A DNA stretch of 64,000 nucleotides from a virus, in IMG/VR virus record IMGVR_UViG_3300045988_167063. One strand, given 5' to 3'. The translations under genes and the position numbers were made by a program. Shown here in pieces: positions 1-64,000 of this stretch. Every line of letters starts with the position of its first letter. Positions within the stretch are counted from its first letter, which is position 1. The notes beneath the pieces were generated by a model. It was not told where the DNA came from. It saw nothing but the letters and a program-made list of their open reading frames with translations, and did not search any database.

Positions 1-672
1 AAAATAGGCTATAATAATCATTATAAAGTAATTAATTCAAAGGATTATGGCTCGGTTCAAAGCAGAGAACGAATTTATATAGTAAGTATTAGAAAAGATA
101 TAGATAATGGCTTATTTTCCTTTATAGATAAGATAGATAATAAAAAAGTTATGAAAGACATTGTTGAAAATTTGAATGAAAATGATTATTATTTATCCAA
201 TAATAAGATTGAAAAAATATATAATTGGAAAGCACGACAAAGACCATTCACTAAAGTTCTCGGTCAAAATAGTGTTTGCCCTACAATAACCGCAAGAGGT
301 TGTGGCGAATATCATAGTGGAATGATATTATATAGCGACAAATTATTAGATACAACTAATTGTGAATTAAAAGAAAACCCTATTGAATTTATAAAATCTA
401 TTCACCCTCGTGTTCTTACTGAATTAGAGGCTTTTAGAGTTATGGGGTTTTCAGATGAAGATTATTATTCTTGTCAAAATGCAAATATTCCTTCTCGTCA
501 ACTTTATAAGATAACAGGAAATAGTATTGTGGTAGATGTATTATATTATATCTATTTGCAACTTTATAAAGCTATTCCTGATATATTTGAAGATTTAAAA
601 GTTATTAGTTTCTTTAGTGGTATGGGAGCATTTGAAAAAGCATTAGATAAACTTTATTCTCAAATTTCATAA
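1..672 (+). CDS. DNA (cytosine-5)-methyltransferase, C-terminal portion (5' end outside window)
   Basis: The frame is open from base 1 into ORF 151..672. Motifs: QSRERIYIV (motif VIII), CPTITARG (target-recognition region), RVLTELEAFRVMGF (IX), GNSIVVDV (X). Confidence 0.85.
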   Translation, partial: KIGYNNHYKVINSKDYGSVQSRERIYIVSIRKDIDNGLFSFIDKIDNKKVMKDIVENLNENDYYLSNNKIEKIYNWKARQRPFTKVLGQNSVCPTITARGCGEYHSGMILYSDKLLDTTNCELKENPIEFIKSIHPRVLTELEAFRVMGFSDEDYYSCQNANIPSRQLYKITGNSIVVDVLYYIYLQLYKAIPDIFEDLKVISFFSGMGAFEKALDKLYSQIS

Positions 673-680
673 ATTTACTC

Positions 681-709
681 TTGACAATACACCTTTTATG
701 TGGTATAAT
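681..709 (+). promoter_or_regulatory. sigma70-type promoter (TTGACA, 17 nt, TG-n-TATAAT)
   Basis: TTGACA at 681-686 and tgGTATAAT with TATAAT at 704-709, 17-nt spacer, directly after the methyltransferase stop. Confidence 0.6.
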
Positions 710-740
710 GCGAATATACTATATAAGAGGTGTATTTACT

Positions 741-1118
741 ATGTGTGAATTATATCACAGAAAAATTAAATGGAATAAAAATTTTGACAAATCTTATAAT
801 GAAATGTTGTCAACTAAACCATATATTCAATATAGTCAACATTTTTCGCAAAGATTTAAAGAAAAAGGCTTTAATTTAAGACTTTTTGAACAAGCGTTAT
901 ATTCTATTAAATACCAACATAAAGGTTATTTATTTGAAGTTGGAGTAGAAAATAATATCCCTTGCAAGTTTGTTATTAGAACAAAATATGATGACAGCCG
1001 AGATATTGTGTTTGTTTTAAAGAAAATCAATAAAAGTGTTTTGTTAATAACGGCTTGGCTCAACGAAAATGACGATAATCATTATACTTTAGATAGGAGT
1101 AAATATATATGCAATTAA
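741..1118 (+). CDS. hypothetical protein (weak DUF4258-like pattern)
   Basis: ATG at 741 preceded by AGAGGTG. ORF-track start 681 lies inside the promoter. HFSQRFKEKGF ... VLLITAW loosely resembles DUF4258 small toxin-like proteins. Confidence 0.55.
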   Translation: MCELYHRKIKWNKNFDKSYNEMLSTKPYIQYSQHFSQRFKEKGFNLRLFEQALYSIKYQHKGYLFEVGVENNIPCKFVIRTKYDDSRDIVFVLKKINKSVLLITAWLNENDDNHYTLDRSKYICN

Positions 1119-3328
1119 AAGTAAAGGCAAAAGTAATTAGAGAAATTTATCATAATGATAATTTTTATATTCTTGCTTTATCGCCTATGAAAATATATGA
1201 CAATCTTGAAATTACTCAATATGGCACATTTACTTGCAAAGGTGAATTATCAATGTTGACAGTTGGGCAGGAATATGACCTTGTTATTGAACCTATAAGC
1301 AATGATAAATATGGCACTTGCTATAAAGTGGTTGATGTGCCGAGTTTAAAAGTCGAGGATTTAAGTGACGATGACGAACTTGAAATATTAAGAACAATAA
1401 CCACAAACTCTCAAGCCGACTATGTTCATAAAGCATATCCAAATTTTATAAGGCTTATTTTAAATGGCGAAGAAGATAAAATAGATATTAAAAACATCTA
1501 TAATGTAGGTGAAACAAGGCTTAAAGTTTACAAAAGACTTATAAATGAAAAATTTAGATATTATTATCTTATGAAACAGACAAAAGAATATAAAATTTCA
1601 ATGTCGGACTGTAAACTTTTATTGAGCAAATACAAAACAATAGAGGAATGTGTAAAGAAAATCAATAATACTCCATATTTCATTCTTATGGAGGTGTTAG
1701 GGCGAACATTCGAGAATATTGACAAGATGATACTTGATATTCAACCTGACCTAAAAGTGTCTAAACAACGCTGTGAGGCTCTTATAATAGGTGTTCTGCG
1801 TAGGAATGAAGTTGACGGTTCAACAAGGCTTTATGCAAACGATTTATTCTATTATATTAAAGAGGAATATGACGCTAAAGAATTGTTGCCTATGCTCAAA
1901 GATGTTGCAGTTGAAAGTGATTTAATTTATTATGATGAAAAAACTAAAGATTTATCAATAATGTCAACTTATTTTGCTGAATGTAAAATAGCAGACTTTG
2001 TAAAAAGTAAAATACAAAATAGTAAAAAACTTGATATTGATTATACTAAATATAAAAACATTGATAATTTTATTATGAGTGATATGCAGTTAAATGCTTT
2101 AAAGGTTTTTTGCGAAAGTAATATTAGTATTTTGGCAGGCTTTAGCGGCGGAGGGAAGACAACAGCTATAAAAGGACTTGTTTCTCTTATGGAAGATAAT
2201 CATTTGACCTATACTTTACTCTCTCCAACAGGTAAAGCCTCTAAAGTATTATCTGAAAGTACAGGCAGAAAAGCCTACACTATTCATAAGCGTTGTTTTT
2301 CAGGCTCTATTGATACAGATGTAGTAATTGTTGATGAATGTGGTATGGTGTCACTTGATGTATTTTGTATGTTATTATCAGCAATTCAAAATGATAATGC
2401 AAGAATAGTATTAGTAGGCGACCCTGCACAGTTATCCTCAATCGGCTTGTCTAAAATTTATGATGATTTGATTAAATCAAATAAAGTACCTATGACAATG
2501 CTTACTGAAGTATTTAGATATAAAAGTAACGGCTCTCTTTTTGTTGCAACAAATATTCGTCAAGGCAAAAATTTCTTTGATGATGATTTTGTAAAACATA
2601 ATGAAAATACAAACGAATATACTGTGAGCGATAATTATAAGTTCATTCAAACAGATGAAGTGCTTGAAACTGTTGTTAATGAATATAAAAAGCTTTTACA
2701 AAAAGGCATAAAAAAAGAAAACATTATGGTATTAAGTCCATTCAATGTTGGTTTGTTTGGCACTTATGCAATAAATAACGAAATCCAACAAATGATTAAC
2801 CCTATTTTACCAAATGATAAAATACAGTCAAGAACAGTTAATAAAACAAAGATTGTATTTAAAGAGGGCGATTTAGTAATAAACACCAAAAATGATTATG
2901 AAGCAGTTAAAGCCGATAGCTATTATGAAAATAAAGATGTCGAGGGCATTTCAGAGTCAGATTATGAAACCACAGCAATAGTAAATGGGCAAATGGGTAT
3001 AATTCGAGAAGTAGTTGACAAAGGCTTGATAATTCAATTTGATGAGGAAATGGTTTATATGAACCGAAATAAACTTAATCATCTACTTTTGGGTTATGCA
3101 ATAAGTTGTCACAAGTCACAAGGTTCAACTATTGATTATAGTATTAACATTATTACAAACGCACATAAAAATATGTTGTCAAGAGGTTTATTATATGTTG
3201 CAACTACAAGGTGTAGAAAATCACACATAGATATAGGTGACGAAAGTGCTTTTCAATATGCGTTATCTGTATGTGACAATGATTTAAGAAAAACTTGGCT
3301 TTTAGATTTAATGACTGAAGAAAAATAA
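1109..3328 (+). CDS. RecD-like SF1 DNA helicase
   Basis: Walker A GFSGGGKTT, Walker B VVIVDECGMV, VLVGDPAQLSS, and C-terminal YAISCHKSQGS motif typical of RecD/RecD2 helicases. Confidence 0.85.
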   Translation: MQLKVKAKVIREIYHNDNFYILALSPMKIYDNLEITQYGTFTCKGELSMLTVGQEYDLVIEPISNDKYGTCYKVVDVPSLKVEDLSDDDELEILRTITTNSQADYVHKAYPNFIRLILNGEEDKIDIKNIYNVGETRLKVYKRLINEKFRYYYLMKQTKEYKISMSDCKLLLSKYKTIEECVKKINNTPYFILMEVLGRTFENIDKMILDIQPDLKVSKQRCEALIIGVLRRNEVDGSTRLYANDLFYYIKEEYDAKELLPMLKDVAVESDLIYYDEKTKDLSIMSTYFAECKIADFVKSKIQNSKKLDIDYTKYKNIDNFIMSDMQLNALKVFCESNISILAGFSGGGKTTAIKGLVSLMEDNHLTYTLLSPTGKASKVLSESTGRKAYTIHKRCFSGSIDTDVVIVDECGMVSLDVFCMLLSAIQNDNARIVLVGDPAQLSSIGLSKIYDDLIKSNKVPMTMLTEVFRYKSNGSLFVATNIRQGKNFFDDDFVKHNENTNEYTVSDNYKFIQTDEVLETVVNEYKKLLQKGIKKENIMVLSPFNVGLFGTYAINNEIQQMINPILPNDKIQSRTVNKTKIVFKEGDLVINTKNDYEAVKADSYYENKDVEGISESDYETTAIVNGQMGIIREVVDKGLIIQFDEEMVYMNRNKLNHLLLGYAISCHKSQGSTIDYSINIITNAHKNMLSRGLLYVATTRCRKSHIDIGDESAFQYALSVCDNDLRKTWLLDLMTEEK

Positions 3329-3340
3329 TAAAAAAAATAC

Positions 3341-3369
3341 TTGACAAATACTAAACTTTTTGATATAAT
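3341..3369 (+). promoter_or_regulatory. sigma70-type promoter
   Basis: TTGACA 3341-3346, 17-nt spacer, TATAAT 3364-3369 preceded by TG. Confidence 0.6.
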
Positions 3370-3378
3370 ACAGATGTT

Positions 3379-4071
3379 GTGAGAAATAGAAAGGATGATT
3401 TTATTAAACAGAAAAGAATTATGCAAATACTTATTGGCATTTTAGCCATAATGTGTTTGGTATTTTATGGTGAAAAATTTGCATTGGCACAGCAAACAGA
3501 AACAACGATAAATGATAATAATGTTATTATCACAAATCAGCAAACAGAAATTGATAATCTAAAAAAAGAAAATCAAAAGCTAAAAGAACAGGTCAAGGCA
3601 CTAAAAAAAGAAAATTCAAAACTTAAAAACTCGCAACAAAAGAAAGACAAAACAAAATTGAAATCTTATAAAGTGCCGAAAAATATGTATTTTAAATCTT
3701 ATACTAACTACAAATGTTTAAGTCGTTCTTCAGCACAATGGAAATTACAAAAAAAGGCTTATACAGATAAAAATGGTTTAAGAAAAATTGGTGACGATTA
3801 CCTTGTTGCAATGGGTAGCTATTATACAAAGCATTTAGGTGATAGATTTAAAATTACCTTATCGACAGGAAAATCGTTTACAGTTAGAATATGTGATTTT
3901 AAAGCTAATAGCGACACTAATTCAACACATCAATACACAGCAAATGGTTGTATGATTGAGTTTTATGTTGATAGCAACCTAAACTCTAAAGCAAGACGAA
4001 TGGGCGATATATCCTATATCAAAGGATTTAAAGGCAATATTACTAAAGTAGAAAAAATTATAAAGGAGTAA
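3379..4071 (+). CDS. membrane-anchored coiled-coil protein with C-terminal 3D/RlpA-like (double-psi barrel-like) domain
   Basis: N-terminal hydrophobic helix ILIGILAIMCLVFYG, lysine-rich coiled coil, C-terminal GDRFKITLSTGKSFTVRICD pattern. Start uncertain: GTG 3379 or ATG 3421. Confidence 0.5.
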   Translation: MRNRKDDFIKQKRIMQILIGILAIMCLVFYGEKFALAQQTETTINDNNVIITNQQTEIDNLKKENQKLKEQVKALKKENSKLKNSQQKKDKTKLKSYKVPKNMYFKSYTNYKCLSRSSAQWKLQKKAYTDKNGLRKIGDDYLVAMGSYYTKHLGDRFKITLSTGKSFTVRICDFKANSDTNSTHQYTANGCMIEFYVDSNLNSKARRMGDISYIKGFKGNITKVEKIIKE

Positions 4072-4077
4072 AAAAAT

Positions 4078-4386
4078 ATGAAAAAGATTTTTATATCTCA
4101 ACCAATGAAAGATAAAACAACAGAACAAATCGAAAAAGAAAGAGAACAAGCATTTTCTGAATTGCATAAATTATTTGGAGATGATTTTGAAATTATTGAT
4201 AGTGTTTTTGATTTTGAAAATGTAGAAAATGTAAACAAAGGTCTTTATTATCTTTCAAAATCTCTTGAATTACTTTCAACAGCAGATTGTGCAGTCTTTT
4301 TAAGTGGTTGGGATAAGGCTCGTGGCTGTTTAATTGAAAAAGAATGTTGTGACAAATACGGAATTGAAACCATTATATTAAATTAA
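4078..4386 (+). CDS. DUF4406 / nucleoside 2-deoxyribosyltransferase-like small protein
   Basis: KIFISQPM N-terminus and ADCAVFLSGWDKARGCLIEKECC C-terminal pattern typical of this phage family. RBS GGAG upstream. Confidence 0.5.
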   Translation: MKKIFISQPMKDKTTEQIEKEREQAFSELHKLFGDDFEIIDSVFDFENVENVNKGLYYLSKSLELLSTADCAVFLSGWDKARGCLIEKECCDKYGIETIILN

Positions 4387-4397
4387 GGAGTGATTTA

Positions 4398-4898
4398 ATG
4401 GCAAATTTATATGAAATTGACACAAAACTTGTCAATGCAATCGAATGTGGTTGTGATGTTGAAACAGGTGAGTTTATTGACGAAAAAGGCATAGAAGATT
4501 TATATATGGAACTCAATAATAAAATTGAGGGAATTGCTTTATATCGTAAGAACACCGAAAGTGACATTGAGGCTATTGATAAGGAAATTGAAGCCTTAAA
4601 GAAACGCAAAGAAATCAAACAAAACAAACTTAAAGGCTTGACAAATTATTTGAGCAGTTATCTTTTAAGTAAGGATATTAAGAAGTTTGAAACACCTAAA
4701 GTGCTTATTAAATTCCGTAAATCAACACAAGTTGAAATTCTTGATGAAAGTAAATTGCCTCAAGAATTTGTACGAAAGATTGAAAAGGTCGAATATAAGC
4801 CTGATAAGAAAGAAATTAAGAACTACTTAAAGACAAATCCTGATAAGATTATTGAGGGTTGTAGACTTGTTGAAAATCAAAATATTTCAATTATATAA
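4398..4898 (+). CDS. Siphovirus Gp157-like protein
   Basis: MANLYEI...IDEKGIEDLYMELNNKIEGIALYRKNTESDIEAIDKEIEALKKRK coiled-coil layout characteristic of the Gp157 family. AAGGAG RBS. Confidence 0.65.
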   Translation: MANLYEIDTKLVNAIECGCDVETGEFIDEKGIEDLYMELNNKIEGIALYRKNTESDIEAIDKEIEALKKRKEIKQNKLKGLTNYLSSYLLSKDIKKFETPKVLIKFRKSTQVEILDESKLPQEFVRKIEKVEYKPDKKEIKNYLKTNPDKIIEGCRLVENQNISII

Positions 4899-4907
4899 GG
4901 TGATTTA

Positions 4908-5114
4908 ATGAATAAATATATTGTCTTTTTTAATGACATTCAATTTAGTAACTTGTACTACTATAAAGGTGTAAAATATAGAATATCAAGTGAAGATAAA
5001 GATAACTATATTTTAAATCAATATATTGAGCCTTTTATAGTATCAAAAAAATTTGAAAATAAAGATTATTCGGTAGGTGATATTATAGTTGAAAGTAACA
5101 GATATGATTACTAA
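4908..5114 (+). CDS. hypothetical protein
   Basis: ORF with AAGGTG RBS, co-oriented and tightly packed. Confidence 0.5.
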   Translation: MNKYIVFFNDIQFSNLYYYKGVKYRISSEDKDNYILNQYIEPFIVSKKFENKDYSVGDIIVESNRYDY

Positions 5115-5736
5115 TGTAGATGTTTATGGATTTGAAAACGCTATTAAGTGTTCCAAATATCCTATGAGTGTTGATATTTCAACTCTTAATACAGATATAA
5201 CAAATACTGTCAAGAAACTTGGAAATGCTCAAAAAGGAAGCGGACACGATAATTTTTTAAAAGGTATTATTGTGCAATTTGATTTAACAATGACACCTAA
5301 AATGTCGATTGAACTTGAACGCTATCATTTTATTGATTTTATTTCAAGTCAATCAACAATGCACCGAATTACAAAATTTGATTTAGATAAAGCATATATT
5401 GAATATGTTGATAAAAGAATTATTGATATTATGAAAGATAAAGTTAATGAATATAATAAGTTAGTGGAACTCACTAAAGACAAATCTTTTTATGATAATA
5501 ACAAATGGGATATTGAAAATGAAAAAGAATATAAAGATGTTCTAAACAATTTATATCTTGAAATTCTTTACTCTAATCCTTGTGGCTTTAAACTTACAGC
5601 AGGAATGACAACAAATTATCAACAGTTAAAAACAATATATTATCAAAGAAAAAATCATAAACTCCCTGAATGGCGAACATTTTGTGAGTGGATAGAAACA
5701 TTACCATACTTTAAAGAAATTTGTTTGGAGGACTAA
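5089..5736 (+). CDS. ThyX-fold homolog with degenerate signature
   Basis: SGHDNFLKGIIVQFDL...LERYHFIDFISSQSTMH parallels ThyX HGHETPFEH..F.V....RHRxxSxxxxSxRY, but RHR is RYH and SGRY is STMH. Start is TTG 5089 or ATG 5104. Confidence 0.45.
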   Translation: MKVTDMITNVDVYGFENAIKCSKYPMSVDISTLNTDITNTVKKLGNAQKGSGHDNFLKGIIVQFDLTMTPKMSIELERYHFIDFISSQSTMHRITKFDLDKAYIEYVDKRIIDIMKDKVNEYNKLVELTKDKSFYDNNKWDIENEKEYKDVLNNLYLEILYSNPCGFKLTAGMTTNYQQLKTIYYQRKNHKLPEWRTFCEWIETLPYFKEICLED

Positions 5737-5739
5737 AAT

Positions 5740-5976
5740 ATGTCAAGAGCTTATCAATGTGATATTTGTAAAGGTTTTTATTGTGATAATGAAAGCACAA
5801 ATTCTAAAATTATTAAACACAATAATCTTTTTAAACTTTCTGGGACTGATGTATATTCATTATATGACACCAATACTAATAGCAAATTTGACGCAGATAT
5901 TTGCCCAAATTGCACAAAAAGAATACAAGACACGATTGATGATATTCTTAGAGAACACATAGAAATTAGAAACTAA
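5740..5976 (+). CDS. zinc-ribbon protein
   Basis: CDIC ... CPNC cysteine pairs. ATG with GGAGGA RBS. Confidence 0.6.
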   Translation: MSRAYQCDICKGFYCDNESTNSKIIKHNNLFKLSGTDVYSLYDTNTNSKFDADICPNCTKRIQDTIDDILREHIEIRN

Positions 5977-6001
5977 GTAACATATTAAGGAGAAAATAAT
6001 T

Positions 6002-6160
6002 ATGAATAAGAAAGAAATTTGCGAAACAGCATATAACCTCATTTGTGGACTCGGTGATATTGATGATGAAGAATTTATAAATACAATTATCAATGCAATC
6101 TATAATAGAGAGGAATATACAGTTGAAGAAATTTTGGAAGAAGTTGAAATCGAAGATTAA
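6002..6160 (+). CDS. small acidic hypothetical protein (52 aa)
   Basis: Hand-translated ATG 6002 to TAA 6160 with AAGGAG RBS. Below the ORF-track size cutoff. Confidence 0.45.
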   Translation: MNKKEICETAYNLICGLGDIDDEEFINTIINAIYNREEYTVEEILEEVEIED

Positions 6161-6252
6161 ATTAAGAAAAACGCTTTTAGCAGTAGGCTTAGACCTTACT
6201 GAAAAAGATATATTTGACGAATGTGGTATCACATTAAAAATGTAATAAAGGA

Positions 6253-6819
6253 GTGGTTTATTTGATTGTATTAGTCGGTGAAAGTGCAAGTGGAAAGTCA
6301 ACAATAGAAAATGAATTAGCTGATTATTTTGGTTATGAAAAAATTATCACTTTCACCACAAGACCTCAACGCAAAGGTGAAGAAAATGGTAAAGACTATT
6401 ACTTTGTATCTGATAACACATTTAATTCATTAAAAAATACAAATTATTTCTTTGAAACAGCAGAATATAATGGTTGGCAATATGGCTCACCTATTCCCCA
6501 AGAAAGAGATAATAAAGTAATTATATTAACTCCACAAGGTTTAAGAGCATTACAGCGTTATCGAACTAAAAGCAACAATAAAATAGACTTTAAAAGTTTT
6601 TATATTAAAGTGCCACGCAGAGAACGGCTGATAAGGCTACTTAATAGAGGTGATAATATTGAAGAAGCATATCGGAGAAATTTATCTGATTTAGGTATGT
6701 TTTCGGGAATAGAAAATGAAGTTGATTATACAATAAGTAATGAAAACTCTCACGATATTTACGCTTTGTGTTGTAAAATAGACTATCTATATAATAAAGG
6801 TGGTGGTATTCATAATTAG
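6253..6819 (+). CDS. gmk: guanylate kinase-like nucleoside monophosphate kinase
   Basis: P-loop GESASGKST and TTRPQRKGEENGKDYYFVS signature of guanylate kinases. Start is GTG 6253 or TTG 6262 after AAGGAG. Confidence 0.75.
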   Translation: MVYLIVLVGESASGKSTIENELADYFGYEKIITFTTRPQRKGEENGKDYYFVSDNTFNSLKNTNYFFETAEYNGWQYGSPIPQERDNKVIILTPQGLRALQRYRTKSNNKIDFKSFYIKVPRRERLIRLLNRGDNIEEAYRRNLSDLGMFSGIENEVDYTISNENSHDIYALCCKIDYLYNKGGGIHN

Positions 6820-7276
6820 GAAAATTTATCTTGCAGGTGGTATGCAAAATTTAACAGTTCAAGAACAAAAACAATGGCGAAAAAAAGTCATAGACTCTCT
6901 AAAAGACGAATTCAGAATACTTGAAATTGTTGACCCAACCAATTATTATAATTTTGAGCGTAAGATTTATGATACCGAAAGAGAAGTTAAGGCTTGGGAT
7001 ATTCACGAAGTTAAAACAAGTGACTTAATTATTGTTTATTTTAATGACCCACAATCTATCGGTACTGCTCAAGAATTACAATGTGCAAATGATTTTGATA
7101 TACCTGTTCTTGGCATTTATGAAAATGCCCATAATAAAGAACTTCAAATGTTAGGCAAACCTACTGAAAAACTCCACTCTTGGCTCGTTGACTCTTGTAA
7201 TAAGATTTTTGACGATATACCAAGCTGTGTTGAATATATAAAAGAATTTTATTTAGACGGAAGAAGGTTTGTATAA
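6800..7276 (+). CDS. nucleoside 2-deoxyribosyltransferase-like protein
   Basis: IYLAGGM N-terminal motif and IGTAQELQCANDFDIPVLG resemble the NDT family. Exact start unclear. Confidence 0.55.
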   Translation: MVVFIIRKIYLAGGMQNLTVQEQKQWRKKVIDSLKDEFRILEIVDPTNYYNFERKIYDTEREVKAWDIHEVKTSDLIIVYFNDPQSIGTAQELQCANDFDIPVLGIYENAHNKELQMLGKPTEKLHSWLVDSCNKIFDDIPSCVEYIKEFYLDGRRFV

Positions 7277-7277
7277 T

Positions 7278-8447
7278 ATGCAAGTAATTAAGAGAGATGC
7301 CTCTCTTGAAGATTTCAACAAACAAAAAATTGTAATTGCTATTATTTCTGCAATGGAAGAAGGCAATGGTATTAAAGAAGATATTGCTCAAAAAATTGCA
7401 GATGAAATAGAAGAAAAATACTCAAAAAGCGACACTCAAGAAATTGAGATAAACGACATTGAACTTGATGTTTTTAATGCTTTGATTAGTCATAAACAGC
7501 GACTTTCAGCAAGAGCATACGAAGGTTATCGTAGCATTAGAGAATTTCAAAGAGATATTGACAATACTACTGACGGAGAATTATTAACACTTCTTTCAAA
7601 TAAAAATGATTATTGGAAAACTGAAAATTCTAATAAAAATGCAACTCTTGTAACCACTCAAAGAGATTATATGGCAGGAATTGTCAGTAAAGATTTAAGC
7701 GAAAGATTTTTATTGCCACCCGATGTAGTACAGGCACATAAAGAAGGAGTTATCCATTTCCACGATATTGACTACTTCGCTCAATCTGCCCTCCATAATT
7801 GTTGCCTTATCAATCTTCAAGATATGCTACAAAATGGAACAGTAATAAATAATGTTAAAATTGATAAACCTCACAGATTTTTGACTGCTTGTACTATTGC
7901 GACACAAGCTATAACTGCTGTGGCAAGCTCTGAATATGGTGGTTGCACTATAACATTAACAGCACTTGCTCCTTTTGTAAGAGATAGTTATGATATTTAT
8001 TATAACAAATATAAAGACAGAGGATTTAGTGATGAACAATCAAAAGAATATGCAACACAAGACCTAAAAAAAGAGGTCGAAGATGGTGTGCAAACCTTTA
8101 ATTATCAAATCAATTCAATGTCAACAACAAATGGGCAAGCACCTTTTATTACAATCTTTATGTATCTTAATGAAACCGAAGAATATAAAGATGAACTTGC
8201 AATGATTATTGAGGAATTTCTTAATCAACGCATAAAGGGAATAAAAAATAGAAAAGGTGTTTATGTAACTCAAGCATTTCCTAAACTCATATATGCTCTT
8301 GAAGAAGATAATATTACAGAAGATAGCAAATATTGGTATCTTACTGAATTATCTGCTAAATGTACTGCTAAAAGAATGGTGCCTGATTACATAAGTGAAA
8401 AAGTGATGAGAAAACTTAAAGAGGGAAATTGTTTTCCTTCAATGGGT
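7278..8447 (+). CDS. nrdD: anaerobic ribonucleoside-triphosphate reductase NrdD, exon 1
   Basis: ATP-cone start MQVIKRDASLEDFNKQKI. Frame ends ...CFPSMG, then a stop follows 6 codons later. SMG joins CRSFL of exon 2 to give the conserved SMGCRSFL. Confidence 0.85.
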
Positions 8448-8759
8448 GAACTATTGCTCATTTAAAACTATGTGAACTCATAAATATGAGGTGTATAATC
8501 TACGAATAGTAATTGTAGGAAATGACAACTAAAGATTATGCTAATAGGGAATATTCAAATTTGAACAATCCTATGCCAAGATTTAATATAATTATTAAAT
8601 AAGGTTCAACGACTATCGAAAACATAATATAAGAGAAACACTTATATGAAGAAGTGAGTAGAGTACATTCAAGGTGAAACTCCTTGCTTGGAAGTGCATA
8701 GTATTTAATATTTGGTAATAGAATATTAAGTAAAGATATAGTCTAAATAGTAATATTTG
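8448..8759 (+). mobile_element. group I intron (ORF-less) in nrdD
   Basis: Follows exon U (ggT) and ends in G. Contains GGTTCAACGACTATCG and AAGATATAGTC, matching conserved group I core elements as in T4 td and Tetrahymena. Confidence 0.7.
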
Positions 8760-9455
8760 TGTAGAAGTTTTCTTGCTCCTTTTAAAGACACCGAAAATAT
8801 CTCAAATGCGAAAAATTATAAAGACGGAGAATATAAATTCTACGGAAGACTAAATAAAGGGGTTGTAACAATCAATTTACCCGATGTAGCTTTGTCTGCT
8901 GACGGAAACATTGATGAATTTTGGAAGATTTTTGACAAAAGGCTTGAACTTTGTAGAAAAGCATTATATTGTAGATATTTAAAGCTAAAAGGAACTTTGT
9001 CTGATGTTGCTCCTATTCTTTGGCAAGATGGAGCATTAGCAAGGCTAAAACAAGGCGAAACTATTGATAAACTTTTAACAGGTGGATATTCAAGTATTTC
9101 ACTCGGTTATGCAGGTCTTTATGAATGTGTAACTTGCTTGACACATAAGCCTTATATAGACAAAGAGTCTAAAGAACTTGGCTTAAAGATAATGCAATAT
9201 ATGAATGACAAATGCGAAGAATGGGATAAAAGTGATAATATTGGCTATTCAATTTATGGTAGTCCTATTGAGTCAACTACTTATAGTTTTGCCAAACATT
9301 TAAAACAGCGTTTTGGTGATGATGTATTTATAAAAATTGACGGTAGAGATAGAGATTACATTACTAATAGCTATCATTATCCTGTATTTGAGCCGATTGA
9401 CGCCTTTAGTAAATTAAAGTTTGAAAGTGAATTTCAAGCATTATCAACAGGTGGT
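8760..9455 (+). CDS. nrdD: NrdD exon 2
   Basis: Starts CRSFLAPF. The ORF-track TTG start is the intron end. Ends ...ALSTGG before read-through into a stop. Confidence 0.8.
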
Positions 9456-10436
9456 TATTTCTACATACCTTGAGTAGCCACCTTAAACTATGTGAACTGT
9501 TTGCTTAACAGGTGTAGATATTTAATCTGCTAACGGTGGACTCTTTTAACAAAAGACAATACCGTGCCAAGCCTATTATTTATTTATAGGAAGGTGTATC
9601 GACTAATTAGTAGGGTTGAGATAAGCACAATCCGAAGTGCATAGGGTGTAAAGCAGAGTTGTCCTGCTACGCTAAGATATAGTCAGAAGGGAAAATAAAA
9701 TGTATAAATGTGATTTTTGTGGAAGAGAAAGTTTTAAAAAAATCAGATATGGTGGGTATACAGTATGTTCAAAACATATGCACCAAATGAATAAATACGG
9801 AAAAGTTTTAGATAATATTCCAAGAACAAATAATGACTTAAGTGATTTTGTCATAAAAGACAACCTTGTTTATTTTAATGTTTATAACCAAAAGAATATT
9901 AAAATAGGTGAATTTTTTATTGATAAATGTGATTTAGATAAAGTAAGATGGCACAAATGGAGAATAAGCAGTGGGCATATTGTGACAGGTCAACCTGCTA
10001 AAAAGCAACAAAAAGATGTAGGTCATATCATTTTAGGAACAAATCCAAGTGTTGATACTGTAATAGACCATAAAGACGGAAATCCTATGAATAATACAAG
10101 GGAAAATTTAAGAATTTGCCCTCAAAGCAAAAATGTATTAAATAAAAGATATATAAGTAATAATACAAGTAATTTTATAGGGGTTACTGCTGTAAAAGAT
10201 AGAAATGCTTATGACCCCGAAATTAGAATAAACTATAAAAGATGTCATTTAGGATATGAAAAAGATAAAAAACACGCTGTATACAAAAGATATATAGCCG
10301 AGGAATTACTCTTTGGTGAATATGTTAATGAAGAAGAACATAATAAAAAGAAAAACTTTACAAATGATATTCCACAAAACATCAAAAATGAATTGAAAGA
10401 AAAAACAATTCAAAAATTAAAAGCAAAAAACCTTTG
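9456..10436 (+). mobile_element. group I intron with HNH homing endonuclease ORF in nrdD
   Basis: 5' region shares TAAACTATGTGAACT, GCCAAG, GAAGTGCATAG and AAGATATAGTC with the first intron. Ends in G before GCA ATA AGT (AISYVEVPN). Confidence 0.65.
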
Positions 10437-10443
10437 GCAATAA
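9700..10443 (+). CDS. HNH homing endonuclease (intron-encoded)
   Basis: N-terminal Cys motif CDFCG...CSKH, HNH motif DHKDGNPMNNTRENLRICPQSKN, followed by an AP2-like FIGVT segment. Confidence 0.8.
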   Translation: MYKCDFCGRESFKKIRYGGYTVCSKHMHQMNKYGKVLDNIPRTNNDLSDFVIKDNLVYFNVYNQKNIKIGEFFIDKCDLDKVRWHKWRISSGHIVTGQPAKKQQKDVGHIILGTNPSVDTVIDHKDGNPMNNTRENLRICPQSKNVLNKRYISNNTSNFIGVTAVKDRNAYDPEIRINYKRCHLGYEKDKKHAVYKRYIAEELLFGEYVNEEEHNKKKNFTNDIPQNIKNELKEKTIQKLKAKNLWQ

Positions 10444-10685
10444 GTTATGTAGAAGTGCCAAATATGCAAAATAATATTTCTGCCGTTTTATCCGTAATTA
10501 AATACATTTATGACAATATTATGTATGCAGAACTTAACACGAAAAGTGATTATTGTCAAGTTTGTGGATATGACGGTGAAATTCAAATAGTCAAAGACGA
10601 GAACACAGGAAAATTGATTTGGAAATGCCCTAAATGCGGTAATACAAATCAAGACAAAATGAATGTGGCTCGGAGGACTTGTGGT
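10437..10685 (+). CDS. nrdD: NrdD exon 3
   Basis: AISYVEVPN..., Zn-ribbon CQVCG...CPKCG, ends ARRTCG (glycyl-radical motif RxCG) at ggT. Confidence 0.75.
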
Positions 10686-11634
10686 AGAAACTATATTGCC
10701 ACAATATAAAATAATTAAAATTCACGGGAAATCTAAACACAAAATGTGCAAGACAATCGTGAGCCAAGTCTATAAACATAATCTAAAGGGTGACAAAAAT
10801 ATATACAATAAATAAAGTTAAAACATATCCAAACCACGATATTAAACAAGTAAAAATTGATAATAAAATATATTATGTGTGTAATGTTTGTGGCAGATTG
10901 ATGTCAAAAAAAATTTCTGCAAACAAAAAAGTATGGTGTAATAAACACTATAAACAATTAAAAAAATATGGCAAACCAATAGATATAAACCCACGAACAA
11001 TTCTTGATAAAAACGAAATAAATGTTGTCGGAGATATTGCATATATCAATATTTACAATGACAAATGCGATGTAATAGCCATTACGACTATAAACGCAGA
11101 TGATGTAGATAAAGTTAAAAATACAAAGTGGAAATTATCAAATTCGGGTTATATTATGAATACACCAAAATTTAAAGGTTCAAACATACATTTATCACGA
11201 AGAATATTAGGTACAAATGATTTTGTAGACCACATAAACGGAGATAAATTGAATAATTGCAGAAATAATTTAAGAATAGTAACAAAATCACAAAATCAGA
11301 TGAATGTGAATTATAAAGGCGTATGCAAAACAAAATCCAATAAATTTTATGCATATATTAAAATAAATCAAAAACTATTAAATCTCGGTACTTATGTCGA
11401 TGAAGAAGAAACCTTATATGCAAGGTGGTATGCAGAAACTTTATTGTTTAAAGAATATCGTTATCCTAAAGAAGAACCAAATATTCTTGAAAACAGAAAA
11501 GAACAAATAAAAGATTATGTAAATAGAAAGGTGCAACGACTATAATAATTAACATTGCTCAACCAAAAAAATGGAGAGAATGTAAGGCATAGTCTACTCC
11601 CTCAATAAATATCGGGAAACCGAGGGTATAAAGG
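10686..11634 (+). mobile_element. group I intron with HNH homing endonuclease ORF in nrdD glycyl-radical motif
   Basis: Interrupts RRTCG|YIG. Contains GAGCCAAGTC and GGCATAGTCTACTCC core-like elements. Terminal G at 11634. Confidence 0.7.
10790..11545 (+). CDS. HNH homing endonuclease (intron-encoded), paralog of 9700..10443
   Basis: Same architecture: CNVCG...CNKHYKQLKKYGK, DHINGDKLNNCRNNLRIVTKSQN, then YKGV AP2-like segment. Confidence 0.8.
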   Translation: MTKIYTINKVKTYPNHDIKQVKIDNKIYYVCNVCGRLMSKKISANKKVWCNKHYKQLKKYGKPIDINPRTILDKNEINVVGDIAYINIYNDKCDVIAITTINADDVDKVKNTKWKLSNSGYIMNTPKFKGSNIHLSRRILGTNDFVDHINGDKLNNCRNNLRIVTKSQNQMNVNYKGVCKTKSNKFYAYIKINQKLLNLGTYVDEEETLYARWYAETLLFKEYRYPKEEPNILENRKEQIKDYVNRKVQRL

Positions 11635-11703
11635 TATATAGGAACTAATTTTTGGAACGAAGGTAGAACACAAGAGATAAAAGAGCGTGTATTACACCTT
11701 TAA
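11635..11703 (+). CDS. nrdD: NrdD exon 4 (C-terminal glycyl-radical tail)
   Basis: Hand translation gives YIGTNFWNEGRTQEIKERVLHL*. With exon 3 this gives RRTCGYIG...NEGR..EI.ERV.H, the canonical NrdD C-terminus. Confidence 0.8.
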   Translation, partial: YIGTNFWNEGRTQEIKERVLHL

Positions 11704-11770
11704 ACGCTCTACAACGCTCTACAACAAGTTTTTGCCTTTAATCAATGAAATTACATTAGGAGGATATAAA

Positions 11771-11977
11771 ATGCAATTTAAGACACATATAAAGGAAGTT
11801 GACGAGGCAGGGTTTATCACCTTTACTCGTGATGAACTCAATGAAGTGATGTTGGAGTCTTACCAAAGAGGATATAATGACGGACTTTATCAAGCCGTAC
11901 CTTATGATATTGATAAGACTGACAATAGACCGCCTATTATTAAAACAGTCAACGAGAATGAAATTATTTCAAAGTAA
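11771..11977 (+). CDS. hypothetical protein
   Basis: ATG 11771 after AGGAGG. The ORF-track start 11687 overlaps nrdD exon 4. Confidence 0.6.
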   Translation: MQFKTHIKEVDEAGFITFTRDELNEVMLESYQRGYNDGLYQAVPYDIDKTDNRPPIIKTVNENEIISK

Positions 11978-11996
11978 ATATTAGCAAGGTCGAAAA

Positions 11997-12026
11997 ATGG
12001 GAGATAGAACTTAATCTATCTCCCAT
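11997..12026. terminator. bidirectional stem-loop terminator between convergent blocks
   Basis: ATGGGAGATAG / CTATCTCCCAT 11-bp stem with 8-nt loop, T-rich on the plus side. Sits between the last plus gene and the endolysin stop. Confidence 0.6.
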
Positions 12027-12033
12027 AATTTAT

Positions 12034-12912
12034 TTATTTAACAAATTTCTTATTTTTATCTTTTTCCCAAACACAAAACCAACCGCTTGGAATTTTTGCC
12101 CAAAGATTACCACTTGAGGCAAGTTTTGTTTCACTAATAGTAATAGGTGTTTTTGCTTTTAAATATGCGTAATCATTTGCCTTTTTAGAAGTAGCATATT
12201 TCTTACCCATAGAAGTCAAGTCTTTAACTTTCTTTCTACCACTATTTGCTCCAACACCCTTATAGATACCACGCTCATTTGTAAGAGTATATGAACCTGC
12301 TTTAATAGTTGGTGCTTTAATCTTTGGCTTAGGCTTCTTATAACTTACAAGAAAATATGCCTTAGTTCTATCTGCTGTTGCCTTACCCATTTGAGTAACA
12401 CTAACCACACAACCTGTAGAAGTCTTTTTTACAATGCGTTGAGGTCTTTTGTAAGCATCGTACTTACCCGAATACATTTGAGGGTCAAGAACTTCAATAT
12501 TTTTCCCGTTCATTTTATAAGCAACTACAAAATGACCTGCGGTTGAAAAGACATTATACTTATCGCCTTGATTAGCAATGACAATTCCACCTTTTTTAAG
12601 ATGAGCGACAAGTTTATTTTCATCGTCTGTAATCTTAAACGAAAATTCCTTATGTTTTTTACACAATTCCGTTAAAAGCTTTTCAACATTTGTACCACTA
12701 TTGTCCCTACAATCGTGTGAGAGGCTGAATTTAGCCATTTTAGACACAGTATATAGTTCTTTGCCACAAAGATTATTAAAAGTCATACAAGCCGAGCAGA
12801 CACCACATCCTGAACTTGCCACTGTTTCCTTTTTCTTTGTGTTTGGATTGTCGTATGATACTTTGTCATAATTATTTTGATTGTAATAAAACTTTGCCAT
12901 TATATTACTCAC
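12034..12912 (-). CDS. endolysin: cysteine peptidase domain plus SH3-like cell-wall binding domain
   Basis: SSGCGVCSACMTF catalytic-Cys region and GHFVVAY His region (papain/C39-like). C-terminal SH3b-like GSYTLTN...LWAKIPSGWFCVW. Adjacent to the holin. Confidence 0.65.
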   Translation of the reverse strand: MSNIMAKFYYNQNNYDKVSYDNPNTKKKETVASSGCGVCSACMTFNNLCGKELYTVSKMAKFSLSHDCRDNSGTNVEKLLTELCKKHKEFSFKITDDENKLVAHLKKGGIVIANQGDKYNVFSTAGHFVVAYKMNGKNIEVLDPQMYSGKYDAYKRPQRIVKKTSTGCVVSVTQMGKATADRTKAYFLVSYKKPKPKIKAPTIKAGSYTLTNERGIYKGVGANSGRKKVKDLTSMGKKYATSKKANDYAYLKAKTPITISETKLASSGNLWAKIPSGWFCVWEKDKNKKFVK

Positions 12913-13144
12913 CCTTATCTAACTTTTTCTTATAGTTATCTGCCTTAATTGCATTGAGTGTGAAGCTATTATTTTTCCACCAAGTAGCAATTGAGGTGCA
13001 AATAAGAAAGACTAATGAAATAAATTGACTAATTTCATCGTCTGTAAATGGCAAAGTGTTCTTGCCTGTCATTTGAAGAATGATGTTAATAATTGCTACA
13101 AGTTGTAACACTGTTCTAATAATTGTTTCTTTTGATACTTTCAT
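12905..13144 (-). CDS. holin
   Basis: 79 aa, two hydrophobic helices, basic C-terminal tail, immediately upstream of the endolysin. Resembles LL-H/phi LC3-type holins. Confidence 0.65.
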   Translation of the reverse strand: MKVSKETIIRTVLQLVAIINIILQMTGKNTLPFTDDEISQFISLVFLICTSIATWWKNNSFTLNAIKADNYKKKLDKGE

Positions 13145-13160
13145 ATCTATTCCTTCCTAA

Positions 13161-13550
13161 TTAAACAAGCATAAATTTAATTGCACGAATGTCTTTAACT
13201 GACATTTCCTTTGGCAATCCTTTATCTTTTTCATATGTACTAACTTCGATTTCATTTTCAATGGCAAGAAGTTTGTCAACTTTTTCATTTGCCTCTTGAA
13301 ATTCTTTAATATGTTCTTCACGAACTATTGTTTTATTATCCTCGGTTATTTCAAAAACATTATGTTCTTGAAGCTTTTGAATAATATCTGCTCTATATCG
13401 TTCAAACTTTTCGACTATCGCCTTAAATTCCTCTTGATTTTCTTCTAAATCCCACGCAAGTTCAAGAGGAATTTCTTTGTCATTTTGCACAAATTCCTCA
13501 ATTTCTTTGTACTTTTCGATAATTTCATTTGTAGTCCACTTAATTTTCAT
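13161..13550 (-). CDS. acidic hypothetical protein
   Basis: ORF between fiber and holin. No recognisable motif. Confidence 0.55.
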   Translation of the reverse strand: MKIKWTTNEIIEKYKEIEEFVQNDKEIPLELAWDLEENQEEFKAIVEKFERYRADIIQKLQEHNVFEITEDNKTIVREEHIKEFQEANEKVDKLLAIENEIEVSTYEKDKGLPKEMSVKDIRAIKFMLV

Positions 13551-13555
13551 TGCAA

Positions 13556-15055
13556 TTACCTCTTTAAATTCTCAATTTGTTGTTTTAATTCTTCAATTTC
13601 TTTTTGTTGTTTTTGAACCATTGCTACTGTTGGTGCAATAAGTTCATCATAACTCAAAGTCCATTTTAAATCTTTATCTTCAACATCAGGACTATAAGGT
13701 TTTTCAATTTCTTTTCCATTTTTGTCTTTTGCTAATTGAATTGCCTGATACATTGAAATATCGCCTATTGTATTCTTTGCATTTTCAGCAATATCTTGGG
13801 CATAAAATCCCAAATGTGTTCTATGCCCATTATCTTTCCATTTATATTCAACAGGCTTTAAATTCATATAAAACTCATCAAGTTTATTTTCATCTTTTAA
13901 ATAAGCAATATGAGTTTTTGCTTTTTTATCTGATACTTGAGATAAAGAACCATAATAAACAGTTCCTGTACAATATATGCTTTGCCAAGCGTGGTTTGTT
14001 GTTCCTAATTTTAAAACATTTGTAACATCGGGTTGAAATACTCCGCCTTCACCATCATCGTATAAAGTAAGTCCACTTGCTTTAGATGCAGACAATCTAA
14101 CAGTAGCATTGCTATATAACATTAACGAATTGGAATTAGTTGGGTCGTTATAAATAGATGAGTTTTTTGCAACACTTATATTATTGCACTCTATAATTCC
14201 TGTTGCAGTTAAATTATATGTATTTAAAGCATTTGTGGCATAAATATATGGGGATTTTATATCATTATTACAAGTAATATTATAACCATAAAAATTACCA
14301 TTATGGTCTATAACAATCGGACTTGTTCCATCATCTTTATTAATCGATACACTATGTACAAAAGCATTTCCAGCATAAGTTATTGCTACTTTTGAAGTAT
14401 TATTTTTAGCAATAGAAACAGCTACTTCATCTTCACTTTCAGAACTTGGCTTTAAAATCTTAACAGATTTCTGAACATTATTGATAAGACTATCATAACC
14501 AATATATAAGTCGTTTCGAGTTATAGCTCTTGCCCAACCAGTCCAATTTGTGCCTTCCCACGAATTAAACCACTCGGTAGGAATACCATATTTATCTCTG
14601 CCAAAAATTCTTACATAAGTAGGGTTACCCTTTCCTCGCCCAACATCTCTTATTCCCAAAAGACAATCTTCGGGCATATTAGCAGTTGTACCCCAAGAAA
14701 CTAACTGTGTTTTATTCAATTCAAAGTTTTCATCTGTTGTTGAAATAGATAATGCATCAGTTAAAATATCTAAATCTTTAGCATAAGCAGGAATAAAATC
14801 TTTAAGTCCATTAACTATCTTTTTATTAGCTAATGGATATGGACTTTCTTTGTCAAAATCTTGGTCTACTTGAATAGTACCACCAATTTGAGTTCGTTTA
14901 ATTGTATCGTCACTTTGTTTGACATCATTATATATTTTATCGTTTCCCTCTTGGTCGATAGTCCATAAAACTTGACCGTCTTTGAGAGGGGTGCTTCTTA
15001 TATTTTCGAGGGTATCTCTTTTAAAGAGAACATCAACCGTGTTCTTTTCGCCCAT
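13556..15055 (-). CDS. tail fiber/spike with C-terminal intramolecular chaperone (peptidase S74) domain
   Basis: C-terminus SDKKAKTHIAY...LKPVEYKWKD...HLGFYAQDI...LSYDELIAPTVAMVQKQQKEIEELK matches the S74 auto-cleaving chaperone pattern. Confidence 0.7.
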   Translation of the reverse strand: MGEKNTVDVLFKRDTLENIRSTPLKDGQVLWTIDQEGNDKIYNDVKQSDDTIKRTQIGGTIQVDQDFDKESPYPLANKKIVNGLKDFIPAYAKDLDILTDALSISTTDENFELNKTQLVSWGTTANMPEDCLLGIRDVGRGKGNPTYVRIFGRDKYGIPTEWFNSWEGTNWTGWARAITRNDLYIGYDSLINNVQKSVKILKPSSESEDEVAVSIAKNNTSKVAITYAGNAFVHSVSINKDDGTSPIVIDHNGNFYGYNITCNNDIKSPYIYATNALNTYNLTATGIIECNNISVAKNSSIYNDPTNSNSLMLYSNATVRLSASKASGLTLYDDGEGGVFQPDVTNVLKLGTTNHAWQSIYCTGTVYYGSLSQVSDKKAKTHIAYLKDENKLDEFYMNLKPVEYKWKDNGHRTHLGFYAQDIAENAKNTIGDISMYQAIQLAKDKNGKEIEKPYSPDVEDKDLKWTLSYDELIAPTVAMVQKQQKEIEELKQQIENLKR

Positions 15056-15066
15056 ATTATCACTCC

Positions 15067-16563
15067 TTAACCTAATAATTCGGCAACTTTATTAAATTCT
15101 TGCGTTATAACTTTATTTTGCACGATATTTGTACTATCAATATCTAAAAAGTCCTCAATAATTATATATGTTGAAACATTCATTAAAGATATTGTTTGAG
15201 TATCACTTGTATTTATAGATTTAACAAGGCAAATCATAGTTTCATCTTGCCCATATTTATTTGGCAAAGTTACTTCGATTAAATCATTAACATCAAGCCA
15301 ATAAATCGGCACACAAGTTATCGTAATACTATTTTGTATTAAACACCTTTTATACAATTCATATTCAGCACAATCTTGACATTGCAAATCTGTATATAAA
15401 TTATCATAATTATCACCTTGCAAAACTATTCTAATTTTGCCTATTGAACCACCAACATAAAACGGACTCGCCACATTATTCTCTTGTGCAATTGCATAAG
15501 GTGTTATATGACCTAAAAACCTAAAATAATCACCATTTGCCACATATTTACATACATAATATGTATTTGGCTGATAGGTAGGATAATTACCTTTATCATC
15601 TACAATGGGTCTACTTCCAAGTTGATTTATAACTAATCCATATAATGTATTAAGTTGAGTGTCTTTTGGTGTTGTAAATCCGACTAAAAGTCCATCTGTG
15701 TATGACTTTATCTGTTCCATAATTAATCCAAATGCTTTACCATTGTCAACAATTGTGGCATCACTATAATTTGCAATAGTATGTGTTTGCCCATATACTT
15801 CAACGATATTTTTAACACTTTCAAAATCTGTTGAAACATTATAGTTAATCAACACATTATTCCAAAAATTATGATATGCAACAATCTCACCCTCATTTGC
15901 GTTCATAGGAATTTTATGATAATGAAACACTCCATCAACATCAAAATACATCTCATAATTATCTGCAATATTTAAAAGTTGACTTAATATATCATAAGCC
16001 GTTCCACCACTTGATATATTTATATCTTGTGGCACTTCATAAGGACATTCATCAATATCATACTTATCAAACCCAAATTCAGCATCAGTAATCGTGGCAA
16101 TCATAGCCTTACGAACATTTGAACCAGCAGGAATAATATATGACATTCCCTCAAGATAGCCATTTCTCATCCCTGTTAATTTTGACATTAAATCAACTAA
16201 TTTAAAAGATAATGTATTGTCTGTTGCCGAATACACTCTTTCAGGATTGTCAATAAGATAAATGCCCATATTAGTATAAACAGGTTCTCTTGTTGTTATA
16301 TCTTCGATTCCTACATAGACTTGAATATATTTATCAAGCCATATTGCACTGCCTGACTTTATTTCAAATGTTTGTGCTGTTGGAATAAGGCTAATACTAC
16401 AAGTTCGTCTTATATTACTTTCAGAGTCTATTGTAAAACTCGGAAAACCAACCACGACACCCTCTAAATTCCCAAAATCACTAAAATCATAATTCTTAAC
16501 TATAATCTTAGTGTGCAAAACTCTTGTAGGCTGTAAAGAAACATTATATTCCTCTTGTGTCAT
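15067..16563 (-). CDS. tail/baseplate structural protein
   Basis: Position downstream of the tape measure. C-terminal NIVQNKVITQEF motif is shared with other fiber-module proteins here. Confidence 0.45.
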   Translation of the reverse strand: MTQEEYNVSLQPTRVLHTKIIVKNYDFSDFGNLEGVVVGFPSFTIDSESNIRRTCSISLIPTAQTFEIKSGSAIWLDKYIQVYVGIEDITTREPVYTNMGIYLIDNPERVYSATDNTLSFKLVDLMSKLTGMRNGYLEGMSYIIPAGSNVRKAMIATITDAEFGFDKYDIDECPYEVPQDINISSGGTAYDILSQLLNIADNYEMYFDVDGVFHYHKIPMNANEGEIVAYHNFWNNVLINYNVSTDFESVKNIVEVYGQTHTIANYSDATIVDNGKAFGLIMEQIKSYTDGLLVGFTTPKDTQLNTLYGLVINQLGSRPIVDDKGNYPTYQPNTYYVCKYVANGDYFRFLGHITPYAIAQENNVASPFYVGGSIGKIRIVLQGDNYDNLYTDLQCQDCAEYELYKRCLIQNSITITCVPIYWLDVNDLIEVTLPNKYGQDETMICLVKSINTSDTQTISLMNVSTYIIIEDFLDIDSTNIVQNKVITQEFNKVAELLG

Positions 16564-16565
16564 AT

Positions 16566-18023
16566 TTATGCACTCCTTACCATTAACCCACTTGTATAAT
16601 AATCTTCTTGATTAGTCCAATCGCCTTGTTCAACATAATCAAAAGTTATTGACAATACACCATTTCCATAACTTGAATTATATGAAAATGTAGGTGAGCC
16701 ACCAATAGAAATAATTTTTGTGTTTCCGTTCCAATCAGTATAAAATTTAGTTAAACCATTTGTAAGGAACTCTATAATTTCTTCTTTTTGAGCGACAACA
16801 TCTGCCCTATTAACCTTTTTTGTTACTTCAAAGTTTTCGCCCAAAACAAGAAAGCTAATTTGACCCGACTCGTAATTTGTTTTTGCATTTTTAATTACAA
16901 TAGGATATTTTTTGCCAATAGGTTGCTGTATTGAAATCGGAATATTTTGAGAATTTGAACTATATTCAACAGCCGAATATAATTTGAAAATATTATATCT
17001 ATCTGAAATAAAACAAGAATTAAACACAATATTTACTTCTTTTTGCTCAATCAATACCGTTTCTTTATTTTTAATATACAATAATAAACTATAATTTATA
17101 ATTGAATTATTAGAAATAAAATTATCATAAGTTTCAAATTCTATATCTCTTTCTTCAGTAACATTTTTACCATAAACAAGATAACTATTTTTTGCCTTTT
17201 TATTTATATATTTTTTAGTCATCTCTATTCTTTCGATTTCATCAATATTGTAATCAATATTTCCTGCGTTGATATTATCCTTAAAATTACAATTCATTAT
17301 AGTATTATTAGTCCAATTTGACTTATCTAAAGAAAATGGCAAATTAACATCATCTGTTAAATCCCAATATTGATATACACCATTTGTTAATTCAACATAA
17401 TTTAATGGAGTAATGTTAATGTCATTATTCATTTCCCCTATAAATTTAACCGTATTGTCTAAATCAATAGAACTAAACTCATAATCTATTGTTGAACTTT
17501 TATTATATTCAACATTGCTCACTCCACCATTTTCTATCCATTGAAATAATGTAGGAGTATACTCAAAAGCTGTTAAAATCAATTCGTAATCGTTGCCTTT
17601 TTTCTTTACCCAAATCATAAGTCGAGTAAGATTATTGATTAAATTGACATAATTAGATTTTTGTTGCACTTTAAGAACATTGTTTTCATAACCTTGTAAA
17701 ACAAAACAATCTTTACTTTTATTATCCACTTCAACATATTCTCTTGCCCAATGCAACTTAAAATAATTGCCTGTACTTTTATCACCTAAATAACAAAAGT
17801 CCTCATCTATTCTTGAAGGCTTCATCCATATTCTTAATAAAAAATTAGCCTTAATATTAATATAATCGGAGTTCCAAATTAAATAATCATTAGTTAAGTC
17901 AAGACCGTCATTATAAATAACTTTTTTTCTTGTTTCACCTTGAATAGAAAATAAATTACTTTTTAAATCAACATTTCCCTTATTGCAGTTTGGATTAACT
18001 TCAAAATAATCATAATCAGCCAT
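16566..18023 (-). CDS. tail structural protein
   Basis: Position in the tail module. No motif recognised. Confidence 0.4.
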   Translation of the reverse strand: MADYDYFEVNPNCNKGNVDLKSNLFSIQGETRKKVIYNDGLDLTNDYLIWNSDYINIKANFLLRIWMKPSRIDEDFCYLGDKSTGNYFKLHWAREYVEVDNKSKDCFVLQGYENNVLKVQQKSNYVNLINNLTRLMIWVKKKGNDYELILTAFEYTPTLFQWIENGGVSNVEYNKSSTIDYEFSSIDLDNTVKFIGEMNNDINITPLNYVELTNGVYQYWDLTDDVNLPFSLDKSNWTNNTIMNCNFKDNINAGNIDYNIDEIERIEMTKKYINKKAKNSYLVYGKNVTEERDIEFETYDNFISNNSIINYSLLLYIKNKETVLIEQKEVNIVFNSCFISDRYNIFKLYSAVEYSSNSQNIPISIQQPIGKKYPIVIKNAKTNYESGQISFLVLGENFEVTKKVNRADVVAQKEEIIEFLTNGLTKFYTDWNGNTKIISIGGSPTFSYNSSYGNGVLSITFDYVEQGDWTNQEDYYTSGLMVRSA

Positions 18024-18038
18024 TTGCTTTCACCCCTC

Positions 18039-19901
18039 TTATATTGTATTTTCCTCTGTGGCATTTGAAGTATTGGTTGTAGCCACACCCAATTCAATAT
18101 CACCATTTTTGGTACGCAATATCAACTTATCTGTTTCAATAATAATTTTTCTTTGCCAATTATTATCACTATCAAAACCTTCTTCAAAATGAATAGCATT
18201 TTTATAATCAAGGTTTTTCGTTAAAGGATTTAATCTACCAATATTTATATTATATTTATCTTTTATATTAAGAATATCTACATTTTCATTAAAGTTATTT
18301 ATAATGGATAGTTTAGTTTTTAATTTAGGAGAGTTAAGTACCAAATCTTCATCTCTTGAAATATACATTATCTTTTTCACGTTCAAAAGGTTTTGAAGTT
18401 CTTCAATGTCTTTTAGATTATTTTCTAATTCAGGAATTGTTCCTGTTCCATTTCCTAAACAAATAATTGTTCCCTTTAAACTATTTGGCAAATCAAAAAC
18501 TGTTTGATATTTTGTTTTATCATAGTCAGGAATGAAGCAAGGGGCAGCATCCATCCTAAAAACATAATATAATATATGACCTGTTTTATTTTCGCTATCT
18601 TCATCATCGGGAATGGGCAAAATTTCTCCATTACTTAAAATAAAACAATTATATTTATTTTCACTTAAATTATTGTTTTTTAATGTTACTCCCGACTTTA
18701 AGGTTTCTCTTGAGTCCCAATCAAGTCCAATTCCATAACCCCAATAAACAGGTGACCATCTATTGCAAACAAAAGTTATTGTTTGTTCATTATCATTTAT
18801 ACTGCTACAATTATAAAAAGTTAAACTATTATCTCCTACCGTATCTGCCCCTGTTCCTAATCCAAACGATACAGTTAAATTACTTGAATTTGATAAAAAC
18901 AAATTTGAGTTTACTAAATCAGGATTATAAGTATTATATGTTGTAAAAGCTCCATATCCAGCAGAAACTGTATTATTTTTAGTTCCTGATATATTATTTT
19001 CATCAAATTTTATATTTTCTCTATCTAATGGATTGACATATGGGTTTTCTTCATAATCTTTATATGTTTGAGAATAAACTCTTGAAATATATCCATTTCC
19101 CATATCGGCAAAATAAACGGTTGGGTCAAATACAGTTTTTTCATTGCCATTTTCGTCTATTATTTTTTTATAAACTTCATCTTTATAAATTCTCTTTGCA
19201 GTTGAATTTGGCAAAGAAATCAATTCTAATCGTATATCTTTTCTGTAATATGCCGAAAAAATATCATCTTTATCTTCAGGCGTAAAATCAATAAAAAGGC
19301 TTCCTTTTTTGATTGATTGTTGTTCAACAACCTTATCACTATGTAAAGATAACTCACCATTTTGTTTTAATTTAAAATACGCATTACAGCCATCTATCAG
19401 TCCATTTGTACTATTTGTTTCTCCTGCCCACAAAGCATATCTGTTTTTATTGGGTGACATACCAACATTTTTTGAGCCTTTTTTATTACTAAAAAATTCA
19501 CCAATTGTTTGTACCCAACCACCAAATTCACTTATAGAACTTGAATCGTCAATATGTAAGTCGGCAGATGTTAAATCCCCAACAATTTCAACTCCATTGA
19601 TTTTAGGTTTATTAACATTATTAACATAATCATTATTGACATTTATAATAAACATATTATTAAAGTTATTCATTGGCACAAGCACTTTAACAATTTCGTT
19701 CAATTTACACACTGCATTGCCTGCAACGGGTACATTGTTATATATAACATTTTTAACATTTACTGAATAAGTATTATTATCTGTAATTGCTGTTATTATG
19801 CCTATATATGTTTTATCAAATTTTGTTTCAGATATTTTTTTATCAACATAAGTTTCAATACCTTTTTGAAGTTGCCTTACCGCCTCTTCATATTTATTCA
19901 T
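18039..19901 (-). CDS. tail structural protein (first gene after tape measure)
   Basis: Position only. 620 aa. Confidence 0.4.
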   Translation of the reverse strand: MNKYEEAVRQLQKGIETYVDKKISETKFDKTYIGIITAITDNNTYSVNVKNVIYNNVPVAGNAVCKLNEIVKVLVPMNNFNNMFIINVNNDYVNNVNKPKINGVEIVGDLTSADLHIDDSSSISEFGGWVQTIGEFFSNKKGSKNVGMSPNKNRYALWAGETNSTNGLIDGCNAYFKLKQNGELSLHSDKVVEQQSIKKGSLFIDFTPEDKDDIFSAYYRKDIRLELISLPNSTAKRIYKDEVYKKIIDENGNEKTVFDPTVYFADMGNGYISRVYSQTYKDYEENPYVNPLDRENIKFDENNISGTKNNTVSAGYGAFTTYNTYNPDLVNSNLFLSNSSNLTVSFGLGTGADTVGDNSLTFYNCSSINDNEQTITFVCNRWSPVYWGYGIGLDWDSRETLKSGVTLKNNNLSENKYNCFILSNGEILPIPDDEDSENKTGHILYYVFRMDAAPCFIPDYDKTKYQTVFDLPNSLKGTIICLGNGTGTIPELENNLKDIEELQNLLNVKKIMYISRDEDLVLNSPKLKTKLSIINNFNENVDILNIKDKYNINIGRLNPLTKNLDYKNAIHFEEGFDSDNNWQRKIIIETDKLILRTKNGDIELGVATTNTSNATEENTI

Positions 19902-19917
19902 ATCTAAAACCTCTCTT

Positions 19918-19955
19918 TATGTACTATAAAGGAGTTAGATAAGCCTAACTCCTTT
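19918..19955 (-). promoter_or_regulatory. hairpin plus GTACATA unit (candidate late regulatory element)
   Basis: Minus strand: AAAGGAGTTAG-gcttat-CTAACTCCTTT, 3 nt, GTACATAAAGAGAGG, then ATG of 18039..19901. Confidence 0.4.
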
Positions 19956-19969
19956 ATCTAAAATATATT

Positions 19970-22900
19970 CTAATAAGATTTTTGTTTCATTTTTAAAGCA
20001 AAATCTTGTAAATAATTAACAAATTCTTCCCCATTATCCGTTTGAACATTCAAATTAGAAATATTTATATTTGTTGAATTTTCTTGTGAAGAATTATTTA
20101 TCGTGCCATTTCCTGCACCAAAGTTACTGCTACTAAAAGCACCAACATTATTTAAAATACCTGCTAAAGTATTTAAACTTTTAGCATTAACTACCCCACT
20201 ACCTTTTGGTAACATTGTAGTAATACCCTCATTTATTTTTGAGCCAACAACAAGTTCTGTATCTGGACTATCACCAACCAAAGCAATTTCGTCATTTTGA
20301 ACTCGTGCCACACCATCTGCGTGCTTTTTCTTTTTTTTCTTTTTAGATTTAGTCTTTGTAGAAGCAACAATCTTTTCAACTTTCTTATTTACAGATGCTT
20401 TTGAAACTTTTTTAGATGAACTTTTAGTCTTGTTTTCAAGTTCATCTAACTTTTTAGTCGCAGCCTCAAGCTTTTCAACTTGTTTTGTTGCACTTTCAAT
20501 TTTCTTTTGAATAGAAATGTATTTATTTTCAACATTACTTAATGTCGGAATAACATTATTTTTAAGTCCTTCTGTTCCAAAAATATCTGTTGTTCCAAGA
20601 TATTGTATTAAAAGTTGATTATTTTGAATATCTTTATATTTATTAGCAAGAGTATCAACTTGTTCCTTTTGCTTTTCAAGAATACTTATTTGATTATTAA
20701 GGCTATTAAGTATTCCGTCATTAGCCAATTTAATCTCATATTCTTTATCAAGACTATCTTGCTGTGCTTGTAAAATATCTCTTTGACTTTCAAGAGCAGA
20801 CACAGCATTTTCTTGTGCTTTTTCCCTATTATATTCATCTAAAGCTTGCTGTGCCTCATCTACTGCCCTTTCGTCAACACCATAAGTCCATTCGCCATCT
20901 TTAAATGTTTTGACTTTAGTCGCTTTAGCCTTTTGTAGTGCCTCAAGCTTTTCTTGTAATTCAATAGCATCGTTTACAGCATCATTAGCTTCTTCTTGCT
21001 TTTCAATTTCAGTATCAATAGCATCTATTTGAGATTGTAATAAGTCATTTTGTGCTTCTTTTTCAGCCTCAATCTGTTCTGTTCTTGCATCTTTTTCCTC
21101 TTCTAAAAGGTCAATTCTATCTTGAATTTTATCCGAAACAACACTGAAAACATCTTCAATATCCTCGGCTTGTTCTTTCCATTTATCAATGTTGTCCTCA
21201 AGTTTTTGCTTTTCCTTTTCAAGTTGTTTAGAAACCTTTTCAATAGATTTTGCAAGTTTCTTGTTTGCCTCGGTTAATGCCTTTTTAGCCTTTGTGGCTT
21301 TTGATGTAGCAGAAGAATTACTTTTAGTTGCTTTAGTTTGAGCAGCAGTGACCTTAAAGGATTTTTGCATTTGATTATGATAACCTTGATAAGCTTTCAT
21401 AATCTTTTCTTGACCCTCGGTCAATTTGTCTAAATTAACACCTTTACCACCTGCTGCCTCATTTGCAGTTGCAAGAGCAGTAGCAAAGCTTAGCACTCCT
21501 CCCGTAGCATTTGTAGCTTTATTACCCGTTGTTTCGGCAGTATCACCAAAAAGTCCAACTGCACTTTGAGCAAGATTAGACATATCGTTAGTGTTGCCCA
21601 TTGCATAATTATACATATCTTGAACAGCCGAATTGGCTAAAGTTTGAGTATAATTATTTGCAAGAGCTTGATTGAGATTGCCAAGCGTTGTTTTGTTAAT
21701 CTCAAATTGACCGCTATCGTTTATAAGATATTGTAAATATTCAGGTTGGAGGCTTAATAAATCTTGAAGTGTATCATAACTTACACCACCATATTTATTA
21801 TACTCTCTAAGAGCGTCTTTAGCAGTATCTTGAATATCTTTAAGTTCTTTAAGTTGAGTTGCTAAATCTTTTACAGCCTCGGCATTATCCGTAGTGCTAT
21901 CGGTGTTTTCGTCAGTTGAGTCGGTTGACTCGGATTGTGCATTTCTTTGTTTTAAATACTCATCGGTAGTCAAGCCTAAAGACTCTGCAAATTCTTTTGC
22001 TTGTTTTGCCGTTAATCCAAATTTCTTTAAAAGAGTTTTTTGACTTTCTGTCGCTTTATCCGCACTTTTAGCATTTTTGTTTTGAGTGCCATTTAATTTA
22101 TCTAAGGCTTTATTTGCTTCTTCGTTTGTTTGAGCATAAGCACCAAGATTTTCTTTGCCTATTTGATAAGCAATATTAGCATCTTCAAGAGTTTCTTTAT
22201 CTTGTTTTTGTTGTTCTGTGAGTTTTTTAATTTCTTCACTTGTTTGAGCTATGGCACTATCATAATTTTTATATCTGTTATTGCCTTGTTTTCTTAATTC
22301 GTCACTAACTTCTTGAAGTTTATCTTGATATTTTTGCAAGGCTTCTATTTGAGCTGTAATCCCCTTAGCAGATTTTACATCATCAAATTCAGACATTATA
22401 GAAATTTGTCCTTGACTCTGTTGTAATCGCTGAGATGTTAAATATCCTGTTAAAGAAGTGCCTTCTGTGGCTCTTTTAGTTGCACTTTTAACCTCACCAA
22501 CAGACTCTCTATATGTGGAAGCTGCCTCTTCAGCGTTTTGCTCTTTAAGAATTTCTAAATACTTTTCTCGTTCTTTAGTAGTGCCTTTAATAGCCTCTGT
22601 ATATTCACCAAAAATGTCGGTATTATTTTTGAGAATAGTATTTAATTCTTTTTCGGATAAATTTGTGTCGCTTAAATATTTTTCAAGTTCTTTATATTTA
22701 TCTGCACTTTCACTATAAGACTTTAGATTATCTCTTGCTTCTTTTGCGTTTTGTTCTTGTGTTTGCTTATATTTGTTATAAGCCATTACACCTATGCTTA
22801 TAGCAGATGTAACAAGACCGATAGCAGAAATAAGACCTTGTGTTGAAATTGCAAAACCCTCATTAGCAGTTGTTGCAGTATTTACACCTGTAACATATCC

Positions 22901-23542
22901 TGCAAAATGTTTTACAACTGTGGCTAAACCATTTGCCAAATCTTGTTTTATAGAATTAGCAAGATTTGCAATTCCACTTATAACACTATCAATTTTAAGG
23001 GCAATCACTTTAGCATTGATAGTAACTAAAATACCACCTATGGTAGTTAAAATAGCAACCAAATTGTTGCCATAGCCAATAAATTTGACTATACCTGTGC
23101 CAGCATCTACAAGATTCTTTAAAAATGTGTTAAGTCCACCCTCACCGAGTACAACCTCAGTAAACGCAGACTTTAATTGTGTAACCTTTGCTTGCAAGGA
23201 CTCCATATAAGCTTCGTTTTCTTTTGTTGCCGAGCCTTGCGAAGAAAGTGCTGTTATATTTGCCTCGATTGCCGTGTTGAAGTTACTCATAACGGCTGCG
23301 AATACCTTATATTGATGGTTAGAAGCAAGAGCATTACCAAGAGCAACTTGTTCCGTGTTGCTCATTGTTTCCCATTTAGGTGCTAAATCGGCAAGAATAT
23401 CATAGGTTGAACGAAGATTACCATTTCCGTCTTTAATTGCAACACCATATTCGGCTAATGCTTTTTCATTCTTTGCTATTCGGCTTGAAATGGTATTTAA
23501 ACCTCTTGCAACCTGTTGTGACTTGCCTTGGAATATTTCTGT
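19970..23542 (-). CDS. tail tape measure protein, exon 2
   Basis: The frame is open upstream of the ORF-track ATG back to TEIFQGKSQQVARGLNTISSRI (TMP core motif). Long coiled-coil body. Confidence 0.8.
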   Translation of the reverse strand, partial: TEIFQGKSQQVARGLNTISSRIAKNEKALAEYGVAIKDGNGNLRSTYDILADLAPKWETMSNTEQVALGNALASNHQYKVFAAVMSNFNTAIEANITALSSQGSATKENEAYMESLQAKVTQLKSAFTEVVLGEGGLNTFLKNLVDAGTGIVKFIGYGNNLVAILTTIGGILVTINAKVIALKIDSVISGIANLANSIKQDLANGLATVVKHFAGYVTGVNTATTANEGFAISTQGLISAIGLVTSAISIGVMAYNKYKQTQEQNAKEARDNLKSYSESADKYKELEKYLSDTNLSEKELNTILKNNTDIFGEYTEAIKGTTKEREKYLEILKEQNAEEAASTYRESVGEVKSATKRATEGTSLTGYLTSQRLQQSQGQISIMSEFDDVKSAKGITAQIEALQKYQDKLQEVSDELRKQGNNRYKNYDSAIAQTSEEIKKLTEQQKQDKETLEDANIAYQIGKENLGAYAQTNEEANKALDKLNGTQNKNAKSADKATESQKTLLKKFGLTAKQAKEFAESLGLTTDEYLKQRNAQSESTDSTDENTDSTTDNAEAVKDLATQLKELKDIQDTAKDALREYNKYGGVSYDTLQDLLSLQPEYLQYLINDSGQFEINKTTLGNLNQALANNYTQTLANSAVQDMYNYAMGNTNDMSNLAQSAVGLFGDTAETTGNKATNATGGVLSFATALATANEAAGGKGVNLDKLTEGQEKIMKAYQGYHNQMQKSFKVTAAQTKATKSNSSATSKATKAKKALTEANKKLAKSIEKVSKQLEKEKQKLEDNIDKWKEQAEDIEDVFSVVSDKIQDRIDLLEEEKDARTEQIEAEKEAQNDLLQSQIDAIDTEIEKQEEANDAVNDAIELQEKLEALQKAKATKVKTFKDGEWTYGVDERAVDEAQQALDEYNREKAQENAVSALESQRDILQAQQDSLDKEYEIKLANDGILNSLNNQISILEKQKEQVDTLANKYKDIQNNQLLIQYLGTTDIFGTEGLKNNVIPTLSNVENKYISIQKKIESATKQVEKLEAATKKLDELENKTKSSSKKVSKASVNKKVEKIVASTKTKSKKKKKKKHADGVARVQNDEIALVGDSPDTELVVGSKINEGITTMLPKGSGVVNAKSLNTLAGILNNVGAFSSSNFGAGNGTINNSSQENSTNINISNLNVQTDNGEEFVNYLQDFALKMKQKSY

Positions 23543-23544
23543 CT

Positions 23545-24663
23545 TTAAATTTTAATAAAATCGTCTAAAATCTTTTTAAATTTTCCATTTCTTATTATAT
23601 CATATTTTAATTTCAATAATGGAATATTATGTTTTTTACAATAATTTTCCTTTATTTTATCTCTCTCGATTTGATTTTGATAATTTACCAACGCTTTATC
23701 TTTAGCAATATTTCCAAAAAGAACAGGTTTATAATGTTGCTCACCCTGCACTTCAATTAAAATATTTTGTTTTGGCAAATAAAAATCAAAGGGATAAGGC
23801 TTAATATTTCCACAATCTTCAAATTTATATTCAGTGATAAAATCAATATTTTTAAATTTTAAATAATTTAACACAATTTTTTCCAATATTGATTTACTAC
23901 ACTCACTACAATAAATGCTTTTTCTTTGTTTTATACTATCCCAACTATGATAAGTAATATTTCCACACATACACTTTATTTTAAGTAGTTCATCACAATT
24001 TTTATATTCTGTACTTAATATTTCTATGCCTAAATTATTAAGCTTTATAAAATGTTTAATATTATCAATTGTATACGGATTAGATTTTATAAAAGGACTA
24101 AACATAGTATCTCTTCTCTGTTTTAAATTAGCATAACAAATCTTACCTTTATATCCATTTTTATCAATAACATCTATTAAAGTATCATTATATTCTATTT
24201 GACTTTTATCAAGAATAGTTAAACCGTGTTCGCTAAATACTTCTTCATATTGTTGTTCGTTCAATCTTTGAGCAATTCCTTTTCTACTTAAATAACATTT
24301 AGGACACAAATAATAATGTCTATTATAAATATTATTCCAATCACTTTTAAATAAATGCCCATTTAAATCTCTAAACAACATTTTAGTTGTCGAGTTTATA
24401 TATTTATGTGCTAAAATTTCAACAGGTATATTATTATTCTTAATATACTGCTTGATATTATTTAACGCAAATGGATTAACTGAATAAAAAGGAGAAAAAT
24501 CATTTCCAACATTAAATCTTGACCAACTTATAGAATATTTATATTCATTTTTGTCCTTAAATAAAACTTTTGTTTTATATCCCTGAAACTTAAAATCTAA
24601 TGGAATATATCCCTTGTTATATATTGAATTTATTATTGTTTCTTTAGTTACTTTCTTACTCAT
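23545..24663 (-). CDS. intron-encoded endonuclease, Vsr-like PD-(D/E)XK nuclease C-terminal domain
   Basis: Two repeated N-terminal modules (SPFYSVNPFALNNIKQYIKNNNI / SPFIKSNPYTIDNIKHFIKLNNL), Zn-ribbon CMCG...CSEC, nuclease motif FDFYLP...ILIEVQGEQH. Confidence 0.65.
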   Translation of the reverse strand: MSKKVTKETIINSIYNKGYIPLDFKFQGYKTKVLFKDKNEYKYSISWSRFNVGNDFSPFYSVNPFALNNIKQYIKNNNIPVEILAHKYINSTTKMLFRDLNGHLFKSDWNNIYNRHYYLCPKCYLSRKGIAQRLNEQQYEEVFSEHGLTILDKSQIEYNDTLIDVIDKNGYKGKICYANLKQRRDTMFSPFIKSNPYTIDNIKHFIKLNNLGIEILSTEYKNCDELLKIKCMCGNITYHSWDSIKQRKSIYCSECSKSILEKIVLNYLKFKNIDFITEYKFEDCGNIKPYPFDFYLPKQNILIEVQGEQHYKPVLFGNIAKDKALVNYQNQIERDKIKENYCKKHNIPLLKLKYDIIRNGKFKKILDDFIKI

Positions 24664-24803
24664 ATATCAATTTCTTTTTTAGACGATTTAATTTTCTTAT
24701 ATTTTCATATAAGAACCGACTATATTTTCATTTTAATAATAAAATGTAGGCTCTTTTGCTTTCGCTACTCTACTCACTTCGTCTACTTTTGTAGCTTATT
24801 CTA

Positions 24804-24832
24804 ATTATACCACAATTAGTTACATTTGTCAA
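24804..24832 (-). promoter_or_regulatory. sigma70-type promoter inside the intron, upstream of the endonuclease ORF
   Basis: Minus strand: TTGACA-aatgtaactaattgtgg-TATAAT (17-nt spacer, TG extended), same style as the early promoters. Confidence 0.4.
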
Positions 24833-25026
24833 GTATTTTTTACTTGATTGTTTTCGATAGTCTGTGAACCTTTCCTACTATTTCAAGTAAGACTTGGCTG
24901 CTGATTATCCATTATTACATATACATAATTTTCAAACATTCACACTTATAGTTTCCTATTATGTTGTAGTCTATGTATCTTTAGGACTTTCCAGCAATTT
25001 AGCCTATACAGGCAAGAAATTATTTC

Positions 25027-25719
25027 ACCTGCTGTTACTAATGCAATAGTTTGCTCAAAACTATTGCCATATGTACTTAAAGCAGCACCTGCCGCTGTTA
25101 AACCTTTACCAATATCACCTGATGAAACAGAAAAATTATTAGAAGTTTCATTGATAGCATCTATAATATGTTCGCTATTTTCTGCTTGAATATCAAAAGC
25201 TTTCATCTGTGAAATAAGAACAGCTGAAGCATCAGAAGCACTTAATTCTTCATCTGCAATATTTTGGTATAAGCTTGATATTTTTGCCAATTGAGCTGAT
25301 TGTTCATCTGAATAACCCGACTTTTTAAATTCTGTCGCAGCTTCAGTCATCTCAATACGAGTTCTTGCGACACTTTCACCCAACTCACCTAATTGTTGAG
25401 TGTATTCATTTAAGCTGTCACCACTTAAATCACTAACTTTTTTAAATTCGGTTAAAGCATCATCAAAATCTTTTACAATTTGAACTGCATTTGTAACACT
25501 TGCGGTAAATAATCCAATTACTGCTGTACTTATACCGAATTTAGCTACTTTCTTGGTAGTATCAATAAAATCACTACCAAGACTTTTTATTTTTGCACCT
25601 AACCCTGTAATTTGGTTAGTAGCGTCTTTAGTGTCAACGCTAATTTTCTTTTTACTTAATTGTTTTTGAACATCAGAAGTATCAACTCTGACCTTCGCAT
25701 TTATGAAAAAATCAGCCAA
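25027..25719 (-). CDS. tail tape measure protein, exon 1
   Basis: TTG start directly after the RuvC stop. Ends ...FEQTIALVTAG. The remaining 26 codons of the ORF-track frame are intron read-through. Confidence 0.8.
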
Positions 25720-26265
25720 CTAATCACCCACCTTTGATTTTCGACCAAAAGCATTATTATTTTTGGGTTTAATTTGCGAATATGCAATATTTATTGCATC
25801 AGCAATATCATCTTGATTATATTTGCTTGTTTTACTTTTCCATATTAAATCAAGACCAAATGTTTTATTTGCATATTCTATACTTGATTGCTTCATCAAT
25901 TCTCGTTCTGTGTCTTTTCTTTTGCCTGTAAATAAGCCTAAATCAGCTCTCCATTTAGACACAGCAATATATTCGACTTTTATATCAAAAGCCGTTACAA
26001 TACCTGCTATAATGCCCTGCAAGAACGCTAATATTTTTAGTGTTTGAGGGTTTTTCATTATAAGAGGCACATCTTCTATGTAAATAATATCTATCTTATG
26101 AGTTACAATAAATTCTTTAAGCCTATCACCCATCCAAAATGCCCTATCTCGCCAATCAACTATGTCTTTAGGTATTGCCCAAACACCATAGTCGATTAAC
26201 CTATCATCCTTAAATAAGCCATAGCCACTTTTAGTTGAACTCATATCAAGACCCAAACTAATCAT
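25720..26265 (-). CDS. RuvC-like Holliday junction resolvase
   Basis: ISLGLDMSSTKSGYG (first catalytic Asp), IIYIEDVP, DDIADAINIAY, a typical RuvC-fold acidic tetrad layout. Confidence 0.75.
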   Translation of the reverse strand: MISLGLDMSSTKSGYGLFKDDRLIDYGVWAIPKDIVDWRDRAFWMGDRLKEFIVTHKIDIIYIEDVPLIMKNPQTLKILAFLQGIIAGIVTAFDIKVEYIAVSKWRADLGLFTGKRKDTERELMKQSSIEYANKTFGLDLIWKSKTSKYNQDDIADAINIAYSQIKPKNNNAFGRKSKVGD

Positions 26266-26776
26266 AAGAAGTAAAAACCCCTTTCAAGCCGACTTTAGAA
26301 CATTCATTCTTGAAAATATCATAGGCATTAGCGTAAAGCCAAGTTTCAAATTTAGACCAAAAAGGGCGAGCAGGTGGGTTACCAATAGTATAACCTATTC
26401 CTGTTTCAATTATCTCTGCAAGTTCTTTTCTATCAGCGTGCATAATAACATTTTTCATTTTTCTTTTTTTCATTATAGAAAAATTTTGTTCTATTCCACC
26501 GATAATCTCATTTGCTACTACTTTTGTATTTCTCTTATAAAACGATTTTTCAAATTCGTATGTACGAAGTCCTGCCTTTGCCCAATCGCCCTTATAAGCC
26601 TCGTAAACTTCACTTTCAATAATGTCTTTTAATTTATCTAAACATTGAGTCAAAGTCGCTTTAAACGCAATTCTAAGCCGTCTTATAAGCACTTGTTGCA
26701 ATTCAGCCTCATTACTTATTGTTCTCTTTCCTGCCAACTGCTTCCTCGACCTTTTTAATAAATTCTTTTGTATCAA
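26258..26776 (-). CDS. HK97 gp10-like tail/head-tail component
   Basis: IIETGIGYTIGNPPARPFW resembles the vE.G......a.PF motif of the HK97 gp10 family. Start uncertain, since it overlaps the upstream gene. Confidence 0.4.
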   Translation of the reverse strand: MIQKNLLKRSRKQLAGKRTISNEAELQQVLIRRLRIAFKATLTQCLDKLKDIIESEVYEAYKGDWAKAGLRTYEFEKSFYKRNTKVVANEIIGGIEQNFSIMKKRKMKNVIMHADRKELAEIIETGIGYTIGNPPARPFWSKFETWLYANAYDIFKNECSKVGLKGVFTSYD

Positions 26777-27119
26777 AGTTCTTTGGTATCTTTTTCATAC
26801 CTTTTTCAATTGACTTATTAAGACCTTCAAGAAATTCTCTAAAAGTCTGCTCAATGCTATTTTCTTTTCTAATACAATCCTCAAGAACCTCGATATTTGT
26901 AATGGCAAAATAGCCATTATCAAGAAAATCTTTTTCTGCAAGTTCGTTATAAACAGTAACATCGTCTTTATCACTAAAATCATAATCAAGACAATATTTT
27001 GCAACAAGAACAGTTTTAATGAGTTCGCACTCATAAGAAGTATGTTTTTCGGCACATTGATTTACAATATTGCCAATTTCCTCAATAGTAAGATAATTTT
27101 TCTTTAATTTTAATTCCAT
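26712..27119 (-). CDS. hypothetical protein
   Basis: ATG 27119 after AAAGGAGAG. Acidic helical protein. Confidence 0.5.
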   Translation of the reverse strand: MELKLKKNYLTIEEIGNIVNQCAEKHTSYECELIKTVLVAKYCLDYDFSDKDDVTVYNELAEKDFLDNGYFAITNIEVLEDCIRKENSIEQTFREFLEGLNKSIEKGMKKIPKNFDTKEFIKKVEEAVGRKENNK

Positions 27120-27139
27120 TATATTCTCTCCTTTATAAA

Positions 27140-28513
27140 TTATGCAAGTTGCCAATTCTTTGAAGTTATAGCACTTTTCTGCTCTTCCGTCAATTTTGAT
27201 TTCACATCTGCGTGTAATGTTAATGTTTGTTGACTTGTAACTGTTGCTAAACCATTTATAAGACTTTGAATAGACTCATCTGTCAATAATGGTGAGTCAC
27301 CCAAATTGAAGCTTATTTTAATACTATTTTCTACAAAAGTAACATTTTTTAAATTTGAACAGCCTAAAAACATATTAGATACATTTGTTGCACTACTTAA
27401 ATCTAATCCTTTAGCTGTTTCTAATAAGGTTTTTCCATTAAAAAGCTCACTAAAATTAGTTACTTTCGATGTGGAATTTACAAAATCTATGGACTTTAAA
27501 TTTGTAGAGTCTGTAAAAGGAGGTAATGAAGTTGCTGAACTTACATTAAATTCCCCAATACTTTCCAAATTAGAACATCCTTTAAACGGATTACCAAGAG
27601 ATTTAACTTTGGGAACGGATAACACACCTATTGTTTTTAAATTAGTGCAATTAGTAAGAAAACCATTTGTATTTGTCGTACTATCAAGACTGACATTTCC
27701 AATAGATACTAAATTAGTACAACCACTAAACATATCATTTGAGATTGTTGCTAAAGGTGCTTCAATACTTCCAATTTCCGTTAATGAGGTACAACCTTTA
27801 AATAATTGATATACAGTTGTTACTTTCGGAATATCTAAATTTTGTAGAAAGTTATTTAATTTTGAACAATTTTGAAAAAGACCCTTGGCTGTTGTAGCTT
27901 TAGGAAGAAATAAATTAGGCACTTTAGTAATTTGTGTCTGACCGAAAATATAATCAGCATTAGTTACATTTGGAAAATTCAAATCTTCTTCTCCTAAATC
28001 GCTTAATGAACTTGCCCAAAACATCTCACCCATATTAATAATAATTTCGTGATTAAACCTCGGCAATCGAGTGATTTTTGTGCCATATCCAAACATAGCA
28101 AAACCATTAGTCATCTTATTAAAATTTAGATTTTTTATACTTTCATCAGTTAGCTTAGTACAAGCTTTAAATGTTGAAGTAAAATTAGTACCAGCACTTG
28201 TATCAATATCTATATCTACTAAATTAGAACAGCCATTAAAAGCATTGCTCCAATTGGTTATTTTTACACATTCTTCATTAAAATAATTAGGCATAACTTT
28301 TAAATATGTATTGCCCTTAAAAAAAGTTGGATTAGCAGAACTAAAGTTAATTACATTATTTAATGCCCATTCCCATTGTTCACTCGCTCCACTTATTCCT
28401 CTGATTTTATCATCAAATTCACTTGCCTTAATTTTATCTGTTGTTTTTGTTTTTTCTCTTATTGCATTTGCCACATCGGTTAAATAGTTTTTTAAATTAT
28501 CAGTCCTTGCCAT
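27140..28513 (-). CDS. BspA-type leucine-rich-repeat protein (possible receptor-binding protein)
   Basis: Repeats of F.GC.NL..I.. (FNGCSNLVDIDI, FKACTKLTDESI, FQNCSKLNNFLQ, FKGCTSLTEIGS, FSGCTNLVSIGN ...). ATG 28513 after GGAGGA. Confidence 0.7.
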   Translation of the reverse strand: MARTDNLKNYLTDVANAIREKTKTTDKIKASEFDDKIRGISGASEQWEWALNNVINFSSANPTFFKGNTYLKVMPNYFNEECVKITNWSNAFNGCSNLVDIDIDTSAGTNFTSTFKACTKLTDESIKNLNFNKMTNGFAMFGYGTKITRLPRFNHEIIINMGEMFWASSLSDLGEEDLNFPNVTNADYIFGQTQITKVPNLFLPKATTAKGLFQNCSKLNNFLQNLDIPKVTTVYQLFKGCTSLTEIGSIEAPLATISNDMFSGCTNLVSIGNVSLDSTTNTNGFLTNCTNLKTIGVLSVPKVKSLGNPFKGCSNLESIGEFNVSSATSLPPFTDSTNLKSIDFVNSTSKVTNFSELFNGKTLLETAKGLDLSSATNVSNMFLGCSNLKNVTFVENSIKISFNLGDSPLLTDESIQSLINGLATVTSQQTLTLHADVKSKLTEEQKSAITSKNWQLA

Positions 28514-28514
28514 A

Positions 28515-28778
28515 TTAATAACTATCCTCCAATGCACCCATAATTAAATTATAAACAGCCTTACTACTTGCTATTCCTGTGGATTGTGCAGTAATCTCGC
28601 TGTCACATAAATCATCAGTTGTTTTATTGCCTTCAAGTATAATTCCGTTAATCTGTGGTTTATCTGTTAAGCCATTATAACTTGTCACATTTTTAACACG
28701 CTTAATTAATTCATCAAAATAATAATTAAGTGTATTTTGACCGTCAACAGCCTTTTGTGCTTCACTTGCCAAACTCAA
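28515..28778 (-). CDS. small fiber-module protein
   Basis: ORF in the fiber cluster. GLTDKPQINGIILEGNKT and SSKAVYNLI motifs are common in phage fiber N-terminal regions. Confidence 0.45.
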   Translation of the reverse strand: MSLASEAQKAVDGQNTLNYYFDELIKRVKNVTSYNGLTDKPQINGIILEGNKTTDDLCDSEITAQSTGIASSKAVYNLIMGALEDSY

Positions 28779-28963
28779 CTTACCAACCCACTTTCTTTAA
28801 TTTTTTCTATTTCATCATTTATCATTTTATTAAGTTGAACTAATGATAAAGTGGCTTTTTCAATATCACCCTCAACCTCATAAAACTTTTGAGTAACGAC
28901 CTTGTTTTGAACGGGATTTTCACTTGTCAAACTTAATTCTGTATCAACTGTTATATCTGCCAT
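28775..28963 (-). CDS. small fiber-module protein
   Basis: ATG 28963 after AGAGGTG. SENPVQNKVVTQKF motif is shared with the C-terminus of 15067..16563. Confidence 0.45.
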   Translation of the reverse strand: MADITVDTELSLTSENPVQNKVVTQKFYEVEGDIEKATLSLVQLNKMINDEIEKIKESGLVS

Positions 28964-29029
28964 TTTATCACCTCTAAACAAAAAAAATAGGCTAATGTTT
29001 AAATAAAACACTAACCTATTTTATATATT

Positions 29030-31114
29030 TTATCCTTTATTCCAAACCTTTACTTGCGTTCCACTACTAAAATTACCCATCGAAGTTCTAATAGTAACCG
29101 AATTGTTTATAATAGGAGTTGGGAATAAACCAAAATTTCTATCACTACTTAAAGCAAAAGCAGTATTTGGTGTAATCGTACTCCAATCTAACAAAGCATA
29201 ATCATCACTTTGTTTTATAATATGCAATAAAACATTCTTACTATCTGTTTCTAAATTGCCAAGTGTAATATTAGTACCAAATAAATCAACTGTAAGACTA
29301 CCTTGTACTCCTGTATTTATAGGAGTATCTTTACTTAACCAAATATAATACTCTCCCTTGCTCAAATTAGACAAAGTATAGTATTCTGTATCTACCGAGA
29401 TTGACTCGTCTTTTAATATATCCCAACTTGGTGACAAATCAATATTTCCTCTATGCAAGATAGATTGATGATTTATTGTCTTTATATTTGTACCACTCAC
29501 AAGTTTATCTTGTTTTTTTACTAATTCTTCATCCATTTCTGCTCTTGTAGGAGTATAATTATTTATCCATTCTGCATCATTATGAAAATCATTAACAAAG
29601 TGCATACCTTCATTATCCCAATAAGAAAAAGAAGTGCCTGACTTACAAGTTATTACTCCTTTAGTAAAAGTTCTTTTTGTTTCATTAGACAACAATATGT
29701 TGCAACTTTCTATATTAATAATATAAAAGCTATCACTTAATGTTGTTAATTCAATACTATCTTTTAAGACAGGAGTTATAGGTAAATTTTCTAAATTATT
29801 AAAATCAGCAGTATTAAGAAGTTCAAAATTACCATTGCCTAAAATTGACTCATTATTTATGGTTTTAATGTTTTCGCCACTAATTAAAATATTTTGTTTA
29901 CCCTTGTCTAACTGTTCCGCAAATTGCCAAGTTTGATAAACTGCATTAAGATTAGTTCTATATAATTTCCAACTATCATTAGTTGTTAGTTTTTCAAAAT
30001 AATATTGATTTTCGTCTGTAATAAAATAAATAGACTTATATCCATTTTCGCCTTTATTGACTATTATAAAACTATTTGCGTTAACATAAATGACATTATT
30101 TTGTTTTTGAGTTGGTTCTTCTGCTTGCCAATCATATAAAATACTATTCGCAATACCAACATATCCTGCTTTATTTACAAAAATAGTTTTATTTTCGTCA
30201 AGTTGAGATAAATCATAGAAATTATCTTCCGTTGAATATTGTGAATAATCGGCAAAATCAATATTCTCAATATTTTCAAGAATATCAACTATGGACTGTG
30301 CGAGAAATTGCTTATCAATAGATTTATCTTTAAGTTTTAAAATGTCAGCATTTTCACCATTGCCAATTTCCTTGCTTAAAGGACTATTAACATCAAACTT
30401 CTTTGCTTTATTTTCAATAAGTTTTGCAAATACTTCATTATCTTTAATGTATTGAGTAATAAAATCTTTAAAAGAAATTTCCTCGCCTTTATAAGTGACT
30501 TTTGCCTCGTCAACCTTTAATCCATTTCCGATATTGTAATCATTTGCTGTTTTGTTCCCTTTTATTTCAATTTCGTTAAGTATTGGGATATTTAAAAGAC
30601 TTTCATAATCTTTTGTTTCGTCTTTAATTCTTGTTGTTGAAAGTACCTTATTACCACTCTTTAAAGATAAAGTATCATCTTCAAATTGAATACTATCACC
30701 TTTTGAGTCTAATTTATTCAATAACTGATTATATATAGGAATAGTTGGCTCTTGAGGAATTGTGTCGCTATCTTTGTCACTCTTTTGTAATATAATAGGT
30801 CTATTCATTTTAGTCCAAATTTCTGTATCATCTTGAACACCTTGAATAGAAACAATTAATTGACCCTCTCTTGTCAATACTTCCCACGGAATAAGACACA
30901 CTGTTTCATTTTCGCCCAAGAACATAGGAACACTAATGTCTTTTTCATCTTTATCATTACTTTTATTTATGAAATATGCAGTTTTAGAAAAATTATTCCA
31001 ATCCTCACTAAATTTGAATTTAGCGGTGTGGTATTTAACGGAGTCTGTTAAAATAATTCTTTTGGCATTTTTACAAACTACATCTAATTTATTTATATCA
31101 AAGGCATAAATCAA
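29030..31114 (-). CDS. tail fiber-like protein
   Basis: Two copies of the SG.NIKTIN..SIL..GN..L motif (SGENIKTINNESILGNGNFEL, SGTNIKTINHQSILHRGNIDL) typical of phage fibers. Confidence 0.55.
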   Translation of the reverse strand: MIYAFDINKLDVVCKNAKRIILTDSVKYHTAKFKFSEDWNNFSKTAYFINKSNDKDEKDISVPMFLGENETVCLIPWEVLTREGQLIVSIQGVQDDTEIWTKMNRPIILQKSDKDSDTIPQEPTIPIYNQLLNKLDSKGDSIQFEDDTLSLKSGNKVLSTTRIKDETKDYESLLNIPILNEIEIKGNKTANDYNIGNGLKVDEAKVTYKGEEISFKDFITQYIKDNEVFAKLIENKAKKFDVNSPLSKEIGNGENADILKLKDKSIDKQFLAQSIVDILENIENIDFADYSQYSTEDNFYDLSQLDENKTIFVNKAGYVGIANSILYDWQAEEPTQKQNNVIYVNANSFIIVNKGENGYKSIYFITDENQYYFEKLTTNDSWKLYRTNLNAVYQTWQFAEQLDKGKQNILISGENIKTINNESILGNGNFELLNTADFNNLENLPITPVLKDSIELTTLSDSFYIINIESCNILLSNETKRTFTKGVITCKSGTSFSYWDNEGMHFVNDFHNDAEWINNYTPTRAEMDEELVKKQDKLVSGTNIKTINHQSILHRGNIDLSPSWDILKDESISVDTEYYTLSNLSKGEYYIWLSKDTPINTGVQGSLTVDLFGTNITLGNLETDSKNVLLHIIKQSDDYALLDWSTITPNTAFALSSDRNFGLFPTPIINNSVTIRTSMGNFSSGTQVKVWNKG

Positions 31115-31143
31115 ATTATTGCCCTCCCATTTTCTAATTTAAT

Positions 31144-31171
31144 TATGTACCAAAGGGGCAAAATGCCCCTT
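31144..31171 (-). promoter_or_regulatory. hairpin plus GTACATA unit
   Basis: Minus strand: AAGGGGCA-ttt-TGCCCCTT, 2 nt, GTACATAATTAAATTAGAAAATGGGAGGG, then start of 29030..31114. Confidence 0.4.
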
Positions 31172-31172
31172 A

Positions 31173-31706
31173 TCAAGACAACTTTTGAATTAACTCTACT
31201 ATTGCAAATATAATACCACTTCCACCCACAATATAACCACCATACTTTGATAAAAATGTTTTAACTGAATTACTTTGAGTTTCAATAATATCAATTTTTG
31301 ATTTATTGTCAACTCTTTGAATTTCATCATCTACTTCGTCAAATTTATTTTCAACACTATTGATTTTACTTTCAACATTATTTACTTTATTTTCAACACT
31401 ATTAACTTTATCTGTCAACTGTGAAATAACTTCTGTTTGTTTCAAAAATGTTTCACCTTGATATTTAACTGTTTGTGCAATTTCAACCATAGAACTTTTA
31501 ACAGAGTCCAATGTGCTTACAAGTTTTTCATTTGCCTCAATAGATTGTTTAACTAAAAGGTCATTAGTATTAAGTTCAACCTCAAACTTATTCATTTTTT
31601 GATTAATTTCTTTAATATCATCATATTCAATATGGTCTATTCTTTTTTGAGTGTCTTTTATATCTTTAATAAGTCTATTAATTTCAACTGTTGTATTTTC
31701 TGCCAT
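31173..31706 (-). CDS. coiled-coil protein with C-terminal transmembrane anchor
   Basis: Repeats VNSVENKVNNVESKINSVENKF. C-terminal GGYIVGGSGIIFAIVELI hydrophobic helix. Confidence 0.55.
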   Translation of the reverse strand: MAENTTVEINRLIKDIKDTQKRIDHIEYDDIKEINQKMNKFEVELNTNDLLVKQSIEANEKLVSTLDSVKSSMVEIAQTVKYQGETFLKQTEVISQLTDKVNSVENKVNNVESKINSVENKFDEVDDEIQRVDNKSKIDIIETQSNSVKTFLSKYGGYIVGGSGIIFAIVELIQKLS

Positions 31707-31721
31707 TGAGATTATCCCCTT

Positions 31722-32402
31722 TTACAAAAAATCATCCTTATTTAAAAAGAGTGTTATATCACAAAGGATAATACTCCACAAAATGCAAGATGTGTATAAA
31801 TATAATTTTAAATATAGAAACAAAATGGCAAAAAATAAGGATATGACTATCCATTTAATCATACCCTTTCTATACCAAACAACATCATAAGGTTTATTAT
31901 ATTTGCTTGTATCTATATTTAATTTATTCCACAATAAAGTATAAGGTTTATTATTATACCACCTATCTTTAGGTTGTATATCGTTTATTTGCTCTTTAAA
32001 TGGTGCTTTTATATATAAGTCCTTAATTGATATTAACGCAATTAAAAAGACTAACCAAAGCCATTGTAGAGAATATTTTGACATATATCCTGTAACTATA
32101 ATTAACATATTAGAAATTACACTACACCTCAAATTTGAAGTGCAATGAAAACCGCCACAAAATTTTCTAATCTTATTAAAAACAATCGCGCTTACAATTA
32201 CAAAAGGCAAAATGTCAAACAAAATACCAAATACTATTATTGGAGTATATGTAGTTATTAGATAAATACAACAAGTTACATAATATGCTAAATCGTGATT
32301 GTCTGTTTTCTTAATAATAAAATCTTGTATTTTTTCTAAAATAAAAATCACCTCATTGTATTTATTATGTACTATGGTTGCTTTTTCAAGTAAAAGAACC
32401 AT
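31722..32402 (-). CDS. agrB: AgrB-like membrane cysteine endopeptidase
   Basis: IRKFCGGFHCTSNLRCSVIS aligns with S. aureus AgrB [20 protein letters not shown]. The catalytic His and Cys show the same 7-residue spacing. Multiple TM helices. Confidence 0.7.
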   Translation of the reverse strand: MVLLLEKATIVHNKYNEVIFILEKIQDFIIKKTDNHDLAYYVTCCIYLITTYTPIIVFGILFDILPFVIVSAIVFNKIRKFCGGFHCTSNLRCSVISNMLIIVTGYMSKYSLQWLWLVFLIALISIKDLYIKAPFKEQINDIQPKDRWYNNKPYTLLWNKLNIDTSKYNKPYDVVWYRKGMIKWIVISLFFAILFLYLKLYLYTSCILWSIILCDITLFLNKDDFL

Positions 32403-32425
32403 ATAAGAAAACTTTTAAGGTGTAA

Positions 32426-32902
32426 TTACTTACGAACTACGCCTGAACCCCACCATTGTTTCATCTTTAATCTCCTTAAAACGAAAATAAATATAAATTC
32501 AAATAAATCAATTACTATGAAATATTTGAACATTTTAAAGTTTGTAAGTTTAGATAAATCAATATTACAAACTCTCTCATAAAACAAAGAAAATGTTGCA
32601 TTGATTACTAAAGTATATAAATATTCTAAAGCAATAACAATTAACGAATAAAACACTTTCTTTATATCCTCATTTGTGTAATATCTTATCCTATAAATAT
32701 AGGCAAATATTACTATAATACCTATAATTTGCCTTGCAATAGGTGGTGCTAATGAACTCAAACAAAATACTGCACTAACAACTAAAGCATCGACAAATTT
32801 CAGTTTGATTTTTGTCAACTTGTTTACAAATAGATAGAATACTAAACTATCCCATAAACTAAATAACAAATAATCTGTTGCTAAGCCTTTAATAATTTCC
32901 AT
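32426..32902 (-). CDS. polytopic membrane protein
   Basis: About 5 hydrophobic segments, basic C-terminus. No kinase or other soluble domain. Confidence 0.55.
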   Translation of the reverse strand: MEIIKGLATDYLLFSLWDSLVFYLFVNKLTKIKLKFVDALVVSAVFCLSSLAPPIARQIIGIIVIFAYIYRIRYYTNEDIKKVFYSLIVIALEYLYTLVINATFSLFYERVCNIDLSKLTNFKMFKYFIVIDLFEFIFIFVLRRLKMKQWWGSGVVRK

Positions 32903-32969
32903 AATATAATCACCTTTCTTTGTTTTATTTCTTATGGTGACTACATTATATCACATAATATTTAAGATG

Positions 32970-33218
32970 TCAAGAGGAAAATGGAAAATTATCGTTAGTT
33001 TTTTCTACTACTTTTGTTGGTGGTACACAACAACAATCTAAATTTGGCAATATTTTTTCATACATTACCCTACTTCTAAATATATTATCAATTTGACTTA
33101 AACACTCTGCAACCTCTTTAAGTTCGCTAACATACATTTCATCATATTTTCTTGACTCTATTTCTGCTATTAGTCTATCAATTTGTGTATCAATCTTATC
33201 TCTTATACAATTTTCCAT
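32970..33218 (-). CDS. small helical protein with C-terminal CCC motif
   Basis: ATG preceded by GAAAGGTGGCTTTATAGAA. C-terminal ...LPNLDCCCVPPTKVVEKTNDNFPFSS. Confidence 0.5.
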   Translation of the reverse strand: MENCIRDKIDTQIDRLIAEIESRKYDEMYVSELKEVAECLSQIDNIFRSRVMYEKILPNLDCCCVPPTKVVEKTNDNFPFSS

Positions 33219-33242
33219 TTTCTATAAAGCCACCTTTCATAA

Positions 33243-33602
33243 TCAAGCATTTGTAAAATTGTATCTCAATATTTTAATGATTTGTTTTAAATCATCTTGT
33301 TTTATCTCTCCAAGTAACCTTTCTATTCTCTTTTTGCTTATATCTCTTATACATTCGCATAAAACAGTATTTGTCTTTTTTGCAAAGAACAGATAATCGT
33401 CACGAGATAATTCGTAATGATTTATCATATTTTTTTTGGTTGTACTTGATGTAATTGGAATAACAATAACATTATTCCGATTTTTATTCAGCATTTCTGC
33501 CGAAACAACAATACAAGGTCTTATACCCTTTTCCTCATTGCCAACATTTTCGTCACCAAGATTAACCATATAAATTCCACCTTGTTTTATGCTTCTACTC
33601 AT
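33243..33602 (-). CDS. mazF: MazF/PemK-family endoribonuclease toxin
   Basis: KQGGIYMVNLGDENVGNEEKGIRPCIVVS...VIVIPITSS and VLCECIRDISKKRI align with B. subtilis EndoA [28 protein letters not shown]...AAITAQ / VILLEQIRTIDKQRL. Confidence 0.8.
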   Translation of the reverse strand: MSRSIKQGGIYMVNLGDENVGNEEKGIRPCIVVSAEMLNKNRNNVIVIPITSSTTKKNMINHYELSRDDYLFFAKKTNTVLCECIRDISKKRIERLLGEIKQDDLKQIIKILRYNFTNA

Positions 33603-33967
33603 ATCTTTTTAGGTTTACTTGTTACTACTTTCTTTTTTTGTTCAAAAGGTGTCAACGAAACATCATAAATATCATCAATTCCCTCTTGAACATATACATA
33701 TTCGGGTACACTCTTAAAAGTGTTTTTTACTTTAATTGTAGTGTCCTTATATTCAATATATAAATATCCCCTACGCTCAAACAAAACTCTATTCGAGCCT
33801 TTTGGAATTTCCTTTAAATCTTTCACTTTACAATTTTCCCACCTGTCATTGAGAATAAATTTATTTTGCAAATTACAGAATTTACTATAATTGCAAATAT
33901 TATTAGTTTTTTTACAAAATAAATATTCTTTGCCTTTAAAATTCCTATATTCTGTATAAAAACACAT
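33599..33967 (-). CDS. Cys-rich protein translationally coupled to the MazF-like gene (candidate antitoxin)
   Basis: ATGA overlap with the downstream toxin. Five N-terminal Cys residues (C2, C18, C25, C31, C46). No AbrB/RHH-like motif recognised. Confidence 0.5.
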   Translation of the reverse strand: MCFYTEYRNFKGKEYLFCKKTNNICNYSKFCNLQNKFILNDRWENCKVKDLKEIPKGSNRVLFERRGYLYIEYKDTTIKVKNTFKSVPEYVYVQEGIDDIYDVSLTPFEQKKKVVTSKPKKI

Positions 33968-34013
33968 AAGTTTATCACCTATAAAAATGTGGGAGAGTAT
34001 AAAACCCTCCCAC

Positions 34014-34049
34014 TATATGTAAAAAGAGTAGAGTTTTACCCCTACTCTT
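34014..34049 (-). promoter_or_regulatory. hairpin plus TACATATA unit (variant), followed by a second hairpin
   Basis: Minus strand: AAGAGTAG-gggtaaaact-CTACTCTT, ttt, TACATATAG. Next comes hairpin 33989..34013, whose 11-nt loop GGTTTTATACT is identical to that of hairpin 37352..37375. Confidence 0.35.
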
Positions 34050-34059
34050 GAAAGCAAAA

Positions 34060-34380
34060 TTACATTGCTTTATATTTATCAACTTTATATTGAATATGGT
34101 CTATTCTATTTAGAATTTCTGAATGAGTAAATTTCCAAATATTTGTCATAACATCAAGTGTTATCTTATCTGTTATTTCATTGTCTTTCTTTTCTTTAAT
34201 AAGATTTACTACAAAAGTATGCAAACTATCTACATTTGCCATACAACCCTCATAAATCTTAAAATACTCCTCGCTTATTTCAGCATATTCATCTTTCCAT
34301 TCAATAGCCTTATCAATATAGCACTCTGCTTTGTCGATAAAACAATTTATATCTTTAACAAGTTCGGCAATAATTACCAT
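34060..34380 (-). CDS. small helical hypothetical protein
   Basis: ORF with RBS. No motif. Confidence 0.5.
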   Translation of the reverse strand: MVIIAELVKDINCFIDKAECYIDKAIEWKDEYAEISEEYFKIYEGCMANVDSLHTFVVNLIKEKKDNEITDKITLDVMTNIWKFTHSEILNRIDHIQYKVDKYKAM

Positions 34381-34393
34381 TTAAACTCACCCC

Positions 34394-34828
34394 TTAATGA
34401 AACATTTGATAAACTTCTTTAACTTTTGCTTTTACCATTGAACACTCTTCCATATCATCTTGACATATTTTAGCGAGTTCTCGGTAAACATCATTAACAT
34501 TATTTAAAAAATGTCCTAATTCATCGTGAGCCATTTGTAAATCATCGTCTTGTCTTGTTCTCTTATATTGTTCTTTGTAAGTCTTGTATGAAACAAATTC
34601 ATCCCAAGCATCTGCCAAATAATTGTCAATTTCTGTATGTTTAGCAATACTTTGAGCATTATCATCCTCATCGTATGCTTCACCTTTTATGACCTTGTTG
34701 AGTTTATGTTCCACTTTCATCAAATCCTTTAGATAATCTAAAAGATTTTCAGTAATTGACATATCACTTACCATTTCATATTCTTCAACAATATTTTTAA
34801 GAATTTTTTGGGCAATCTGTTTATCCAT
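34394..34828 (-). CDS. helical hypothetical protein
   Basis: ATG 34828 after AGGTGGTG, overlapping the upstream stop. Confidence 0.5.
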   Translation of the reverse strand: MDKQIAQKILKNIVEEYEMVSDMSITENLLDYLKDLMKVEHKLNKVIKGEAYDEDDNAQSIAKHTEIDNYLADAWDEFVSYKTYKEQYKRTRQDDDLQMAHDELGHFLNNVNDVYRELAKICQDDMEECSMVKAKVKEVYQMFH

Positions 34829-35039
34829 TAACATCACCACCTATTTTATTCAAAATTAAATCAAGTTTTTTATCTTGCTCTTCTAAATGATTATGAATAT
34901 CTATAAGCATATTGTGCATATTTTTTTCTAAATCATCTTTGGTTATGACCTTATCATAAGTCATAATTCCCAACATAGTTCCCATTACAGAAACTACATC
35001 AAGAGCAGATATTTCTTGTCGAACATTATTGTTTGCCAT
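34821..35039 (-). CDS. small hypothetical protein
   Basis: ORF immediately after 35041..35469. Confidence 0.5.
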   Translation of the reverse strand: MANNNVRQEISALDVVSVMGTMLGIMTYDKVITKDDLEKNMHNMLIDIHNHLEEQDKKLDLILNKIGGDVNG

Positions 35040-35040
35040 A

Positions 35041-35469
35041 TTAAGACAATTTTGTAACTGTTACATTAGCATTTGTTATTGTAACAGGTGTTCCGTCATT
35101 TTGAATAGTAAGATTAAGTGGAATATTATCAGTAACAGCACAGCAATTTGGACTTACTCTAACCATAAACTGTGATTGAGATAAGTTCATAATTACAGTA
35201 TCAGCAGTAGCAGACTGTGAAGCCTCAAAGCCTTCAATCTGTGTGCCATTACCATACAAATGGAATGTCGCTGTGCCACCTGCCGTTGCGACTGTACTTG
35301 CCGTTGCAGTGAAATCTACAAGATACCAACCTGCCCTATGCAAGCTAATAGCCGAACTTCCTGCCGAATGTCTTACTGTGCAAGAATTACTATTATAATT
35401 AGTTGTAAATACCACGGCACTGCCTGTATTTACTGTTTGTGTAGTATTAGAGAATGTAGTCAAAGCCAT
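35041..35469 (-). CDS. BclA C-terminal domain-like (C1q/TNF-like jelly roll) protein without collagen repeats
   Basis: ATG 35469 after GAAAGGA. Thr/Ala/Asn-rich beta pattern (AGWYLVDFTATAS...FHLYGNGTQIEG...LNLTIQNDG...ANVTVTKL) resembles the exosporium BclA CTD. Confidence 0.45.
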   Translation of the reverse strand: MALTTFSNTTQTVNTGSAVVFTTNYNSNSCTVRHSAGSSAISLHRAGWYLVDFTATASTVATAGGTATFHLYGNGTQIEGFEASQSATADTVIMNLSQSQFMVRVSPNCCAVTDNIPLNLTIQNDGTPVTITNANVTVTKLS

Positions 35470-35611
35470 TATATCAAGTCCTTTCAAGTATTTAGCATAT
35501 CGCACTTATACTGAAATAACTTTATCTAAATAGAAAAATGGCGAGTATTTCTACTCGCCATTATTATTTAATATTTGGTGCGAGTATGCACTCTGTCATA
35601 TTTTATTTAGA

Positions 35612-36298
35612 TTATGCTACTGTTCCGCAACCATTGCAATTACTGTAACCATATACATTTGTTGGGGTTGTATATGGTGAGCAAGTAATATAAGACGGAA
35701 TTGGGAACGGTCTTAAAAGGTTGACAAGGTTTGCAGACTGTGCTTGCTGTGAAAGTTGGAAGTTTGCAGTCTGTAATTCTCTATCTCTGTCCTCAAGTTT
35801 ATCACGAAGGTCTTGCATTGTATTAGCGTTAATCAATGCACGAGTAGCTTCGCCCTCTGCGTGAATTGCAGTAGTAATTTCGCAAGTGTTCTGTGCATTT
35901 TCATAACGAACTGCATCAATGTTGCGATTGGTTGTGCAACAGCAATCTTTCATTTGATAACCAAGTTCTGTAATGCCACCTGAAACACCATTAAAACCAT
36001 TAAGCATAGTTGTATTCATAGCATAAAAGCCATCACACAAACCATTAGAAATGCCATCAAGTTTATTAATAATTTGGTTAGTGTCAAATCCTCTCTGAAT
36101 ATCAGCCTGTGTTGCATAAGTGCCAACAGCACCATTACCATAGCCACCCCAAGCACTACCTCCACCAAAAAGAAGAATAAACACAATTATAAGAGCGAGA
36201 ATACCACCAGCACCACCACTAAGGAAACCGCCGTTGTCATCATTATTCTTTGTGAGAGCGAGAGCATCTCCAATACTTAAACCATTATCCATTGCCAT
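35612..36298 (-). CDS. Gly-rich membrane protein with Cys-rich ectodomain
   Basis: One TM helix (GGILALIIVFILLFGGG), CCC motif (MKDCCCTTNR), coiled coil, C-terminal CSPY...CNGCG. Confidence 0.5.
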   Translation of the reverse strand: MAMDNGLSIGDALALTKNNDDNGGFLSGGAGGILALIIVFILLFGGGSAWGGYGNGAVGTYATQADIQRGFDTNQIINKLDGISNGLCDGFYAMNTTMLNGFNGVSGGITELGYQMKDCCCTTNRNIDAVRYENAQNTCEITTAIHAEGEATRALINANTMQDLRDKLEDRDRELQTANFQLSQQAQSANLVNLLRPFPIPSYITCSPYTTPTNVYGYSNCNGCGTVA

Positions 36299-36562
36299 AA
36301 TAAAAATCTCCTTTTACTTAAATAAAATATATATTTATATTAAATTTAAGAGCCGTACGCATCTCTTAAATAAAATATCATTTATTAAAAGAGAGTACAA
36401 CTAAAAGAGATTTTAAAGTTAAGGGTTTACTTAAAAACATTAATTGCACCCCCTTGTAGTACAAATAATGTTTTGATTGTATTAACCAAAATCATATTAT
36501 TTTGATTGATTGTTTAAAGAAAGCACAATCAATATTTCTAAAGCCACCTTTCAAAATATATG

Positions 36563-36829
36563 TCACATAAAGTGTTTAAGAAAATTTCCTATACCCTTTA
36601 TATTTTTTAAATTTCCTTGAGTAGTTTTCATTATTTCCTCAGCCTGTTTTGTTGCTTGATTTATCTGTTCTTGAGAAAATTGCCCACTACTCTGCATTTT
36701 TGCTAATAGCTCATTTGGGTCTAAATTTTTCATATTCATAACATCAACGAATTTTTGAAAATTATTCATATTGAACCCATTACCATTAGACTGTGAAGAA
36801 CCCATAGAAAAAGGATTAAAAGATTTCAT
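36563..36829 (-). CDS. small Q/N/S-rich hypothetical protein
   Basis: ORF coupled to the upstream gene (TAATG overlap). Confidence 0.5.
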   Translation of the reverse strand: MKSFNPFSMGSSQSNGNGFNMNNFQKFVDVMNMKNLDPNELLAKMQSSGQFSQEQINQATKQAEEIMKTTQGNLKNIKGIGNFLKHFM

Positions 36830-37323
36830 TACTTCGCCTCCCTATTTTGAGTTTTGGTAGGTTTAACTTTTGATAATTCTTGAATAGTATTATTCTGTTG
36901 AATTATAACATCTTTTAACCTATCAACCTCACTATTAAGTTCGTTAAATTTGTCAACAGTTACATAATTTTTATTTTCTTTTGTTTCTGAATTATTAAAA
37001 TCAATCTCGTGTAATTCGTATGCCCCAAAACTCGGTTGCCCCACGGCTGAAACCGCTTTAACATAAATTTCAGGCTTGCTTGTATGTCTAAACCACCTTA
37101 TTTGTCCGTTTGGCACATTAAAGTCTTGTGCCTCTTGCATACTTGAAACTGTAATAAAATCAAAATTAGTATTAGTCATTTGACTATTATTATTATTTTG
37201 TTGTTCTACCATATTCATATATCTGTTATATCGGCTATCATTATTAAAATTATTTTGAAAGCCATTTGGTTGTTGATAAGTCATTCCATAATTATTAGGA
37301 AAGCCATAACCACCATAACTCAT
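36829..37323 (-). CDS. protein with Q/N/Y/G-rich low-complexity N-terminus
   Basis: ATG 37323 after GAAAGGTGGCTTATAGA. N-terminus is MSYGGYGFPNNYGMTYQQPNGFQNNFNN...QQNNNNSQ. Confidence 0.55.
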   Translation of the reverse strand: MSYGGYGFPNNYGMTYQQPNGFQNNFNNDSRYNRYMNMVEQQNNNNSQMTNTNFDFITVSSMQEAQDFNVPNGQIRWFRHTSKPEIYVKAVSAVGQPSFGAYELHEIDFNNSETKENKNYVTVDKFNELNSEVDRLKDVIIQQNNTIQELSKVKPTKTQNREAK

Positions 37324-37342
37324 TCTATAAGCCACCTTTCAC

Positions 37343-37375
37343 TATGTACTATTGCGTGAGTATAAAACCCACGCA
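37343..37375 (-). promoter_or_regulatory. hairpin plus GTACATA unit
   Basis: Minus strand: TTGCGTG-ggttttatact-CACGCAA, 2 nt, GTACATAGTGAAAGGTGG, then ATG 37323. Confidence 0.4.
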
Positions 37376-37399
37376 ATTTATATTTAAACTAATTTATAG

Positions 37400-38356
37400 T
37401 TATGCACTAACATTTACTACACAAGCAGTAGTAAGAGTAGTCTTACCCTTTGCTACAATCTCAATAGTAGTAACTCCGTCAGTAGTCTTTGCTGTAACAG
37501 CACCATTATTGTCTACTGTTGCAGATGTACCTGAAGCAGTAAATGTAAGCTTAGTATTGTCAATCAACGAAGGCTGTGTGCCATCTGAATACATTTTATA
37601 AACTTTAATTGTCTGTGTTTCATTATGACCGAGTTCAATATTGCCACCTGCAACTACAAGAGCAGAAACATTAGCAAGCTCATCCTGTCCGTAAATGCAT
37701 TCTGTAATAACTGCATAATAGCCGTGGTCTGAACAGCCTACATTACCTGTAAATGTAGCAAGTGCTGTACCTGAAAGTGAAACAGAAGCAATGCCACTTG
37801 AGGTAAGCGACAAATCTTGTGAGCCTTCAAGTTGGAAATTAGGAATATCAACTACAATATCACCTATTCTTGAGGCATTACTTTCAATTGTTTCGCCTGT
37901 TGCACCACTCTTGAAAAGCGGAATTGTCATTACAGCGTGACAAACAGAAGGAACATAATCTGCATTTACAGTAAATCTACGAGCAGTAGCATCCGAGATT
38001 ACATATTTAATACAAATCGTTGAACCTACAACAAGTCCATCAACTGTTGCTTTATTTTCGCCTTTTGTAAAATCAAATTTCTTATAAGCATCATCAGCTT
38101 CTGTTGACAATTTATACCAACCAATAGTGCCACTTGTAGCAGTAAAATCTTTAGGTGTTTGAGCCACTTCAAGAGTATCTTTCTCTTTTACAGTAAATTG
38201 TTCAACAGTAAGAATATCTGCACCTGCGGTAATACCACCACCACAGCTAAGTGCAATATAATTCAAATCCCAAATTTGGTCTGTAAGTGTAAGACCAAAT
38301 GAGGAGTCGTGATAATACCTGCCGAGGAGAATATTACATTCAAAATAGTTTTTCGG
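37400..38356 (-). CDS. major tail (tube) protein with C-terminal Ig-like (Big_2-type) domain, exon 2
   Basis: Position, size and C-terminal TFTASGTSATVDNNGAVTAKTTDGVTTIEIVAKG Ig-like repeat. The 5' boundary is approximate: alternative acceptor at 38371. Confidence 0.55.
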   Translation of the reverse strand, partial: PKNYFECNILLGRYYHDSSFGLTLTDQIWDLNYIALSCGGGITAGADILTVEQFTVKEKDTLEVAQTPKDFTATSGTIGWYKLSTEADDAYKKFDFTKGENKATVDGLVVGSTICIKYVISDATARRFTVNADYVPSVCHAVMTIPLFKSGATGETIESNASRIGDIVVDIPNFQLEGSQDLSLTSSGIASVSLSGTALATFTGNVGCSDHGYYAVITECIYGQDELANVSALVVAGGNIELGHNETQTIKVYKMYSDGTQPSLIDNTKLTFTASGTSATVDNNGAVTAKTTDGVTTIEIVAKGKTTLTTACVVNVSA

Positions 38357-38739
38357 CATTAAACTATTTTTCTTTTATTATAAAACGCTACTTTTATAAT
38401 GCTATTTCGTTCACACTAATAGCCACATTCTTTCGATATGTGATAAGACTATTTCTTCACCTTTAAATTAAAGGGCAACCCATTTCTTCCTCCAAACACT
38501 TGAGGCTTTACTCTCTCCCGAGATAGTCGTTTAACCTTTTCCTATTCAGAACTTGGCGACCAAACTTCCATTGTTGCTTCTACTTAGGATTTAACCATAT
38601 AGAAATTTCTGTTGTTGTTTCTGCTTTCGCAACATTCATAAAATCATATTTCATATTTTATTGTAGTAACAGAACTTTAGGATTTACTGGTTTTAAGGTT
38701 GTGTCCTATGCTAATCACTTAACATACGGAGCATTAGTT
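38357..38739 (-). mobile_element. group I intron (ORF-less) in major tail protein gene
   Basis: Minus strand contains GGTTAAACGACTATCTCGG and GAAGAAATAGTC core elements. The 5' end GAGT|AACTAATGCTCC mirrors the terL intron GAGT|AAATAATAATGCTCC. Confidence 0.6.
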
Positions 38740-38880
38740 ACTCTGACCGCCCCTTGCTTCCTCATTACTAATAGCCATATTAATACCTGAGTCAGTCAAG
38801 GTTTTGGTAGATACAATAAGATTATTATTATTATCAAAAAGGTCAACATTAGCAACAGATGCCAAAAGTCCTTTAGCCAT
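38740..38880 (-). CDS. major tail protein, exon 1
   Basis: ATG 38880 after AAAGGAG. MAKGLLASVANVDLF...EEARGGQS, then a stop two codons later. Confidence 0.6.
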
Positions 38881-38905
38881 ATATTTTATCTCCTTTATAT
38901 ATAAT

Positions 38906-40030
38906 TTATATAAAATAAAAATGCAATCCATATACGGATTGTCTTTCTTTTCTACAAACTCTGCCGACACAATCTTTTAGTATATTCAATGTCTTTTCAG
39001 CTTGAGAAATGCTTTCAAATACTTTATCTTTTTCGACGCAATAAACCTTTTTTCTTTTTATGTTTTTTGAAGGAGTATATAATCCTCTCTTACTATCTTC
39101 AACATTATAGTTTACAAGGTTTAATTTATTTGCTTTTTTTAATAATTTACAAAACTCAAAAGAAGATATTTTTAACTTTTCTGCCATTTCTTTCATTGAC
39201 AATATACCAAGATTGTTATTAAACATATCAACAGCATAAGAAAGTAAATTGTGGTTAATCAATTCATTTTCTAATTTATCCCAATCAAATTTGTTTAAAT
39301 CAAAATAATTAAATAAACTACTATTTAAAATATTATTTTTTATATATTCAAAATCACTCTTAAAACAATTTATTCTAATTATTTTATAGCCGTTTTGAGT
39401 TGCCATTAAATTTTTTTGTCTATCTATTTCTTCTTGATTTATGTTTTTATTAAAACCTATAATTCCCGTTTTATGAAATATTCCATCCATTTCAATTATA
39501 ATTTTATTATTCTCAATTACAAAATCATAAATCCTTCTATTCGACCACTCAAACATTTTTTCTCGCTCAAAAGGAATGTTTAATTGTTTAAGTAAACAAT
39601 ACATAAATCTATTCGGATAACTATATCCTTTCCCACACTTAGGGCAAGCAAATCCTTTATTAACCAAATCTGATAATTTTTGTTTCCTTTCATTGTGACA
39701 AATAGGACAGACCATATCCACCTCTTGTGAACTTCCAAAGGTATAATTATAAGCTTCTTTTTTATTTTTAAAATAAACTAAATATTGTGGATAAATAGTA
39801 GCAAAATCATTTTTTCCAATAACGAGTTTTCTTCCGCCACAAACACCACATCCACTAACACCTCTCATAATAGCATTTGCCTCATTACAAATGCCCTCTG
39901 TCCCACAAATTTTACACTTGTATTTTATAGGAGAGTGTGCATTTTTATATTTGCTAATTATTTTTAAATTAGGGTTATTTTTACTAACCCTTTTTTCAAA
40001 ATCTTTTTGAGATAACTGATTATATGTCAT
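38906..40030 (-). CDS. free-standing Vsr-like PD-(D/E)XK endonuclease with Zn-ribbons
   Basis: ATG 40030, so no overlap with the upstream gene. CKICG...CGVCG, CPIC...CPKCG, nuclease motif IYDFVIENNKIIIEMDGIFH. Lies between structural genes, just upstream of the intron-containing tail gene. Confidence 0.6.
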   Translation of the reverse strand: MTYNQLSQKDFEKRVSKNNPNLKIISKYKNAHSPIKYKCKICGTEGICNEANAIMRGVSGCGVCGGRKLVIGKNDFATIYPQYLVYFKNKKEAYNYTFGSSQEVDMVCPICHNERKQKLSDLVNKGFACPKCGKGYSYPNRFMYCLLKQLNIPFEREKMFEWSNRRIYDFVIENNKIIIEMDGIFHKTGIIGFNKNINQEEIDRQKNLMATQNGYKIIRINCFKSDFEYIKNNILNSSLFNYFDLNKFDWDKLENELINHNLLSYAVDMFNNNLGILSMKEMAEKLKISSFEFCKLLKKANKLNLVNYNVEDSKRGLYTPSKNIKRKKVYCVEKDKVFESISQAEKTLNILKDCVGRVCRKERQSVYGLHFYFI

Positions 40031-40037
40031 TATAAAA

Positions 40038-40829
40038 TTAACCGTTAATTTGTTGTATTTTCTGTTCAAAAGACTCTGCGTCTGTGAACATTTCTTTATA
40101 TTTATCAACCCTCTTTTTGAACATAGGATGTTTAACATCGTCTTTAACTTCATATTTAAAAGAGGCTTGTATTATCTTTTGTGCAAGATAAATTTCACTA
40201 TTTATACAATGATTAAATATTTGTTCAAAAGTTCTATAAACCATATTATTTATCTGTTCCATTGTATATCCATTTTTACTCATTACATAAGTTTTCTGTT
40301 CTTCTAATGTTGGATTGTGAACTCCTTTATTAACCATTTTACAATATTTTTCATATTCGGCTTTTACATCAGGATTGACATATCTATCATCATAATCTTT
40401 GTCATTTTGAAATAATATTATCTTTTTTATATCATCAAATTCTTTTGCCGATATAATACTTTCTATAATATCATTTTCACCAAGAACTACAATACAATCT
40501 TTGCCATTATCTTTTGATAAAGCAATATTTTTATGAATACATAATTGAAACAACATTGCAAATAAACTTTGAGTATTTATATCTACTAAAACTCGATTGA
40601 TTAAAAATTCTAAATAATTCATTTGAATAACATCAATATCATTTATTGTATTTTTATCAATTTCTAAAAGTTCTTTACAATTTGCATAAATAGGAAAATC
40701 TTTTACTTTAATGGGGTATATAAATATTTCTGCTCCTTTTTTTAGTTCATAAGGAACAGCATACTCGTTAATAAAATAATTTAATTGCAAGTTATCAATA
40801 TCAACCAATACAACCACCACTTTGAGCAT
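40038..40829 (-). CDS. hypothetical structural-module protein
   Basis: Position between head-tail genes and the tail tube gene. Confidence 0.45.
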   Translation of the reverse strand: MLKVVVVLVDIDNLQLNYFINEYAVPYELKKGAEIFIYPIKVKDFPIYANCKELLEIDKNTINDIDVIQMNYLEFLINRVLVDINTQSLFAMLFQLCIHKNIALSKDNGKDCIVVLGENDIIESIISAKEFDDIKKIILFQNDKDYDDRYVNPDVKAEYEKYCKMVNKGVHNPTLEEQKTYVMSKNGYTMEQINNMVYRTFEQIFNHCINSEIYLAQKIIQASFKYEVKDDVKHPMFKKRVDKYKEMFTDAESFEQKIQQING

Positions 40830-41415
40830 TTACATATCTCATTGCCATAGTGAGAGAACGACCGAATATGGTTTTACTATTTGTAAGTCCAATAGTTGAG
40901 CCTGTAACACGATATAATTCTCTGTCAAAAGATAAATAACTACTTCCTATATTTATATCCCTACCATTAAAAACTGCCAAAAACAAACTTTCCATTAAAT
41001 CTGTTCGTTCACATAAAACACCCTCATAATAAACAAGGCAAGTTTTTTCATTTGTTAAGAAATCAAAATCATAACAAATAATTGCACTATTTCTTGCTTC
41101 GGGTACTGTTTGTGAACGATATAATCTAAATTGTGTTTGACTTTGGCTATCTGAAAGAATTGAGCCAACAATAGGCTTTAAGAAAACACGATAATTCTGT
41201 TCATCCGTTTCGCCTGTCCAAATATAATTCCTTTTTTGTTCAAAAGTTAAATTATCTTTATCTAAAGCATCTTTAGTGTCATAAATTAAACACTTCCAAA
41301 AATCTTCTGCCATTTGGCTTTTTTCTTTCATTAAAAATTCTAATATCTTATAAGTTACTAAAGGCTGTTGAGAAAAATCATTATAAGACATTGTATTATT
41401 ACCATTATAATTCAT
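40801..41415 (-). CDS. hypothetical head-tail joining protein
   Basis: Position only. Confidence 0.4.
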   Translation of the reverse strand: MNYNGNNTMSYNDFSQQPLVTYKILEFLMKEKSQMAEDFWKCLIYDTKDALDKDNLTFEQKRNYIWTGETDEQNYRVFLKPIVGSILSDSQSQTQFRLYRSQTVPEARNSAIICYDFDFLTNEKTCLVYYEGVLCERTDLMESLFLAVFNGRDINIGSSYLSFDRELYRVTGSTIGLTNSKTIFGRSLTMAMRYVNAQSGGCIG

Positions 41416-41424
41416 AAACTCTCC

Positions 41425-42684
41425 TTATAGTAAACTCTTTAATTTAATTTTAAGTTCAACATCATCGCAACCATCTGCTTTGAATGTCAATGTTAGTAAG
41501 TTCTTATCCATTTTTAAATTAGTTACTTTAAATCCGTCAATAGTTTCCTCTAATTGATAATGCCTACTATCTGCTCCACTCGGAATACACTGAATAGCAA
41601 TATTTTGTTTTTCGCCCTCAATATAAACACCACAAGTTATTTCTAAACTTTCCATTTCATTTAATTCGGTTACATCACTTGGACTAATAATTATCTTCTT
41701 TTCGGGCAAATAATCATCTACTATGTTAATTGTAATAGTATCGTAAATATTTTCATTATCTGTTAAATATGCCTTTATTTCGGCTTTAGAGCCTTTATTG
41801 CCTATAAGACGATAAATTCCATTACTATCAATAGAAACAGTCTTATTATCGCTTGTAGACCACGATATAGGCATATCTGTAGCTAATTCATTATCTTTCA
41901 TTACATTAGCAGTTAATTGACCTTGAAAACCTTGAATTTGCGAAATATTATCGCTATCAATTTTTACTCTATAATCAACTGCATAATAGTCGCAAACATT
42001 AAGCTCTTTATTGTCAATCGGCAATAATGGACTATAAACAAGATAAATCTTTATCATTGTCACATCTCCATTAGTGCCTTCTTCTTGATTGTAATTATCA
42101 ATCTGTTCGACTTTATAACATTGACTATGTTGAAACATAAATCTTTGATTTAAGTCTATTGTTTTTGTTTTGTCATTTCCTTGAACATAAAGTATCAATC
42201 TCCTGTTCTCAACCGTTGCTGTTTTTGCAACTTGCTGATTTGTACTCGATACTTCATATCCAAAAAAGACCTTTTCAGTCAAAATATTTCCATTACTCTT
42301 ATCTAACCAAGAAATTTCATTATTACAACGAATAAGCTTTGCATTTGCAACTTTTGATAGTTTATTTATTTTATCATAACACAAATAGGTTTCGCCTTCC
42401 CATTTGTATTTTTGCCCCCTATAATTTCTATGAGAACAATCTTTAAATAAAACGGCAATATAATCGCCCATTACTTTAGTTAAGTTAGTAGAAACCTCAC
42501 TAACGCTATCAATATGCACATCAAAACTTTTATATTGTTCATTAAATGGATATTTTTCTTCTTTAATAATTGTATTCAGCGTAGTATCTTCAAAAGTATC
42601 GTTTATCCATTCTTGAGTAATTTCTTTATAATAATCTTTGTTAGATTGAGCCATATTATCTATAAAATTACTATACCAACTCAC
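41425..42684 (-). CDS. structural protein with Ig-like (Big_2-type) domains
   Basis: ISWSTSDNKTVSIDSNGIYRLIGNKGSKAEIKAYL pattern of bacterial Ig-like domains. Confidence 0.5.
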   Translation of the reverse strand: MSWYSNFIDNMAQSNKDYYKEITQEWINDTFEDTTLNTIIKEEKYPFNEQYKSFDVHIDSVSEVSTNLTKVMGDYIAVLFKDCSHRNYRGQKYKWEGETYLCYDKINKLSKVANAKLIRCNNEISWLDKSNGNILTEKVFFGYEVSSTNQQVAKTATVENRRLILYVQGNDKTKTIDLNQRFMFQHSQCYKVEQIDNYNQEEGTNGDVTMIKIYLVYSPLLPIDNKELNVCDYYAVDYRVKIDSDNISQIQGFQGQLTANVMKDNELATDMPISWSTSDNKTVSIDSNGIYRLIGNKGSKAEIKAYLTDNENIYDTITINIVDDYLPEKKIIISPSDVTELNEMESLEITCGVYIEGEKQNIAIQCIPSGADSRHYQLEETIDGFKVTNLKMDKNLLTLTFKADGCDDVELKIKLKSLL

Positions 42685-43178
42685 GATAAATCACTCCAAT
42701 ACGGCAATTCATCTAAATGCTTTAAATGATAATTAGCAATATCCTCTTGATATTCACTAACAAGATTGTTATACCAATTATCATTTTGTTTCATTATTGG
42801 GGCAATAGAGTCTTTTTTAAACTCTCTCTGCGAAATATAAGGCACTCTTGCCTTAATATCTTGTGTCAATCTTTTGAAATATTTTGAAACTGCAATTTCC
42901 GAAACAATTTTCTTTTCATCATCATCTAAATCATAATCAAAATAATATGCTGTTTTGTTTTCTTCTGTATCTTCAATAAAAACTTTTTCTATGTGATAAG
43001 TCAATGGCTTAATACAGTCAAAATCACTTAATCCACTTTTAAGAAAACCACAAAGATAATCAAAAACAACATCTTTATTTATTTCATATAATTTATCTAT
43101 TTTATAATCATTGATTATTGGAAGCATCCAATCCTCGTATATTTCAATAAAACTCGTTCCCAATTTGGCTACCTCCAT
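42681..43178 (-). CDS. hypothetical head-tail connector protein
   Basis: Position downstream of the capsid genes. Confidence 0.4.
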   Translation of the reverse strand: MEVAKLGTSFIEIYEDWMLPIINDYKIDKLYEINKDVVFDYLCGFLKSGLSDFDCIKPLTYHIEKVFIEDTEENKTAYYFDYDLDDDEKKIVSEIAVSKYFKRLTQDIKARVPYISQREFKKDSIAPIMKQNDNWYNNLVSEYQEDIANYHLKHLDELPYWSDLS

Positions 43179-43188
43179 TTTATTAAAT

Positions 43189-43842
43189 TTATTTTGCAGA
43201 AATAAGATTACTCATCTCATCAATGTCATAACCATTCTTTTCAAGTTCCTTAATCTTGTTAAAATCATAGTTATAACCCTCACTCATTTTACGAGCAATA
43301 AGAGCGACAAATCTTTCAGCAGTGTCTTTATCCATATTAAGAATAGTATCAACTGCATTATCATCAACAAGACTAATAAGTCTTTCTACTGTTTCTTTAT
43401 TCATAACTTCATTATAAATATATCCAATACCTAAATCCTCATAGTCTTTTTGAGAAGTAAGAATAGCGTAGCCTTTTTCAAACTGCGAATTGTAATTATT
43501 TACAATTTCAACCATATCTGAAAATCTAATATTCTTAACCTCGCCAAACTTATCAAACACATAAGTACGACCTTTTTCTTTAGGATTTGACTTTACTGAA
43601 AGAACATAAGTGTGTGGGAGCATAGAAACAACCTTAACAGTTCTTGTAATATCTGAATTAGATTGAACTACAACATTTGGCTGACTTTGTGCTTGTGCCA
43701 ACTGTGACTGTAACTGTTCAATCTGCTTTTGCATTTGCTTAATCAAATCAAGATTTTCGTCTTTATTCTTTTCATCATTAGCAGACTTCGTTGTAGAAGT
43801 TTTAGTTGAAGTTCTGCTTTTCTTTGCTGTTTGTTCAGCCAT
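43189..43842 (-). CDS. hypothetical protein with basic/low-complexity N-terminus
   Basis: ORF with GGAG RBS. KKSRTSTKTSTTKS then a Q-rich coiled coil. Confidence 0.5.
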   Translation of the reverse strand: MAEQTAKKSRTSTKTSTTKSANDEKNKDENLDLIKQMQKQIEQLQSQLAQAQSQPNVVVQSNSDITRTVKVVSMLPHTYVLSVKSNPKEKGRTYVFDKFGEVKNIRFSDMVEIVNNYNSQFEKGYAILTSQKDYEDLGIGYIYNEVMNKETVERLISLVDDNAVDTILNMDKDTAERFVALIARKMSEGYNYDFNKIKELEKNGYDIDEMSNLISAK

Positions 43843-43870
43843 ATATAAAACTCCTATATTTTATAAATAA

Positions 43871-43903
43871 TATGTACGAGGTGGGTATATTTCAACCCAC
43901 CCC
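43871..43903 (-). promoter_or_regulatory. hairpin plus GTACATA unit
   Basis: Minus strand: GGGGTGGG-ttgaaatata-CCCACCTC immediately followed by GTACATATTATTTATAAAATATAGGAG, then ATG 43842. Confidence 0.4.
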
Positions 43904-43935
43904 AAATATAATCAACTCTAATCTAAAAGAGTAAA

Positions 43936-45033
43936 TTAACCAGCAAGTTTAACCTTTACAATCTTCTTATTTGTAGCAAGAGAAACACCAAGTTCCTTAC
44001 GAAGTGTTGAAAGAATTGCAAGGTTATTGTTGTCATAATCTTCATCTGTATTAGTAGATGTATAACCAATAGCAACCTGAATAAGCTTTGAGCCATTAAC
44101 AGGGAGTGCATAAATTCTATCTGTTGGAAGTCCAACTACACCGTCATTTCCGTCTGAAACAACATTAAATCCAAGAACAGTATAACCATTGAATACTGAC
44201 ATATAACCAACAGTATTGTATTCATCACCAAGAAGAATACGAGTTCTTGCTTCAGCAGGAAGAACTGACTTAAGGGCAACAGCGTCACCAACGATTACCA
44301 TTTTAGCACCATTACGAGCAGAAGCAAGACGGAGCTTCTTGAGGAACTCTGTTTCATCAAAGTTTTCAAGAACAAGATTTTCATCAGTCATAGCCTCTGA
44401 AACAGTTGTAAATTCACCAATAACAAGCTGATAAATCTTTGCAACCATTGAAATAGCCTTGAGCATTACATCCTCAGCAAACATAGAGTCACCTACAAGG
44501 ATTTCAGGAAGATTAGTAATGGTAGTGATACCATACATATCTGTTGCAATAGTCTTAGTAGAAGCTTTCTTTGTCTGTGTTCTTGTGTGCTTTTGGCGTC
44601 TGCCCATTCTTGATACTTCATAAATGCTATTATCTACAAGTTCAAATTCAAATACATCGCCATAGCCACCATACTGAATATTAGAAAGTGCCGAAAGACC
44701 CATAGCATCTGTTACGATAGGTGTAACAGTATCAAGCATTACTTTTTGAATATTTGCAGCCATTTGAGCAACTACACCATAAGTAGCGTATTCCTGAATA
44801 TCATTATTGAAATCTTCAAGAGAATACTTACTTCTACGAGCAAGTTCGCTCTTAAATGTTTCGTTAATCTTATTTGCCTTTTCCTCAAGACTATATTTAG
44901 TTGTTTCGTATGAAAGACCCTTTACATCATACTTGCTTGACATATAATGTCTTGCATAATCTTCCATACTTGAAACCAACTTATTTGAGTCTGCTGTTGT
45001 AGCAAACTTAACTACTGTATCAAATCTCTTCAT
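43936..45033 (-). CDS. major capsid protein
   Basis: 365 aa, strong RBS, downstream of the protease/scaffold gene. Assigned by position and size. Confidence 0.55.
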   Translation of the reverse strand: MKRFDTVVKFATTADSNKLVSSMEDYARHYMSSKYDVKGLSYETTKYSLEEKANKINETFKSELARRSKYSLEDFNNDIQEYATYGVVAQMAANIQKVMLDTVTPIVTDAMGLSALSNIQYGGYGDVFEFELVDNSIYEVSRMGRRQKHTRTQTKKASTKTIATDMYGITTITNLPEILVGDSMFAEDVMLKAISMVAKIYQLVIGEFTTVSEAMTDENLVLENFDETEFLKKLRLASARNGAKMVIVGDAVALKSVLPAEARTRILLGDEYNTVGYMSVFNGYTVLGFNVVSDGNDGVVGLPTDRIYALPVNGSKLIQVAIGYTSTNTDEDYDNNNLAILSTLRKELGVSLATNKKIVKVKLAG

Positions 45034-45058
45034 TAATATTTTCTCCTTTTCCTACAAA

Positions 45059-45589
45059 TTAACCATTGAAAACAGTTTTAAGAATATAAACCTTTTCTGT
45101 ATCATCATCAAAATTGAATGTAGGATATTTTGCACTATCTACAATATCAACAACCTTAAATGAAGCTACATCGGCTGTTTGAATAGCCTTTGTTACCCAA
45201 CCGTCTGCTGATGGCTCTAAAAATTGACCCTTTGTTGGAGCAGCACCCTTAATTCCGTGTGCAAGAACACCAAATTCAATATTTACTTTAGGAATGAAAA
45301 AGTCAAGTGGATGCTTTGCAGGATTTGTATAGTTTCTATCATCCTTGCTTCTTGCAGGATAAAGATTGTCACCAATAATATCATACTTTACAGACGGATT
45401 AAAAGCAATAGCAACTTCTTTAGCACCAGCTTCAGCCTTTGTTACCGTGTAAAGTTCCTTGTCTTTAGTATCATAATCACCAACAGCAAGTGCAGTACCG
45501 CCGTCAATATCTACTGTTGCAATACCACCTCTGTTAATGCAACTTGGAATAAAATTATCTGTTTCAAACAAAACATTATGTTTAGCCAT
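45059..45589 (-). CDS. capsid-associated protein (decoration or scaffold-like)
   Basis: Lies between the protease/scaffold and capsid genes. Confidence 0.35.
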   Translation of the reverse strand: MAKHNVLFETDNFIPSCINRGGIATVDIDGGTALAVGDYDTKDKELYTVTKAEAGAKEVAIAFNPSVKYDIIGDNLYPARSKDDRNYTNPAKHPLDFFIPKVNIEFGVLAHGIKGAAPTKGQFLEPSADGWVTKAIQTADVASFKVVDIVDSAKYPTFNFDDDTEKVYILKTVFNG

Positions 45590-45616
45590 ATATTTAATCT
45601 CCTTATAAAAAGTTAA

Positions 45617-47131
45617 TTAGTCGTAAATGCTTGTCGGTTGGTCTTTCTTTTCTGTTTGAACCATACCCATATCAAGCATATCTTTTTCTGTACTCTTTGA
45701 CATCACACTTACATAAGCCTGTGCAAGAGCGTTGTTTTTCCACGCACCTATGTTCTCATAAGCACATTCTTTTGAAGCCTTTTCGATTTCTGCATATTTA
45801 TTTTCGTCAACACTACCCTTAATTTGTGAAAGAGTAGACTGAACGATACTATCTTTCTTTGCAGTTTCTACATCGGCTTTATATTTTTCAAGTGTTTTTA
45901 CTTTTGCCTTATATGTTTCAAGTTCGGCTTTAGTAGTTTCAAGTTCTGACTTGAGTTCAGCCATTTTTGTTTCGGTGTCATCCTCTTTTTCAGGTTCTCC
46001 CTCTTTTTTGGCTGTATCGTCATCGGTAACTTCGGCTTTTGTATCAGGTTCTTTTTGAGTATCAGTTGTTTCGGTTTCTTTTTCGTCTACCTTTACATCT
46101 TCCTCTTTTGGAGTAACCTTTTCTTTCTCTTTAGCCATAGTTTCCTCCTTTAATTGATTTTCTATATTTTCAAGTTTTTCTAAAATATCATTCATTTTTT
46201 CTTCTTGGTCTAAACCAAGTTTCTTATAAATTTTTTGAATTTTAGATACTACTGCTGACTCATTTTCTTTTTGAGCATATCCAAGAGCAGAAGCAAGTCC
46301 TTTTCGATTATAAACCCATTCTCCCTCTTTAATGTTCATTATAGGATAACCAAGTTTTGTTACTTGTCTATCTTCCCAACCCTCTTCAAGTTTCATACAC
46401 ACACTTTTTGCAAGTGTTTTAAAGTTTTTCTCTTTAATAAGGTCTTGTTTAGCTTTATCGCCATTCCAATCTCCCTCATCAAGAGCCTCTTTTGACTTAT
46501 TAACAGGGTGAGATACAAAATTATCCTTTTCAGCCATTTTGTGTTCAGAATACTTTACATATTCCTTTTCAATTTCTTTTTCACTCATTTGAGTTAATTT
46601 TATATTTGCATTTGGAACACTTGGCTTATACTTCAAACCCAAAATTGTAATGCCTGTAATATTAAAGCCTTCAACAATTTTCGGCTTATCCCCACCGTCC
46701 ATATAATTCTTTGTTTCGGGTGTAAAACCAACAAGTTCCTCAATGCTTACATTTCTATAATTATGTTCACGAAATAATGAATAAACATCATTTGCATAAA
46801 GTTTTGACATAACTATATCTACTGAGGCAATTAAATCATTGTCATCATCATATCTATACTTTATATCTTGCTGTGGCACAAAACCAACGATTTTTTGATT
46901 TTCAGTATGTTCGGTAACATCGCCCTCAAAATTATCATATTCGGCAAGTACCCATTTACCTATAACAGTAGGAGCATATTTTTTAATTACTTCTTCACTA
47001 TAAAGGTGATTATGTGAATTTTTCTTTGTACTTAAAAAATCAACTGTACCATATGCAAATTCATAATCTTCATCATTTTCGTATTTTCGCCAATCTTCTA
47101 TTGACATTTTTACTTTATTTTCAAAAGTCAT
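45617..47131 (-). CDS. XkdF-like prohead protease fused to acidic coiled-coil scaffold region
   Basis: N-terminal FAYGTVDFLSTKKNSHNHLYSEEVIKKY...KWVLAEYD pattern of the XkdF family. C-terminal E/K/T-rich coiled coil. Confidence 0.55.
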   Translation of the reverse strand: MTFENKVKMSIEDWRKYENDEDYEFAYGTVDFLSTKKNSHNHLYSEEVIKKYAPTVIGKWVLAEYDNFEGDVTEHTENQKIVGFVPQQDIKYRYDDDNDLIASVDIVMSKLYANDVYSLFREHNYRNVSIEELVGFTPETKNYMDGGDKPKIVEGFNITGITILGLKYKPSVPNANIKLTQMSEKEIEKEYVKYSEHKMAEKDNFVSHPVNKSKEALDEGDWNGDKAKQDLIKEKNFKTLAKSVCMKLEEGWEDRQVTKLGYPIMNIKEGEWVYNRKGLASALGYAQKENESAVVSKIQKIYKKLGLDQEEKMNDILEKLENIENQLKEETMAKEKEKVTPKEEDVKVDEKETETTDTQKEPDTKAEVTDDDTAKKEGEPEKEDDTETKMAELKSELETTKAELETYKAKVKTLEKYKADVETAKKDSIVQSTLSQIKGSVDENKYAEIEKASKECAYENIGAWKNNALAQAYVSVMSKSTEKDMLDMGMVQTEKKDQPTSIYD

Positions 47132-47313
47132 TTTTGCGGAGTTTCCCCCTTTCCTAAAATTTTACATATCTTATCTGTTTTAAGATAATATATTTTATCT
47201 ACACCGATTTCACGATAAATCGGAATAAAACCTAATTTATGTAATTTTTTAGACTGTTCGGAGGTAACGCAAATATAATCATCAATATTGTTAGGTTTTC
47301 CTAAAATAATCAT
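47128..47313 (-). CDS. small hypothetical protein
   Basis: 61-aa ORF between the portal and protease genes. Confidence 0.45.
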   Translation of the reverse strand: MIILGKPNNIDDYICVTSEQSKKLHKLGFIPIYREIGVDKIYYLKTDKICKILGKGETPQK

Positions 47314-47324
47314 ATCATTATCTC

Positions 47325-48956
47325 CTATTGATACTCACGACTGACCGCTCCACCCTCAGCTAAATCACTATTATCCTTTTGTGGTGCGCCAATATCGTAA
47401 GTATTTGTATTAGCATTAAACAAGGCAAATAAAGTATTTTGCATATCACTATGTTTAGCCTCTTTTACCATTGTTTCAAATTCACTGCCCTCATAACCTA
47501 AAAGAGTTCCCCACTTTCTTAAAGGCACTTGTATTCCTTTATCAGATAATTTTAAATGAGTATCAATATCTTCTTTCCTCTTAAAAGGCAGTGTACTACC
47601 ACTAACACGAAATCTAAATTTATATCTTTTAGTTTTCTTGTTTACAAAGAAATTTAAAAAGTTTTCAAATTGTGGATAAACTGCATTTGCAATTTCTTGA
47701 TAATCAGCGTTTGCAGCCAACTGTGCCTCTTCTTGTGATAATCTTTCATCTGTATAAATAAGTGAACTATTTGAAGCACCTAAACCAGCACTTGTTTTAA
47801 GTTGATTTTTATACATATTACTATTATTATCAGCAAATTGATAAAGCCTTGTTTCTTCAAGAGGTAAAGCAATTTGCTTAATATTTTTGTTAATGCCATT
47901 TCTTGCCAATCTCATAAGTTGTCCGACAACTTTAGGGTCAATAGTAAAGGCATTTTTATTATTGCCAACATTATCTTTATCTCTTGTTTTCATTTCTCCA
48001 AGAATAATTGCATTTGCAGAAATAATATCCTTATCTCTTTGTAATTTAGAAATTATATCATCATCAAATACTGACTTTAATAAGGAAGTTAAAGGTGGAA
48101 CAGTATTAAAATTAGAGGTATCATATTTAAACAACCAACTTCCTGCATTTACCTTTGTTCTTATATAATTTTCAGCATTAAAAGTATTTTGCCTACCCAA
48201 ATTTGACATATTGTCTACAATAAAGTTTTGCATTTGTTTGCTATTATCTTTACTACTTTGTCCTAATTTAGAATAGGCTTGGGCAAGTGTTTCGTCATAA
48301 TTAAGAACATTTACATTTGAACCATTAAAATAATTCAAATTAAAATCCCATAAAAAGCCATTTGCCCCACTACTTATAAAACGACCTGTGAGTTTACAAT
48401 ACTTTTGTGGCATCATTTGTAATGAAAAAGACTCTTTATTATCGTTCAAATCAATCGGAGTATCGTCAAAAGTCTTTTCGCTATCTCTAAGCCAACAAAA
48501 ATAAGTATCTGTTTTGAGCATATTTTTGACAACATTTCTAAATTCTTGTTTCGCTTTAAAATAATTAAAGAATTTATCTACTCTTTTGCAATCCTCTTTA
48601 TACTCTTCACTTTCAAACTCATCATCGTCTACTATATTAATCGGAACTCTATCTATATCAAAAGCCAATAAATTTGTTTTATATTCTATTGCCCTTTTAT
48701 AAATAGCATCCCAAGTTTCCATAAATTCGGAATAATCTTGTAATGTTTCAGCAGAATTTTTATAAGTAGCAATAGCTTGCCTTAAACTATCTCTGTCAGG
48801 TATTTGTTCATTATTATTTAAGTCAACTAATGTTTTATATTCGTTTATAGTATCATAAAAATAATTATTCTTATCTAATGGTGCTGAACTATAAAGTGCG
48901 TTCATAAAATCAATTACATTCCACACTTCGTCACGAGTTATAACTTCATCAGGCAA
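47325..48956 (-). CDS. portal protein
   Basis: 543 aa, directly downstream of terL and upstream of the protease. TTG start after GAAAGGAGG. Confidence 0.6.
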   Translation of the reverse strand: MPDEVITRDEVWNVIDFMNALYSSAPLDKNNYFYDTINEYKTLVDLNNNEQIPDRDSLRQAIATYKNSAETLQDYSEFMETWDAIYKRAIEYKTNLLAFDIDRVPINIVDDDEFESEEYKEDCKRVDKFFNYFKAKQEFRNVVKNMLKTDTYFCWLRDSEKTFDDTPIDLNDNKESFSLQMMPQKYCKLTGRFISSGANGFLWDFNLNYFNGSNVNVLNYDETLAQAYSKLGQSSKDNSKQMQNFIVDNMSNLGRQNTFNAENYIRTKVNAGSWLFKYDTSNFNTVPPLTSLLKSVFDDDIISKLQRDKDIISANAIILGEMKTRDKDNVGNNKNAFTIDPKVVGQLMRLARNGINKNIKQIALPLEETRLYQFADNNSNMYKNQLKTSAGLGASNSSLIYTDERLSQEEAQLAANADYQEIANAVYPQFENFLNFFVNKKTKRYKFRFRVSGSTLPFKRKEDIDTHLKLSDKGIQVPLRKWGTLLGYEGSEFETMVKEAKHSDMQNTLFALFNANTNTYDIGAPQKDNSDLAEGGAVSREYQ

Positions 48957-48980
48957 TAACGACTATTCCTCCTTTCTTAT

Positions 48981-49556
48981 TTAACCATAATCGTAAATAT
49001 CACTGAAATCATCTAAATCAATTTCAGCATCTTGTTCATCTTTCACATACTTAATATAGACTTTATCACAAAAGTAATTAAACATTGCCAAAGTCATATA
49101 TCTATCCTTTGTAGCTGTACTTTTTTCTTTAACTCTAACACCTTTATCTTTAAATTCTGTTGTTAAAGTAATTGCCTCATTAATAGCATACCTTGTTTCA
49201 ACAAACGGTACAAGGTCATAAGCCTTCTTTTCAGAGGACTTCAATATCCATTTACTATCTTTTTCTTGAAATAGTAATTCCATTTCAGAGTCATCTTTAA
49301 GAAAACTAATTATATTATCTTTAAGATTTTTTCTCATCGCTAAGTGCATATCACTATTGATTTCACTTGTACCAGCAATAGGAATAATTACTTCTTCGGC
49401 ATTAGAGTCCATAGTCCTATTAATTTTATCATTTATGATTTTATCAGAGCTTATTTGTAAAATTTTATCTCTACATACAGTCCACGCAGGATATGTAATA
49501 TCTCTTTCATCATCATATGTTTCAGTTGTCAATAAATCAAAGAAAACATTTCCTAC
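48981..49556 (-). CDS. terL: terminase large subunit, exon 3 (nuclease domain C-terminal part)
   Basis: Begins VGNVFFDLL. The ORF-track TTG is the intron end. Joins DSKG of exon 2 to give DSKGVGNVFFDLL, like the D.xGxG nuclease motif. Confidence 0.75.
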   Translation of the reverse strand, partial: VGNVFFDLLTTETYDDERDITYPAWTVCRDKILQISSDKIINDKINRTMDSNAEEVIIPIAGTSEINSDMHLAMRKNLKDNIISFLKDDSEMELLFQEKDSKWILKSSEKKAYDLVPFVETRYAINEAITLTTEFKDKGVRVKEKSTATKDRYMTLAMFNYFCDKVYIKYVKDEQDAEIDLDDFSDIYDYG

Positions 49557-49911
49557 CAATTATGTTATCATATAAGTTTTTTATCTTATATTTCTTATAG
49601 TTGTATTTCCTATAAGTTCGGCGTACCTTTTCATCTAATAAATTTATTTATATAAAAATGACAAGTTTATTTTATTTTTTTGCGTTCCAAAATACATATA
49701 CTTCTTCACTTATTATCATTTATTACTACTAATTATTTATTAGATGCCGAGAACTCTTGGCAAAATTATATTCTATAAAAATAGTTTCATTTGCTACGCT
49801 CTGCGTGTGACTATTCTTTTAAAAATAGCCTTCCACTCGGATTGACATTTCAGTTTTTCCGTTTCTTTCTCGGTTCGATTATATATCACTATATAAAAGG
49901 GCGAAGTTTTC
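49557..49911 (-). mobile_element. group I intron (ORF-less) in terL
   Basis: Follows ggT (G of DSKG). 3' end is ...GAACTTATAGG...CTTATATGATAACATAATTG, homologous to two other introns. Contains GCCAAGAG. Confidence 0.65.
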
Positions 49912-50892
49912 ACCTTTTGAGTCCATAACAAAATATGTGCATTTATAATCATAAAATAATCTTTTTATCATTACAATTTGTTTTTGAGAATTTAAACCAT
50001 TTTCGGCTTTTATATACTCTACTTTTCTTTGATTTGTTTCTATATCTATATTTCCTAATACAAAAACTGTATTATCGTTTTCTCTACCACCACTAACGGC
50101 AATATCCATTGCCAATACTCTTATTTCATTTTCGTGACTAAAATCATATTTATTTTTAATATTATAATAATAGTCATCATTTGTAGTTGGTAAAAAAGCA
50201 GTTTCAAGCACTTGATTTTTATGAAAATCATCATACAAAAACAAACTACCTTCTGTTTCACCAAGCCACAAATTCAAAAACTCCATTTCAAAATCCAAAT
50301 CATTTGTATTTTCTCGTCTTGTTAAATACTGATTTTTTGTTTGAATTTTATTAGCAACTGCTGTAAATATATCACCTGCAAAAAAGCCATATTTAATTCT
50401 TTTATCTGTGTAATGCTTTCTAACTACTGTTTTTAAATAAGTCCAAACCCAATTATCTTTCGTTCTTGCCGAAGTCATAAATATTTGCTTTGGCTCAATC
50501 ATTAACCCATTAAAACTATATGGCTCAAGCATAGGTTCAACAATAGACTCATAGTCTCTTTTCTTAACAATTCTTGCCTCATCTGTTATAGTTATATTAG
50601 CTCTTGCACCACGACCTGTTTCATTACACGCAACAGCGAATATTTTACTACCATTGCCATATTCGACAACTCTACCACCTGTTGTTTTATCTTTTGTAAA
50701 GTTAATATAGCCATCTGCTCGTAGTTGTTTTAAAATAGGACTTATGCCTTTTTTGTCACTACTTAACAACTTATCAATTTTATCATCAATAATTTTATTA
50801 CTTTGACCTAAAGTAAGCGAAGTAATAGCAATTTGAACTCCGGGTAAAAGCAAAGCAAGGTCATTGGCGAGAACACCTATGGTAAAGGATTT
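49912..50892 (-). CDS. terL: terminase large subunit, exon 2
   Basis: KSFTIGVLAND..., Walker B ITITDEARIV. Ends ...YFVMDSKG. Confidence 0.75.
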
Positions 50893-51178
50893 CAATTTTG
50901 TTATCGTATAGGCTCTTTATCCTATACTTCTTATACTGTACTAATTTTCGTATAAGTTCAGAGTACATTTTCATACATAAATACAGAGTATGTGGACACT
51001 CTTGGTGATATTATATTCTTCCATTTCAAAAGTTTCAATCACTACTCGTTACAATACTATTAATTTTTACATTAAATAGTTATCTCGGTGTTGTACTTAA
51101 AATTAGTGTAGTTTCACCGATTTTGCCCAATTTGCTTTATAACTATCTATAATTCATTATAAAGGAGCATTATTATTT
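50893..51178 (-). mobile_element. group I intron (ORF-less) in terL Walker A motif
   Basis: Splits ASRGLS|KSFT. Follows agT and ends ...CCTATACGATAACAAAATTG. Confidence 0.65.
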
Positions 51179-51418
51179 ACTCAATCCTCTACTTGCAATA
51201 AACGCATAAATATCATATTCCCAACAGTCAAGTAATACTTGTCTTTGAAAATAATGTAGTGGTATTTTTAAATGTTCTTCAGTAAAAATATCAAGATTAT
51301 TAAGATAAAATAATTGCCAATTAGCAATTCTCCTATCATAATCTTTTTTACTCAATTTTTTATTTTCTTTTATTTTCTTTTCTTTTGCCAAGCTAATAAG
51401 TTGTTTTTCGTCAATCAA
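51179..51418 (-). CDS. terL: terminase large subunit, exon 1
   Basis: Ends ...YAFIASRGLS (start of Walker A, compare T4 gp17 SRQLGKT). A stop follows two codons later. Confidence 0.7.
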
Positions 51419-52355
51419 GATTATATTTGTCTATGTCATCAATAGATAAATTAAAATCTCTATTGCCTGCCAACATATTTCCTAACGGTCTTAAAACCAT
51501 ATCTTTTTCATATTGATGTACTTTATTGAGGTCATAATATCTGCTTGGCTCTGAATATACATCCTCGACATTATTTTCGTCTACAAGTCTTATCTTTTCA
51601 AACAAAGACTGTTCCGAAGCCGTTTTAGGCTTATTGCTTTCATATTCATCAATACGAAGTTTATTCATATCTCTTATAATTCGATTTTGAACTTTATCTC
51701 TTGTTTCTTCACCACTATATGAACCGTCATCAATTTTTCTCAATAGCAATCTATCTCTACATAAATCACGATAAAGGTCATCTTGCGGTTCATTTATGAT
51801 TTCTACATTTTTTGTATATCTCTCATAGGTTCTTTCAAGATATTGATAATCTTCTGAACTTTCTTGTTTTCCCCAATTAAGTTCAAATTCATCAAGTTCT
51901 TTTTGTCTTAATTCTCGTTGTTCTATTCTACTATCAATATCACTTAAATTAACATTTGTTGCTGATAATTCATTCCAAATATTCTTTTTAGTTTTTGACT
52001 TATGTAATTCAGAAATATACAATCCCAAATAATTGTTCATTCGTTTGCCTTCTTTGCGACCTTCTTTCATTCGGTTTTCGACACCTGCCCAAACCTCAAG
52101 AATAAAAGGAATGTCATTTCGCAAACAAGTATAATAAACGGCTGATTTCATACTACAACCATTTTTAATATAATAATCAATCATTTTTTGACAACAATCT
52201 TTACAATAAGGTGTATGCCCACTTGCAAAAGGTGACCAACTTTCGTAAAAATTAGTCGCACCTCTCATACCACTACACCCTAATTCTGTATTATTGCCGA
52301 GGCAAAGAAACATATCGGTTTCCTTTTTTATGTTTTTAGAAGCCAACGCTTTCAC
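51411..52355 (-). CDS. putative terminase small subunit
   Basis: Immediately upstream of and overlapping terL. Cys-rich N-terminal region. Assignment by position only. Start uncertain. Confidence 0.35.
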   Translation of the reverse strand: MKALASKNIKKETDMFLCLGNNTELGCSGMRGATNFYESWSPFASGHTPYCKDCCQKMIDYYIKNGCSMKSAVYYTCLRNDIPFILEVWAGVENRMKEGRKEGKRMNNYLGLYISELHKSKTKKNIWNELSATNVNLSDIDSRIEQRELRQKELDEFELNWGKQESSEDYQYLERTYERYTKNVEIINEPQDDLYRDLCRDRLLLRKIDDGSYSGEETRDKVQNRIIRDMNKLRIDEYESNKPKTASEQSLFEKIRLVDENNVEDVYSEPSRYYDLNKVHQYEKDMVLRPLGNMLAGNRDFNLSIDDIDKYNLD

Positions 52356-52358
52356 CTC

Positions 52359-52399
52359 TATGTACTAAAAAATAAAAGAGAGAACTTTTGCTCTCTCTT
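52359..52399 (-). promoter_or_regulatory. terminator-like hairpin plus GTACATA unit
   Basis: Minus strand: AAGAGAGA-gcaaaagt-TCTCTCTT, TTATTTTTTA, GTACATAGAGGTG, then the start of the packaging operon. Confidence 0.45.
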
Positions 52400-52424
52400 A
52401 AATTATATTTTACTAAATCTTAAT

Positions 52425-53621
52425 TTAATTTAATACTATTGTAAAATCTGCCACTTTACCTTTATTTTCCTCATAGCAAATAAGACTTGCAGAAGCGTCA
52501 GCAGACTTTCTTATTCTCATAGAATAATCATCTATACCTACAACAGAAGCCACGCCAATAGCACCTCTACGCACACCACAGTTGGCATATTCATTATAAT
52601 GCTTATGCCCTGCAATAATATAGTCAATATTTATGCCATAAATTTCTCTATAATCTTTAATTGCACGACTTAAATCTTTAACTTCTCCGTGAATACCGAG
52701 AAAATTAAAGCCAGCAATGGTATCATAAATAAATCCTGTTTTATTTTCTTTAAAAGTAAAGTTAGGATTATCTTTATTTTTAATTTTAATGATATTAGCA
52801 ATTATTTTATCTGTTGTTTCACAAAGATGTTCATTCTTTTTACCGTCAAGCAATCTTAATTCATCGTGGTTGCCTGCCGTTTGGTTATAAATAATTTTTG
52901 TATATTTTGATAATTCTAAAAGCCATTCGCCTATATAATTACCAAAGTTAATTGCACTATCAACTACACCATATCTTAAAGACCAAAGTTGAGAATTTCT
53001 TATAAAACCTTCCGTACTATCTCCAAGATTGTTAATGTGTAATTCTTTAATGTCAAACAACTTTATTTTTTCAATAGTTTCAGATAAAATTGTTTCCATT
53101 CTCTGTTCAAAAATTTCAGGACTATATTCATTGATAATTTCATTCATAAGTCCATAAACTTTAATATCTTTTCCATAATGGCAATCTGCAAAATTTAATT
53201 GCCAACCTAATTTGCTATGTTCGACAGGAATAGGTTTAATATTAACAGAGTTGCAATTTTCATTGATTGACTCAATTACTTTTTCTTCAAAAAGTTCATC
53301 TCTTGCATTTTCACGCAACCATCTGTTATATTCAAGTTTTTCTGTTTGTAGTTTCTTTCGTTCTTTTTCAAGTTCCCTTGTTTGTTCTTTTATGTCATTC
53401 AAAAGTTCTTCACTATCAGCAAATTTAGATTGGTTAGCAACCATTATTTTTTGAAAAGATTGATATTTTTTTCTATAAGCACTTTCAGAATAGTTATTAT
53501 CTAATAATTCATTAAGAATTTTTGCTACATCTTGCCAAGTGCCAATAATATCCTTTTCAGAACAGACACGATAAATCAATTCATCTTCTGTTTCGTTTTC
53601 AAATCTCTTATAGGTCATCAT
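52425..53621 (-). CDS. calcineurin-like metallophosphoesterase with N-terminal helical domain
   Basis: Motifs DCHYG, LGDSTEG, AGNHDE, GIHGE, AGHKH in canonical order. Confidence 0.7.
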   Translation of the reverse strand: MMTYKRFENETEDELIYRVCSEKDIIGTWQDVAKILNELLDNNYSESAYRKKYQSFQKIMVANQSKFADSEELLNDIKEQTRELEKERKKLQTEKLEYNRWLRENARDELFEEKVIESINENCNSVNIKPIPVEHSKLGWQLNFADCHYGKDIKVYGLMNEIINEYSPEIFEQRMETILSETIEKIKLFDIKELHINNLGDSTEGFIRNSQLWSLRYGVVDSAINFGNYIGEWLLELSKYTKIIYNQTAGNHDELRLLDGKKNEHLCETTDKIIANIIKIKNKDNPNFTFKENKTGFIYDTIAGFNFLGIHGEVKDLSRAIKDYREIYGINIDYIIAGHKHYNEYANCGVRRGAIGVASVVGIDDYSMRIRKSADASASLICYEENKGKVADFTIVLN

Positions 53622-53622
53622 A

Positions 53623-53808
53623 CTATTCCTTTTCGAGTATTGTCTTTATTTGAACTGTGTTCCCAACCATTGTATCTAAAAGGTCAATAATAGGAATTTC
53701 CTTAATATTATCCTTTAATTCAACAAATATGCACAATTCATTATTTTCATTTTTATCCAAAACACCAACAATATCAGTAATTGAATATGAGTCAAATTTA
53801 TGTTTCAT
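53623..53808 (-). CDS. small hypothetical protein
   Basis: 61-aa ORF, tightly coupled. Confidence 0.45.
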   Translation of the reverse strand: MKHKFDSYSITDIVGVLDKNENNELCIFVELKDNIKEIPIIDLLDTMVGNTVQIKTILEKE

Positions 53809-54254
53809 TATTGATTAACCACCTTATTAAGTAAATTGATTACACTATCTTCCATAGGCTTTTTAGGAGGCTTATGTCTTTCATAATGCGCTCTTTCTCT
53901 TTCTTTGGCATTTTTATAAATTTTTCTTGTTTTCATTTTAGGCAAAGTATAATCACATTCATTTACTGCCTTATTAAAAGTATCTGACGGTCTAAAGGTT
54001 ATCTTTTCTTTAGGTTGAACATATCTTATAACTCCGTCAAGATTTATTTTTTTGTCATATCCACCAACTTGCTTAATTTCAAAAATGCCAAATCTAAAAA
54101 TACTTATTCGACCATTTAATTTGAGTTCATCTAAAATAACCTCATAAAGTGCTTTAAGATATTTTTTTGCAAGATTGGGTGTGGCATTTTGACCTACTTT
54201 TTTAGCAATAAGGTTATAAAAGTCATCTGTTCTTAAATCATTCGGTCTACCCAT
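53808..54254 (-). CDS. HU/IHF-like DNA-binding protein
   Basis: LAKKYLKALYEVILDELKLNGRISIFRFGIFEIKQ...ITFRPSDTFNKAVN follows the HU fold pattern. Confidence 0.65.
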   Translation of the reverse strand: MGRPNDLRTDDFYNLIAKKVGQNATPNLAKKYLKALYEVILDELKLNGRISIFRFGIFEIKQVGGYDKKINLDGVIRYVQPKEKITFRPSDTFNKAVNECDYTLPKMKTRKIYKNAKERERAHYERHKPPKKPMEDSVINLLNKVVNQ

Positions 54255-54823
54255 TATGCTTTACTCCTCTTCTTTTCTTTTTCATATCTATTAGAAGAAT
54301 ATTCACGGAGTCTTTCTTTGTATTCTCTTTTAACATTTACTTTAAAAACATCATAATCGGGTTTATCTTCCTCAATAATATGTTTTGTACTCTTTTCACC
54401 TATTTGTGAAGGACAATTTATTACAGTACCTGCTTTTTTACCCTTTTTATGCTTAAATTCTACTTTTGCAAAATACGGAATAGCAAAACTAATATTTGAC
54501 CTATTATTTGATTTAATAAGAGTGTCAACAATATGAACGAAAGTTGTAAATACTTCATCAACTTCGTCAATGGAAAGAGAAGAGTTCCTTGCAATAAGTT
54601 TAACCATATCTCCACCATTTATGTACCCAAGAGTTAATTCTCTCGTAACTTGTTCTTCCGTAATTTCATTTCTTTTAATATGTTGCCTAAGAACATTCAT
54701 AATATCATTTCTTGCTTTTTCATCGGTATCAATAAGTTGCACTGCTTCATCAGCCGAAATGTTTTCTTTATAATAAGTTCTTAAAACTTTTAAAATTCTT
54801 GATTTAACAAGTTTATTATTCAC
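54254..54823 (-). CDS. HU/IHF-like domain protein with N-terminal extension
   Basis: LSIDEVDEVFTTFVHIVDTLIKSNNRSNISFAIPYFAKVEFKHKKG. GTG start after GAAAGGAG. Confidence 0.5.
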   Translation of the reverse strand: MNNKLVKSRILKVLRTYYKENISADEAVQLIDTDEKARNDIMNVLRQHIKRNEITEEQVTRELTLGYINGGDMVKLIARNSSLSIDEVDEVFTTFVHIVDTLIKSNNRSNISFAIPYFAKVEFKHKKGKKAGTVINCPSQIGEKSTKHIIEEDKPDYDVFKVNVKREYKERLREYSSNRYEKEKKRSKA

Positions 54824-55013
54824 TATTTAATTCTCCTTTCTATGAAATTTACCTTTAAGGCGATAGCCCACAATTAAGTGGACTATCTTAAAAAATACTT
54901 TGAGAATATAATTGCAATCCCATATTTATTAAACGCATTGGCAATAGCGTTGGAATGTAATAAAGGACATCTCCTCGTTCCCCTTCCATATTACAGACGC
55001 ATTTCAATATCGA

Positions 55014-55038
55014 AAATTTGGCTTAACCAAGCCATTTT
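55014..55038 (-). terminator. stem-loop downstream of the RNA polymerase gene
   Basis: Minus strand: AAAATGGCTT-ggtt-AAGCCAAATTTT. Confidence 0.4.
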
Positions 55039-55072
55039 CAAAGCTTTTTCGCAAATAGTTTTCTGCAATTTT

Positions 55073-56046
55073 TTAGTCATTTTCGCCAAAAATAAAGCAA
55101 TTTAAGAATTTTTCTTTGTTTGTTTTATACAAAACATTAAGCATTTTTCTTGTAAATTTAGATGTTGATTTATCAATAGGTCTACCTGTAATATTACTTT
55201 CAAGACCCAAAGCACTTTCAACAAGTCTATTGATTGTCACTAAATTATTTACTTTAACCTTTGAAACATTGTCAATTAACTGTTGAAATTTCTCAATATT
55301 TTTTTCAACATCATTTCCTTGCTCTTTATTAGTTTTTACAAAAGTATCATATTCATCAACGAGTTTTCGTATTTTAGACATTTGCCTATGATTAGGTTTT
55401 CCCTCAATCTTAACAAAAAACTCATTTGTCGGAATAGTGTTTGTTGTACCACTTGGCTCAATCTCGTCTAAAATTTCTTCAAGCCAATTCATAGGACAAA
55501 TTATATCATAGTTAATTCTATCATAAACTTTTTTCTTATTATTTCTAACAATCTCAAAAGACAACTCTACACCATTTTTAGTATACGGAATATCTTTTGT
55601 ATATTTCATAAATTTAGGATAATCACATTTGACTTTTTTTTCTTTGTCATTATTTGTAATTATTGTTTTAGTTTTTTGCATACAAGACATATTTTGTATT
55701 CTGTCTATTTCATCCATTCCGTTAATTTCATACTCTCTTTTACACCCATCAATTATAATTTGGGCAACAACAGATAAAATCACAAAATTATTATACAAAT
55801 CTTCATCTTGTTCAGTCCAATAATAACTCATAGCAAGTTGAGCTAAATTACTCGACCATCCTATTCCGAGCCTTGATTTAGCAAATTTATTATCCATTTG
55901 AGAATAAGCAAGTTTTGTATTTTCGTATGTAATAGAACTTTCTTTTAGTTGATTTACAATAGTAGGAAATTCATCATAACATCTTTTTGCACACTTAACC
56001 ATAATGGGATTATTGGTTGCAAAAATGAAGTCAGAATCGAAATCTG
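55073..56046 (-). CDS. YonO/RdRP-like single-chain two-barrel RNA polymerase, exon 2
   Basis: The frame is open upstream of the ORF-track ATG back to (S)DFDSDFIFATNNPIM. Joins exon 1 in frame (1810 + 974 nt = 928 codons). Confidence 0.6.
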
Positions 56047-56936
56047 CAATATGTTATCGTATAGGTTTTTTATCCCATACCTCTTATGGTTTCCCATAAG
56101 TTCAGACTATCTCTTTACCCTCGTCTTATCCGTTAGGGTATTCGGCACTCTTGCAAAGGATTATTGTTTGTCTACTCACCTTGTAGTCGTTAAACCTTAC
56201 TGCCTACTTTTACGACATTCAGCAGTCTTGGTAATTGATTGGCTTATGTGTGTTAATTTTTGCAATATATCCATAGCAAGGCTTATTACATTTTGCCCTT
56301 CTTGCTATAAATCCACTAATTGCATTTATGCTTCCTTTAAGGTTCTGTTTAGTTTTAATCCATTCCGAACAATTCTTTATGCAAGAAAACGATTTTACCA
56401 AATTATCATTTTTATATAAGTCGACAGACTTACTTTTACCATTTTTATCTCCGAGTTTACAAACACTATATTTACCAATATCGGAACTATATCGAACATT
56501 ATCTTTGTGTGTAATCCATTCAAGATTATCAACACGATTATTTGTTCTATTATAGTCTTTATGATTTATTTCTAAATATTTATTTGGATTTGGAATAAAT
56601 GCTTCTGCTACTAATCTGTGAACAGATACATATCTTTTATTTCCACACATTTGTAAACAAACTACTTTATATCCATCTGAATTTGTTTTTGGCTTTTTAA
56701 TCTTTTCATTCCTTACAATATATCCACATTTTGCTTGTGGATGAGGAACTTTTCTACAAAGAGATTTTACTCTTCCAAAATTACTAATTTGATAATAGCC
56801 TAAAAATCCATCTATATCCTTCCATTGTTCTTTCAAAAAATCACCTCCTTGTTTATTTTTTTACACACACTTAGCGTTCCAATTTTCACCGAATAGTTTT
56901 AGAAAAGTGTTTCCACTTAACCGACCCATTTTATTA
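56047..56936 (-). mobile_element. group I intron with HNH endonuclease ORF, inserted at the DFDSD motif
   Basis: Follows ggcT. Core GGTTTAACGACTACAAGG and AGAGATAGTCTGAAC lies downstream of the ORF. 3' end is CCTATACGATAACATATTG. Confidence 0.65.
56219..56836 (-). CDS. HNH homing endonuclease with NUMOD4-like N-terminus
   Basis: WKDIDGFLGYYQISNFGRVKS (NUMOD4-like). HNH motif EINHKDYNRTNNRVDNLEWITHKDN. Confidence 0.8.
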   Translation of the reverse strand: MKEQWKDIDGFLGYYQISNFGRVKSLCRKVPHPQAKCGYIVRNEKIKKPKTNSDGYKVVCLQMCGNKRYVSVHRLVAEAFIPNPNKYLEINHKDYNRTNNRVDNLEWITHKDNVRYSSDIGKYSVCKLGDKNGKSKSVDLYKNDNLVKSFSCIKNCSEWIKTKQNLKGSINAISGFIARRAKCNKPCYGYIAKINTHKPINYQDC

Positions 56937-58746
56937 AGCCATTAGTCCTATCTTGTAAATCCGTTCCAATACAATTCACAGCCACAATATTCTCACTAAA
57001 AGGAAAATATTTTTGCATCTCTTTTGAGTAAGTATTTTTTAAATAACAAATATTATTTGGACTGTTTTGAGGTGACCTTATACCACATAAATATTCTCCG
57101 TCATTAAATCTTGTAGTATAACATTGAATAGTTCCCTGCTCTTGTTCAAAGCAAGGGTCTTTAGTCCAATCCTCGCCAACTGCATATAACAGTAAAGCAT
57201 AGGGGTTTCCACACATTGTCAAATTATCTGCATTGACAGTTATTTTGCCTTTACGCAATTTTTCAACATAAGCAAAAATAATTTTTCGCTTTTCAGTTCT
57301 AAACCACTTACTATTTGCAAAATCTTTATTTTGATTATATAAATCTGCCATCATTTCATAATGATTTATTTCATTTGCATTTAATCTTAAAAACTTTTCA
57401 AACTCATCGTTATCTTGCTTTAACTTTTCAACATACGCTACACTATATTGAGCAAGTTCTTTAATTTCATCTTTACTACAAGGCAATGAATTAACCATTT
57501 GATAACTCATTTGTTGAACATTTCCGAGTTTACTTTTATGGTCTGTTTTAACGATACCAAAAATGCTGTTGTCAGCCTTTATTCTATCACACCAATATTT
57601 ATAAGGGTTATCCCCCATAAGCTCTGTAAACTTTTTCCATTTAATCGCATTGTCTGTTGTAATAACTTTAATATTTTTTGCTAAATGTTTCACGCCAAAC
57701 ATATCTTCAATTTCAAAAGTTTCATAATCAACATTGTTTTCAATACACCAATCTTTTAAAAATTGTTGTAAATTAGTTCTAAATCCACACATTTTAAAAA
57801 AATGATTTCTTAACAACATCATTCCGTTGACATATTTAGGCATTATAGAAGTTTCAACTAACCCCATACCATCCCATAAAGTATTTTTTAGATTAACATT
57901 TTCTTTATGTACGACACATTTTTTAGTTGGTACTCGTATTTTTTTAAATACTCTTTTAGGCTTTTTACCTTGACTTAAAGCTTTTTGTCTATTAATTTCA
58001 GTTTTTTCTGTATCAATAACTTTTTTCTCAACAAAATACTCTTCAGCTCTAACAATATTTGCCATTGTTTGAAAATAACTATCTTGGTCTTTTAAAATTA
58101 AAATATCCTCAACAGGAATATGAATGTTCCCTACAATAGTGCTTGTAGTTAAAGGGGCATAAGCAGACATTTCAACAATTTTTGCCTTTTTTTTATCCAT
58201 TTTGTTCCCCAAACCCATAGTAAGCCATTCGTATGCTGTTTTATAATACTTTTCGTTAATAAAGATAGATTGCCCGACTTTAGCTTTTGAGGGCGTTCTA
58301 AAGAGCATTTTATAATGAATTGTTTGTGTCTTTTTTATTGCTCCGTTCTTATCTCTTGTCACATAATCAATAGAAACACCATTTTGATAATATTCATCTC
58401 TTATTTCTTCCATACTCTTTTTTATAAATTTATCTTTATTCTCGTGTACTGTATTTAAAATTTCATTTAATCGTTCTAATGATTTTTCATCTGCTTTTTC
58501 AATAAGCGTTTCTATCTGTTGTACTTTTTCTTCATAAGACTTTGAGCCAAAGTCAAATTCAAGACAAACAATATCTCTTGTAGACTCACCTTTGTAAACA
58601 TTAAGACCTTTATTTATAATATAATTACTAAACAATGAATTATTAAACATTGCGTCAGTATAATCAAGCCTATCCCTTACTCCGAGATTATATTCATAAA
58701 GCGTTCCTGCCTTAATATTTTTAATTTTTATTCCAAACTCGGACAA
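56937..58746 (-). CDS. YonO/RdRP-like single-chain RNA polymerase, exon 1
   Basis: TTG start after AAGGAGTG. SKAKVGQSIF (compare RdRP SK.aaR.GQ.FS). IRSPQNSPNN...TDLQDRTNG precedes the metal-binding motif. Confidence 0.6.
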
Positions 58747-58865
58747 TTTATCACTCCTTATATCGCCTGTGTGCCTATATAAGCCATTTTTATATTAAAG
58801 GAATATAATTTCACTATTATTATATAAAAGTGTCTTATTCAGCCTTACAGAGCATTATAATTATA

Positions 58866-59030
58866 TTATTTATTAAATTCATCTATTACAAATGCTTTTT
58901 CAACACCAAAAGTATTGTCGTAGCATAAATTTTCGTATAGACCATAGAATACTACATTTTCATAATCAGCCGAAGCTAAATCTTTTCTTTGTAGTTCGTG
59001 TTTTCTATTGGCAAATTTATAATATGACAT
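58866..59030 (-). CDS. small hypothetical protein (54 aa)
   Basis: Hand-translated MSYYKFANRKHELQRKDL.... First ORF after the minus-strand promoter. An in-frame GTG at 59042 is an alternative start. Confidence 0.35.
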   Translation of the reverse strand: MSYYKFANRKHELQRKDLASADYENVVFYGLYENLCYDNTFGVEKAFVIDEFNK

Positions 59031-59134
59031 TTCGTTCCACACGATTTCGTTATTCTCCTTTCGTGTTATAGATTACTTTTATGCTTTGATATTGAAATTT
59101 GTAAGCACAAAAGTAAATTTTCAATCTTTTCTTA

Positions 59135-59163
59135 ATTATACCATATTTCATTGTAAAAGTCAA
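59135..59163 (-). promoter_or_regulatory. sigma70-type promoter driving the minus-strand block (RNA polymerase gene first)
   Basis: Minus strand: TTGACT-tttacaatgaaatatgg-TATAAT (17-nt spacer, TG extended). Confidence 0.55.
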
Positions 59164-59167
59164 GTGT

Positions 59168-59199
59168 TTTTTTACTTTACCACTTTTTTACTTTACCAC
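59168..59199. repeat. tandem 16-nt direct repeat TTTTTTACTTTACCAC x2
   Basis: Exact copies at 59168-59183 and 59184-59199. Confidence 0.8.
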
Positions 59200-59720
59200 T
59201 TTATTTTTTATATATTTATATATACTTTATAATATAATATAATACTTATATATATATATATATATATATTATATTTATATTAAATAATAATAATTAATAT
59301 AATAATATAGACAAGGAATGATACCAAATCCTGAAAAATAATGCAAATTTCCATTATTTTAATATGTTTTGTCAACGATAAAAGGTACTTATTTTAAAGA
59401 GGCACTATAAAAATCAATAATGAAATAATATATAATTTACATCTTTTTAAAGAAATCTTTGGGAAATTATCGGCTTTTCGTAAGAAAAGCTTTAATCGAA
59501 AAAGTTAAGACACGATAGTGGCTTAATTTTTTTGTCAAAAGTTAAGGAGCGTAGCGACTTAACTTGCGACAGCCTTGTGAAATCTTATGAGGAATATTTA
59601 TTTTTAATATTTATAAATTAAATTTTATATTATATAATAAAATATATAATAAATATATTAATATATAAATTATAATATAATAAGATAATCTAATAAATAA
59701 TATAAATAAAAACATTTTAA
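59200..59720. other. divergent intergenic region: two nearly pure A/T tracts flanking a hairpin-rich island (candidate replication origin)
   Basis: Near-100% A/T at about 59200-59300, including an (AT)n run around 59248-59268, and at about 59590-59700. The central segment carries three stem-loops. Confidence 0.4.
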
Positions 59721-59790
59721 ACATATTCTATTAACTTGATATGTAATATGATACAGTTAAATTTCAATCACAATTTTTTTAAAAAAGTTC

Positions 59791-59819
59791 TTGACATTTA
59801 GATAAAACTATGGTATAAT
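59791..59819 (+). promoter_or_regulatory. sigma70-type promoter for the plus-strand early block
   Basis: TTGACA 59791-59796, 17-nt spacer, tgGTATAAT with TATAAT at 59814-59819. Confidence 0.6.
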
Positions 59820-59838
59820 TAAGAAAATCGACAAAGAG

Positions 59839-60762
59839 GTGATATTTATTGAATTAGAATTTGATAAAAAATATAAATATCAACAACTATGTAGTATCTT
59901 TCAGCTTGAAGTTAAAAGAGGTTCGGCACAAAGAACTCAAATAAGTAAACTTAAAGAAAAGTATGATATTGAAAAAGATAATGGCTTTTATATTATTCAT
60001 AGAGAATATTCACAAGAAGAACAATTAGATAATATAAAATATCATAAATATAAAAAACTTATTGAGCCTATGTTATATACCATTTTGTCGCAGCCGAATA
60101 AAGATGTGATAAGAATGGATATGCACGAACTTATGGAGTTTTTAGGAATAGTCAATAAAGATTATCATTATGCTAAATATCATCCAAAAGAATGTATTGA
60201 GCAAATTGATAAAGGTACGGTCGCAGGACTTACTATATTTTCAAGAGAAAGTGAACCTTTATTAAAAAGAATTATTGTAGATGTTCTTAAAGATATGCAA
60301 AGAAAATGTTTAATTAAAGTTAATATGATACCTATGTTTGCCAAAAAGTATATCAACAACGAGGATGGCAAATTATATACAAAAGTATGGGAAGCAAATA
60401 AAATAACAGAAATTCCTAAATTACTTGAGGCTAAAAGGTTAGTCCTTAAAGAATTTAACATTGAATATTGGGATGATTTACAATATAATCAATTTGGGAG
60501 AGCAAAAGATATTATTGCAGAACAATTAGGTATTGATTATTTTTATTATGAATATGAATTGATATTAAATAAGCAAGGACTTAATGAGTTAATTACTGAA
60601 AATTACACGGAATTAAAAAAAGCTCTTAATAAACACATTCAGTCAAAAACTAAAATGTCAAAACAAGGAAATTTAAAATTCCTTACAGACAATGAAAAAA
60701 GTGTTTACATTGAGCATTTTATCAATACTGAAAAAGATTATAGATTGAGGGATAAAAAATAA
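59839..60762 (+). CDS. hypothetical early protein
   Basis: Long ORF right after the promoter. The first ATG is about 78 codons in, so a non-ATG start (GTG 59839 or nearby) is needed. No motif recognised. Confidence 0.5.
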   Translation: MIFIELEFDKKYKYQQLCSIFQLEVKRGSAQRTQISKLKEKYDIEKDNGFYIIHREYSQEEQLDNIKYHKYKKLIEPMLYTILSQPNKDVIRMDMHELMEFLGIVNKDYHYAKYHPKECIEQIDKGTVAGLTIFSRESEPLLKRIIVDVLKDMQRKCLIKVNMIPMFAKKYINNEDGKLYTKVWEANKITEIPKLLEAKRLVLKEFNIEYWDDLQYNQFGRAKDIIAEQLGIDYFYYEYELILNKQGLNELITENYTELKKALNKHIQSKTKMSKQGNLKFLTDNEKSVYIEHFINTEKDYRLRDKK

Positions 60763-60765
60763 AAA

Positions 60766-60891
60766 ATGAATATAGATTTTAAATATTTATACGAAAAGAA
60801 AAGATTAAGACTTAGTTCAAAGAAAGGTCACATTGATGAAAAATTATTAACGAAAGGTAAAAAATATGACAATAAAAGAATTGATGAATAA
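60766..60891 (+). CDS. small basic ORF (41 aa)
   Basis: Hand-translated. Low confidence. Confidence 0.25.
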   Translation: MNIDFKYLYEKKRLRLSSKKGHIDEKLLTKGKKYDNKRIDE

Positions 60892-61003
60892 ATTAAACCA
60901 AATTGAAAATAAAGACTTACCAATTAAATATTTTAGTTACAATGGCTATACTAAGACCATTGAAAATATTGAAATAAAAGATAATTATTTGGAGGTAAAA
61001 TAA
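60866..61003 (+). CDS. small ORF (45 aa)
   Basis: MTIKELMNKLNQIENK.... Its stop overlaps the ATG of the next gene (TAATG). Confidence 0.35.
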   Translation: MTIKELMNKLNQIENKDLPIKYFSYNGYTKTIENIEIKDNYLEVK

Positions 61004-61377
61004 TGACTTGTAAAGAAAATATTAAATGGCTTGAAAGCCTTAAAAAAGAGTTAGAACAAAGCCAATATCAATGTTTATGGCATTATGAGCAAGCATTAGC
61101 AGAAACTATTGAACTATTGCAAAGCGACAGGCTTGTTGAACTGCCTTGTAGAATTGACGATAAAGTCTATTATATAATAATAAAAAGATATGTTCCTTTA
61201 ACATACAAGATAGTAGAAGCCAAAGTACTTGATTATAACATTAATAGATACGGAATTTGTGGTGTGAAAATAAGACCGTTAAATTCAGAGTATACATTCG
61301 AAACAAATATTGATAAGATATTTCTCACTAAAGAAGAAGCAGAAGCAAAGTTAAAGGAGTTGAACGGCAATGATTGA
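61003..61377 (+). CDS. hypothetical early protein
   Basis: GGAGG RBS. C-terminal FLTKEEAEAKLKEL motif is common in small phage proteins. Confidence 0.55.
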   Translation: MTCKENIKWLESLKKELEQSQYQCLWHYEQALAETIELLQSDRLVELPCRIDDKVYYIIIKRYVPLTYKIVEAKVLDYNINRYGICGVKIRPLNSEYTFETNIDKIFLTKEEAEAKLKELNGND

Positions 61378-61516
61378 TGAAACTTTAGAACTTACACTTG
61401 ACGAAGTGGAATATATAATTGCGTTCATTCGCAGTCACGAATGGAATGACATACCTGAAACATTAAAAAGTAAAATTTTACCGAAGTTAGAAAATTTCTG
61501 TGATGAATGTTATTAA
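61370..61516 (+). CDS. small ORF (48 aa)
   Basis: Hand-translated MIDETLELTLDEVEYII.... Overlaps the upstream stop. Confidence 0.35.
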   Translation: MIDETLELTLDEVEYIIAFIRSHEWNDIPETLKSKILPKLENFCDECY

Positions 61517-61536
61517 TCAAAGGAGTTGAATGAAAA

Positions 61537-61851
61537 ATGAAAGAAAATTTAATGTTGTTTTTTACTTTCTTTGGAATAATATCTTCAGTTATAGTATTAG
61601 TAACTATCATAATGTTTATTATAATGGCGGCATATTATTTTATCACAGAAAAAATTGAAGAATTGAAATATGATTATAAAGCCAAGCATCGTTTCGATAA
61701 ACCACCATTAGCTAATTGTTATTGCATAGATTGCAAGTCTTACAATCGTGAAAATGAGAGATGTTATAGGCTTAACCGAAGCACAGCAGATAATTGGTTT
61801 TGTAGTTGGGCAGAAAGGAAACGAGTAGAAAATGAGCAAGAAAAAGCGTAA
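61537..61851 (+). CDS. small membrane-anchored Cys-motif protein
   Basis: TM helix plus CYCIDCKSY...C...FCSWAERK motif. Confidence 0.55.
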   Translation: MKENLMLFFTFFGIISSVIVLVTIIMFIIMAAYYFITEKIEELKYDYKAKHRFDKPPLANCYCIDCKSYNRENERCYRLNRSTADNWFCSWAERKRVENEQEKA

Positions 61852-62050
61852 GTTTAGGGTTATGACTCTTGATGAATATTGTACTTATAGAAAAACGGGG
61901 TGTAATGGCTGTGAGTATCGCCAAAGTTTAACTTATTATGATTATTACTGTGATTATTCAAACTTTAATAAAGTAAATCGAGAGCGTGACAAAAGTAAGC
62001 CTTACAAAACAAAAGACGGCAAATACATATTGATTGAGGTAAAAGAATAA
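61832..62050 (+). CDS. small Cys-motif protein
   Basis: CNGCEY...YCDY. Confidence 0.5.
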   Translation: MSKKKRKFRVMTLDEYCTYRKTGCNGCEYRQSLTYYDYYCDYSNFNKVNRERDKSKPYKTKDGKYILIEVKE

Positions 62051-62316
62051 TGACAGAAAGTAATGTATTTTTAAAATTTGGTGCATTGAGTAACGATTTT
62101 AATACTCAATTCAAACAGCAAGGTTATGAATTGAAAAACAAAAAAATACCTATCCAATTCACCAATATGGTTACAGTTGTCCGTTGTAAAAATTGTAAAC
62201 ATTATATCACAAACACAGAATTATTAGGCAATGTATGCAATCGCTTGTTTACAGTATTTCCAATGAAACCCAACGATTTTTGCAGTTATGGAGAACGGAA
62301 AGGAGAGCAAAAATGA
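62050..62316 (+). CDS. small Cys-motif protein, C-terminal motif paralogous to 61537..61851
   Basis: CKNCKHY...C...FCSYGERK. Confidence 0.55.
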   Translation: MTESNVFLKFGALSNDFNTQFKQQGYELKNKKIPIQFTNMVTVVRCKNCKHYITNTELLGNVCNRLFTVFPMKPNDFCSYGERKGEQK

Positions 62317-62801
62317 GAGAGATTTTATTTAGAGCAACGGATTTGTCAGGTGTTAACAATCGCTCTTGGGTTTTTGGCAGTTTAGATACAACTGAAAATG
62401 AATATACAATAATGATTTACCCCGACAGATTTGGTAACAAGTGTAGAATTTTTGTTGACCCTAAAACAGTAGGGCAATACACAGGACTGATTGATAAAAA
62501 CGGCAAAAAGATATTTGAGGGTGATATTGTTCAGTATTTAACTTATGATGAATTTGATTGTCAATCTGTCGTTAAATTTGGCAAATACAAACAAGACGGT
62601 AGTGAAGGTGAATATAAAGCGAGTGACTGTTTAGGATTTTATGTTGAAGTAGATAATTTTACTTGCCCCGATTGGTGTGATAACGAACCTGAAAAATTTC
62701 ACGATTACTTGGAACAGCAAAGTTTAGCAGAGATAGCGAGTCGATGCGAAGTTATTGGCAATATACACGATAACCCCGAATTGTTGGAGGTAAAAGAATG
62801 A
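62313..62801 (+). CDS. YopX-family protein
   Basis: ATG 62313 after AAAGGAGAG. REILFRA..., VGQYTGLIDKNGKKIFEGDIV, VIGNIHDNPELLE are YopX hallmarks. Confidence 0.75.
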   Translation: MREILFRATDLSGVNNRSWVFGSLDTTENEYTIMIYPDRFGNKCRIFVDPKTVGQYTGLIDKNGKKIFEGDIVQYLTYDEFDCQSVVKFGKYKQDGSEGEYKASDCLGFYVEVDNFTCPDWCDNEPEKFHDYLEQQSLAEIASRCEVIGNIHDNPELLEVKE

Positions 62802-63001
62802 ATAATTTTGAAGATATTAAAAATAAAAACATTCAAGAAATGGCTGAATGGATAGAGGAAATATTTTCAAGTAACCCCTGTTATTGTTGTGTAAAAAAAG
62901 ATATTGATAAATGTCATTATTATGAAAAAAATTATTATGATAGAATAGAACTTTGTGTCGAAAATAGAAAATTGTGGCTTGAAAGTGAGGTAGAGGAATA
63001 A
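62798..63001 (+). CDS. hypothetical early protein
   Basis: Coupled ORF. Confidence 0.5.
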   Translation: MNNFEDIKNKNIQEMAEWIEEIFSSNPCYCCVKKDIDKCHYYEKNYYDRIELCVENRKLWLESEVEE

Positions 63002-63264
63002 TGGCAGGAATTATAGCAAAGCAACCTAATGGCTTATATTGTAGAATTTCAACCATAATTGACGCACCTACACATTCCAATATGACAAAACAAGATTATA
63101 TTGATATGTGTGTTGAAAAAGCAAAAGAAGAAGCTGAAAGTGTACTTGAAAATTATTGTTATGATTTTGATAGAGCATTAACATATATCAATTATGGGGA
63201 TAATACAAATATGACAAATGAAGAATATGAACAATTTATTAAATATTGTAATACAAAACCTTAA
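63001..63264 (+). CDS. hypothetical early protein
   Basis: Coupled ORF (TAATG). Confidence 0.5.
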   Translation: MAGIIAKQPNGLYCRISTIIDAPTHSNMTKQDYIDMCVEKAKEEAESVLENYCYDFDRALTYINYGDNTNMTNEEYEQFIKYCNTKP

Positions 63265-63278
63265 GGGAGTGATTAAAT

Positions 63279-63617
63279 TTGGATAGAAGAATTATCGCCG
63301 TTGATTTTGACGGCACATTATGTGAAAGCAATTATCCTTATTGTGGCAAACCTATTATGCCTGTTATCAGAGCTATTACCGAAGAAAAGAAAAAAGGGTC
63401 AATTATTATTCTTTACACTATGAGAGAAGGCAAGGAACTTGATTTGGCTTTAAAATGGTGTAAATGTTATGGCATTGAATTTGATGCCGTAAATGAAAAT
63501 TGTCAATGGGCAAAAGAATACTTCAATAACCCACGAAAAATATTTTATACTGAATTATGGGATGATAGGGCATTTAATGTTGACGATATTATTAGACTAT
63601 ATAATCAATTTTGTTAA
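63279..63617 (+). CDS. small HAD-superfamily-like phosphatase
   Basis: IIAVDFDGTLC (HAD motif I DxDGT), later YTMR and WDDRA. Confidence 0.5.
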   Translation: MDRRIIAVDFDGTLCESNYPYCGKPIMPVIRAITEEKKKGSIIILYTMREGKELDLALKWCKCYGIEFDAVNENCQWAKEYFNNPRKIFYTELWDDRAFNVDDIIRLYNQFC

Positions 63618-63772
63618 TGAATATGAATTATGAATATAGAATTTATGAAGTTAGTTCACAATACAGGCAAGGAAAAGTATTAAAAGATTATAAAAATTAC
63701 AATAATGCTATTGCTCATATGAAAAAATCAATTTTTAAATTTATAAAAGAAATAAAAATAATAAAGGAATAA
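63617..63772 (+). CDS. small ORF (51 aa)
   Basis: Hand-translated. Start overlaps the upstream stop. Confidence 0.3.
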   Translation: MNMNYEYRIYEVSSQYRQGKVLKDYKNYNNAIAHMKKSIFKFIKEIKIIKE

Positions 63773-63777
63773 AATAA

Positions 63778-63942
63778 ATGTTATTTAAAATAATAATTTC
63801 AGTTATGATTTGGTGTTTTGTGTTGAATTTGCCTCTTATATATGAACCAGCAGATATAACACCTAAACAATTTCGTATTTTTTGTTGGTATGAATTTATT
63901 GTTTTAATTGTTGGAACAATTATTATATTTAATTTAAAATAA
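63778..63942 (+). CDS. small two-helix membrane protein (54 aa)
   Basis: Hand-translated MLFKIIISVMIWCFVLNL...FIVLIVGTIIIFNLK. Confidence 0.35.
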   Translation: MLFKIIISVMIWCFVLNLPLIYEPADITPKQFRIFCWYEFIVLIVGTIIIFNLK

Positions 63943-63945
63943 CTC

Positions 63946-63974
63946 TTGACAAATTGATATTTTTATGGTATAAT
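63946..63974 (+). promoter_or_regulatory. sigma70-type promoter
   Basis: TTGACA 63946-63951, 17-nt spacer, tgGTATAAT with TATAAT at 63969-63974. Confidence 0.6.
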
Positions 63975-64000
63975 AAGGGAGAAATCTCGAAAAGGTGTAT

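Follow-up and report, generated by a model that had tools for sequence, protein, structure and literature searches.

The nrdD locus considered here raises one question: do four separate pieces of reading frame make up a single gene whose intervening sequences are spliced out, or are they fragments of a broken one? The locus lies in a 64,000-nt stretch of viral DNA (IMG/VR record IMGVR_UViG_3300045988_167063), referred to as the window. The source is an uncultured human gut phage with a genome of ~105 kb. It carries Holin_SPP1 and Sipho_Gp157 genes and is most similar to Enterocloster phages; the portal is only ~35% identical to those of these nearest cultured relatives. A previous inspection of the DNA (the sequence-only reading) had proposed an anaerobic ribonucleotide reductase gene interrupted by three group I introns. 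All of its coordinates were correct.

Reconstitution of nrdD

The four exons (1170, 696, 249 and 69 nt, all divisible by three) were joined in silico. The result is an open reading frame of 727 aa with the C-terminus ...KERVLHL before the stop codon and the junction peptides CFPSMG^CRSFL, ALSTGG^AISYVEVPN and ARRTCG^YIGTNFW (^ marks the junction). The spliced product matched the NrdD equivalog NCBIfam NF006732 end to end with 841 bits (cutoff 657 bits). Pfam NRDD, Gly_radical and ATP-cone also matched. Alignment with PDB 9d3x and with T4 NrdD (1h78) showed no gaps over any of the three junctions (MGC^RSFL, TGG^xISY and RRTC(G)^Y). Gly705, Cys391, the NCC motif and the CxxC...CxxC cysteines align with the matching T4 residues, Cys391 with T4 Cys290. 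The features of a class III NrdD, namely the equivalog match, RxCGY and the active-site and Zn-ribbon cysteines, are all present. The earlier claim that four in-frame pieces form a 727-aa NrdD, for which an alignment of the spliced product had been suggested as a check, is thus borne out by the joining, the profile match and the gapless alignments. Its statement that the glycyl-radical motif itself is split also holds, as exon 3 ends at the Gly of RRTCG. The insertion sites adjoin aligned catalytic motifs: before the Cys equivalent to T4 Cys290, at TGG^ and after the glycyl-radical Gly.

Table 1. Coordinates of exons, introns, modelled helices and open reading frames at the nrdD locus (positions in the window)
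Feature	Position	Strand	Remarks
nrdD exon 1	7278..8447	+	aa 1-390; ATP-cone and N-terminal part of barrel; ends ...CFPSMG
Intron 1	8448..8759	+	312 nt; no ORF; IA-type group I by helix order
Intron 1 P1	8441-8447/8456-8462	+	hand model
Intron 1 P3	8468-8474/8695-8701	+	hand model
Intron 1 extra hairpins	X1 8477-8490, X2 8493-8541	+	hand model
Intron 1 P4	8544-8549/8569-8574	+	hand model
Intron 1 P6a	8581-8600	+	hand model
Intron 1 P7	8611-8616/8738-8743	+	hand model
Intron 1 P7.1 and P7.2	8627-8647, 8670-8686	+	hand model
Intron 1 P8	8702-8732	+	hand model
Intron 1 P9	8745-8758	+	hand model
Intron 1 terminal G	8759	+	observed base
nrdD exon 2	8760..9455	+	aa 391-622; starts with Cys391; ends ...ALSTGG
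Intron 2	9456..10436	+	981 nt; IA-type by helix order; related to intron 1
Intron 2 ribozyme core	9456-9690	+	hand model
Intron 2 P1	9449-9455/9477-9483	+	hand model
Intron 2 P3	9488-9494/9638-9644	+	hand model
Intron 2 extra hairpins	X1 9497-9511, X2 9514-9530	+	hand model
Intron 2 P4	9533-9538/9560-9565	+	hand model
Intron 2 P6a	9572-9590	+	hand model
Intron 2 P7	9601-9605/9680-9684	+	hand model
Intron 2 P7.2	9613-9633	+	hand model
Intron 2 P8	9646-9672	+	hand model
Intron 2 long-range P9.0	9686-9690/10431-10435	+	predicted
Intron 2 HNH homing endonuclease ORF	9700-10443	+	247 aa; in 3' extension of intron
Intron 2 P9.2-like hairpin	10390-10411	+	predicted
Intron 2 terminal G	10436	+	observed base
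Intron 2 5'-end/exon 3 complementarity	9457-9471/10442-10456	+	predicted element
nrdD exon 3	10437..10685	+	aa 623-705; Zn-ribbon cysteines; ends at glycyl-radical Gly
Intron 3	10686..11634	+	949 nt; compact group I type without P2, P7.1 and P7.2
Intron 3 P1	10679-10685/10698-10704	+	hand model
Intron 3 P10	10691-10696/11636-11641	+	hand model
Intron 3 P3	10712-10717/11546-11551	+	hand model
Intron 3 P4	10722-10726/10758-10762	+	hand model
Intron 3 P6a	10769-10783/11513-11527	+	hand model; closes over ORF
Intron 3 HNH homing endonuclease ORF	10790-11545	+	251 aa from GTG 10790, start uncertain; in P6 loop
Intron 3 P7	11538-11543/11589-11594	+	hand model
Intron 3 P8	11552-11583	+	hand model
Intron 3 P9	11599-11626	+	hand model; GAAA loop
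Intron 3 terminal G	11634	+	observed base
nrdD exon 4	11635..11703	+	aa 706-727, YIGTNFWNEGRTQEIKERVLHL, then stop

Group I anatomy of the inserts

Sequence anatomy supports the assignment of the inserts to three group I introns (Table 1). Each exon upstream of a break ends in T (8447, 9455 and 10685) and each intron in G (8759, 10436 and 11634), as the sequence-only reading had stated for all three breaks. At each 5' splice site the U is paired to a G within a P1 of 7 bp that ends in this U.G pair (AATGGGT/GCTCATT, AGGTGGT/GCCACCT and TTGTGGT/GCCACAA). The hand models contain a core with the P3-P8 and P4-P6 domains, the P3/P7 pseudoknot and the P, Q, R and S elements. The U.G pair, the terminal G and the P3-P9 core support the group I reading. 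An Rfam scan, also suggested beforehand, agreed in part. Short-range scans gave local Intron_gpI matches over P4-P6-P7 and P7'-P9 (30.2 and 12.3 bits in intron 1, 16.9 bits in intron 2), but none of the three introns reached the gathering score of RF00028 (50 bits; top local score among the nrdD introns 30.2). Related phage introns at seven loci were also without a gathering-level match, so the model appears to be insensitive to this AT-rich phage type.

A set of motifs had been described as common to all inserts. This is true of GCCAAG, but AAACTATGTGAACT, GAAGTGCATAG and AAGATATAGTC occur in introns 1 and 2 only, and the full 15-mer TAAACTATGTGAACT is confined to intron 2. Intron 3 has only GCCAAG and ATAGTC in common with the others. 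In the models the introns fall into two kinds, with introns 1 and 2 related to each other and the ribozyme of intron 3 differing from them in structure.

Introns 1 and 2 are modelled as related IA-type ribozymes resembling those of T4 sunY and Bacillus phage Goe26. Subgroup IA is marked by P7.1 and P7.2, inserted after P7 and ahead of the 3' strand of P3; intron 1 has both helices, and intron 2 has P7.2 only. Both share an unusual extra pair of hairpins (X1 and X2) between P3 and J3/4. Their P3 (CTATGTG/TGCATAG) was identified on the basis of the pairing in the Goe26 intron (CTTGGTG/CGCCAAG) and of compact introns in which the motif abuts P4. Compensatory changes in relatives speak for the fold of intron 1: over five relatives 94.9% of the cells are paired versus 34-49% with slid partners, 22 pairs are altered on both sides, and the observed score was attained by none of 500 shuffles. 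The minimum free energy fold reproduces most of the local hairpins. In intron 2, P3 and X2 show compensatory changes in three relatives (L055, L072 and L145). No covariation support was found among relatives for P9.0 or the extended P10 of this intron, because the relatives are identical in these segments. The complementarity between its 5' end and exon 3 was attained by 3 of 5000 shuffles.

Intron 3 has neither P7.1 nor P7.2 and is therefore not of subgroup IA (the T4 sunY/Twort type). Its modelled fold is likewise supported by covariation, with 96.1% paired in L072 and Enterocloster phage CB473P1 versus 32-46% when the partners are slid; changes on both sides affect 11 pairs. Changes in P1 track changes in the exon (L072 and L002). 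The 3' domain (~11583-11635) is ~90-96% identical to 134 phage records, mostly of Staphylococcus, Listeria, Enterococcus and Bacillus phages.

HNH endonuclease genes

The ORFs of introns 2 and 3 had been called paralogous HNH endonucleases. Their products align over 208 aa with 38% identity (E = 1e-35), and both exceed the Pfam HNH_3 cutoff of 24.8 bits (26.5 and 30.1 bits, respectively), in agreement with that claim. Both match PHROG 99, HNH endonuclease (E = 2e-21 and E = 5e-24). By sequence similarity they are paralogs in non-equivalent intron positions. The DH...N...N catalytic motif is intact in both (VIDHKDGNPMNN and FVDHINGDKLNN), and DHKDGNxxNN aligns to I-HmuI (PDB 1u3e). The ORF in intron 2 is preceded 8 nt upstream by a Shine-Dalgarno-like GAAGGG, and its stop codon lies 7 nt into exon 3. 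Identical copies of this protein are found on at least 20 gut-metagenome contigs. In intron 3 the final codons and stop of the ORF overlap P6a, P6 and P7; Enterocloster phage CB473P1 has an intron at this site as well, with whose ORF the protein shares 62% identity, the alignment starting at residue 29.

Proposed splicing and homing

We place a probability of about 0.9 on the reading that the three group I introns self-splice to give a normal NrdD, with the two HNH proteins as homing endonucleases. nrdD would be transcribed as a single precursor of ~4.4 kb. The introns, all in codon phase 0, would fold and excise themselves by two-step, guanosine-initiated transesterification, and ligation of the four exons would give an mRNA that encodes a normal class III ribonucleotide reductase of 727 aa. 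The internal guide sequence of each intron would pair with the last seven exon bases, with U.G at the cleavage site, and the terminal G would be offered to the guanosine pocket of P7. The I-HmuI-like HNH proteins, whose activity and specificity are predicted from sequence, may act in co-infections by nicking or cutting nrdD alleles that have no intron, into which repair would then copy it.

The 3' splice site of intron 2 lies ~750 nt downstream of the core and within the HNH reading frame. In the model it is probably returned by the long-range P9.0 together with the pairing of the intron 5' end with exon 3. This remote position also agrees with a different, improbable reading, in which introns 1 and 3 splice and the insert at site 2 is unspliced or poorly spliced. 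NrdD would then be made in two parts: a catalytic body of 622 aa, and a separate Zn-ribbon/glycyl-radical module of ~100 aa (exons 3 and 4), the translation of which restarts near the HNH stop. The module would act in trans, like GrcA/YfiD with pyruvate formate-lyase. Two in-frame codons, TTG (10434) and ATG (10464), adjoin the HNH stop (10441-10443), and in other gut phages, the 'Jug' jumbo phages, no splice reads were found between nrdD fragments of '230 aa' and '91 aa' (PMC12880540). However, there is no Shine-Dalgarno sequence ahead of exon 3, and the short NrdD C-terminal ORFs seen in the protein database are explained by assembly gaps or broken genes and do not represent stand-alone domains. 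Intron 2 also has a complete IA core and a 7-bp P1 with U.G, and exon joining directly after its terminal G restores both the frame and the conserved TGG^AISY motif. The layout with a remote 3' splice site is also that of the T4 sunY intron, which self-splices.

Selection and polymorphism

Compared with L055, dN/dS is 0.07 for exons 1 and 2 and 0.007 for exon 3, values that indicate strong purifying selection on the nrdD exons. They argue against a dead nrdD that decays into fragments, split by insertions of free-standing HNH genes without splicing, a reading that is strongly disfavoured and less probable still than two polypeptides. Gene callers do annotate separate fragments, and nrdG was not found in the 64-kb window (among ORFs of 90 aa or more, none has a CxxxCxxC motif); a host NrdG might substitute for a phage-encoded activase. 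But the four pieces are in phase with all residues aligned to catalytic positions intact, fragments 2 to 4 are without plausible start signals, the inserts contain covarying ribozyme structure, and the same architecture is kept on many independent gut contigs. A contiguous nrdD elsewhere had been named in advance as a sign of decay; no second copy was found within the window.

Near-identical gut contigs carry differing sets of introns, with flanks ~99% identical, and 94% beside swapped introns. Among eight contigs with the identical intron 2 protein, six are occupied at sites 1, 2 and 3 and two at aa162 and sites 2 and 3. nrdD is uninterrupted in 76 of 80 IMG/VR relatives, which therefore define the empty sites. 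Site 1 alleles without the intron are present in L214, L209 and L188, and base -1 at intron-less site 1 alleles is C, not T. This polymorphism and the lowered identity of the exon DNA at its edges lend indirect support to the predicted nicking or cleavage of alleles without the intron. Five insertion sites are in use among the relatives, a population-level repertoire. The fifth (HN^C) has an in-frame insert with sub-threshold matches to Intein_splicing and LAGLIDADG_3. Although this insert and the lengths of inserts 1 and 2 (multiples of three) would suit inteins or group II introns, that identity, to which we assign a negligible probability, is refuted by the group I cores with their P/Q/R/S elements and by stop codons that lie in frame within 18-24 nt of each 5' junction. 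The length of insert 3 is not a multiple of three, and neither a Hint domain nor a group II domain V or a reverse transcriptase was found.

Comparison with known systems

Three introns in one gene had been considered unusual. This is true relative to T4, but precedents are published (PMC3653736, PMC12880540). Multi-intron phage reductase genes are therefore a known phenomenon, of which the present nrdD is a clean and heavily invaded example. Twort nrdE has two introns, Brochothrix phage A9 nrdE has three introns and an intein, and nrdD is the phage RNR gene most often split, as it is in 6 of the 16 phage genomes that have split RNR genes (PMC3653736). As in Twort and A9, a single RNR gene holds several group I introns beside catalytic residues, and some of these introns contain HNH ORFs; the gene is class Ib nrdE there and class III nrdD here, where the set of five sites is documented at the population level.

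The T4 system (sunY, I-TevII) concerns the same host gene. T4 nrdD has a single intron, as noted earlier, but at another site (QAYE^YEVNT, ~residue 275 here) that none of the three sites matches. Introns 1 and 2 share with it the helix order P7-(P7.1)-P7.2-P3'-P8-P7' and the absence of P2, and intron 2 the succession of compact core, endonuclease ORF, P9.2-like hairpin and remote 3' splice site. The differences are the endonuclease (GIY-YIG in T4, HNH here), the additional X1 and X2, and the number of introns. Similarity of the two HNH ORFs to I-HmuI is confined to the DH-N-N catalytic motif (E = 0.03 to 0.3).

The nearest sequence relative of intron 1 is the intron upstream of polA in Bacillus phage Goe26, a spounavirus (66.5% over 240 nt); the two have P3, X1, X2, P4-P7 and the GAGTAGAGTACA motif in common. 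For the P7'-P9 module of intron 3, Staphylococcus phage Romulus has a counterpart with ~90% identity in its DNA polymerase region, and this segment lies within a group I-like core. These Herelleviridae introns differ in host gene and phage lineage.

In the 'Jug' phages nrdD is in four fragments with group I introns and endonuclease genes between them (PMC12880540). They are also human-gut phages, and two of their fragments (230 and 91 aa) are similar in size to exons 2 and 3; they are 360-400-kb Bacteroides phages, unrelated to the ~105-kb phage here. Their genomes are intron-dense, and the present 64-kb window contains at least six group I-like cores.

Structure and product of the nrdD gene

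The region 7278-11703 on the plus strand contains four coding pieces of 1170, 696, 249 and 69 nt, all multiples of three. Joined in silico at 8447/8760, 9455/10437 and 10685/11635, they yield the 727-aa anaerobic ribonucleotide reductase (NrdD) that the sequence-only reading had proposed. The joined product gives a full-length match to NF006732, the NrdD equivalog of NCBIfam (841 bits, cutoff 657), and contains the Pfam domains ATP-cone, NRDD and Gly_radical. Alignment to NrdD, suggested earlier as a check, is gapless at all junctions against both 9d3x (E = 5e-121) and the T4 enzyme 1h78 (E = 7e-108). The motifs aligned with the solved structures at the junctions (^) are MG^CRSFL, TGG^xISYVE.P and RRTC(G)^Y.G. 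Junction 1 directly precedes the Cys aligned to T4 Cys290, and junction 3 lies directly 3' of the Gly aligned to T4 Gly580 (1h78 is the G580A mutant). From what is known of the T4 enzyme, we take these residues to be the thiyl-radical cysteine and the glycyl-radical glycine.

Each break follows a U and each insert ends in G, as had been read from the sequence, and this is true for all three inserts. No second nrdD copy was found by tblastn within the 64-kb window. The reading of the pieces as decaying fragments is excluded because exon dN/dS against the related locus L055 is 0.07 (exons 1 and 2) and 0.007 (exon 3). The observation is confirmed, and the interpretation that three group I introns interrupt one nrdD gene is supported. 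The features are listed in the table.

Introns, group I-like cores and nrdD insertions in the window and in related loci. Sites 1-3 are the positions of introns 1-3; aa162 and HN^C are further insertion sites in nrdD of relatives; L numbers denote nrdD loci of relatives.
Feature	Position	Strand	Description
Intron 1	8448-8759	+	hand-built group I fold
Intron 2	9456-10436	+	hand-built group I fold
Intron 3	10686-11634	+	hand-built group I fold
Group I-like core	~25000-24690	-	GCCAAG, GGTTCACAGACTATCGAAAA, GAAGTGAGTAGAGTA, AAATATAGTC; between two tape-measure gene halves
Group I-like core	~38700-38400	-	GCCAAG, GGTTAAACGACTATC, GAAGAAATAGTC; downstream of 415-aa DUF559/zinc-finger ORF
Group I-like core	~56350-56050	-	GGTTTAACGACTA ... 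AGAGATAGTC, then GAAA-loop hairpin
L055 nrdD inserts			aa162 intron, site 2 intron, 258-nt ORF-less intron
L072 nrdD inserts			in-frame HN^C insert, site 2, site 3
L145 nrdD inserts			aa162, site 1, site 2 (contig stops there)
L188 nrdD inserts			site 2 and beginning of site 3; without site 1 intron
HN^C in-frame insert	L072 6526-7437		~300 codons; sub-threshold Intein_splicing and LAGLIDADG_3; also in L003, L004
ORF-less 258-nt intron	L055 10024-10281		1 nt downstream of site 3 (GGTT^...G^AT); same site in L004, L042, L073

Identification of group I introns

Neither the window nor any of seven related loci gave a group I match with Rfam at its gathering threshold, and an E-value Rfam scan of 5.2 kb likewise gave none. 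The Rfam scan suggested with the sequence-only reading was thus empty at gathering threshold; it did yield sub-threshold local matches to RF00028 in introns 1 and 2. These came from short-range scans, with scores of 30.2 and 12.3 bits in intron 1 and of 16.9 bits in intron 2, and cover P4-P5-P6-P7 and P7'-P9. Since the matches are sub-threshold, the structures were built by hand and then checked on relatives. An exact 14-mer scan of IMG/VR returned 119 loci, mostly by chance, with about a dozen genuine introns, which helped to settle the assignment of P3. An nhmmer profile of the intron 1 family recovered intron 1, missed intron 2 and gave only weak signals (E = 9e-4 to 0.6) at the three cores on the minus strand.

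Intron structures

The fold built for intron 1 has P1 (AATGGGU/GCUCAUU), P3 (CUAUGUG/UGCAUAG), P4-P5-P6/P6a with a GCCAAG junction, and P7 (GACUAU/AUAGUC). P7.1 and P7.2 are placed between P7 and the 3' strand of P3, P8 has 11 bp, and the P9 hairpin abuts the terminal G. Intron 1 was aligned with four relatives (the L145 same-site, L145 aa162, L055 aa162 and Bacillus phage Goe26 introns). In this alignment 94.9% of cells are paired, against 34-49% with partners slid by 1-3 columns; 22 pairs have both sides changed, P3 with AU/CG/UA and GC/UA exchanges, and the observed score was reached by none of 500 shuffles. Most local hairpins are also recovered in the unconstrained MFE fold. A first P3 (ATTATG/CATAAT directly after P7) was dropped because covariation in the Goe26 and aa162-site introns falls instead on CTATGTG/TGCATAG; its ATTATG strand is part of hairpin X2.

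Introns 1 and 2 have in common P3, X1, X2, P4-P7, P7.2 and P8. The extra hairpins X1 and X2, located between P3 and J3/4, are unusual. Relatives of intron 2 show compensatory changes in X2 and a better pair in P3. The order in intron 2 is a ~235-nt core, the endonuclease ORF (9700-10443), a P9.2-like hairpin (10390-10411) and the 3' splice site, which is ~750 nt from the core and within the HNH reading frame. Two pairings may return this splice site to the core: a long-range P9.0 (GAAGG 9686-9690 with CCUUU 10431-10435), and an extended P10-like pairing of intron 2 nt 2-16 with exon 3 +6 to +20. The latter forms 14 of 15 pairs, one of them G.U, and was equalled by 3 of 5000 shuffles. The segments of both pairings are invariant among relatives, so covariation is uninformative here. 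GAAGG of the proposed P9.0 doubles as the ribosome-binding site of the intron 2 ORF; splicing and translation of the ORF may therefore be in competition.

The structure of the T4 nrdD intron (sunY) was read from the T4 genome. Introns 1 and 2 resemble it in the order P7-P7.1/P7.2-P3'-P8-P7' and in having no P2, and intron 2 also has its layout of core, endonuclease ORF, P9.2-like hairpin and remote 3' splice site. T4 nrdD does contain a single intron, as had been stated, at a site that differs from those found here.

Intron 3 is predicted to be a compact ribozyme unlike introns 1 and 2, without P2, P7.1 and P7.2. Its ORF lies in the P6 loop, with a 15-bp P6a closing over it, and the final codons overlap P6a, P6 and P7. 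In the comparison with L072 and Enterocloster phage CB473P1, pairing holds for 96.1% of cells (32-46% with slid partners), and 11 pairs have both sides changed, among them P1 pairs that track exon changes. For the P7'-P9 module, 134 phage records show ~90-96% identity, most of them from Staphylococcus, Listeria, Enterococcus and Bacillus phages; one match, in Staphylococcus phage Romulus, lies inside a group I-like core. The ORF-less intron located 1 nt past site 3 has its own P1 and a P7'-P9 3' module near-identical to that of intron 3. It represents a second intron family.

It is very improbable that the site 2 insert, though group I by ancestry, is now unspliced or poorly spliced, leaving a two-piece class III reductase. 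In that case exons 3 and 4 (Zn-ribbon and glycyl-radical module) would be translated alone, with ribosomes re-initiating downstream of the HNH ORF, and the module would dock in trans and act as an exchangeable radical cofactor, comparable to GrcA for pyruvate formate-lyase. Stand-alone glycyl-radical domains were sought among proteins matching the 91-aa ORF of exon 3, most of which were short NrdD C-terminal proteins. As split enzymes these were rejected as gene-calling artefacts: the three contexts inspected are ordinary bacterial nrdD genes, one with an N-gap, one with a 1-nt frameshift and one with a nonsense mutation.

HNH endonuclease genes

The two intron ORFs are paralogous, as claimed from the sequence (38% identity over 208 aa, E = 1e-35). 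Pfam HNH_3 scores 26.5 bits on the intron 2 ORF and 30.1 bits on the intron 3 ORF (cutoff 24.8). Both match PHROG 99, and their DH..N..NN..NLR motif aligns to I-HmuI (PDB 1u3e). In CB473P1, the intron at the same site as intron 3 carries an ORF with 62% identity to the intron 3 ORF. The paralogous ORFs occupy non-equivalent positions of structurally different ribozymes, which points to mobility of the HNH ORFs independent of the ribozymes.

The 9-mer TGTAGAAGT is present at the start of exon 2 (window 8760-8768) and 11 nt into exon 3 (10447-10455), and has its complement in the 5' end of intron 2. Of random 30-mer pairs drawn from the coding sequence, ~0.7% have a 9-mer in common. The occurrence of TGTAGAAGT in both 3' flanks may be left over from a spread of introns 1 and 2, which are related, within the gene. 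More generally, nrdD may be a site of such spread, with paralogous introns 1 and 2 and paralogous HNH genes grafted into different loops of unrelated ribozymes.

Relatives and population variation

Over 20.4 kb the window has 100% identity with ERZ913473 k127_55354, a contig of 105,046 bp from a human-gut metagenome, and several independent assemblies of ~105 kb exist. The nearest cultured relatives are Enterocloster phages, to which the portal protein is only ~35% identical. In 76 of 80 IMG/VR relatives nrdD is uninterrupted; close relatives are mosaics. The in-frame HN^C insert separates Asn from the first Cys of the NCC motif (aligned to T4 Cys79). It is probably an intein and brings the insertion sites in this nrdD clade to five. 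The five sites in one gut-phage lineage (four intron, one probable intein) are all at conserved NrdD active-site motifs.

Among eight contigs that encode the identical intron 2 protein, six have sites 1, 2 and 3 occupied and two have aa162, site 2 and site 3. Comparison of the loci L209 and L214 with window 7763-8822, and also of L188, revealed genomes ~99% identical to the window with a different nrdD intron set, in which an aa162 intron with an HNH ORF replaces the site 1 intron. DNA identity near the swapped introns is ~94% in the adjacent exon versus ~99% in the flanks; this dip looks like a co-conversion tract, the pattern expected of homing with co-conversion. Site 1 alleles read GGC^TGTCGC without and GGT^TGTAGA with the intron; the intron therefore brings along both the U required in P1 and the P10 partner. 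In a second gene, the RecD-like helicase has 1090 aa with a LAGLIDADG_3 match in the sister genome L209 (127-3399) versus 739 aa in the window (1109-3328), a probable intein polymorphism.

Other group I-like cores in the window

ORFs 25719-24946, 24663-23545 and 23365-19970 surround the core in the tape-measure region; the upstream half matches PhageMin_Tail, and a 372-aa ORF follows the core. The core at ~56350-56050, together with a NUMOD4+HNH_3 endonuclease ORF, is situated between two large ORFs without a functional assignment (ORFs 58746-56917, 56836-56219 and 56002-55073), and this region is probably another intron-split gene. ORFs 40829-40038, 40153-38906 and 38359-37400 are found near the remaining core. 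With this third minus-strand core, the 64 kb therefore hold at least six group I-like cores, none of which Rfam reported at gathering threshold.

Comparison with known split reductase genes

Among phage RNR genes nrdD is the one most often split, in 6 of the 16 phage genomes in which RNR genes are split; nrdE contains two introns in Twort and three introns plus an intein in Brochothrix phage A9 (PMC3653736). A 2026 paper on gut jumbo phages (Jug) describes nrdD in four fragments, with RNA-seq backing some junctions and no RNA-seq support for joining the '230-aa and 91-aa fragments' (PMC12880540). A Jug origin of the present phage is argued against by its size of ~105 kb, versus 360-400 kb. Split phage RNR genes, including a four-fragment nrdD, are already published, and the present nrdD is a well-documented further case that leaves the current understanding of introns and class III reductases unchanged. 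It is a textbook-clean example of one essential gene saturated by selfish elements, with near-identical genomes carrying different combinations. As such it is useful for studies of how homing and co-conversion proceed in natural populations of gut phages, and is a source of new compact IA-type ribozymes and putative HNH endonucleases with defined targets.

The case is also of value for annotation, as introns missed by gene callers and by the Rfam gathering threshold lead to reports of truncated nrdD. In the CB473P1 record (L002, OP172755.1; nrdD 2977-6107) the annotated nrdD CDS (2977-5124) stops at the site 3 intron, the intron ORF is named 'hypothetical protein', and the 22-codon last exon (6042-6107) is unannotated. 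A skipping-rope RNA (RF02924, 65.5 bits) is located ~1 kb downstream of CB473P1 nrdD, on the minus strand at 7034-7113.

Follow-up and report, generated by a model that had tools for sequence, protein, structure and literature searches.

Stem-loop and TACATA units between the late genes of a gut phage: sites more likely to be cut by MazF than to act as promoters

The window analyzed here, the whole 64,000-nucleotide stretch of the viral record IMGVR_UViG_3300045988_167063, carries a late block of genes on the minus strand, preceded by the gene of a YonO-like two-barrel RNA polymerase and closed by a strong terminator. Seven intergenic units, each consisting of a stem-loop, 0 to 5 nt, [G/T]TACATA, and then a ribosome-binding site, lie within this block, together with a gene for a MazF/PemK-family endoribonuclease (Table 1). 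The first polymerase exon matches phrog_8308 (E 1.3e-73), of which YonO of SPbeta is a full-length member, whereas direct BLASTP to YonO is only marginal; the catalytic DxDxD motif is present as ADFDSD at the start of exon 2, and L034 (L numbers denote phage records used for comparison) has an uninterrupted homologue with the contiguous NGCDFDSD. The MazF assignment rests on Pfam PF02452 (E 5.8e-22), the PHROG annotation "MazF-like growth inhibitor," and best PDB matches to Staphylococcus aureus MazF and Bacillus subtilis EndoA. No MazE-type antitoxin gene was recognized beside it: the overlapping upstream open reading frame (ORF) has no Pfam or PHROG match and also occurs in a clade without MazF, and the downstream ORF is not conserved. 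The upstream ORF is conserved in all clades and has no known role, although it could be a MazF partner. An Rfam search found no family anywhere in the window, including the putative introns and the conserved block after the polymerase gene.

Table 1. Coordinates of the late-block units and associated features in the window (all on the minus strand where a strand is given)
Feature	Coordinates	Strand	Elements	Context	Counterparts in relatives
Unit 1	52359..52399	-	Stem-loop 52399-52376 with a U-tract; GTACATA 52365-52359	Directly before the SD of the first terminase exon	Equivalent unit in L006/L025, L009-L012, L020-L022 and L032/L033, with different stems
Unit 2	43871..43903	-	Stem-loop 43903-43878 (9 bp, one G.U), abutting GTACATA 43877-43871	Directly after the major capsid gene	Orthologous units after the capsid gene in L006, L020/L067, L033, L034, L078 and L080
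Unit 3	37343..37377	-	Stem-loop 37377-37351; GTACATA 37349-37343	Before ORF 36829-37335	Orthologous site in the 82% group reads TTACATA, with co-varying stems (L020, L066, L068)
Unit 4	33989..34049	-	Stem-loop 34049-34024; TTACATA 34022-34016; second, U-tract stem-loop 34013-33989	Ahead of the ORF 33599-33967/MazF pair	Same two-hairpin arrangement in L019, L066/L067 and L034
Unit 5	32366..32403	-	Stem-loop 32403-32373, abutting GTACATA 32372-32366; then SD GAGGTG	Inside the mis-called 5' end of the AgrB-like ORF (Pfam AgrB match starts only at residue 23)	Orthologous unit L067:11852
Unit 6	31144..31171	-	Stem-loop 31171-31153; GTACATA 31150-31144	Before ORF 29030-31114	Orthologous units L066:8596 and L067:13102
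Unit 7	19918..19957	-	Stem-loop 19957-19926; GTACATA 19924-19918	Between the tape-measure gene and ORF 18039-19901	
MazF/PemK-family gene	33243..33602	-	Candidate enzyme that reads the UACAUA core		Homologues in the same position in every unit-bearing lineage
Cys-rich 122-aa ORF	33599..33967	-	Stop overlaps the MazF start		All clades, including the MazF-less one
ORF downstream of MazF	32970-33218				Not conserved
YonO-like RNA polymerase gene	55073..58746	-	Exon 1, 58746-56917; exon 2, from about 56050 to 55073; split just before the catalytic ADFDSD; HNH ORF 56219-56836 in the insert	Expressed from a sigma-70 consensus promoter at 59163-59135	Uninterrupted homologue in L034
Sigma-70 promoter	32973-32945		Perfect TTGACA-17-TGnTATAAT	In front of ORF 32426-32902	
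Sigma-70 promoter	24832-24804				
Terminator	11995..12030	-	Strong stem-loop with a U-tract, no TACATA after it	End of the late block	

The first-pass annotation described five of these units and the TTACATA variant from the sequence alone, and the observation is confirmed, since all six are present on the minus strand at the positions it gave; unit 5 had been missed. Motif frequency had been named in advance as a criterion on which the idea could fail, and the plain count of GTACATA is not outstanding (12 versus 8.7 expected), although all 12 copies are on the minus strand. What stands out is the association with a hairpin: 7 of 25 sense-strand TACATA have a hairpin (dG <= -9) ending within 6 nt upstream, against 0.92 expected (Poisson P=5e-5). 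No such units occur on the antisense strand, and the early regions have none except one weak coding-end site at 9462 with C at position -1. The annotation was right that an identical 11-nt loop, GGTTTTATACT, is shared by the hairpins at 37375-37352 and 34013-33989, but its statement that the late block lacks a consensus sigma-70 promoter apart from one in an intron is wrong, because a second, perfect one lies ahead of ORF 32426-32902.

A search of relatives, also suggested beforehand, shows that the units recur with different, co-varying stems down to about 37% portal identity. Megablast of 6 kb against the phage collection gave no match, so these relatives were found through proteins. The conserved core is TACATA: among 56 distinct hairpin-associated TACAT, 47 are followed by A, and position -1 is G (29), T (22) or A (5) and never C. 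The distance from the last paired base to the T of TACATA is 1 to 6 nt, mostly 1 to 3, whereas the distance from motif to start codon is 8 to more than 60 nt. The stems are RNA-like and selected on the sense strand, with 47 internal G.T versus 7 A.C when both are scored equally (P=2e-8), and 37 of 43 are more stable on the sense strand by RNAfold. In L034 the motif follows a tRNA-Pro by 6 nt instead of a hairpin.

The invariant core is identical to the published strict cleavage hexamer of Bacillota MazF/EndoA, U^ACAUA. B. subtilis EndoA cuts only U/ACAU followed by A (PMC11780869), and the MazF enzymes of B. subtilis, Listeria monocytogenes and S. aureus all prefer UACAUA (bioRxiv 10.64898/2026.08.06.743204); a literature search for GTACATA itself returned nothing of use. 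All seven units of the window carry the hexamer on the coding strand. The residues of the phage protein that align with the Arg and Thr named as critical in a Klebsiella pneumoniae MazF study (PMC8086154) are kept in every lineage, but at about 30% identity to characterized enzymes its specificity is not readable from sequence, and the host is unknown, so that the presence of a MazF with this specificity is left undecided. The mean predicted unpaired probability is 0.70 for the units versus 0.47 for other copies in the window (n=7 versus 18, Mann-Whitney P=0.08), a modest difference that does not settle whether the sites are accessible as single strands. The annotation had noticed the MazF-like gene without connecting it to the motif.

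The phage MazF gene travels with the motif across lineages. A homologue is found in the same late-block position in the window, the 82% group, L019, L078-L085, L088 and L099, all of which have units, whereas the clade L090-L098 keeps the neighboring gene but has no MazF and no units. Intergenic hairpins followed by TACATA within 8 nt number 35 of 76, versus 0 of 29 in the MazF-less sister clade (Fisher P=1e-6). MazF presence and motif presence map to one clade, so the co-distribution may amount to a single evolutionary event; L086 looked at first like a MazF-less lineage nested in the MazF+ clade, which would have been an independent contrast, but it does carry MazF, missed by tblastn, and its units have decayed. 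In the MazF-less clade and in SPbeta, the same intergenic hairpins carry U-tracts or unrelated tails: in the former, 4 of 29 meet a strict U-tract criterion, and T-runs follow the hairpins at the two sites read in detail, after the capsid gene and before the ORF 33599-33967 homologue, while the SPbeta stem-loops, examined for a shared downstream motif, are plain U-tract terminators. TACATA therefore occupies the slot just 3' of an RNA hairpin where a U-tract sits in a terminator.

Other classes of signal fit less well. The units are not sigma-70 promoters, since the -35 region is the variable stem and the SD begins 1 to 4 nt after the motif at several sites, and the hairpins are not ordinary intrinsic terminators, since only 3 of 35 TACATA-associated hairpins also meet the U-tract criterion, unit 1 being one that has a U-tract. 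The G.T/A.C asymmetry and the weaker antisense folds argue against a DNA cruciform or a template-strand hairpin of the N4 type, as does the lack of conserved stem and loop sequences, and that reading was rejected.

We favor, at a probability of about 0.6, the interpretation that the units are RNA-level processing cassettes in the late polycistronic transcript. In this view, a MazF/EndoA-family endoribonuclease, with the phage's own enzyme as the main candidate, although that of the host may also act, would cut between U and A; the upstream mRNA segment would be left ending in a 3' hairpin with only a 2- to 7-nt tail, poor footing for 3' exonucleases, and the downstream segment would start with a 5'-OH, a short leader and its SD. 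One long late transcript, presumably made by the YonO-like polymerase, would thereby be cut into segments whose stabilities can differ, with no need for transcription termination between genes. Our analysis establishes the anatomy and conservation of the units, sense-strand selection of the stems, identity of the core with the MazF hexamer, co-distribution with the phage gene, and loss of the motif in the MazF-less clade; that the phage MazF has UACAUA specificity, that cleavage happens at these sites, and that segments are stabilized as a consequence are inferences, as no RNA-end data exist and cleavage products with 5'-OH and 2',3'-cyclic phosphate ends were not measured. Several results weigh against this interpretation. 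UACAUA is not avoided inside coding regions of the MazF+ clade (78 observed versus 73 expected), so that an unrestrained enzyme would also cut inside about 18 places in the late genes of the window; UACAU shows only a mild deficit in the window, shared by control words, although the method works, because GATC is strongly depleted. Unit 1 follows a canonical terminator, so its motif is in RNA only if the late polymerase reads through from upstream, and no late promoter has been located. In favor of the interpretation, the terminator at the end of the late block lacks the motif, and the SPbeta family has a published functional link with MazF.

The interpretation favored by the first-pass annotation, a promoter or hairpin promoter of the phage RNA polymerase by analogy with N4, is only partly supported: the units are a real, nonrandom, phage-specific signal of the late block, the annotation was right that they are not sigma-70 promoters and that the hairpins are not ordinary terminators, and RNA processing was among its three options, but the promoter is not the best-supported reading. 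A promoter is not excluded, and in its strongest form, which we consider unlikely but the leading rival, [G/T]TACATA is a start-site element of the YonO-like polymerase and the hairpins are terminators or stabilizers of the preceding transcript, so that the late block would be read as six or seven units. The polymerase is expressed early from a sigma-70 consensus promoter; the units are confined to the late block, in sense orientation and always upstream of a gene; the first lies right after the canonical terminator of the early polymerase operon and right before the first packaging gene, where a first late promoter is expected; the last terminator lacks the motif; intragenic sense copies would be harmless; and no promoter is known for any YonO-type enzyme (PMC5467207). 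However, this reading explains neither the identity with the MazF site and the co-occurrence with a phage MazF gene, nor the 0- to 5-nt coupling to a hairpin selected at the RNA or sense-strand level while the distance to the gene is free. About 13 bits of information is too little to specify sites, TTACATA is as common on the antisense strand as expected, and antisense depletion of GTACATA, sought as a promoter signature, is not significant once relatives are included. YonO of SPbeta makes its late genes as one operon from a single start (PMC5467207), the only mapped YonO start, and internal repeated promoters are not expected for this polymerase type. The primers place that start between L002 10550 and 10356, a 195-nt interval without TACATA; it was not located more exactly, and a scan of genome contigs with the primer found nothing. 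Primary 5' ends at the motif were not examined, for want of transcript data. A different post-hairpin motif co-varying with the polymerase was sought in more distant relatives (L014, L015, L036, L040, L042, L086, L091 and L093) and none was found; relatives with a more divergent YonO-like polymerase have hairpin, tail and SD with no room for a replacement motif.

A less likely possibility is that the units are MazF-related but act as sensors or decoys, host MazF tuning or aborting late expression at exposed leader sites according to host state, or the sites titrating MazF with the phage homologue as a modulator. SPbeta-family phages are reported to inhibit, activate and sense host MazF, SPbeta late genes carry a 2-fold excess of UACAUA (28 versus 14, z 4.6), the MazF-less sister clade shows mild depletion of the hexamer in coding sense (21 versus 32.8), and a unit plus a second hairpin sits in the leader of the MazF operon itself in several lineages. 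No data distinguish this from processing, but the position immediately after a stable hairpin and before each SD fits product stabilization better than inactivation, and the units are kept for long evolutionary times at several operon junctions. Least likely is a termination or pause signal specific to the phage polymerase, in which the hexamer would replace the U-tract of an intrinsic terminator and so set a step-down in expression along the late operon, for although the geometry of a hairpin followed directly by a short A/U-rich tract matches an intrinsic terminator, the motif sits where related phages have U-tracts or other tails, and a step-down after the capsid gene would make sense, the late block ends in a U-tract terminator without the motif, a unit precedes the very first late gene, downstream genes would need promoters and no other conserved element exists, an exact six-base requirement is unexplained, and the match to the MazF site would be a coincidence.

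More tentatively, and somewhat less probable than not, a whole clade of gut Bacillota siphophages with a YonO-type late polymerase may have domesticated a MazF toxin, without an antitoxin, as a dedicated mRNA-maturation enzyme, the tails of old intergenic hairpins having been replaced by U^ACAUA and one read-through transcript being cut into hairpin-capped, separately stable messages. MazF enzymes are usually treated as toxins or defense switches, and only recently has the Bacillota enzyme been recognized as a strict six-base, regulon-specific nuclease. If the processing reading is true, a phage lineage that carries its own MazF and keeps dozens of structured UACAUA cassettes at operon junctions would be the first case of a toxin-family RNase used constructively for viral mRNA maturation, and it would also explain how a YonO-type polymerase making one very long late transcript achieves differential gene expression. 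The case also warns against reading every repeated intergenic motif in a polymerase-encoding phage as a promoter.

Compared with cleavage by the MazF enzymes of B. subtilis, S. aureus and L. monocytogenes, the hexamer is identical, the target would likewise be single-stranded and the phage protein belongs to the same Pfam family, but here the enzyme is phage-encoded, lies in the late structural block without a recognizable MazE, has not been tested for cleavage, and its candidate sites are organized as cassettes right after stem-loops at operon junctions. Intercistronic processing of long phage mRNAs occurs at T7 RNase III sites, where the cut leaves a 3' hairpin that stabilizes the upstream piece, and at SP82/SPO1 Bs-RNase III sites, and T4 RegB is a phage-encoded, sequence-specific endoribonuclease; however, RNase III is a host enzyme that cuts inside the duplex, and RegB cuts GGAG and inactivates early mRNAs, whereas here a single-strand hexamer next to the hairpin would be read by a toxin-family enzyme. 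SPbeta shares the PHROG family of the polymerase, the gene order (polymerase, HU-like YonN, YonJ-like, terminase, portal) and stem-loops between late genes, but it has one mapped late start, U-tract stem-loops, no MazF of its own and no hairpin-TACATA series, with only one look-alike seen, before yonB. The N4 virion RNA polymerase, the precedent cited for a hairpin promoter, likewise involves a hairpin next to a short conserved sequence in front of genes of a phage with its own polymerase, but it reads a DNA hairpin on the template strand with fixed geometry and conserved stem and loop bases, whereas the stems described here vary freely and tolerate G.T only on the sense strand, with loops of 3 to 12 nt.

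The window is part of a roughly 87-kb, 29% G+C tailed phage from human-gut metagenomes, without a close relative in the GenBank phage set; by portal protein, its distant relatives are the Enterocloster phages and SPbeta-like phages. A single block of minus-strand genes starts with a two-barrel RNA polymerase of the YonO family, whose exon 1 matches phrog_8308 at E 1.3e-73, a family of which SPbeta YonO is a full-length member. It is followed by an HU-like gene and a YonJ-like gene and then by terminase, portal, capsid, tail and lysis genes. The polymerase gene has a near-perfect extended sigma-70 promoter, and the divergent early genes have perfect ones. The gene is interrupted exactly between ...TDLQDRTNG and the catalytic ADFDSD by an insert carrying an HNH/NUMOD4 ORF, whereas an uninterrupted homolog in the relative L034 reads ...DRANGCDFDSD..., and the relatives L011 and L012 have the insert without the ORF. 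A search against Rfam detected no group I intron in this insert or in the four other putative introns of the window. The window itself has no tRNA genes.

The observation made in the first-pass annotation, a recurrent hairpin followed by GTACATA in front of late operons, held: all six sites it described are present, and a seventh, which it had missed, has the hairpin abutting GTACATA inside the mis-called start of an AgrB-like ORF. A motif frequency no higher than expected in a genome-wide test had been set out beforehand as a possible refutation, and in the window the raw count of GTACATA is indeed unremarkable; however, 7 of the 25 sense-strand TACATA have a stable hairpin ending within 6 nt upstream, against 0.92 expected (P=5e-5). 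No such units occur on the antisense strand, and the early regions have none apart from one weak site with C at position -1. The claim that no consensus sigma-70 promoter lies in the late region apart from one inside an intron is wrong, since two perfect TTGACA-17-TGnTATAAT promoters lie inside the block, one ahead of a membrane-protein ORF and the other inside the putative intron of the tape-measure gene, ahead of its endonuclease ORF. A further GTACATA inside an ORF has a weak upstream hairpin and is followed by GGTGGAG and an in-frame ATG; its nucleotides are kept in the 82% group of relatives although the protein is only 38% identical, so that it is either a further unit or simply a conserved GYING peptide. 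The AgrB-like gene (quorum-sensing peptide maturation) is conserved in the 82% group and in the relative L019, and its annotated start is probably about 20 codons too long because the seventh unit lies inside it.

Coordinates of the features discussed, in the window and in related phage sequences
Sequence	Feature	Coordinates	Strand
Window	Gene block starting with the polymerase	58746 to 12034	minus
Window	Extended sigma-70 promoter of the polymerase gene	59163-59135	
Window	YonO-like polymerase, exon 1	58746-56917	minus
Window	Insert in the polymerase gene	56003-56916	
Window	HNH/NUMOD4 ORF in the insert	56219-56836	
Window	YonO-like polymerase, exon 2	about 56050-55073	minus
Window	Conserved non-coding block after the polymerase gene	54890-55072	minus
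Window	GTACATA inside ORF 54254-54823	54620-54626	minus
Window	Other putative introns	24664-24945, 38360-38733, 49560-49878, 50896-51172	
Window	Hairpin after the capsid gene	43878-43903	
Window	Hairpins sharing one loop sequence	37352-37375 and 33989-34013	
Window	Cys-rich ORF preceding MazF	33599-33967	minus
Window	MazF/PemK ORF	33243-33602	minus
Window	Perfect sigma-70 promoter ahead of membrane-protein ORF 32426-32902	32973-32945	minus
Window	Seventh unit, hairpin	32403-32373	minus
Window	Seventh unit, GTACATA	32372-32366	minus
Window	AgrB-like gene	31722-32402	minus
Window	Perfect sigma-70 promoter in the putative tape-measure intron	24832-24804	minus
Window	Final terminator of the block	12030-11995	
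Window	Weak early-region site	9462	
L009	Counterpart of the GTACATA at 54620-54626	14146	
L012	Tandem duplication at the unit before the terminase gene	15826-15840	
L034	tRNA-Met and tRNA-Pro genes	3204-3276 and 5536-5608	
L086	MazF gene	11361-11711	
L067, L066, L033, L032, L093, L090	Hairpins sharing the (U)GAAAUAU loop	L067:1235, L066:12712, L033:16436, L032:671, L093:4297, L090:4124	
L001/L002 (SPbeta record)	Late genes	21280-63875	minus
SPbeta record	Hairpin + TACATA + SD look-alike before yonB	50218	
SPbeta record	TACATA just before the yonG SD	56486	

To examine conservation, relatives were fetched from IMG/VR and metagenomes by capsid, polymerase, portal, MazF and a conserved tail-region protein. 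The unit recurs at the same gene junctions in lineages whose portal is only 37 to 39% identical and whose polymerase is 43% identical (L032-L034), and the stems are different and co-vary between orthologous sites. Across 56 distinct hairpin-associated TACAT, the next base is A in 47, and the preceding base is G in 29, T in 22, A in 5 and C in 0. The T of TACATA lies 1 to 6 nt, mostly 1 to 3, after the last paired base, while the distance to the start codon ranges from 8 to more than 60 nt, indicating that the conserved element is TACATA, tightly coupled to the 3' side of a stem-loop. In L012, the unit before the terminase gene carries a tandem duplication, GTACATAG-GTACATAG, where its sister contigs L009 and L010 have GTTACATAG. 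Many of the intergenic hairpins, especially the one after the capsid gene, share the loop sequence (U)GAAAUAU although their stems differ, and this holds in relatives without MazF too; separately, two hairpins of the window share the loop GGTTTTATACT.

The hairpins act on the sense strand. By RNAfold, 37 of 43 stems are more stable on the sense than on the antisense strand, but these hairpins had been picked by sense energy, and we therefore repeated the test symmetrically by scoring G.T and A.C quasi-pairs equally, which gave 47 internal G.T and 7 A.C (P=2e-8). This speaks for an RNA structure, or at most a sense-strand DNA hairpin, and against a template-strand hairpin of the N4 type or a cruciform.

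A candidate for the protein that reads TACATA is encoded in the late block itself. One ORF is a MazF/PemK endoribonuclease (Pfam, E 5.8e-22), its best PDB matches are S. aureus MazF and B. subtilis EndoA, and the residues aligning with the Arg and Thr named as critical in a K. pneumoniae MazF study are kept. B. subtilis EndoA has been shown to cut only U/ACAU followed by A, that is, the hexamer U^ACAUA (PMC11780869), and the MazF enzymes of B. subtilis, L. monocytogenes and S. aureus share this specificity (bioRxiv 10.64898/2026.08.06.743204). The invariant core of the phage unit is exactly this hexamer.

The motif and the phage MazF gene are distributed together. In every lineage that has units (the window, the 82% group, and the relatives L019, L078-L085, L088 and L099), a MazF homolog sits at the same place in the late block, following the homolog of the Cys-rich ORF. 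A sister clade (L090-L098; also L036, L040 and L054) keeps that neighboring ORF but has no MazF within 10 kb and no units, and its intergenic hairpins, at the same junctions, are followed by U-tracts or unrelated sequence, as in SPbeta. Of the distinct intergenic hairpins, 35 of 76 are followed by TACATA in the MazF-bearing set and 0 of 29 in the MazF-less set (Fisher P=1e-6). On a single-protein tree, however, the MazF-bearing lineages form one clade, and this may therefore be one evolutionary event rather than many. L086 is an exception: it keeps a MazF gene, with GKRL instead of GIRP, but its hairpins are followed by TATTTATA, TTACTTTT or ATAATATAA rather than TACATA, which is either decay of the system or a change of specificity.

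We propose that the late block is transcribed as a long RNA that MazF cuts at U^ACAUA, leaving an upstream segment that ends in a hairpin with a very short tail and a downstream segment that starts with a 5'-OH, a short leader and its ribosome-binding site. What the analysis shows is the form and conservation of the units, the strand on which the stems are selected, the identity of the core with the published hexamer and its co-distribution with the phage gene; cleavage at these sites by this enzyme is inferred. There are no RNA-end data, and the specificity of this MazF is unknown. This reading explains the exact hexamer, the tight hairpin-to-motif spacing together with the free motif-to-gene spacing, the sense-strand selection of the stems and the absence of the motif after the final terminator of the block. 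A weak point is that the unit between the early terminator and the first packaging gene follows a canonical terminator; for the motif to be in RNA there, the late polymerase must start upstream and read through. In L034, where tRNA-Met and tRNA-Pro genes lie between the polymerase and terminase genes, the hexamer follows the tRNA-Pro by 6 nt instead of a hairpin, which fits a rule of structured RNA followed by a cut site. The unit before the MazF operon itself is always the TTACATA form and is followed by a second, U-tract hairpin, suggesting control of the enzyme's own message.

The promoter interpretation is only partly supported. A promoter for the YonO-like polymerase remains possible, though we consider it unlikely: it fits the restriction to the late block, the sense orientation and, above all, the position of the unit between the early terminator and the first packaging gene, but it does not explain the match to the MazF site, the co-travelling MazF gene, the RNA-type hairpin coupling or the low information content of the motif. 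No late promoter was found; a candidate region is a non-coding block of about 180 nt right after the polymerase gene, which is far better conserved than its neighbors, being about 85 to 90% identical to phages whose next ORF is only 38% identical as protein, folds somewhat better than shuffles (z -2.2), has no Rfam match and could hold the real late promoter. A sensor or decoy role linked to MazF, which we rate as less likely still, is not separated from constructive processing by sequence data alone. A polymerase-specific terminator fits the geometry but neither the unit before the first late gene nor the lack of the motif at the end of the block, and is very unlikely.

UACAUA is not avoided inside coding regions of the MazF-bearing clade (78 versus 73 expected), although the same method detects the near-absence of GATC from coding DNA in all late genes of the window and of the related loci (for example, AGATC is seen 5 times versus 162 expected and TGATC once versus 145 expected). 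The GATC trend is the same but less strong in the sister clade, and it points to a GATC-cutting restriction system in the hosts. In the MazF-less relatives (L036, L040, L042, L054 and L090-L098), by contrast, TACATA is mildly depleted in the coding sense strand (21 versus 32.8, z -2.6, rank 77 of 1,767 hexamers). Cleavage in the MazF-bearing clade must therefore be tolerated, limited in amount or favored at exposed sites; predicted accessibility is 0.70 for the units versus 0.47 for other copies, a difference that is not significant. The lack of avoidance is not strong counterevidence, given what is seen in SPbeta.

SPbeta has a host with a UACAUA-specific MazF that is reported to affect SPbeta-family phages, yet its late genes contain twice as many TACATA in sense as synonymous shuffles give (28 versus 14.0, z 4.6). 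One hairpin + TACATA + SD look-alike precedes yonB, and another TACATA lies just before the yonG SD. SPbeta YonO makes its late genes as one operon from a single start (PMC5467207), and the conserved non-coding block behind the polymerase gene of the window recalls the unannotated non-coding RNA at that start site. Overall, the units are real and conserved, and the best-supported reading is a set of MazF-type processing cassettes, which would be a new use of a known nuclease family by a phage.

What the first reader, a model, noticed from the sequence alone, without database searches (positions are those of the whole stretch)
23543..25026. Tape measure gene split by a group I intron whose Vsr-like endonuclease ORF ends 2 nt before the 3' splice site and has its own host-type promoter
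...FEQTIALVTAG (ends ggT at 25027) and TEIFQGKSQQVARGLNTISSRI... (starts 23542) rebuild the conserved TMP core. The insert has GGTTCACAGACTATCG and AAATATAGTCGG upstream of a 372-aa ORF with a D...E.QG.QH PD-(D/E)XK motif. The ORF stop (23545-23547) is followed by only AG before the exon, so the intron 3' structural elements must overlap coding sequence. A perfect TTGACA-17-TATAAT promoter (24804..24832) lies inside the intron core. It could express the endonuclease early and independently of the late host gene.
Basis: partly seen in the sequence, partly recalled or inferred. Interest (0 to 1): 0.65.

Follow-up and report, generated by a model that had tools for sequence, protein, structure and literature searches.

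The report
Mobile intron splitting phage tail gene

Summary
On the minus strand the tape measure gene is split at T25027 | A23542. The joined protein aligns without a gap to uninterrupted tape measure proteins. The 1484-nt insert (25026..23543) is a group I intron. Rfam RF00028 matches over its full length (50.2 bits, E 5.6e-12), but only in a 421-nt scan. P1 has a U·G pair at the 5' splice site, the intron ends in G, and P10 is present. In eight related introns P1, P4-P7 and P9 are kept by compensatory changes. The whole P1-P9 core lies 5' of the 372-aa ORF. A 13-17 bp long-range helix (24693-24677 / 23570-23554) encloses the ORF; its 3' strand is the ORF's last codons, and it covaries between lineages. 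The ORF's C-terminal domain folds like Vsr and I-Bth0305I (EDxHD family). The perfect TTGACA-17-TATAAT is one of six in the window (0.04 expected). It lies in the insertion between P7 and P3', and its hexamers are the only conserved blocks there in most related introns. Group I introns in tape measure genes, Vsr-like intron endonucleases, intron-internal promoters and ORF-ribozyme overlap are all published. Splicing, promoter activity and cleavage remain untested.

The parts
25027..25719 (-). Tape measure gene exon 1. It ends ...GCA GGT, and the last base T25027 forms the U·G pair of P1.
   Evidence: ORF list. PHROG tape measure profile 4211, positions 558-758. Alignment to intact tape measure proteins.
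23543..25026 (-). Group I intron, 1484 nt, running from G25026 to the terminal G23543.
   Evidence: Rfam, folding, P1/P10 table, consensus fold with covariation.
24696..25049 (-). Ribozyme P1-P9: a full-length match to Rfam Intron_gpI, lying entirely 5' of the ORF.
   Evidence: 50.2 bits (gathering score 50), E 5.6e-12, model positions 1-253 of 253. The 3.5-kb scan and the whole-window scan missed it.
25008..25032 (-). P1 hairpin. The exon strand GCAGGU (25032-25027) pairs with the guide GCCUGU (25013-25008). The loop contains AUUUCU (25020-25015), which pairs with exon 2 AGAAAU (23540-23535) to form P10.
   Evidence: The guide changes with the exon in relatives: GCGGGU/GCCCGU in L009, CUGGU/GCCAG in L011. 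P10 is AAUUGUU/AACAAUU in L011.
24855..24870 (-). Conserved R element GGTTCACAGACTATCG, which includes the 5' strand of P7.
   Evidence: P7 pairs are kept by two compensatory changes among relatives.
24753..24854 (-). An insertion of about 100 nt between P7 and P3', made of hairpins (P7.1/P7.2-like), that carries the promoter.
   Evidence: Insertion in the Rfam alignment. Hairpins 24847-24829, 24819-24801 and 24794-24783.
24804..24832 (-). Sigma-70/sigma-A consensus promoter: TTGACA (24832-24827), 17-nt spacer, TGn, TATAAT (24809-24804). The predicted transcription start is near 24797.
   Evidence: The hexamers are the conserved blocks of this region in relatives. The promoter is perfect in L009, L012, L015, L008, L011 and L017.
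24716..24752 (-). P3' (24752-24747), P8 hairpin (24746-24729), and the S element / P7 3' strand AAATATAGTCGG (24727-24716).
24694..24715 (-). P9 hairpin: 9 bp closed by a GAAA loop.
   Evidence: Compensatory changes in relatives.
24677..24693 (-). 5' strand of the long-range helix (P9.1-like). It lies immediately 3' of P9 and 14 nt upstream of the ORF start codon.
   Evidence: Inverted repeat I4: 17 nt, 94% complementary, 1106 nt apart. In the minimum-free-energy fold. Covaries between lineages.
23545..24663 (-). Homing endonuclease ORF, 372 aa. It has two repeated N-terminal module pairs with zinc ribbons and a C-terminal Vsr-like nuclease domain (about residues 274-372).
   Evidence: PHROG 559 at E 1.9e-46. 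315 homologues. Structure model with pLDDT 93.6. Foldseek matches to Vsr and I-Bth0305I.
23554..23570 (-). 3' strand of the long-range helix. It lies inside the last codons of the ORF (K-I-L-D-D-F-I).
23543..23544 (-). The last two intron bases, A and G. G23543 is the terminal guanosine at the 3' splice site.
   Evidence: All eight related introns end in G.
19970..23542 (-). Tape measure gene exon 2, starting ACA GAA ATA (T-E-I).
   Evidence: PHROG 4211 positions 825-1673 for the part from M23365.

Best explanation
This is a mobile group I intron, with an IA-like architecture, inserted at the conserved LVTAG|TE site of a phage tape measure gene.

Splicing. On the late pre-mRNA the ribozyme (P1-P9, all within the first 331 nt) folds. 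A long-range helix then pairs the segment just after P9 with the last codons of the endonuclease ORF. This loops out about 1.1 kb of ORF and brings the terminal G23543 and the P10 partner in exon 2 to the catalytic core. Splicing joins T25027 to A23542 and restores one continuous tape measure protein.

Homing. The ORF encodes a Vsr-like (EDxHD-type) homing endonuclease. It would cut intron-less tape measure alleles of co-infecting relatives, so that repair copies the intron into them.

Endonuclease expression. The endonuclease is probably transcribed from its own consensus host-RNA-polymerase promoter. That promoter is embedded in the hairpin insertion between P7 and P3'. The resulting transcript lacks P1-P7 and so cannot splice.

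Translation versus splicing. The long-range helix lies just upstream of the start codon here, and in relatives it covers the ribosome-binding site or start codon. Endonuclease translation and 3' splice-site docking should therefore exclude each other.

Shown here: the exon join, the ribozyme fold and its covariation, the long-range helix and its covariation, the nuclease fold and its invariant residues, and the conservation of the promoter hexamers.

Inferred: actual splicing, promoter activity and timing, the translation/splicing exclusion, and cleavage specificity.
For: Exon join:
- The joined protein gives a single ungapped alignment to intact tape measure proteins.
- The two halves hit adjacent positions of one PHROG profile.

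Ribozyme:
- Rfam RF00028 matches over its full length at 50.2 bits, E 5.6e-12.
- The unconstrained minimum-free-energy fold recovers P1, P3, P4, P5, P6, P8, P9 and the long-range helix.
- RNAalifold on eight lineages recovers P1, P4-P7 and P9, with 23 of 51 pairs showing compensatory changes.
- In all eight introns exon 1 ends in T and the intron ends in G. P1 and P10 follow the exon sequence.

Long-range helix:
- It is a 17-nt inverted repeat, 94% complementary.
- The window has AAATCGTCTAAAA/TTTTAGACGATTT, and L009 has AAATTATCAATTAT/ATAATTGATAATTT, which differ by five double changes.
- Cognate strand pairs form helices of 11-16 bp (8 bp in L012, where one search shows a two-part 8+8 bp pairing), against 5-10 bp for cross-lineage non-cognate pairs.

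Mobility family:
- Homologues at 28-66% identity all sit inside tape measure genes. Nine loci share this insertion site (L008-L015 and L018), L017 is inserted 12 nt upstream, and L016 sits at a separate site.

Nuclease:
- The model has pLDDT 93.6.
- The top PDB structural matches are Vsr 1cw0 and 1vsr, and I-Bth0305I 3r3p with TM-score 0.76.
- D293, E304, G307, H310, D335 and K338 are invariant in 50 sequences.

Promoter:
- Six perfect sites in the window against 0.04 expected, all with TGn.
- The other five lie 20-50 nt upstream of a ribosome-binding site and start codon.
- The promoter is perfect in six related lineages although the flanks diverge.
- Of 52 related introns from other genes, only about five carry a match with at most one mismatch.
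Against: - No RNA or biochemical data exist for this element.
- Rfam scores only at threshold, and only in a short scan. The 3.5-kb and whole-window scans found nothing.
- Exon 1's reading frame runs 26 codons into the intron before a stop, so ribosomes would enter P1-P5.
- The ORF has a weak ribosome-binding site in the window copy.
- Transcripts from the internal promoter contain both strands of the long-range helix, so that helix cannot distinguish the two transcript types.
- Residue 306 is Q here, while 31 of 50 homologues have D (18 have Q), so catalytic competence is assumed.
- Neither the protein nor a profile of the family matches I-Bth0305I at the sequence level.
Confidence: 0.8

Rival explanations
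1. The endonuclease gene is a free-standing insertion that fractures the tape measure gene. No splicing occurs and two polypeptides are made, as in the HEG-split genes of T-even-like phages.
For: Exon 1's frame has its own stop at 24948-24946. A long ORF starts at M23365 in exon 2. Fractured genes with Vsr-like endonucleases are documented (PMC2677866).
Against: A full-length group I match, covarying P1, P10, P7 and P9, a terminal G and a U·G pair in all eight relatives, and an exact in-frame restoration of an invariant T-A-G motif would have no explanation. The 59 codons from 23542 to 23366 carry conserved tape measure sequence but have no start codon of their own.
Confidence: 0.03
2. The TTGACA-17-TATAAT is not a working promoter. 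It is kept only because those bases form hairpins of the ribozyme periphery, or it is an AT-rich coincidence.
For: The -35 box overlaps the 3' strand of one hairpin, and the -10 box lies in the loop and 3' strand of the next. The ORF start is 140 nt downstream, unlike the other five sites. Most related introns with endonuclease genes lack such a promoter.
Against: The stems around the hexamers covary (CAAGUA/UACUUG versus AAUAC/GUAUU; CUAAUU/AAUUAG versus CUAUAUA/UAUAUAG), yet the hexamers and the 17-nt spacing stay fixed. L018 has a perfect promoter at a different place in a different ribozyme, upstream of the same endonuclease family. There are 6 sites against 0.04 expected, and all carry TGn.
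Confidence: 0.15
3. The promoter is real but serves the phage. It would drive exon 2 and downstream tail genes, or act as a retention device, rather than express the endonuclease.
For: In T4, promoters for essential downstream genes are embedded in endonuclease genes (PMC2988022). No terminator separates the ORF from exon 2.
Against: The promoter travels with this intron and endonuclease family through phages whose tape measure proteins are only 30-50% identical. Exon 2 alone cannot make a functional tape measure protein.
Confidence: 0.1
4. The intron still splices, but the endonuclease is inactive or has another role (for example as a maturase), so the element is now inherited only vertically.
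For: Endonuclease and host-gene divergence are similar between the window and L009 (66% against 73% and 52%), which fits vertical descent. Residue 306 is Q rather than the majority D.
Against: The ORF is intact at full length, all invariant nuclease and zinc-ligand residues are kept, and Q306 occurs in 18 of 50 family members. The same insertion site recurs in distantly related tape measure genes.
Confidence: 0.12

Closest known systems
Group I introns in tape measure genes of Bacillus cereus-group prophages (TMP-IVS1/2/3; Tourasse & Kolsto 2008, PMC2504315)
   Same: The same host gene type, subgroup IA ribozymes of phage origin, insertion at conserved tape measure positions, and P1/P10 adapted to the site.
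   Different: Those introns lie in prophages of Bacillus. Several of them lack a complete endonuclease gene. That paper does not mention promoters (a term search found none). Here the host is an uncultivated AT-rich phage related to Enterocloster phages, and the endonuclease gene is intact and Vsr-like.
I-Bth0305I and the EDxHD (Vsr-like) homing endonucleases (Dassa 2009, PMC2677866; Taylor 2011, PMC3239194); PHROG 559 endonucleases in terminase introns of Bastillevirinae (PMC11878797)
   Same: A C-terminal Vsr-fold nuclease (Foldseek TM-score 0.76 to 3r3p). Invariant Asp, Glu, His and Asp, with the same 17-residue Asp-to-His spacing as D196 to H213. Encoded in phage group I introns. The window ORF matches PHROG 559 at E 1.9e-46.
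   Different: The N-terminal DNA-binding region consists of repeated zinc-ribbon / treble-clef modules, not two NUMOD2 helix-turn-helix motifs. No sequence-level match to 3r3p was found. The ORF lies after P9, not in P5. The target is a tape measure gene, not recA or a terminase gene.
Phage T4 nrdD (sunY) intron with I-TevII (from memory: Xu & Shub 1989; Michel et al. 1990 and 1992, Genes Dev)
   Same: The catalytic core lies at the 5' end. The endonuclease ORF sits in a 3' peripheral loop, so the 3' splice site is about 1 kb from the core and has to be brought back by pairings in the 3'-terminal domain.
   Different: In sunY there is non-coding 3'-terminal structure downstream of the ORF. Here the stop codon is 2 nt from the splice site and the closing helix is coding sequence. 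The endonuclease family also differs (GIY-YIG there, Vsr-like here).
Independent expression of T4 intron endonucleases from intron-internal promoters, with structure-sequestered ribosome-binding sites (reviewed in PMC2988022 and PMC3073962)
   Same: A promoter inside the intron gives a transcript that is separate from the host gene's transcript. RNA structure near the translation start limits translation. The ORF overlaps ribozyme helices.
   Different: The T4 introns lie in early/middle genes and use phage middle or late promoters placed next to the ORF. Here the host gene is a late structural gene and the promoter is a host consensus type. It is separated from the ORF by P3', P8, P7' and P9. 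No I-TevI-type operator resembling the homing site was found.

Membership tests
Group I intron (Rfam RF00028) | Covariance-model score at or above the curated gathering score | tested here: met
   50.2 bits against a gathering score of 50, E 5.6e-12, full model 1-253. The match was found only when 421 nt were scanned, and larger scans missed it.
Group I intron (Rfam RF00028) | P1 formed by the 5' exon end and an internal guide sequence, with a U·G pair at the 5' splice site, and a terminal G at the 3' end | tested here: met
   P1 is GCAGGU/GCCUGU. The intron ends in G23543. The same holds in all eight lineages, with the guide covarying.
Group I intron (Rfam RF00028) | Conserved P3-P9 helices supported by compensatory changes | tested here: met
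   RNAalifold on eight lineages recovers P4, P5, P6, P7 and P9, with 23 of 51 pairs showing double changes. P3 and P8 appear in the single-sequence fold.
Group I intron (Rfam RF00028) | Guanosine-dependent self-splicing with exon ligation | not testable with these tools
   In silico, ligation restores a gap-free tape measure protein. No RNA data are available.
Subgroup IA group I introns | Extra helices P7.1/P7.2 between P7 and P3' | tested here: inconclusive
   A 102-nt insertion with three hairpins sits at that position. It was not compared with curated subgroup models. No P2 is apparent.
EDxHD / Vsr-like homing endonucleases (I-Bth0305I) | Vsr-type nuclease fold | tested here: met
   The Foldseek top hits are 1cw0_A (E 1.1e-3), 3r3p_B (E 5.9e-3, TM-score 0.76) and 1vsr, each with probability 1.00. 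The query model has pLDDT 93.6.
EDxHD / Vsr-like homing endonucleases (I-Bth0305I) | Conserved catalytic Asp, Glu, His and Asp residues | tested here: met
   D293, E304, H310 and D335 are invariant in 50 homologues. The D293-to-H310 spacing of 17 residues equals that of D196 to H213 in I-Bth0305I (PMC3239194). The residue-by-residue equivalence is inferred and was not checked by superposition.
EDxHD / Vsr-like homing endonucleases (I-Bth0305I) | N-terminal DNA-binding region with two NUMOD2-type helix-turn-helix motifs | tested here: not met
   The N-terminal part contains zinc-ribbon / treble-clef modules instead. Family members match DUF4379 and Zn_ribbon_CSL. The family profile matches bL31 and Kti11 zinc ribbons. 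C120, C123, C231, C233, C252 and C255 are invariant.
EDxHD / Vsr-like homing endonucleases (I-Bth0305I) | Significant sequence similarity to characterised members | tested here: not met
   Searching PDB sequences with the protein and with the family profile did not find 3r3p or Vsr. Only weak Pfam hits to DUF559 and DUF2726 were found.
EDxHD / Vsr-like homing endonucleases (I-Bth0305I) | Site-specific cleavage of the intron-less allele next to the insertion site | not testable with these tools
   There is indirect support only: homologues sit in tape measure genes in every locus examined.
HNH endonucleases (the name attached to PHROG 559) | HNH / His-Me finger catalytic motif | tested here: not met
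   No HNH family appears in the Pfam scans of the protein or of 50 homologues, and the fold is Vsr-like. PMC11878797 likewise reports a VSR signature for PHROG 559. The name is a misnomer.
Sigma-70 / sigma-A housekeeping promoter | -35 TTGACA, 17-nt spacer, -10 TATAAT, optional TGn extension | tested here: met
   A 12/12 match with TGn. It is one of 6 in the window against 0.04 expected.
Sigma-70 / sigma-A housekeeping promoter | Transcription initiation 6-8 nt downstream of the -10 box | not testable with these tools
   The predicted start is near 24797. No transcript data are available.

The most novel reading that the evidence does not exclude
A family of tape-measure-gene introns has built a host consensus promoter into the ribozyme's own P7-P3' hairpins. 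In the same family the endonuclease's translation start region and last codons form the helix that docks the 3' splice site. One RNA segment would then serve as promoter DNA, as ribozyme periphery and as 5' UTR. Endonuclease expression would be early and independent of the late host gene. Endonuclease translation and intron splicing would be mechanically exclusive. This reverses the T4 arrangement of an early gene with a late endonuclease.
Probability: 0.35. Interest if true: 0.5.

Novelty: new member of a known kind. Interest (0 to 1): 0.35.

Why it matters
The finding has practical value for annotation. Such introns make tape measure genes look like two hypothetical genes plus an 'HNH endonuclease'. 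Enterocloster phage CB457P1 is annotated in that way, and standard whole-contig Rfam scans miss the ribozyme.

Biologically, it adds a well-sampled lineage in which three constraints can be studied by comparison. One stretch carries both a conserved promoter and ribozyme hairpins, and another carries both protein-coding sequence and a ribozyme helix.

If the promoter is active early, it would be a counter-example to the 'better late than early' timing of intron endonucleases in T4. None of this opens a long-standing question.

Tried and rejected
- Rfam on 3.5 kb around the finding and on the whole window found nothing. Only a 421-nt scan found the intron, so these negative scans say nothing about absence.
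- Searching PDB sequences with the ORF and with the family profile gave no nuclease hit. Structure prediction and fold search were needed instead.
- I tested for an I-TevI-type autorepression operator, that is, similarity between the homing site and the promoter region. The best 20-mer matches (11-14 of 20) did not exceed shuffled controls in any of seven lineages. Rejected.
- I tested whether position 306 (Q instead of D) marks a dead enzyme. Q occurs in 18 of 50 homologues, so it is a normal variant.
- I tested whether the ORF had extended towards the splice site ('core creep'). The protein C-termini have the same length relative to the helix in all lineages. Instead, the window and L009 lineage lack about 26 nt of 3' tail, including a terminal hairpin that is present in L008, L012, L013 and L015.
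- Duplex-energy comparison of cognate and non-cognate strands using 75-nt and 60-nt segments was confounded by the P9 hairpin and AT richness. I replaced it with a contiguous-helix test on trimmed segments.
- I looked for horizontal transfer by comparing endonuclease and host-gene identity. The result was not decisive.
- An intein was excluded because the ORF is out of frame and the exon frame stops at 24948-24946. A group II intron was excluded because there is no reverse transcriptase and the fold is group I.
Full report
**Observation**

- An ORF ending ...FEQTIALVTAG reads on into 26 unrelated codons and stops at 24948-24946.
- A 372-aa ORF spans 24663..23545.
- Two bases after its TAA stop (A23544, G23543), the frame TEIFQGKSQQVARGLNTISSRI... 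begins at 23542. It continues into the 1131-aa ORF that ends at 19970.

The joined segment was searched as protein against 50,697 phage records. It matches 159 records, and in 122 of them a single place covers at least 80% of the query, all of them uninterrupted tape measure proteins. An alignment with four of these proteins has no gap at the junction, and the flanking T and A are invariant. The two halves hit PHROG tape measure profile 4211 at positions 558-758 and 825-1673. The unlisted 59 codons lie between them.

**The insert is a group I intron**

Rfam found nothing in a 3.5-kb scan or in the whole window. A scan of 24640-25060 gave a full-length Intron_gpI match at 25049..24696: 50.2 bits against a gathering score of 50, E 5.6e-12. 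The earlier misses come from the speed filters.

The match places the whole P1-P9 ribozyme 5' of the ORF. It also shows an insertion of about 100 nt between P7 and P3'.

I folded the intron without constraints, with the ORF interior removed. The fold recovers these helices:
- P1: GCAGGU/GCCUGU, with U25027 paired to G.
- P3: 25006-25001 / 24752-24747.
- P4, P5 and a P5 extension.
- P6 and P6a.
- Three hairpins in the insertion.
- P8.
- P9, 9 bp with a GAAA loop.

P7 forms a pseudoknot with P3, so this kind of folding cannot recover it. It is recovered in the consensus fold of eight homologous introns, where 23 of 51 predicted pairs keep pairing through changes on both sides, two of them in P7.

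In all eight introns exon 1 ends in T and the intron ends in G. The guide sequence changes with both exons:
- P1 is GCAGGU/GCCUGU in the window, GCGGGU/GCCCGU in L009 and CUGGU/GCCAG in L011.
- P10 is AUUUCU/AGAAAU in the window and AAUUGUU/AACAAUU in L011.

**How a splice site 1.15 kb from the core is used**

The strongest inverted repeat in the region pairs 24693-24677, immediately after P9, with 23570-23554. It is 17 nt long, 94% complementary, and its arms are 1106 nt apart. The second arm is the codons for K-I-L-D-D-F-I at the end of the ORF. The pairing also appears in the minimum-free-energy fold.

The helix is conserved as a structure, not as a sequence.
- The window has AAATCGTCTAAAA/TTTTAGACGATTT. 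L009, whose endonuclease is 66% identical, has AAATTATCAATTAT/ATAATTGATAATTT. These differ by five double substitutions.
- The L008/L012/L013/L015 group, L017 and L011 each use yet other sequences.
- After trimming to the relevant segments, cognate strand pairs give contiguous helices of 11-16 bp (8 bp in L012), against 5-10 bp for cross-lineage non-cognate pairs.

In L008, L012, L013 and L015 the stop codon lies 22-24 nt before the splice site, inside a small terminal hairpin. In L011 the distance is 23 nt, in L017 it is 11 nt, and in L009 and the window it is 3 and 2 nt. The protein C-termini have the same length relative to the helix. The window lineage has therefore lost about 26 nt of 3' tail; the ORF has not been extended.

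In L009 the 5' strand of the helix ends at the start codon. In the L008/L012/L013/L015 group it covers the ribosome-binding site. In the window it ends 14 nt upstream of the start codon. I infer that helix formation and endonuclease translation exclude each other. This is in line with published work on I-TevI (reviewed in PMC3073962).

**The endonuclease**

PHROG 559 matches at E 1.9e-46. That family is named 'HNH endonuclease', but a 2025 study reports a VSR signature for it in terminase introns of Bacillus phages (PMC11878797). Pfam gives only sub-threshold DUF559 and DUF2726 hits plus zinc-ribbon hits.

The large protein database holds 315 homologues. In an alignment of 50 of them, D293, E304, G307, H310, D335 and K338 are invariant, as are six cysteines. 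Position 306 is D in 31 sequences and Q in 18, including the window protein.

An AlphaFold model built on this alignment has mean pLDDT 93.6. Its best PDB structural matches are Vsr (1cw0, 1vsr) and the catalytic domain of I-Bth0305I (3r3p; TM-score 0.76 over the target; 21% identity).

The 17-residue spacing from D293 to H310 equals that from D196 to H213 in I-Bth0305I (PMC3239194). E304 falls at the position of the extra conserved acidic residue described for this family (PMC2677866).

The N-terminal two-thirds differs from I-Bth0305I. It consists of repeated modules with zinc ribbons, not NUMOD2 helix-turn-helix motifs. The nuclease domain therefore belongs with the EDxHD/Vsr-like homing endonucleases, and the DNA-binding part is of another type.

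**A family of tape measure introns**

Every homologue whose genomic context I fetched lies inside a tape measure gene. These span 28-66% identity and eleven loci, L008 to L018. Nine of them are at the same LVTAG|TE site (L008-L015 and L018). L017 is inserted 12 nt upstream, and L016 sits at a separate site further along the gene.

Identity of the endonuclease and of the host gene to the window copy is of the same order. I therefore cannot separate vertical descent from homing.

**The promoter**

TTGACA-17-TATAAT at 24832..24804 is one of six perfect matches in the window, against 0.04 expected. All six carry the TGn extension. The other five lie 20-50 nt upstream of a ribosome-binding site and a start codon. 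Two of those five sit next to the DNA-metabolism genes on the plus strand (a RecD-like helicase and nrdD): one lies about 400 nt upstream of the helicase gene and the other just downstream of it. This phage therefore uses consensus host-type promoters, and the intron carries one of them.

It lies in the insertion between P7 and P3'. The -35 box overlaps the 3' strand of one hairpin. The -10 box lies in the loop and 3' strand of the next hairpin.

Conservation in relatives:
- L009, L012, L015, L008, L011 and L017 have a perfect promoter at the same place. L013 has TTGATT as its -35 box.
- In the eight-lineage alignment, TTGA and TATAA are the main invariant blocks of this region. The surrounding stems change by compensatory substitutions.
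- L018 has a different ribozyme but the same endonuclease family, and has a perfect promoter elsewhere in the intron.
- Among 52 other phage introns that share the P5-extension motif, only about five have a match with at most one mismatch. The only perfect one is a near-identical copy of the window intron.

The promoter is therefore a selected feature of this element and not a general property of the intron class.

A transcript starting near 24797 would contain P3', P8, the 3' strand of P7, P9 and the ORF, but not P1-P7. It could not splice. Activity and timing are untested. I found no I-TevI-like operator.

**Comparison with what is known**

Each component has a precedent:
- Group I introns at three sites in tape measure genes of Bacillus cereus-group prophages were described in 2008 (PMC2504315).
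- Vsr-like endonucleases in phage group I introns were described in 2009 and 2011 (PMC2677866, PMC3239194).
- Intron-internal promoters and structure-limited translation of intron endonucleases were established in T4 (PMC2988022).
- Overlap of endonuclease ORFs with ribozyme helices has been reviewed under the name 'core creep' (PMC3073962).
- From memory, the T4 nrdD (sunY) intron has the same layout: a 5' core, a 3' ORF and a remote 3' splice site.

Three details are particular to this case. The promoter is a host consensus type, sits inside a late structural gene, and is separated from its ORF by core strands. The closing helix is made of coding sequence that ends 15 nt from the splice site. 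The DNA-binding region is based on zinc ribbons.

**Verdict**

The element is a new, well-preserved member of a known kind. Interest is moderate to low.

Noticed in passing
window 8466-8756 (+): An anaerobic ribonucleotide reductase (nrdD-like) gene is split between ORFs 7269..8465 and 8757..9473. The two halves match PHROG 487 profile positions 2-392 and 393-612, which are contiguous. The roughly 290-nt gap has a partial Rfam group I match at 8544-8615 (30.2 bits, E 5.5e-6). This is probably an ORF-less group I intron in the same gene that carries an intron in T4.
   Followed up: partly
window 38403-38760 (-) and 38906-40153 (-): A third intron-like core. It is homologous (nhmmer E 1.4e-23) to the ribozyme of another tape-measure-gene intron (L016), but Rfam does not match it. 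It appears to interrupt a gene that starts at 38880. Immediately upstream lies a free-standing 415-aa paralogue of the same Vsr-like endonuclease family (PHROG 4538 and 559). A free-standing endonuclease next to an ORF-less intron recalls 'collaborative homing'.
   Followed up: partly
window 681-709 (+), 3341-3369 (+), 32945-32973 (-), 59791-59819 (+), 63946-63974 (+): Five further perfect TTGACA-17-TGnTATAAT promoters. Each is intergenic and lies 20-50 nt upstream of a ribosome-binding site and start codon. They probably form the phage's set of host-polymerase (early) promoters.
   Followed up: partly
window 24640-25060, compared with scans of 22500-26000 and 1-64000: Rfam/Infernal speed filters hide this intron unless a window of only a few hundred bases is scanned. 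Whole-contig scans would miss introns with large inserts in AT-rich phage DNA.
   Followed up: yes
L001 (Enterocloster phage CB457P1, OP172753.1) 3557-8912: In this cultured phage the tape measure gene is also split, about 100 codons downstream of the window's site, after ...GGKTQV. The insert matches the window's intron core by blastn and contains a 157-aa ORF with a similar zinc-ribbon motif. All pieces are annotated as hypothetical proteins.
   Followed up: partly
L014 607-4080; L018 1927-7032: Some relatives carry several intervening sequences in one tape measure gene. L018 has the Vsr-like endonuclease intron plus a GIY-YIG endonuclease ORF further downstream. L014 has an extra 305-aa ORF between tape measure fragments.
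   Followed up: no
L018 2619-2647: A perfect TTGACA-17-TATAAT promoter lies in a different part of a different ribozyme (upstream of P6/P7), but still upstream of a homologue of the same endonuclease. This suggests repeated selection for an intron-internal promoter.
   Followed up: partly
window 24946-25026 (-): The exon 1 reading frame continues 26 codons into the intron, through P1-P5, before its stop. Many bacterial group I introns instead have a stop immediately after the splice site. The relatives show similarly long read-through.
   Followed up: no
window 25720-26265 (-): A RuvC-like Holliday junction resolvase gene lies directly upstream of the tape measure gene, the same order as in Enterocloster phage PMBT24. 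A recombination gene is unusually placed inside a tail module, next to a homing site.
   Followed up: no
L034 and L111 (IMG/VR contigs): Other phage group I introns carrying unrelated ORFs in the P6 or P7 region have near-consensus promoters (one mismatch, with TGn) just upstream of the ORF. Host-type promoters inside phage introns may be more common than reported.
   Followed up: no
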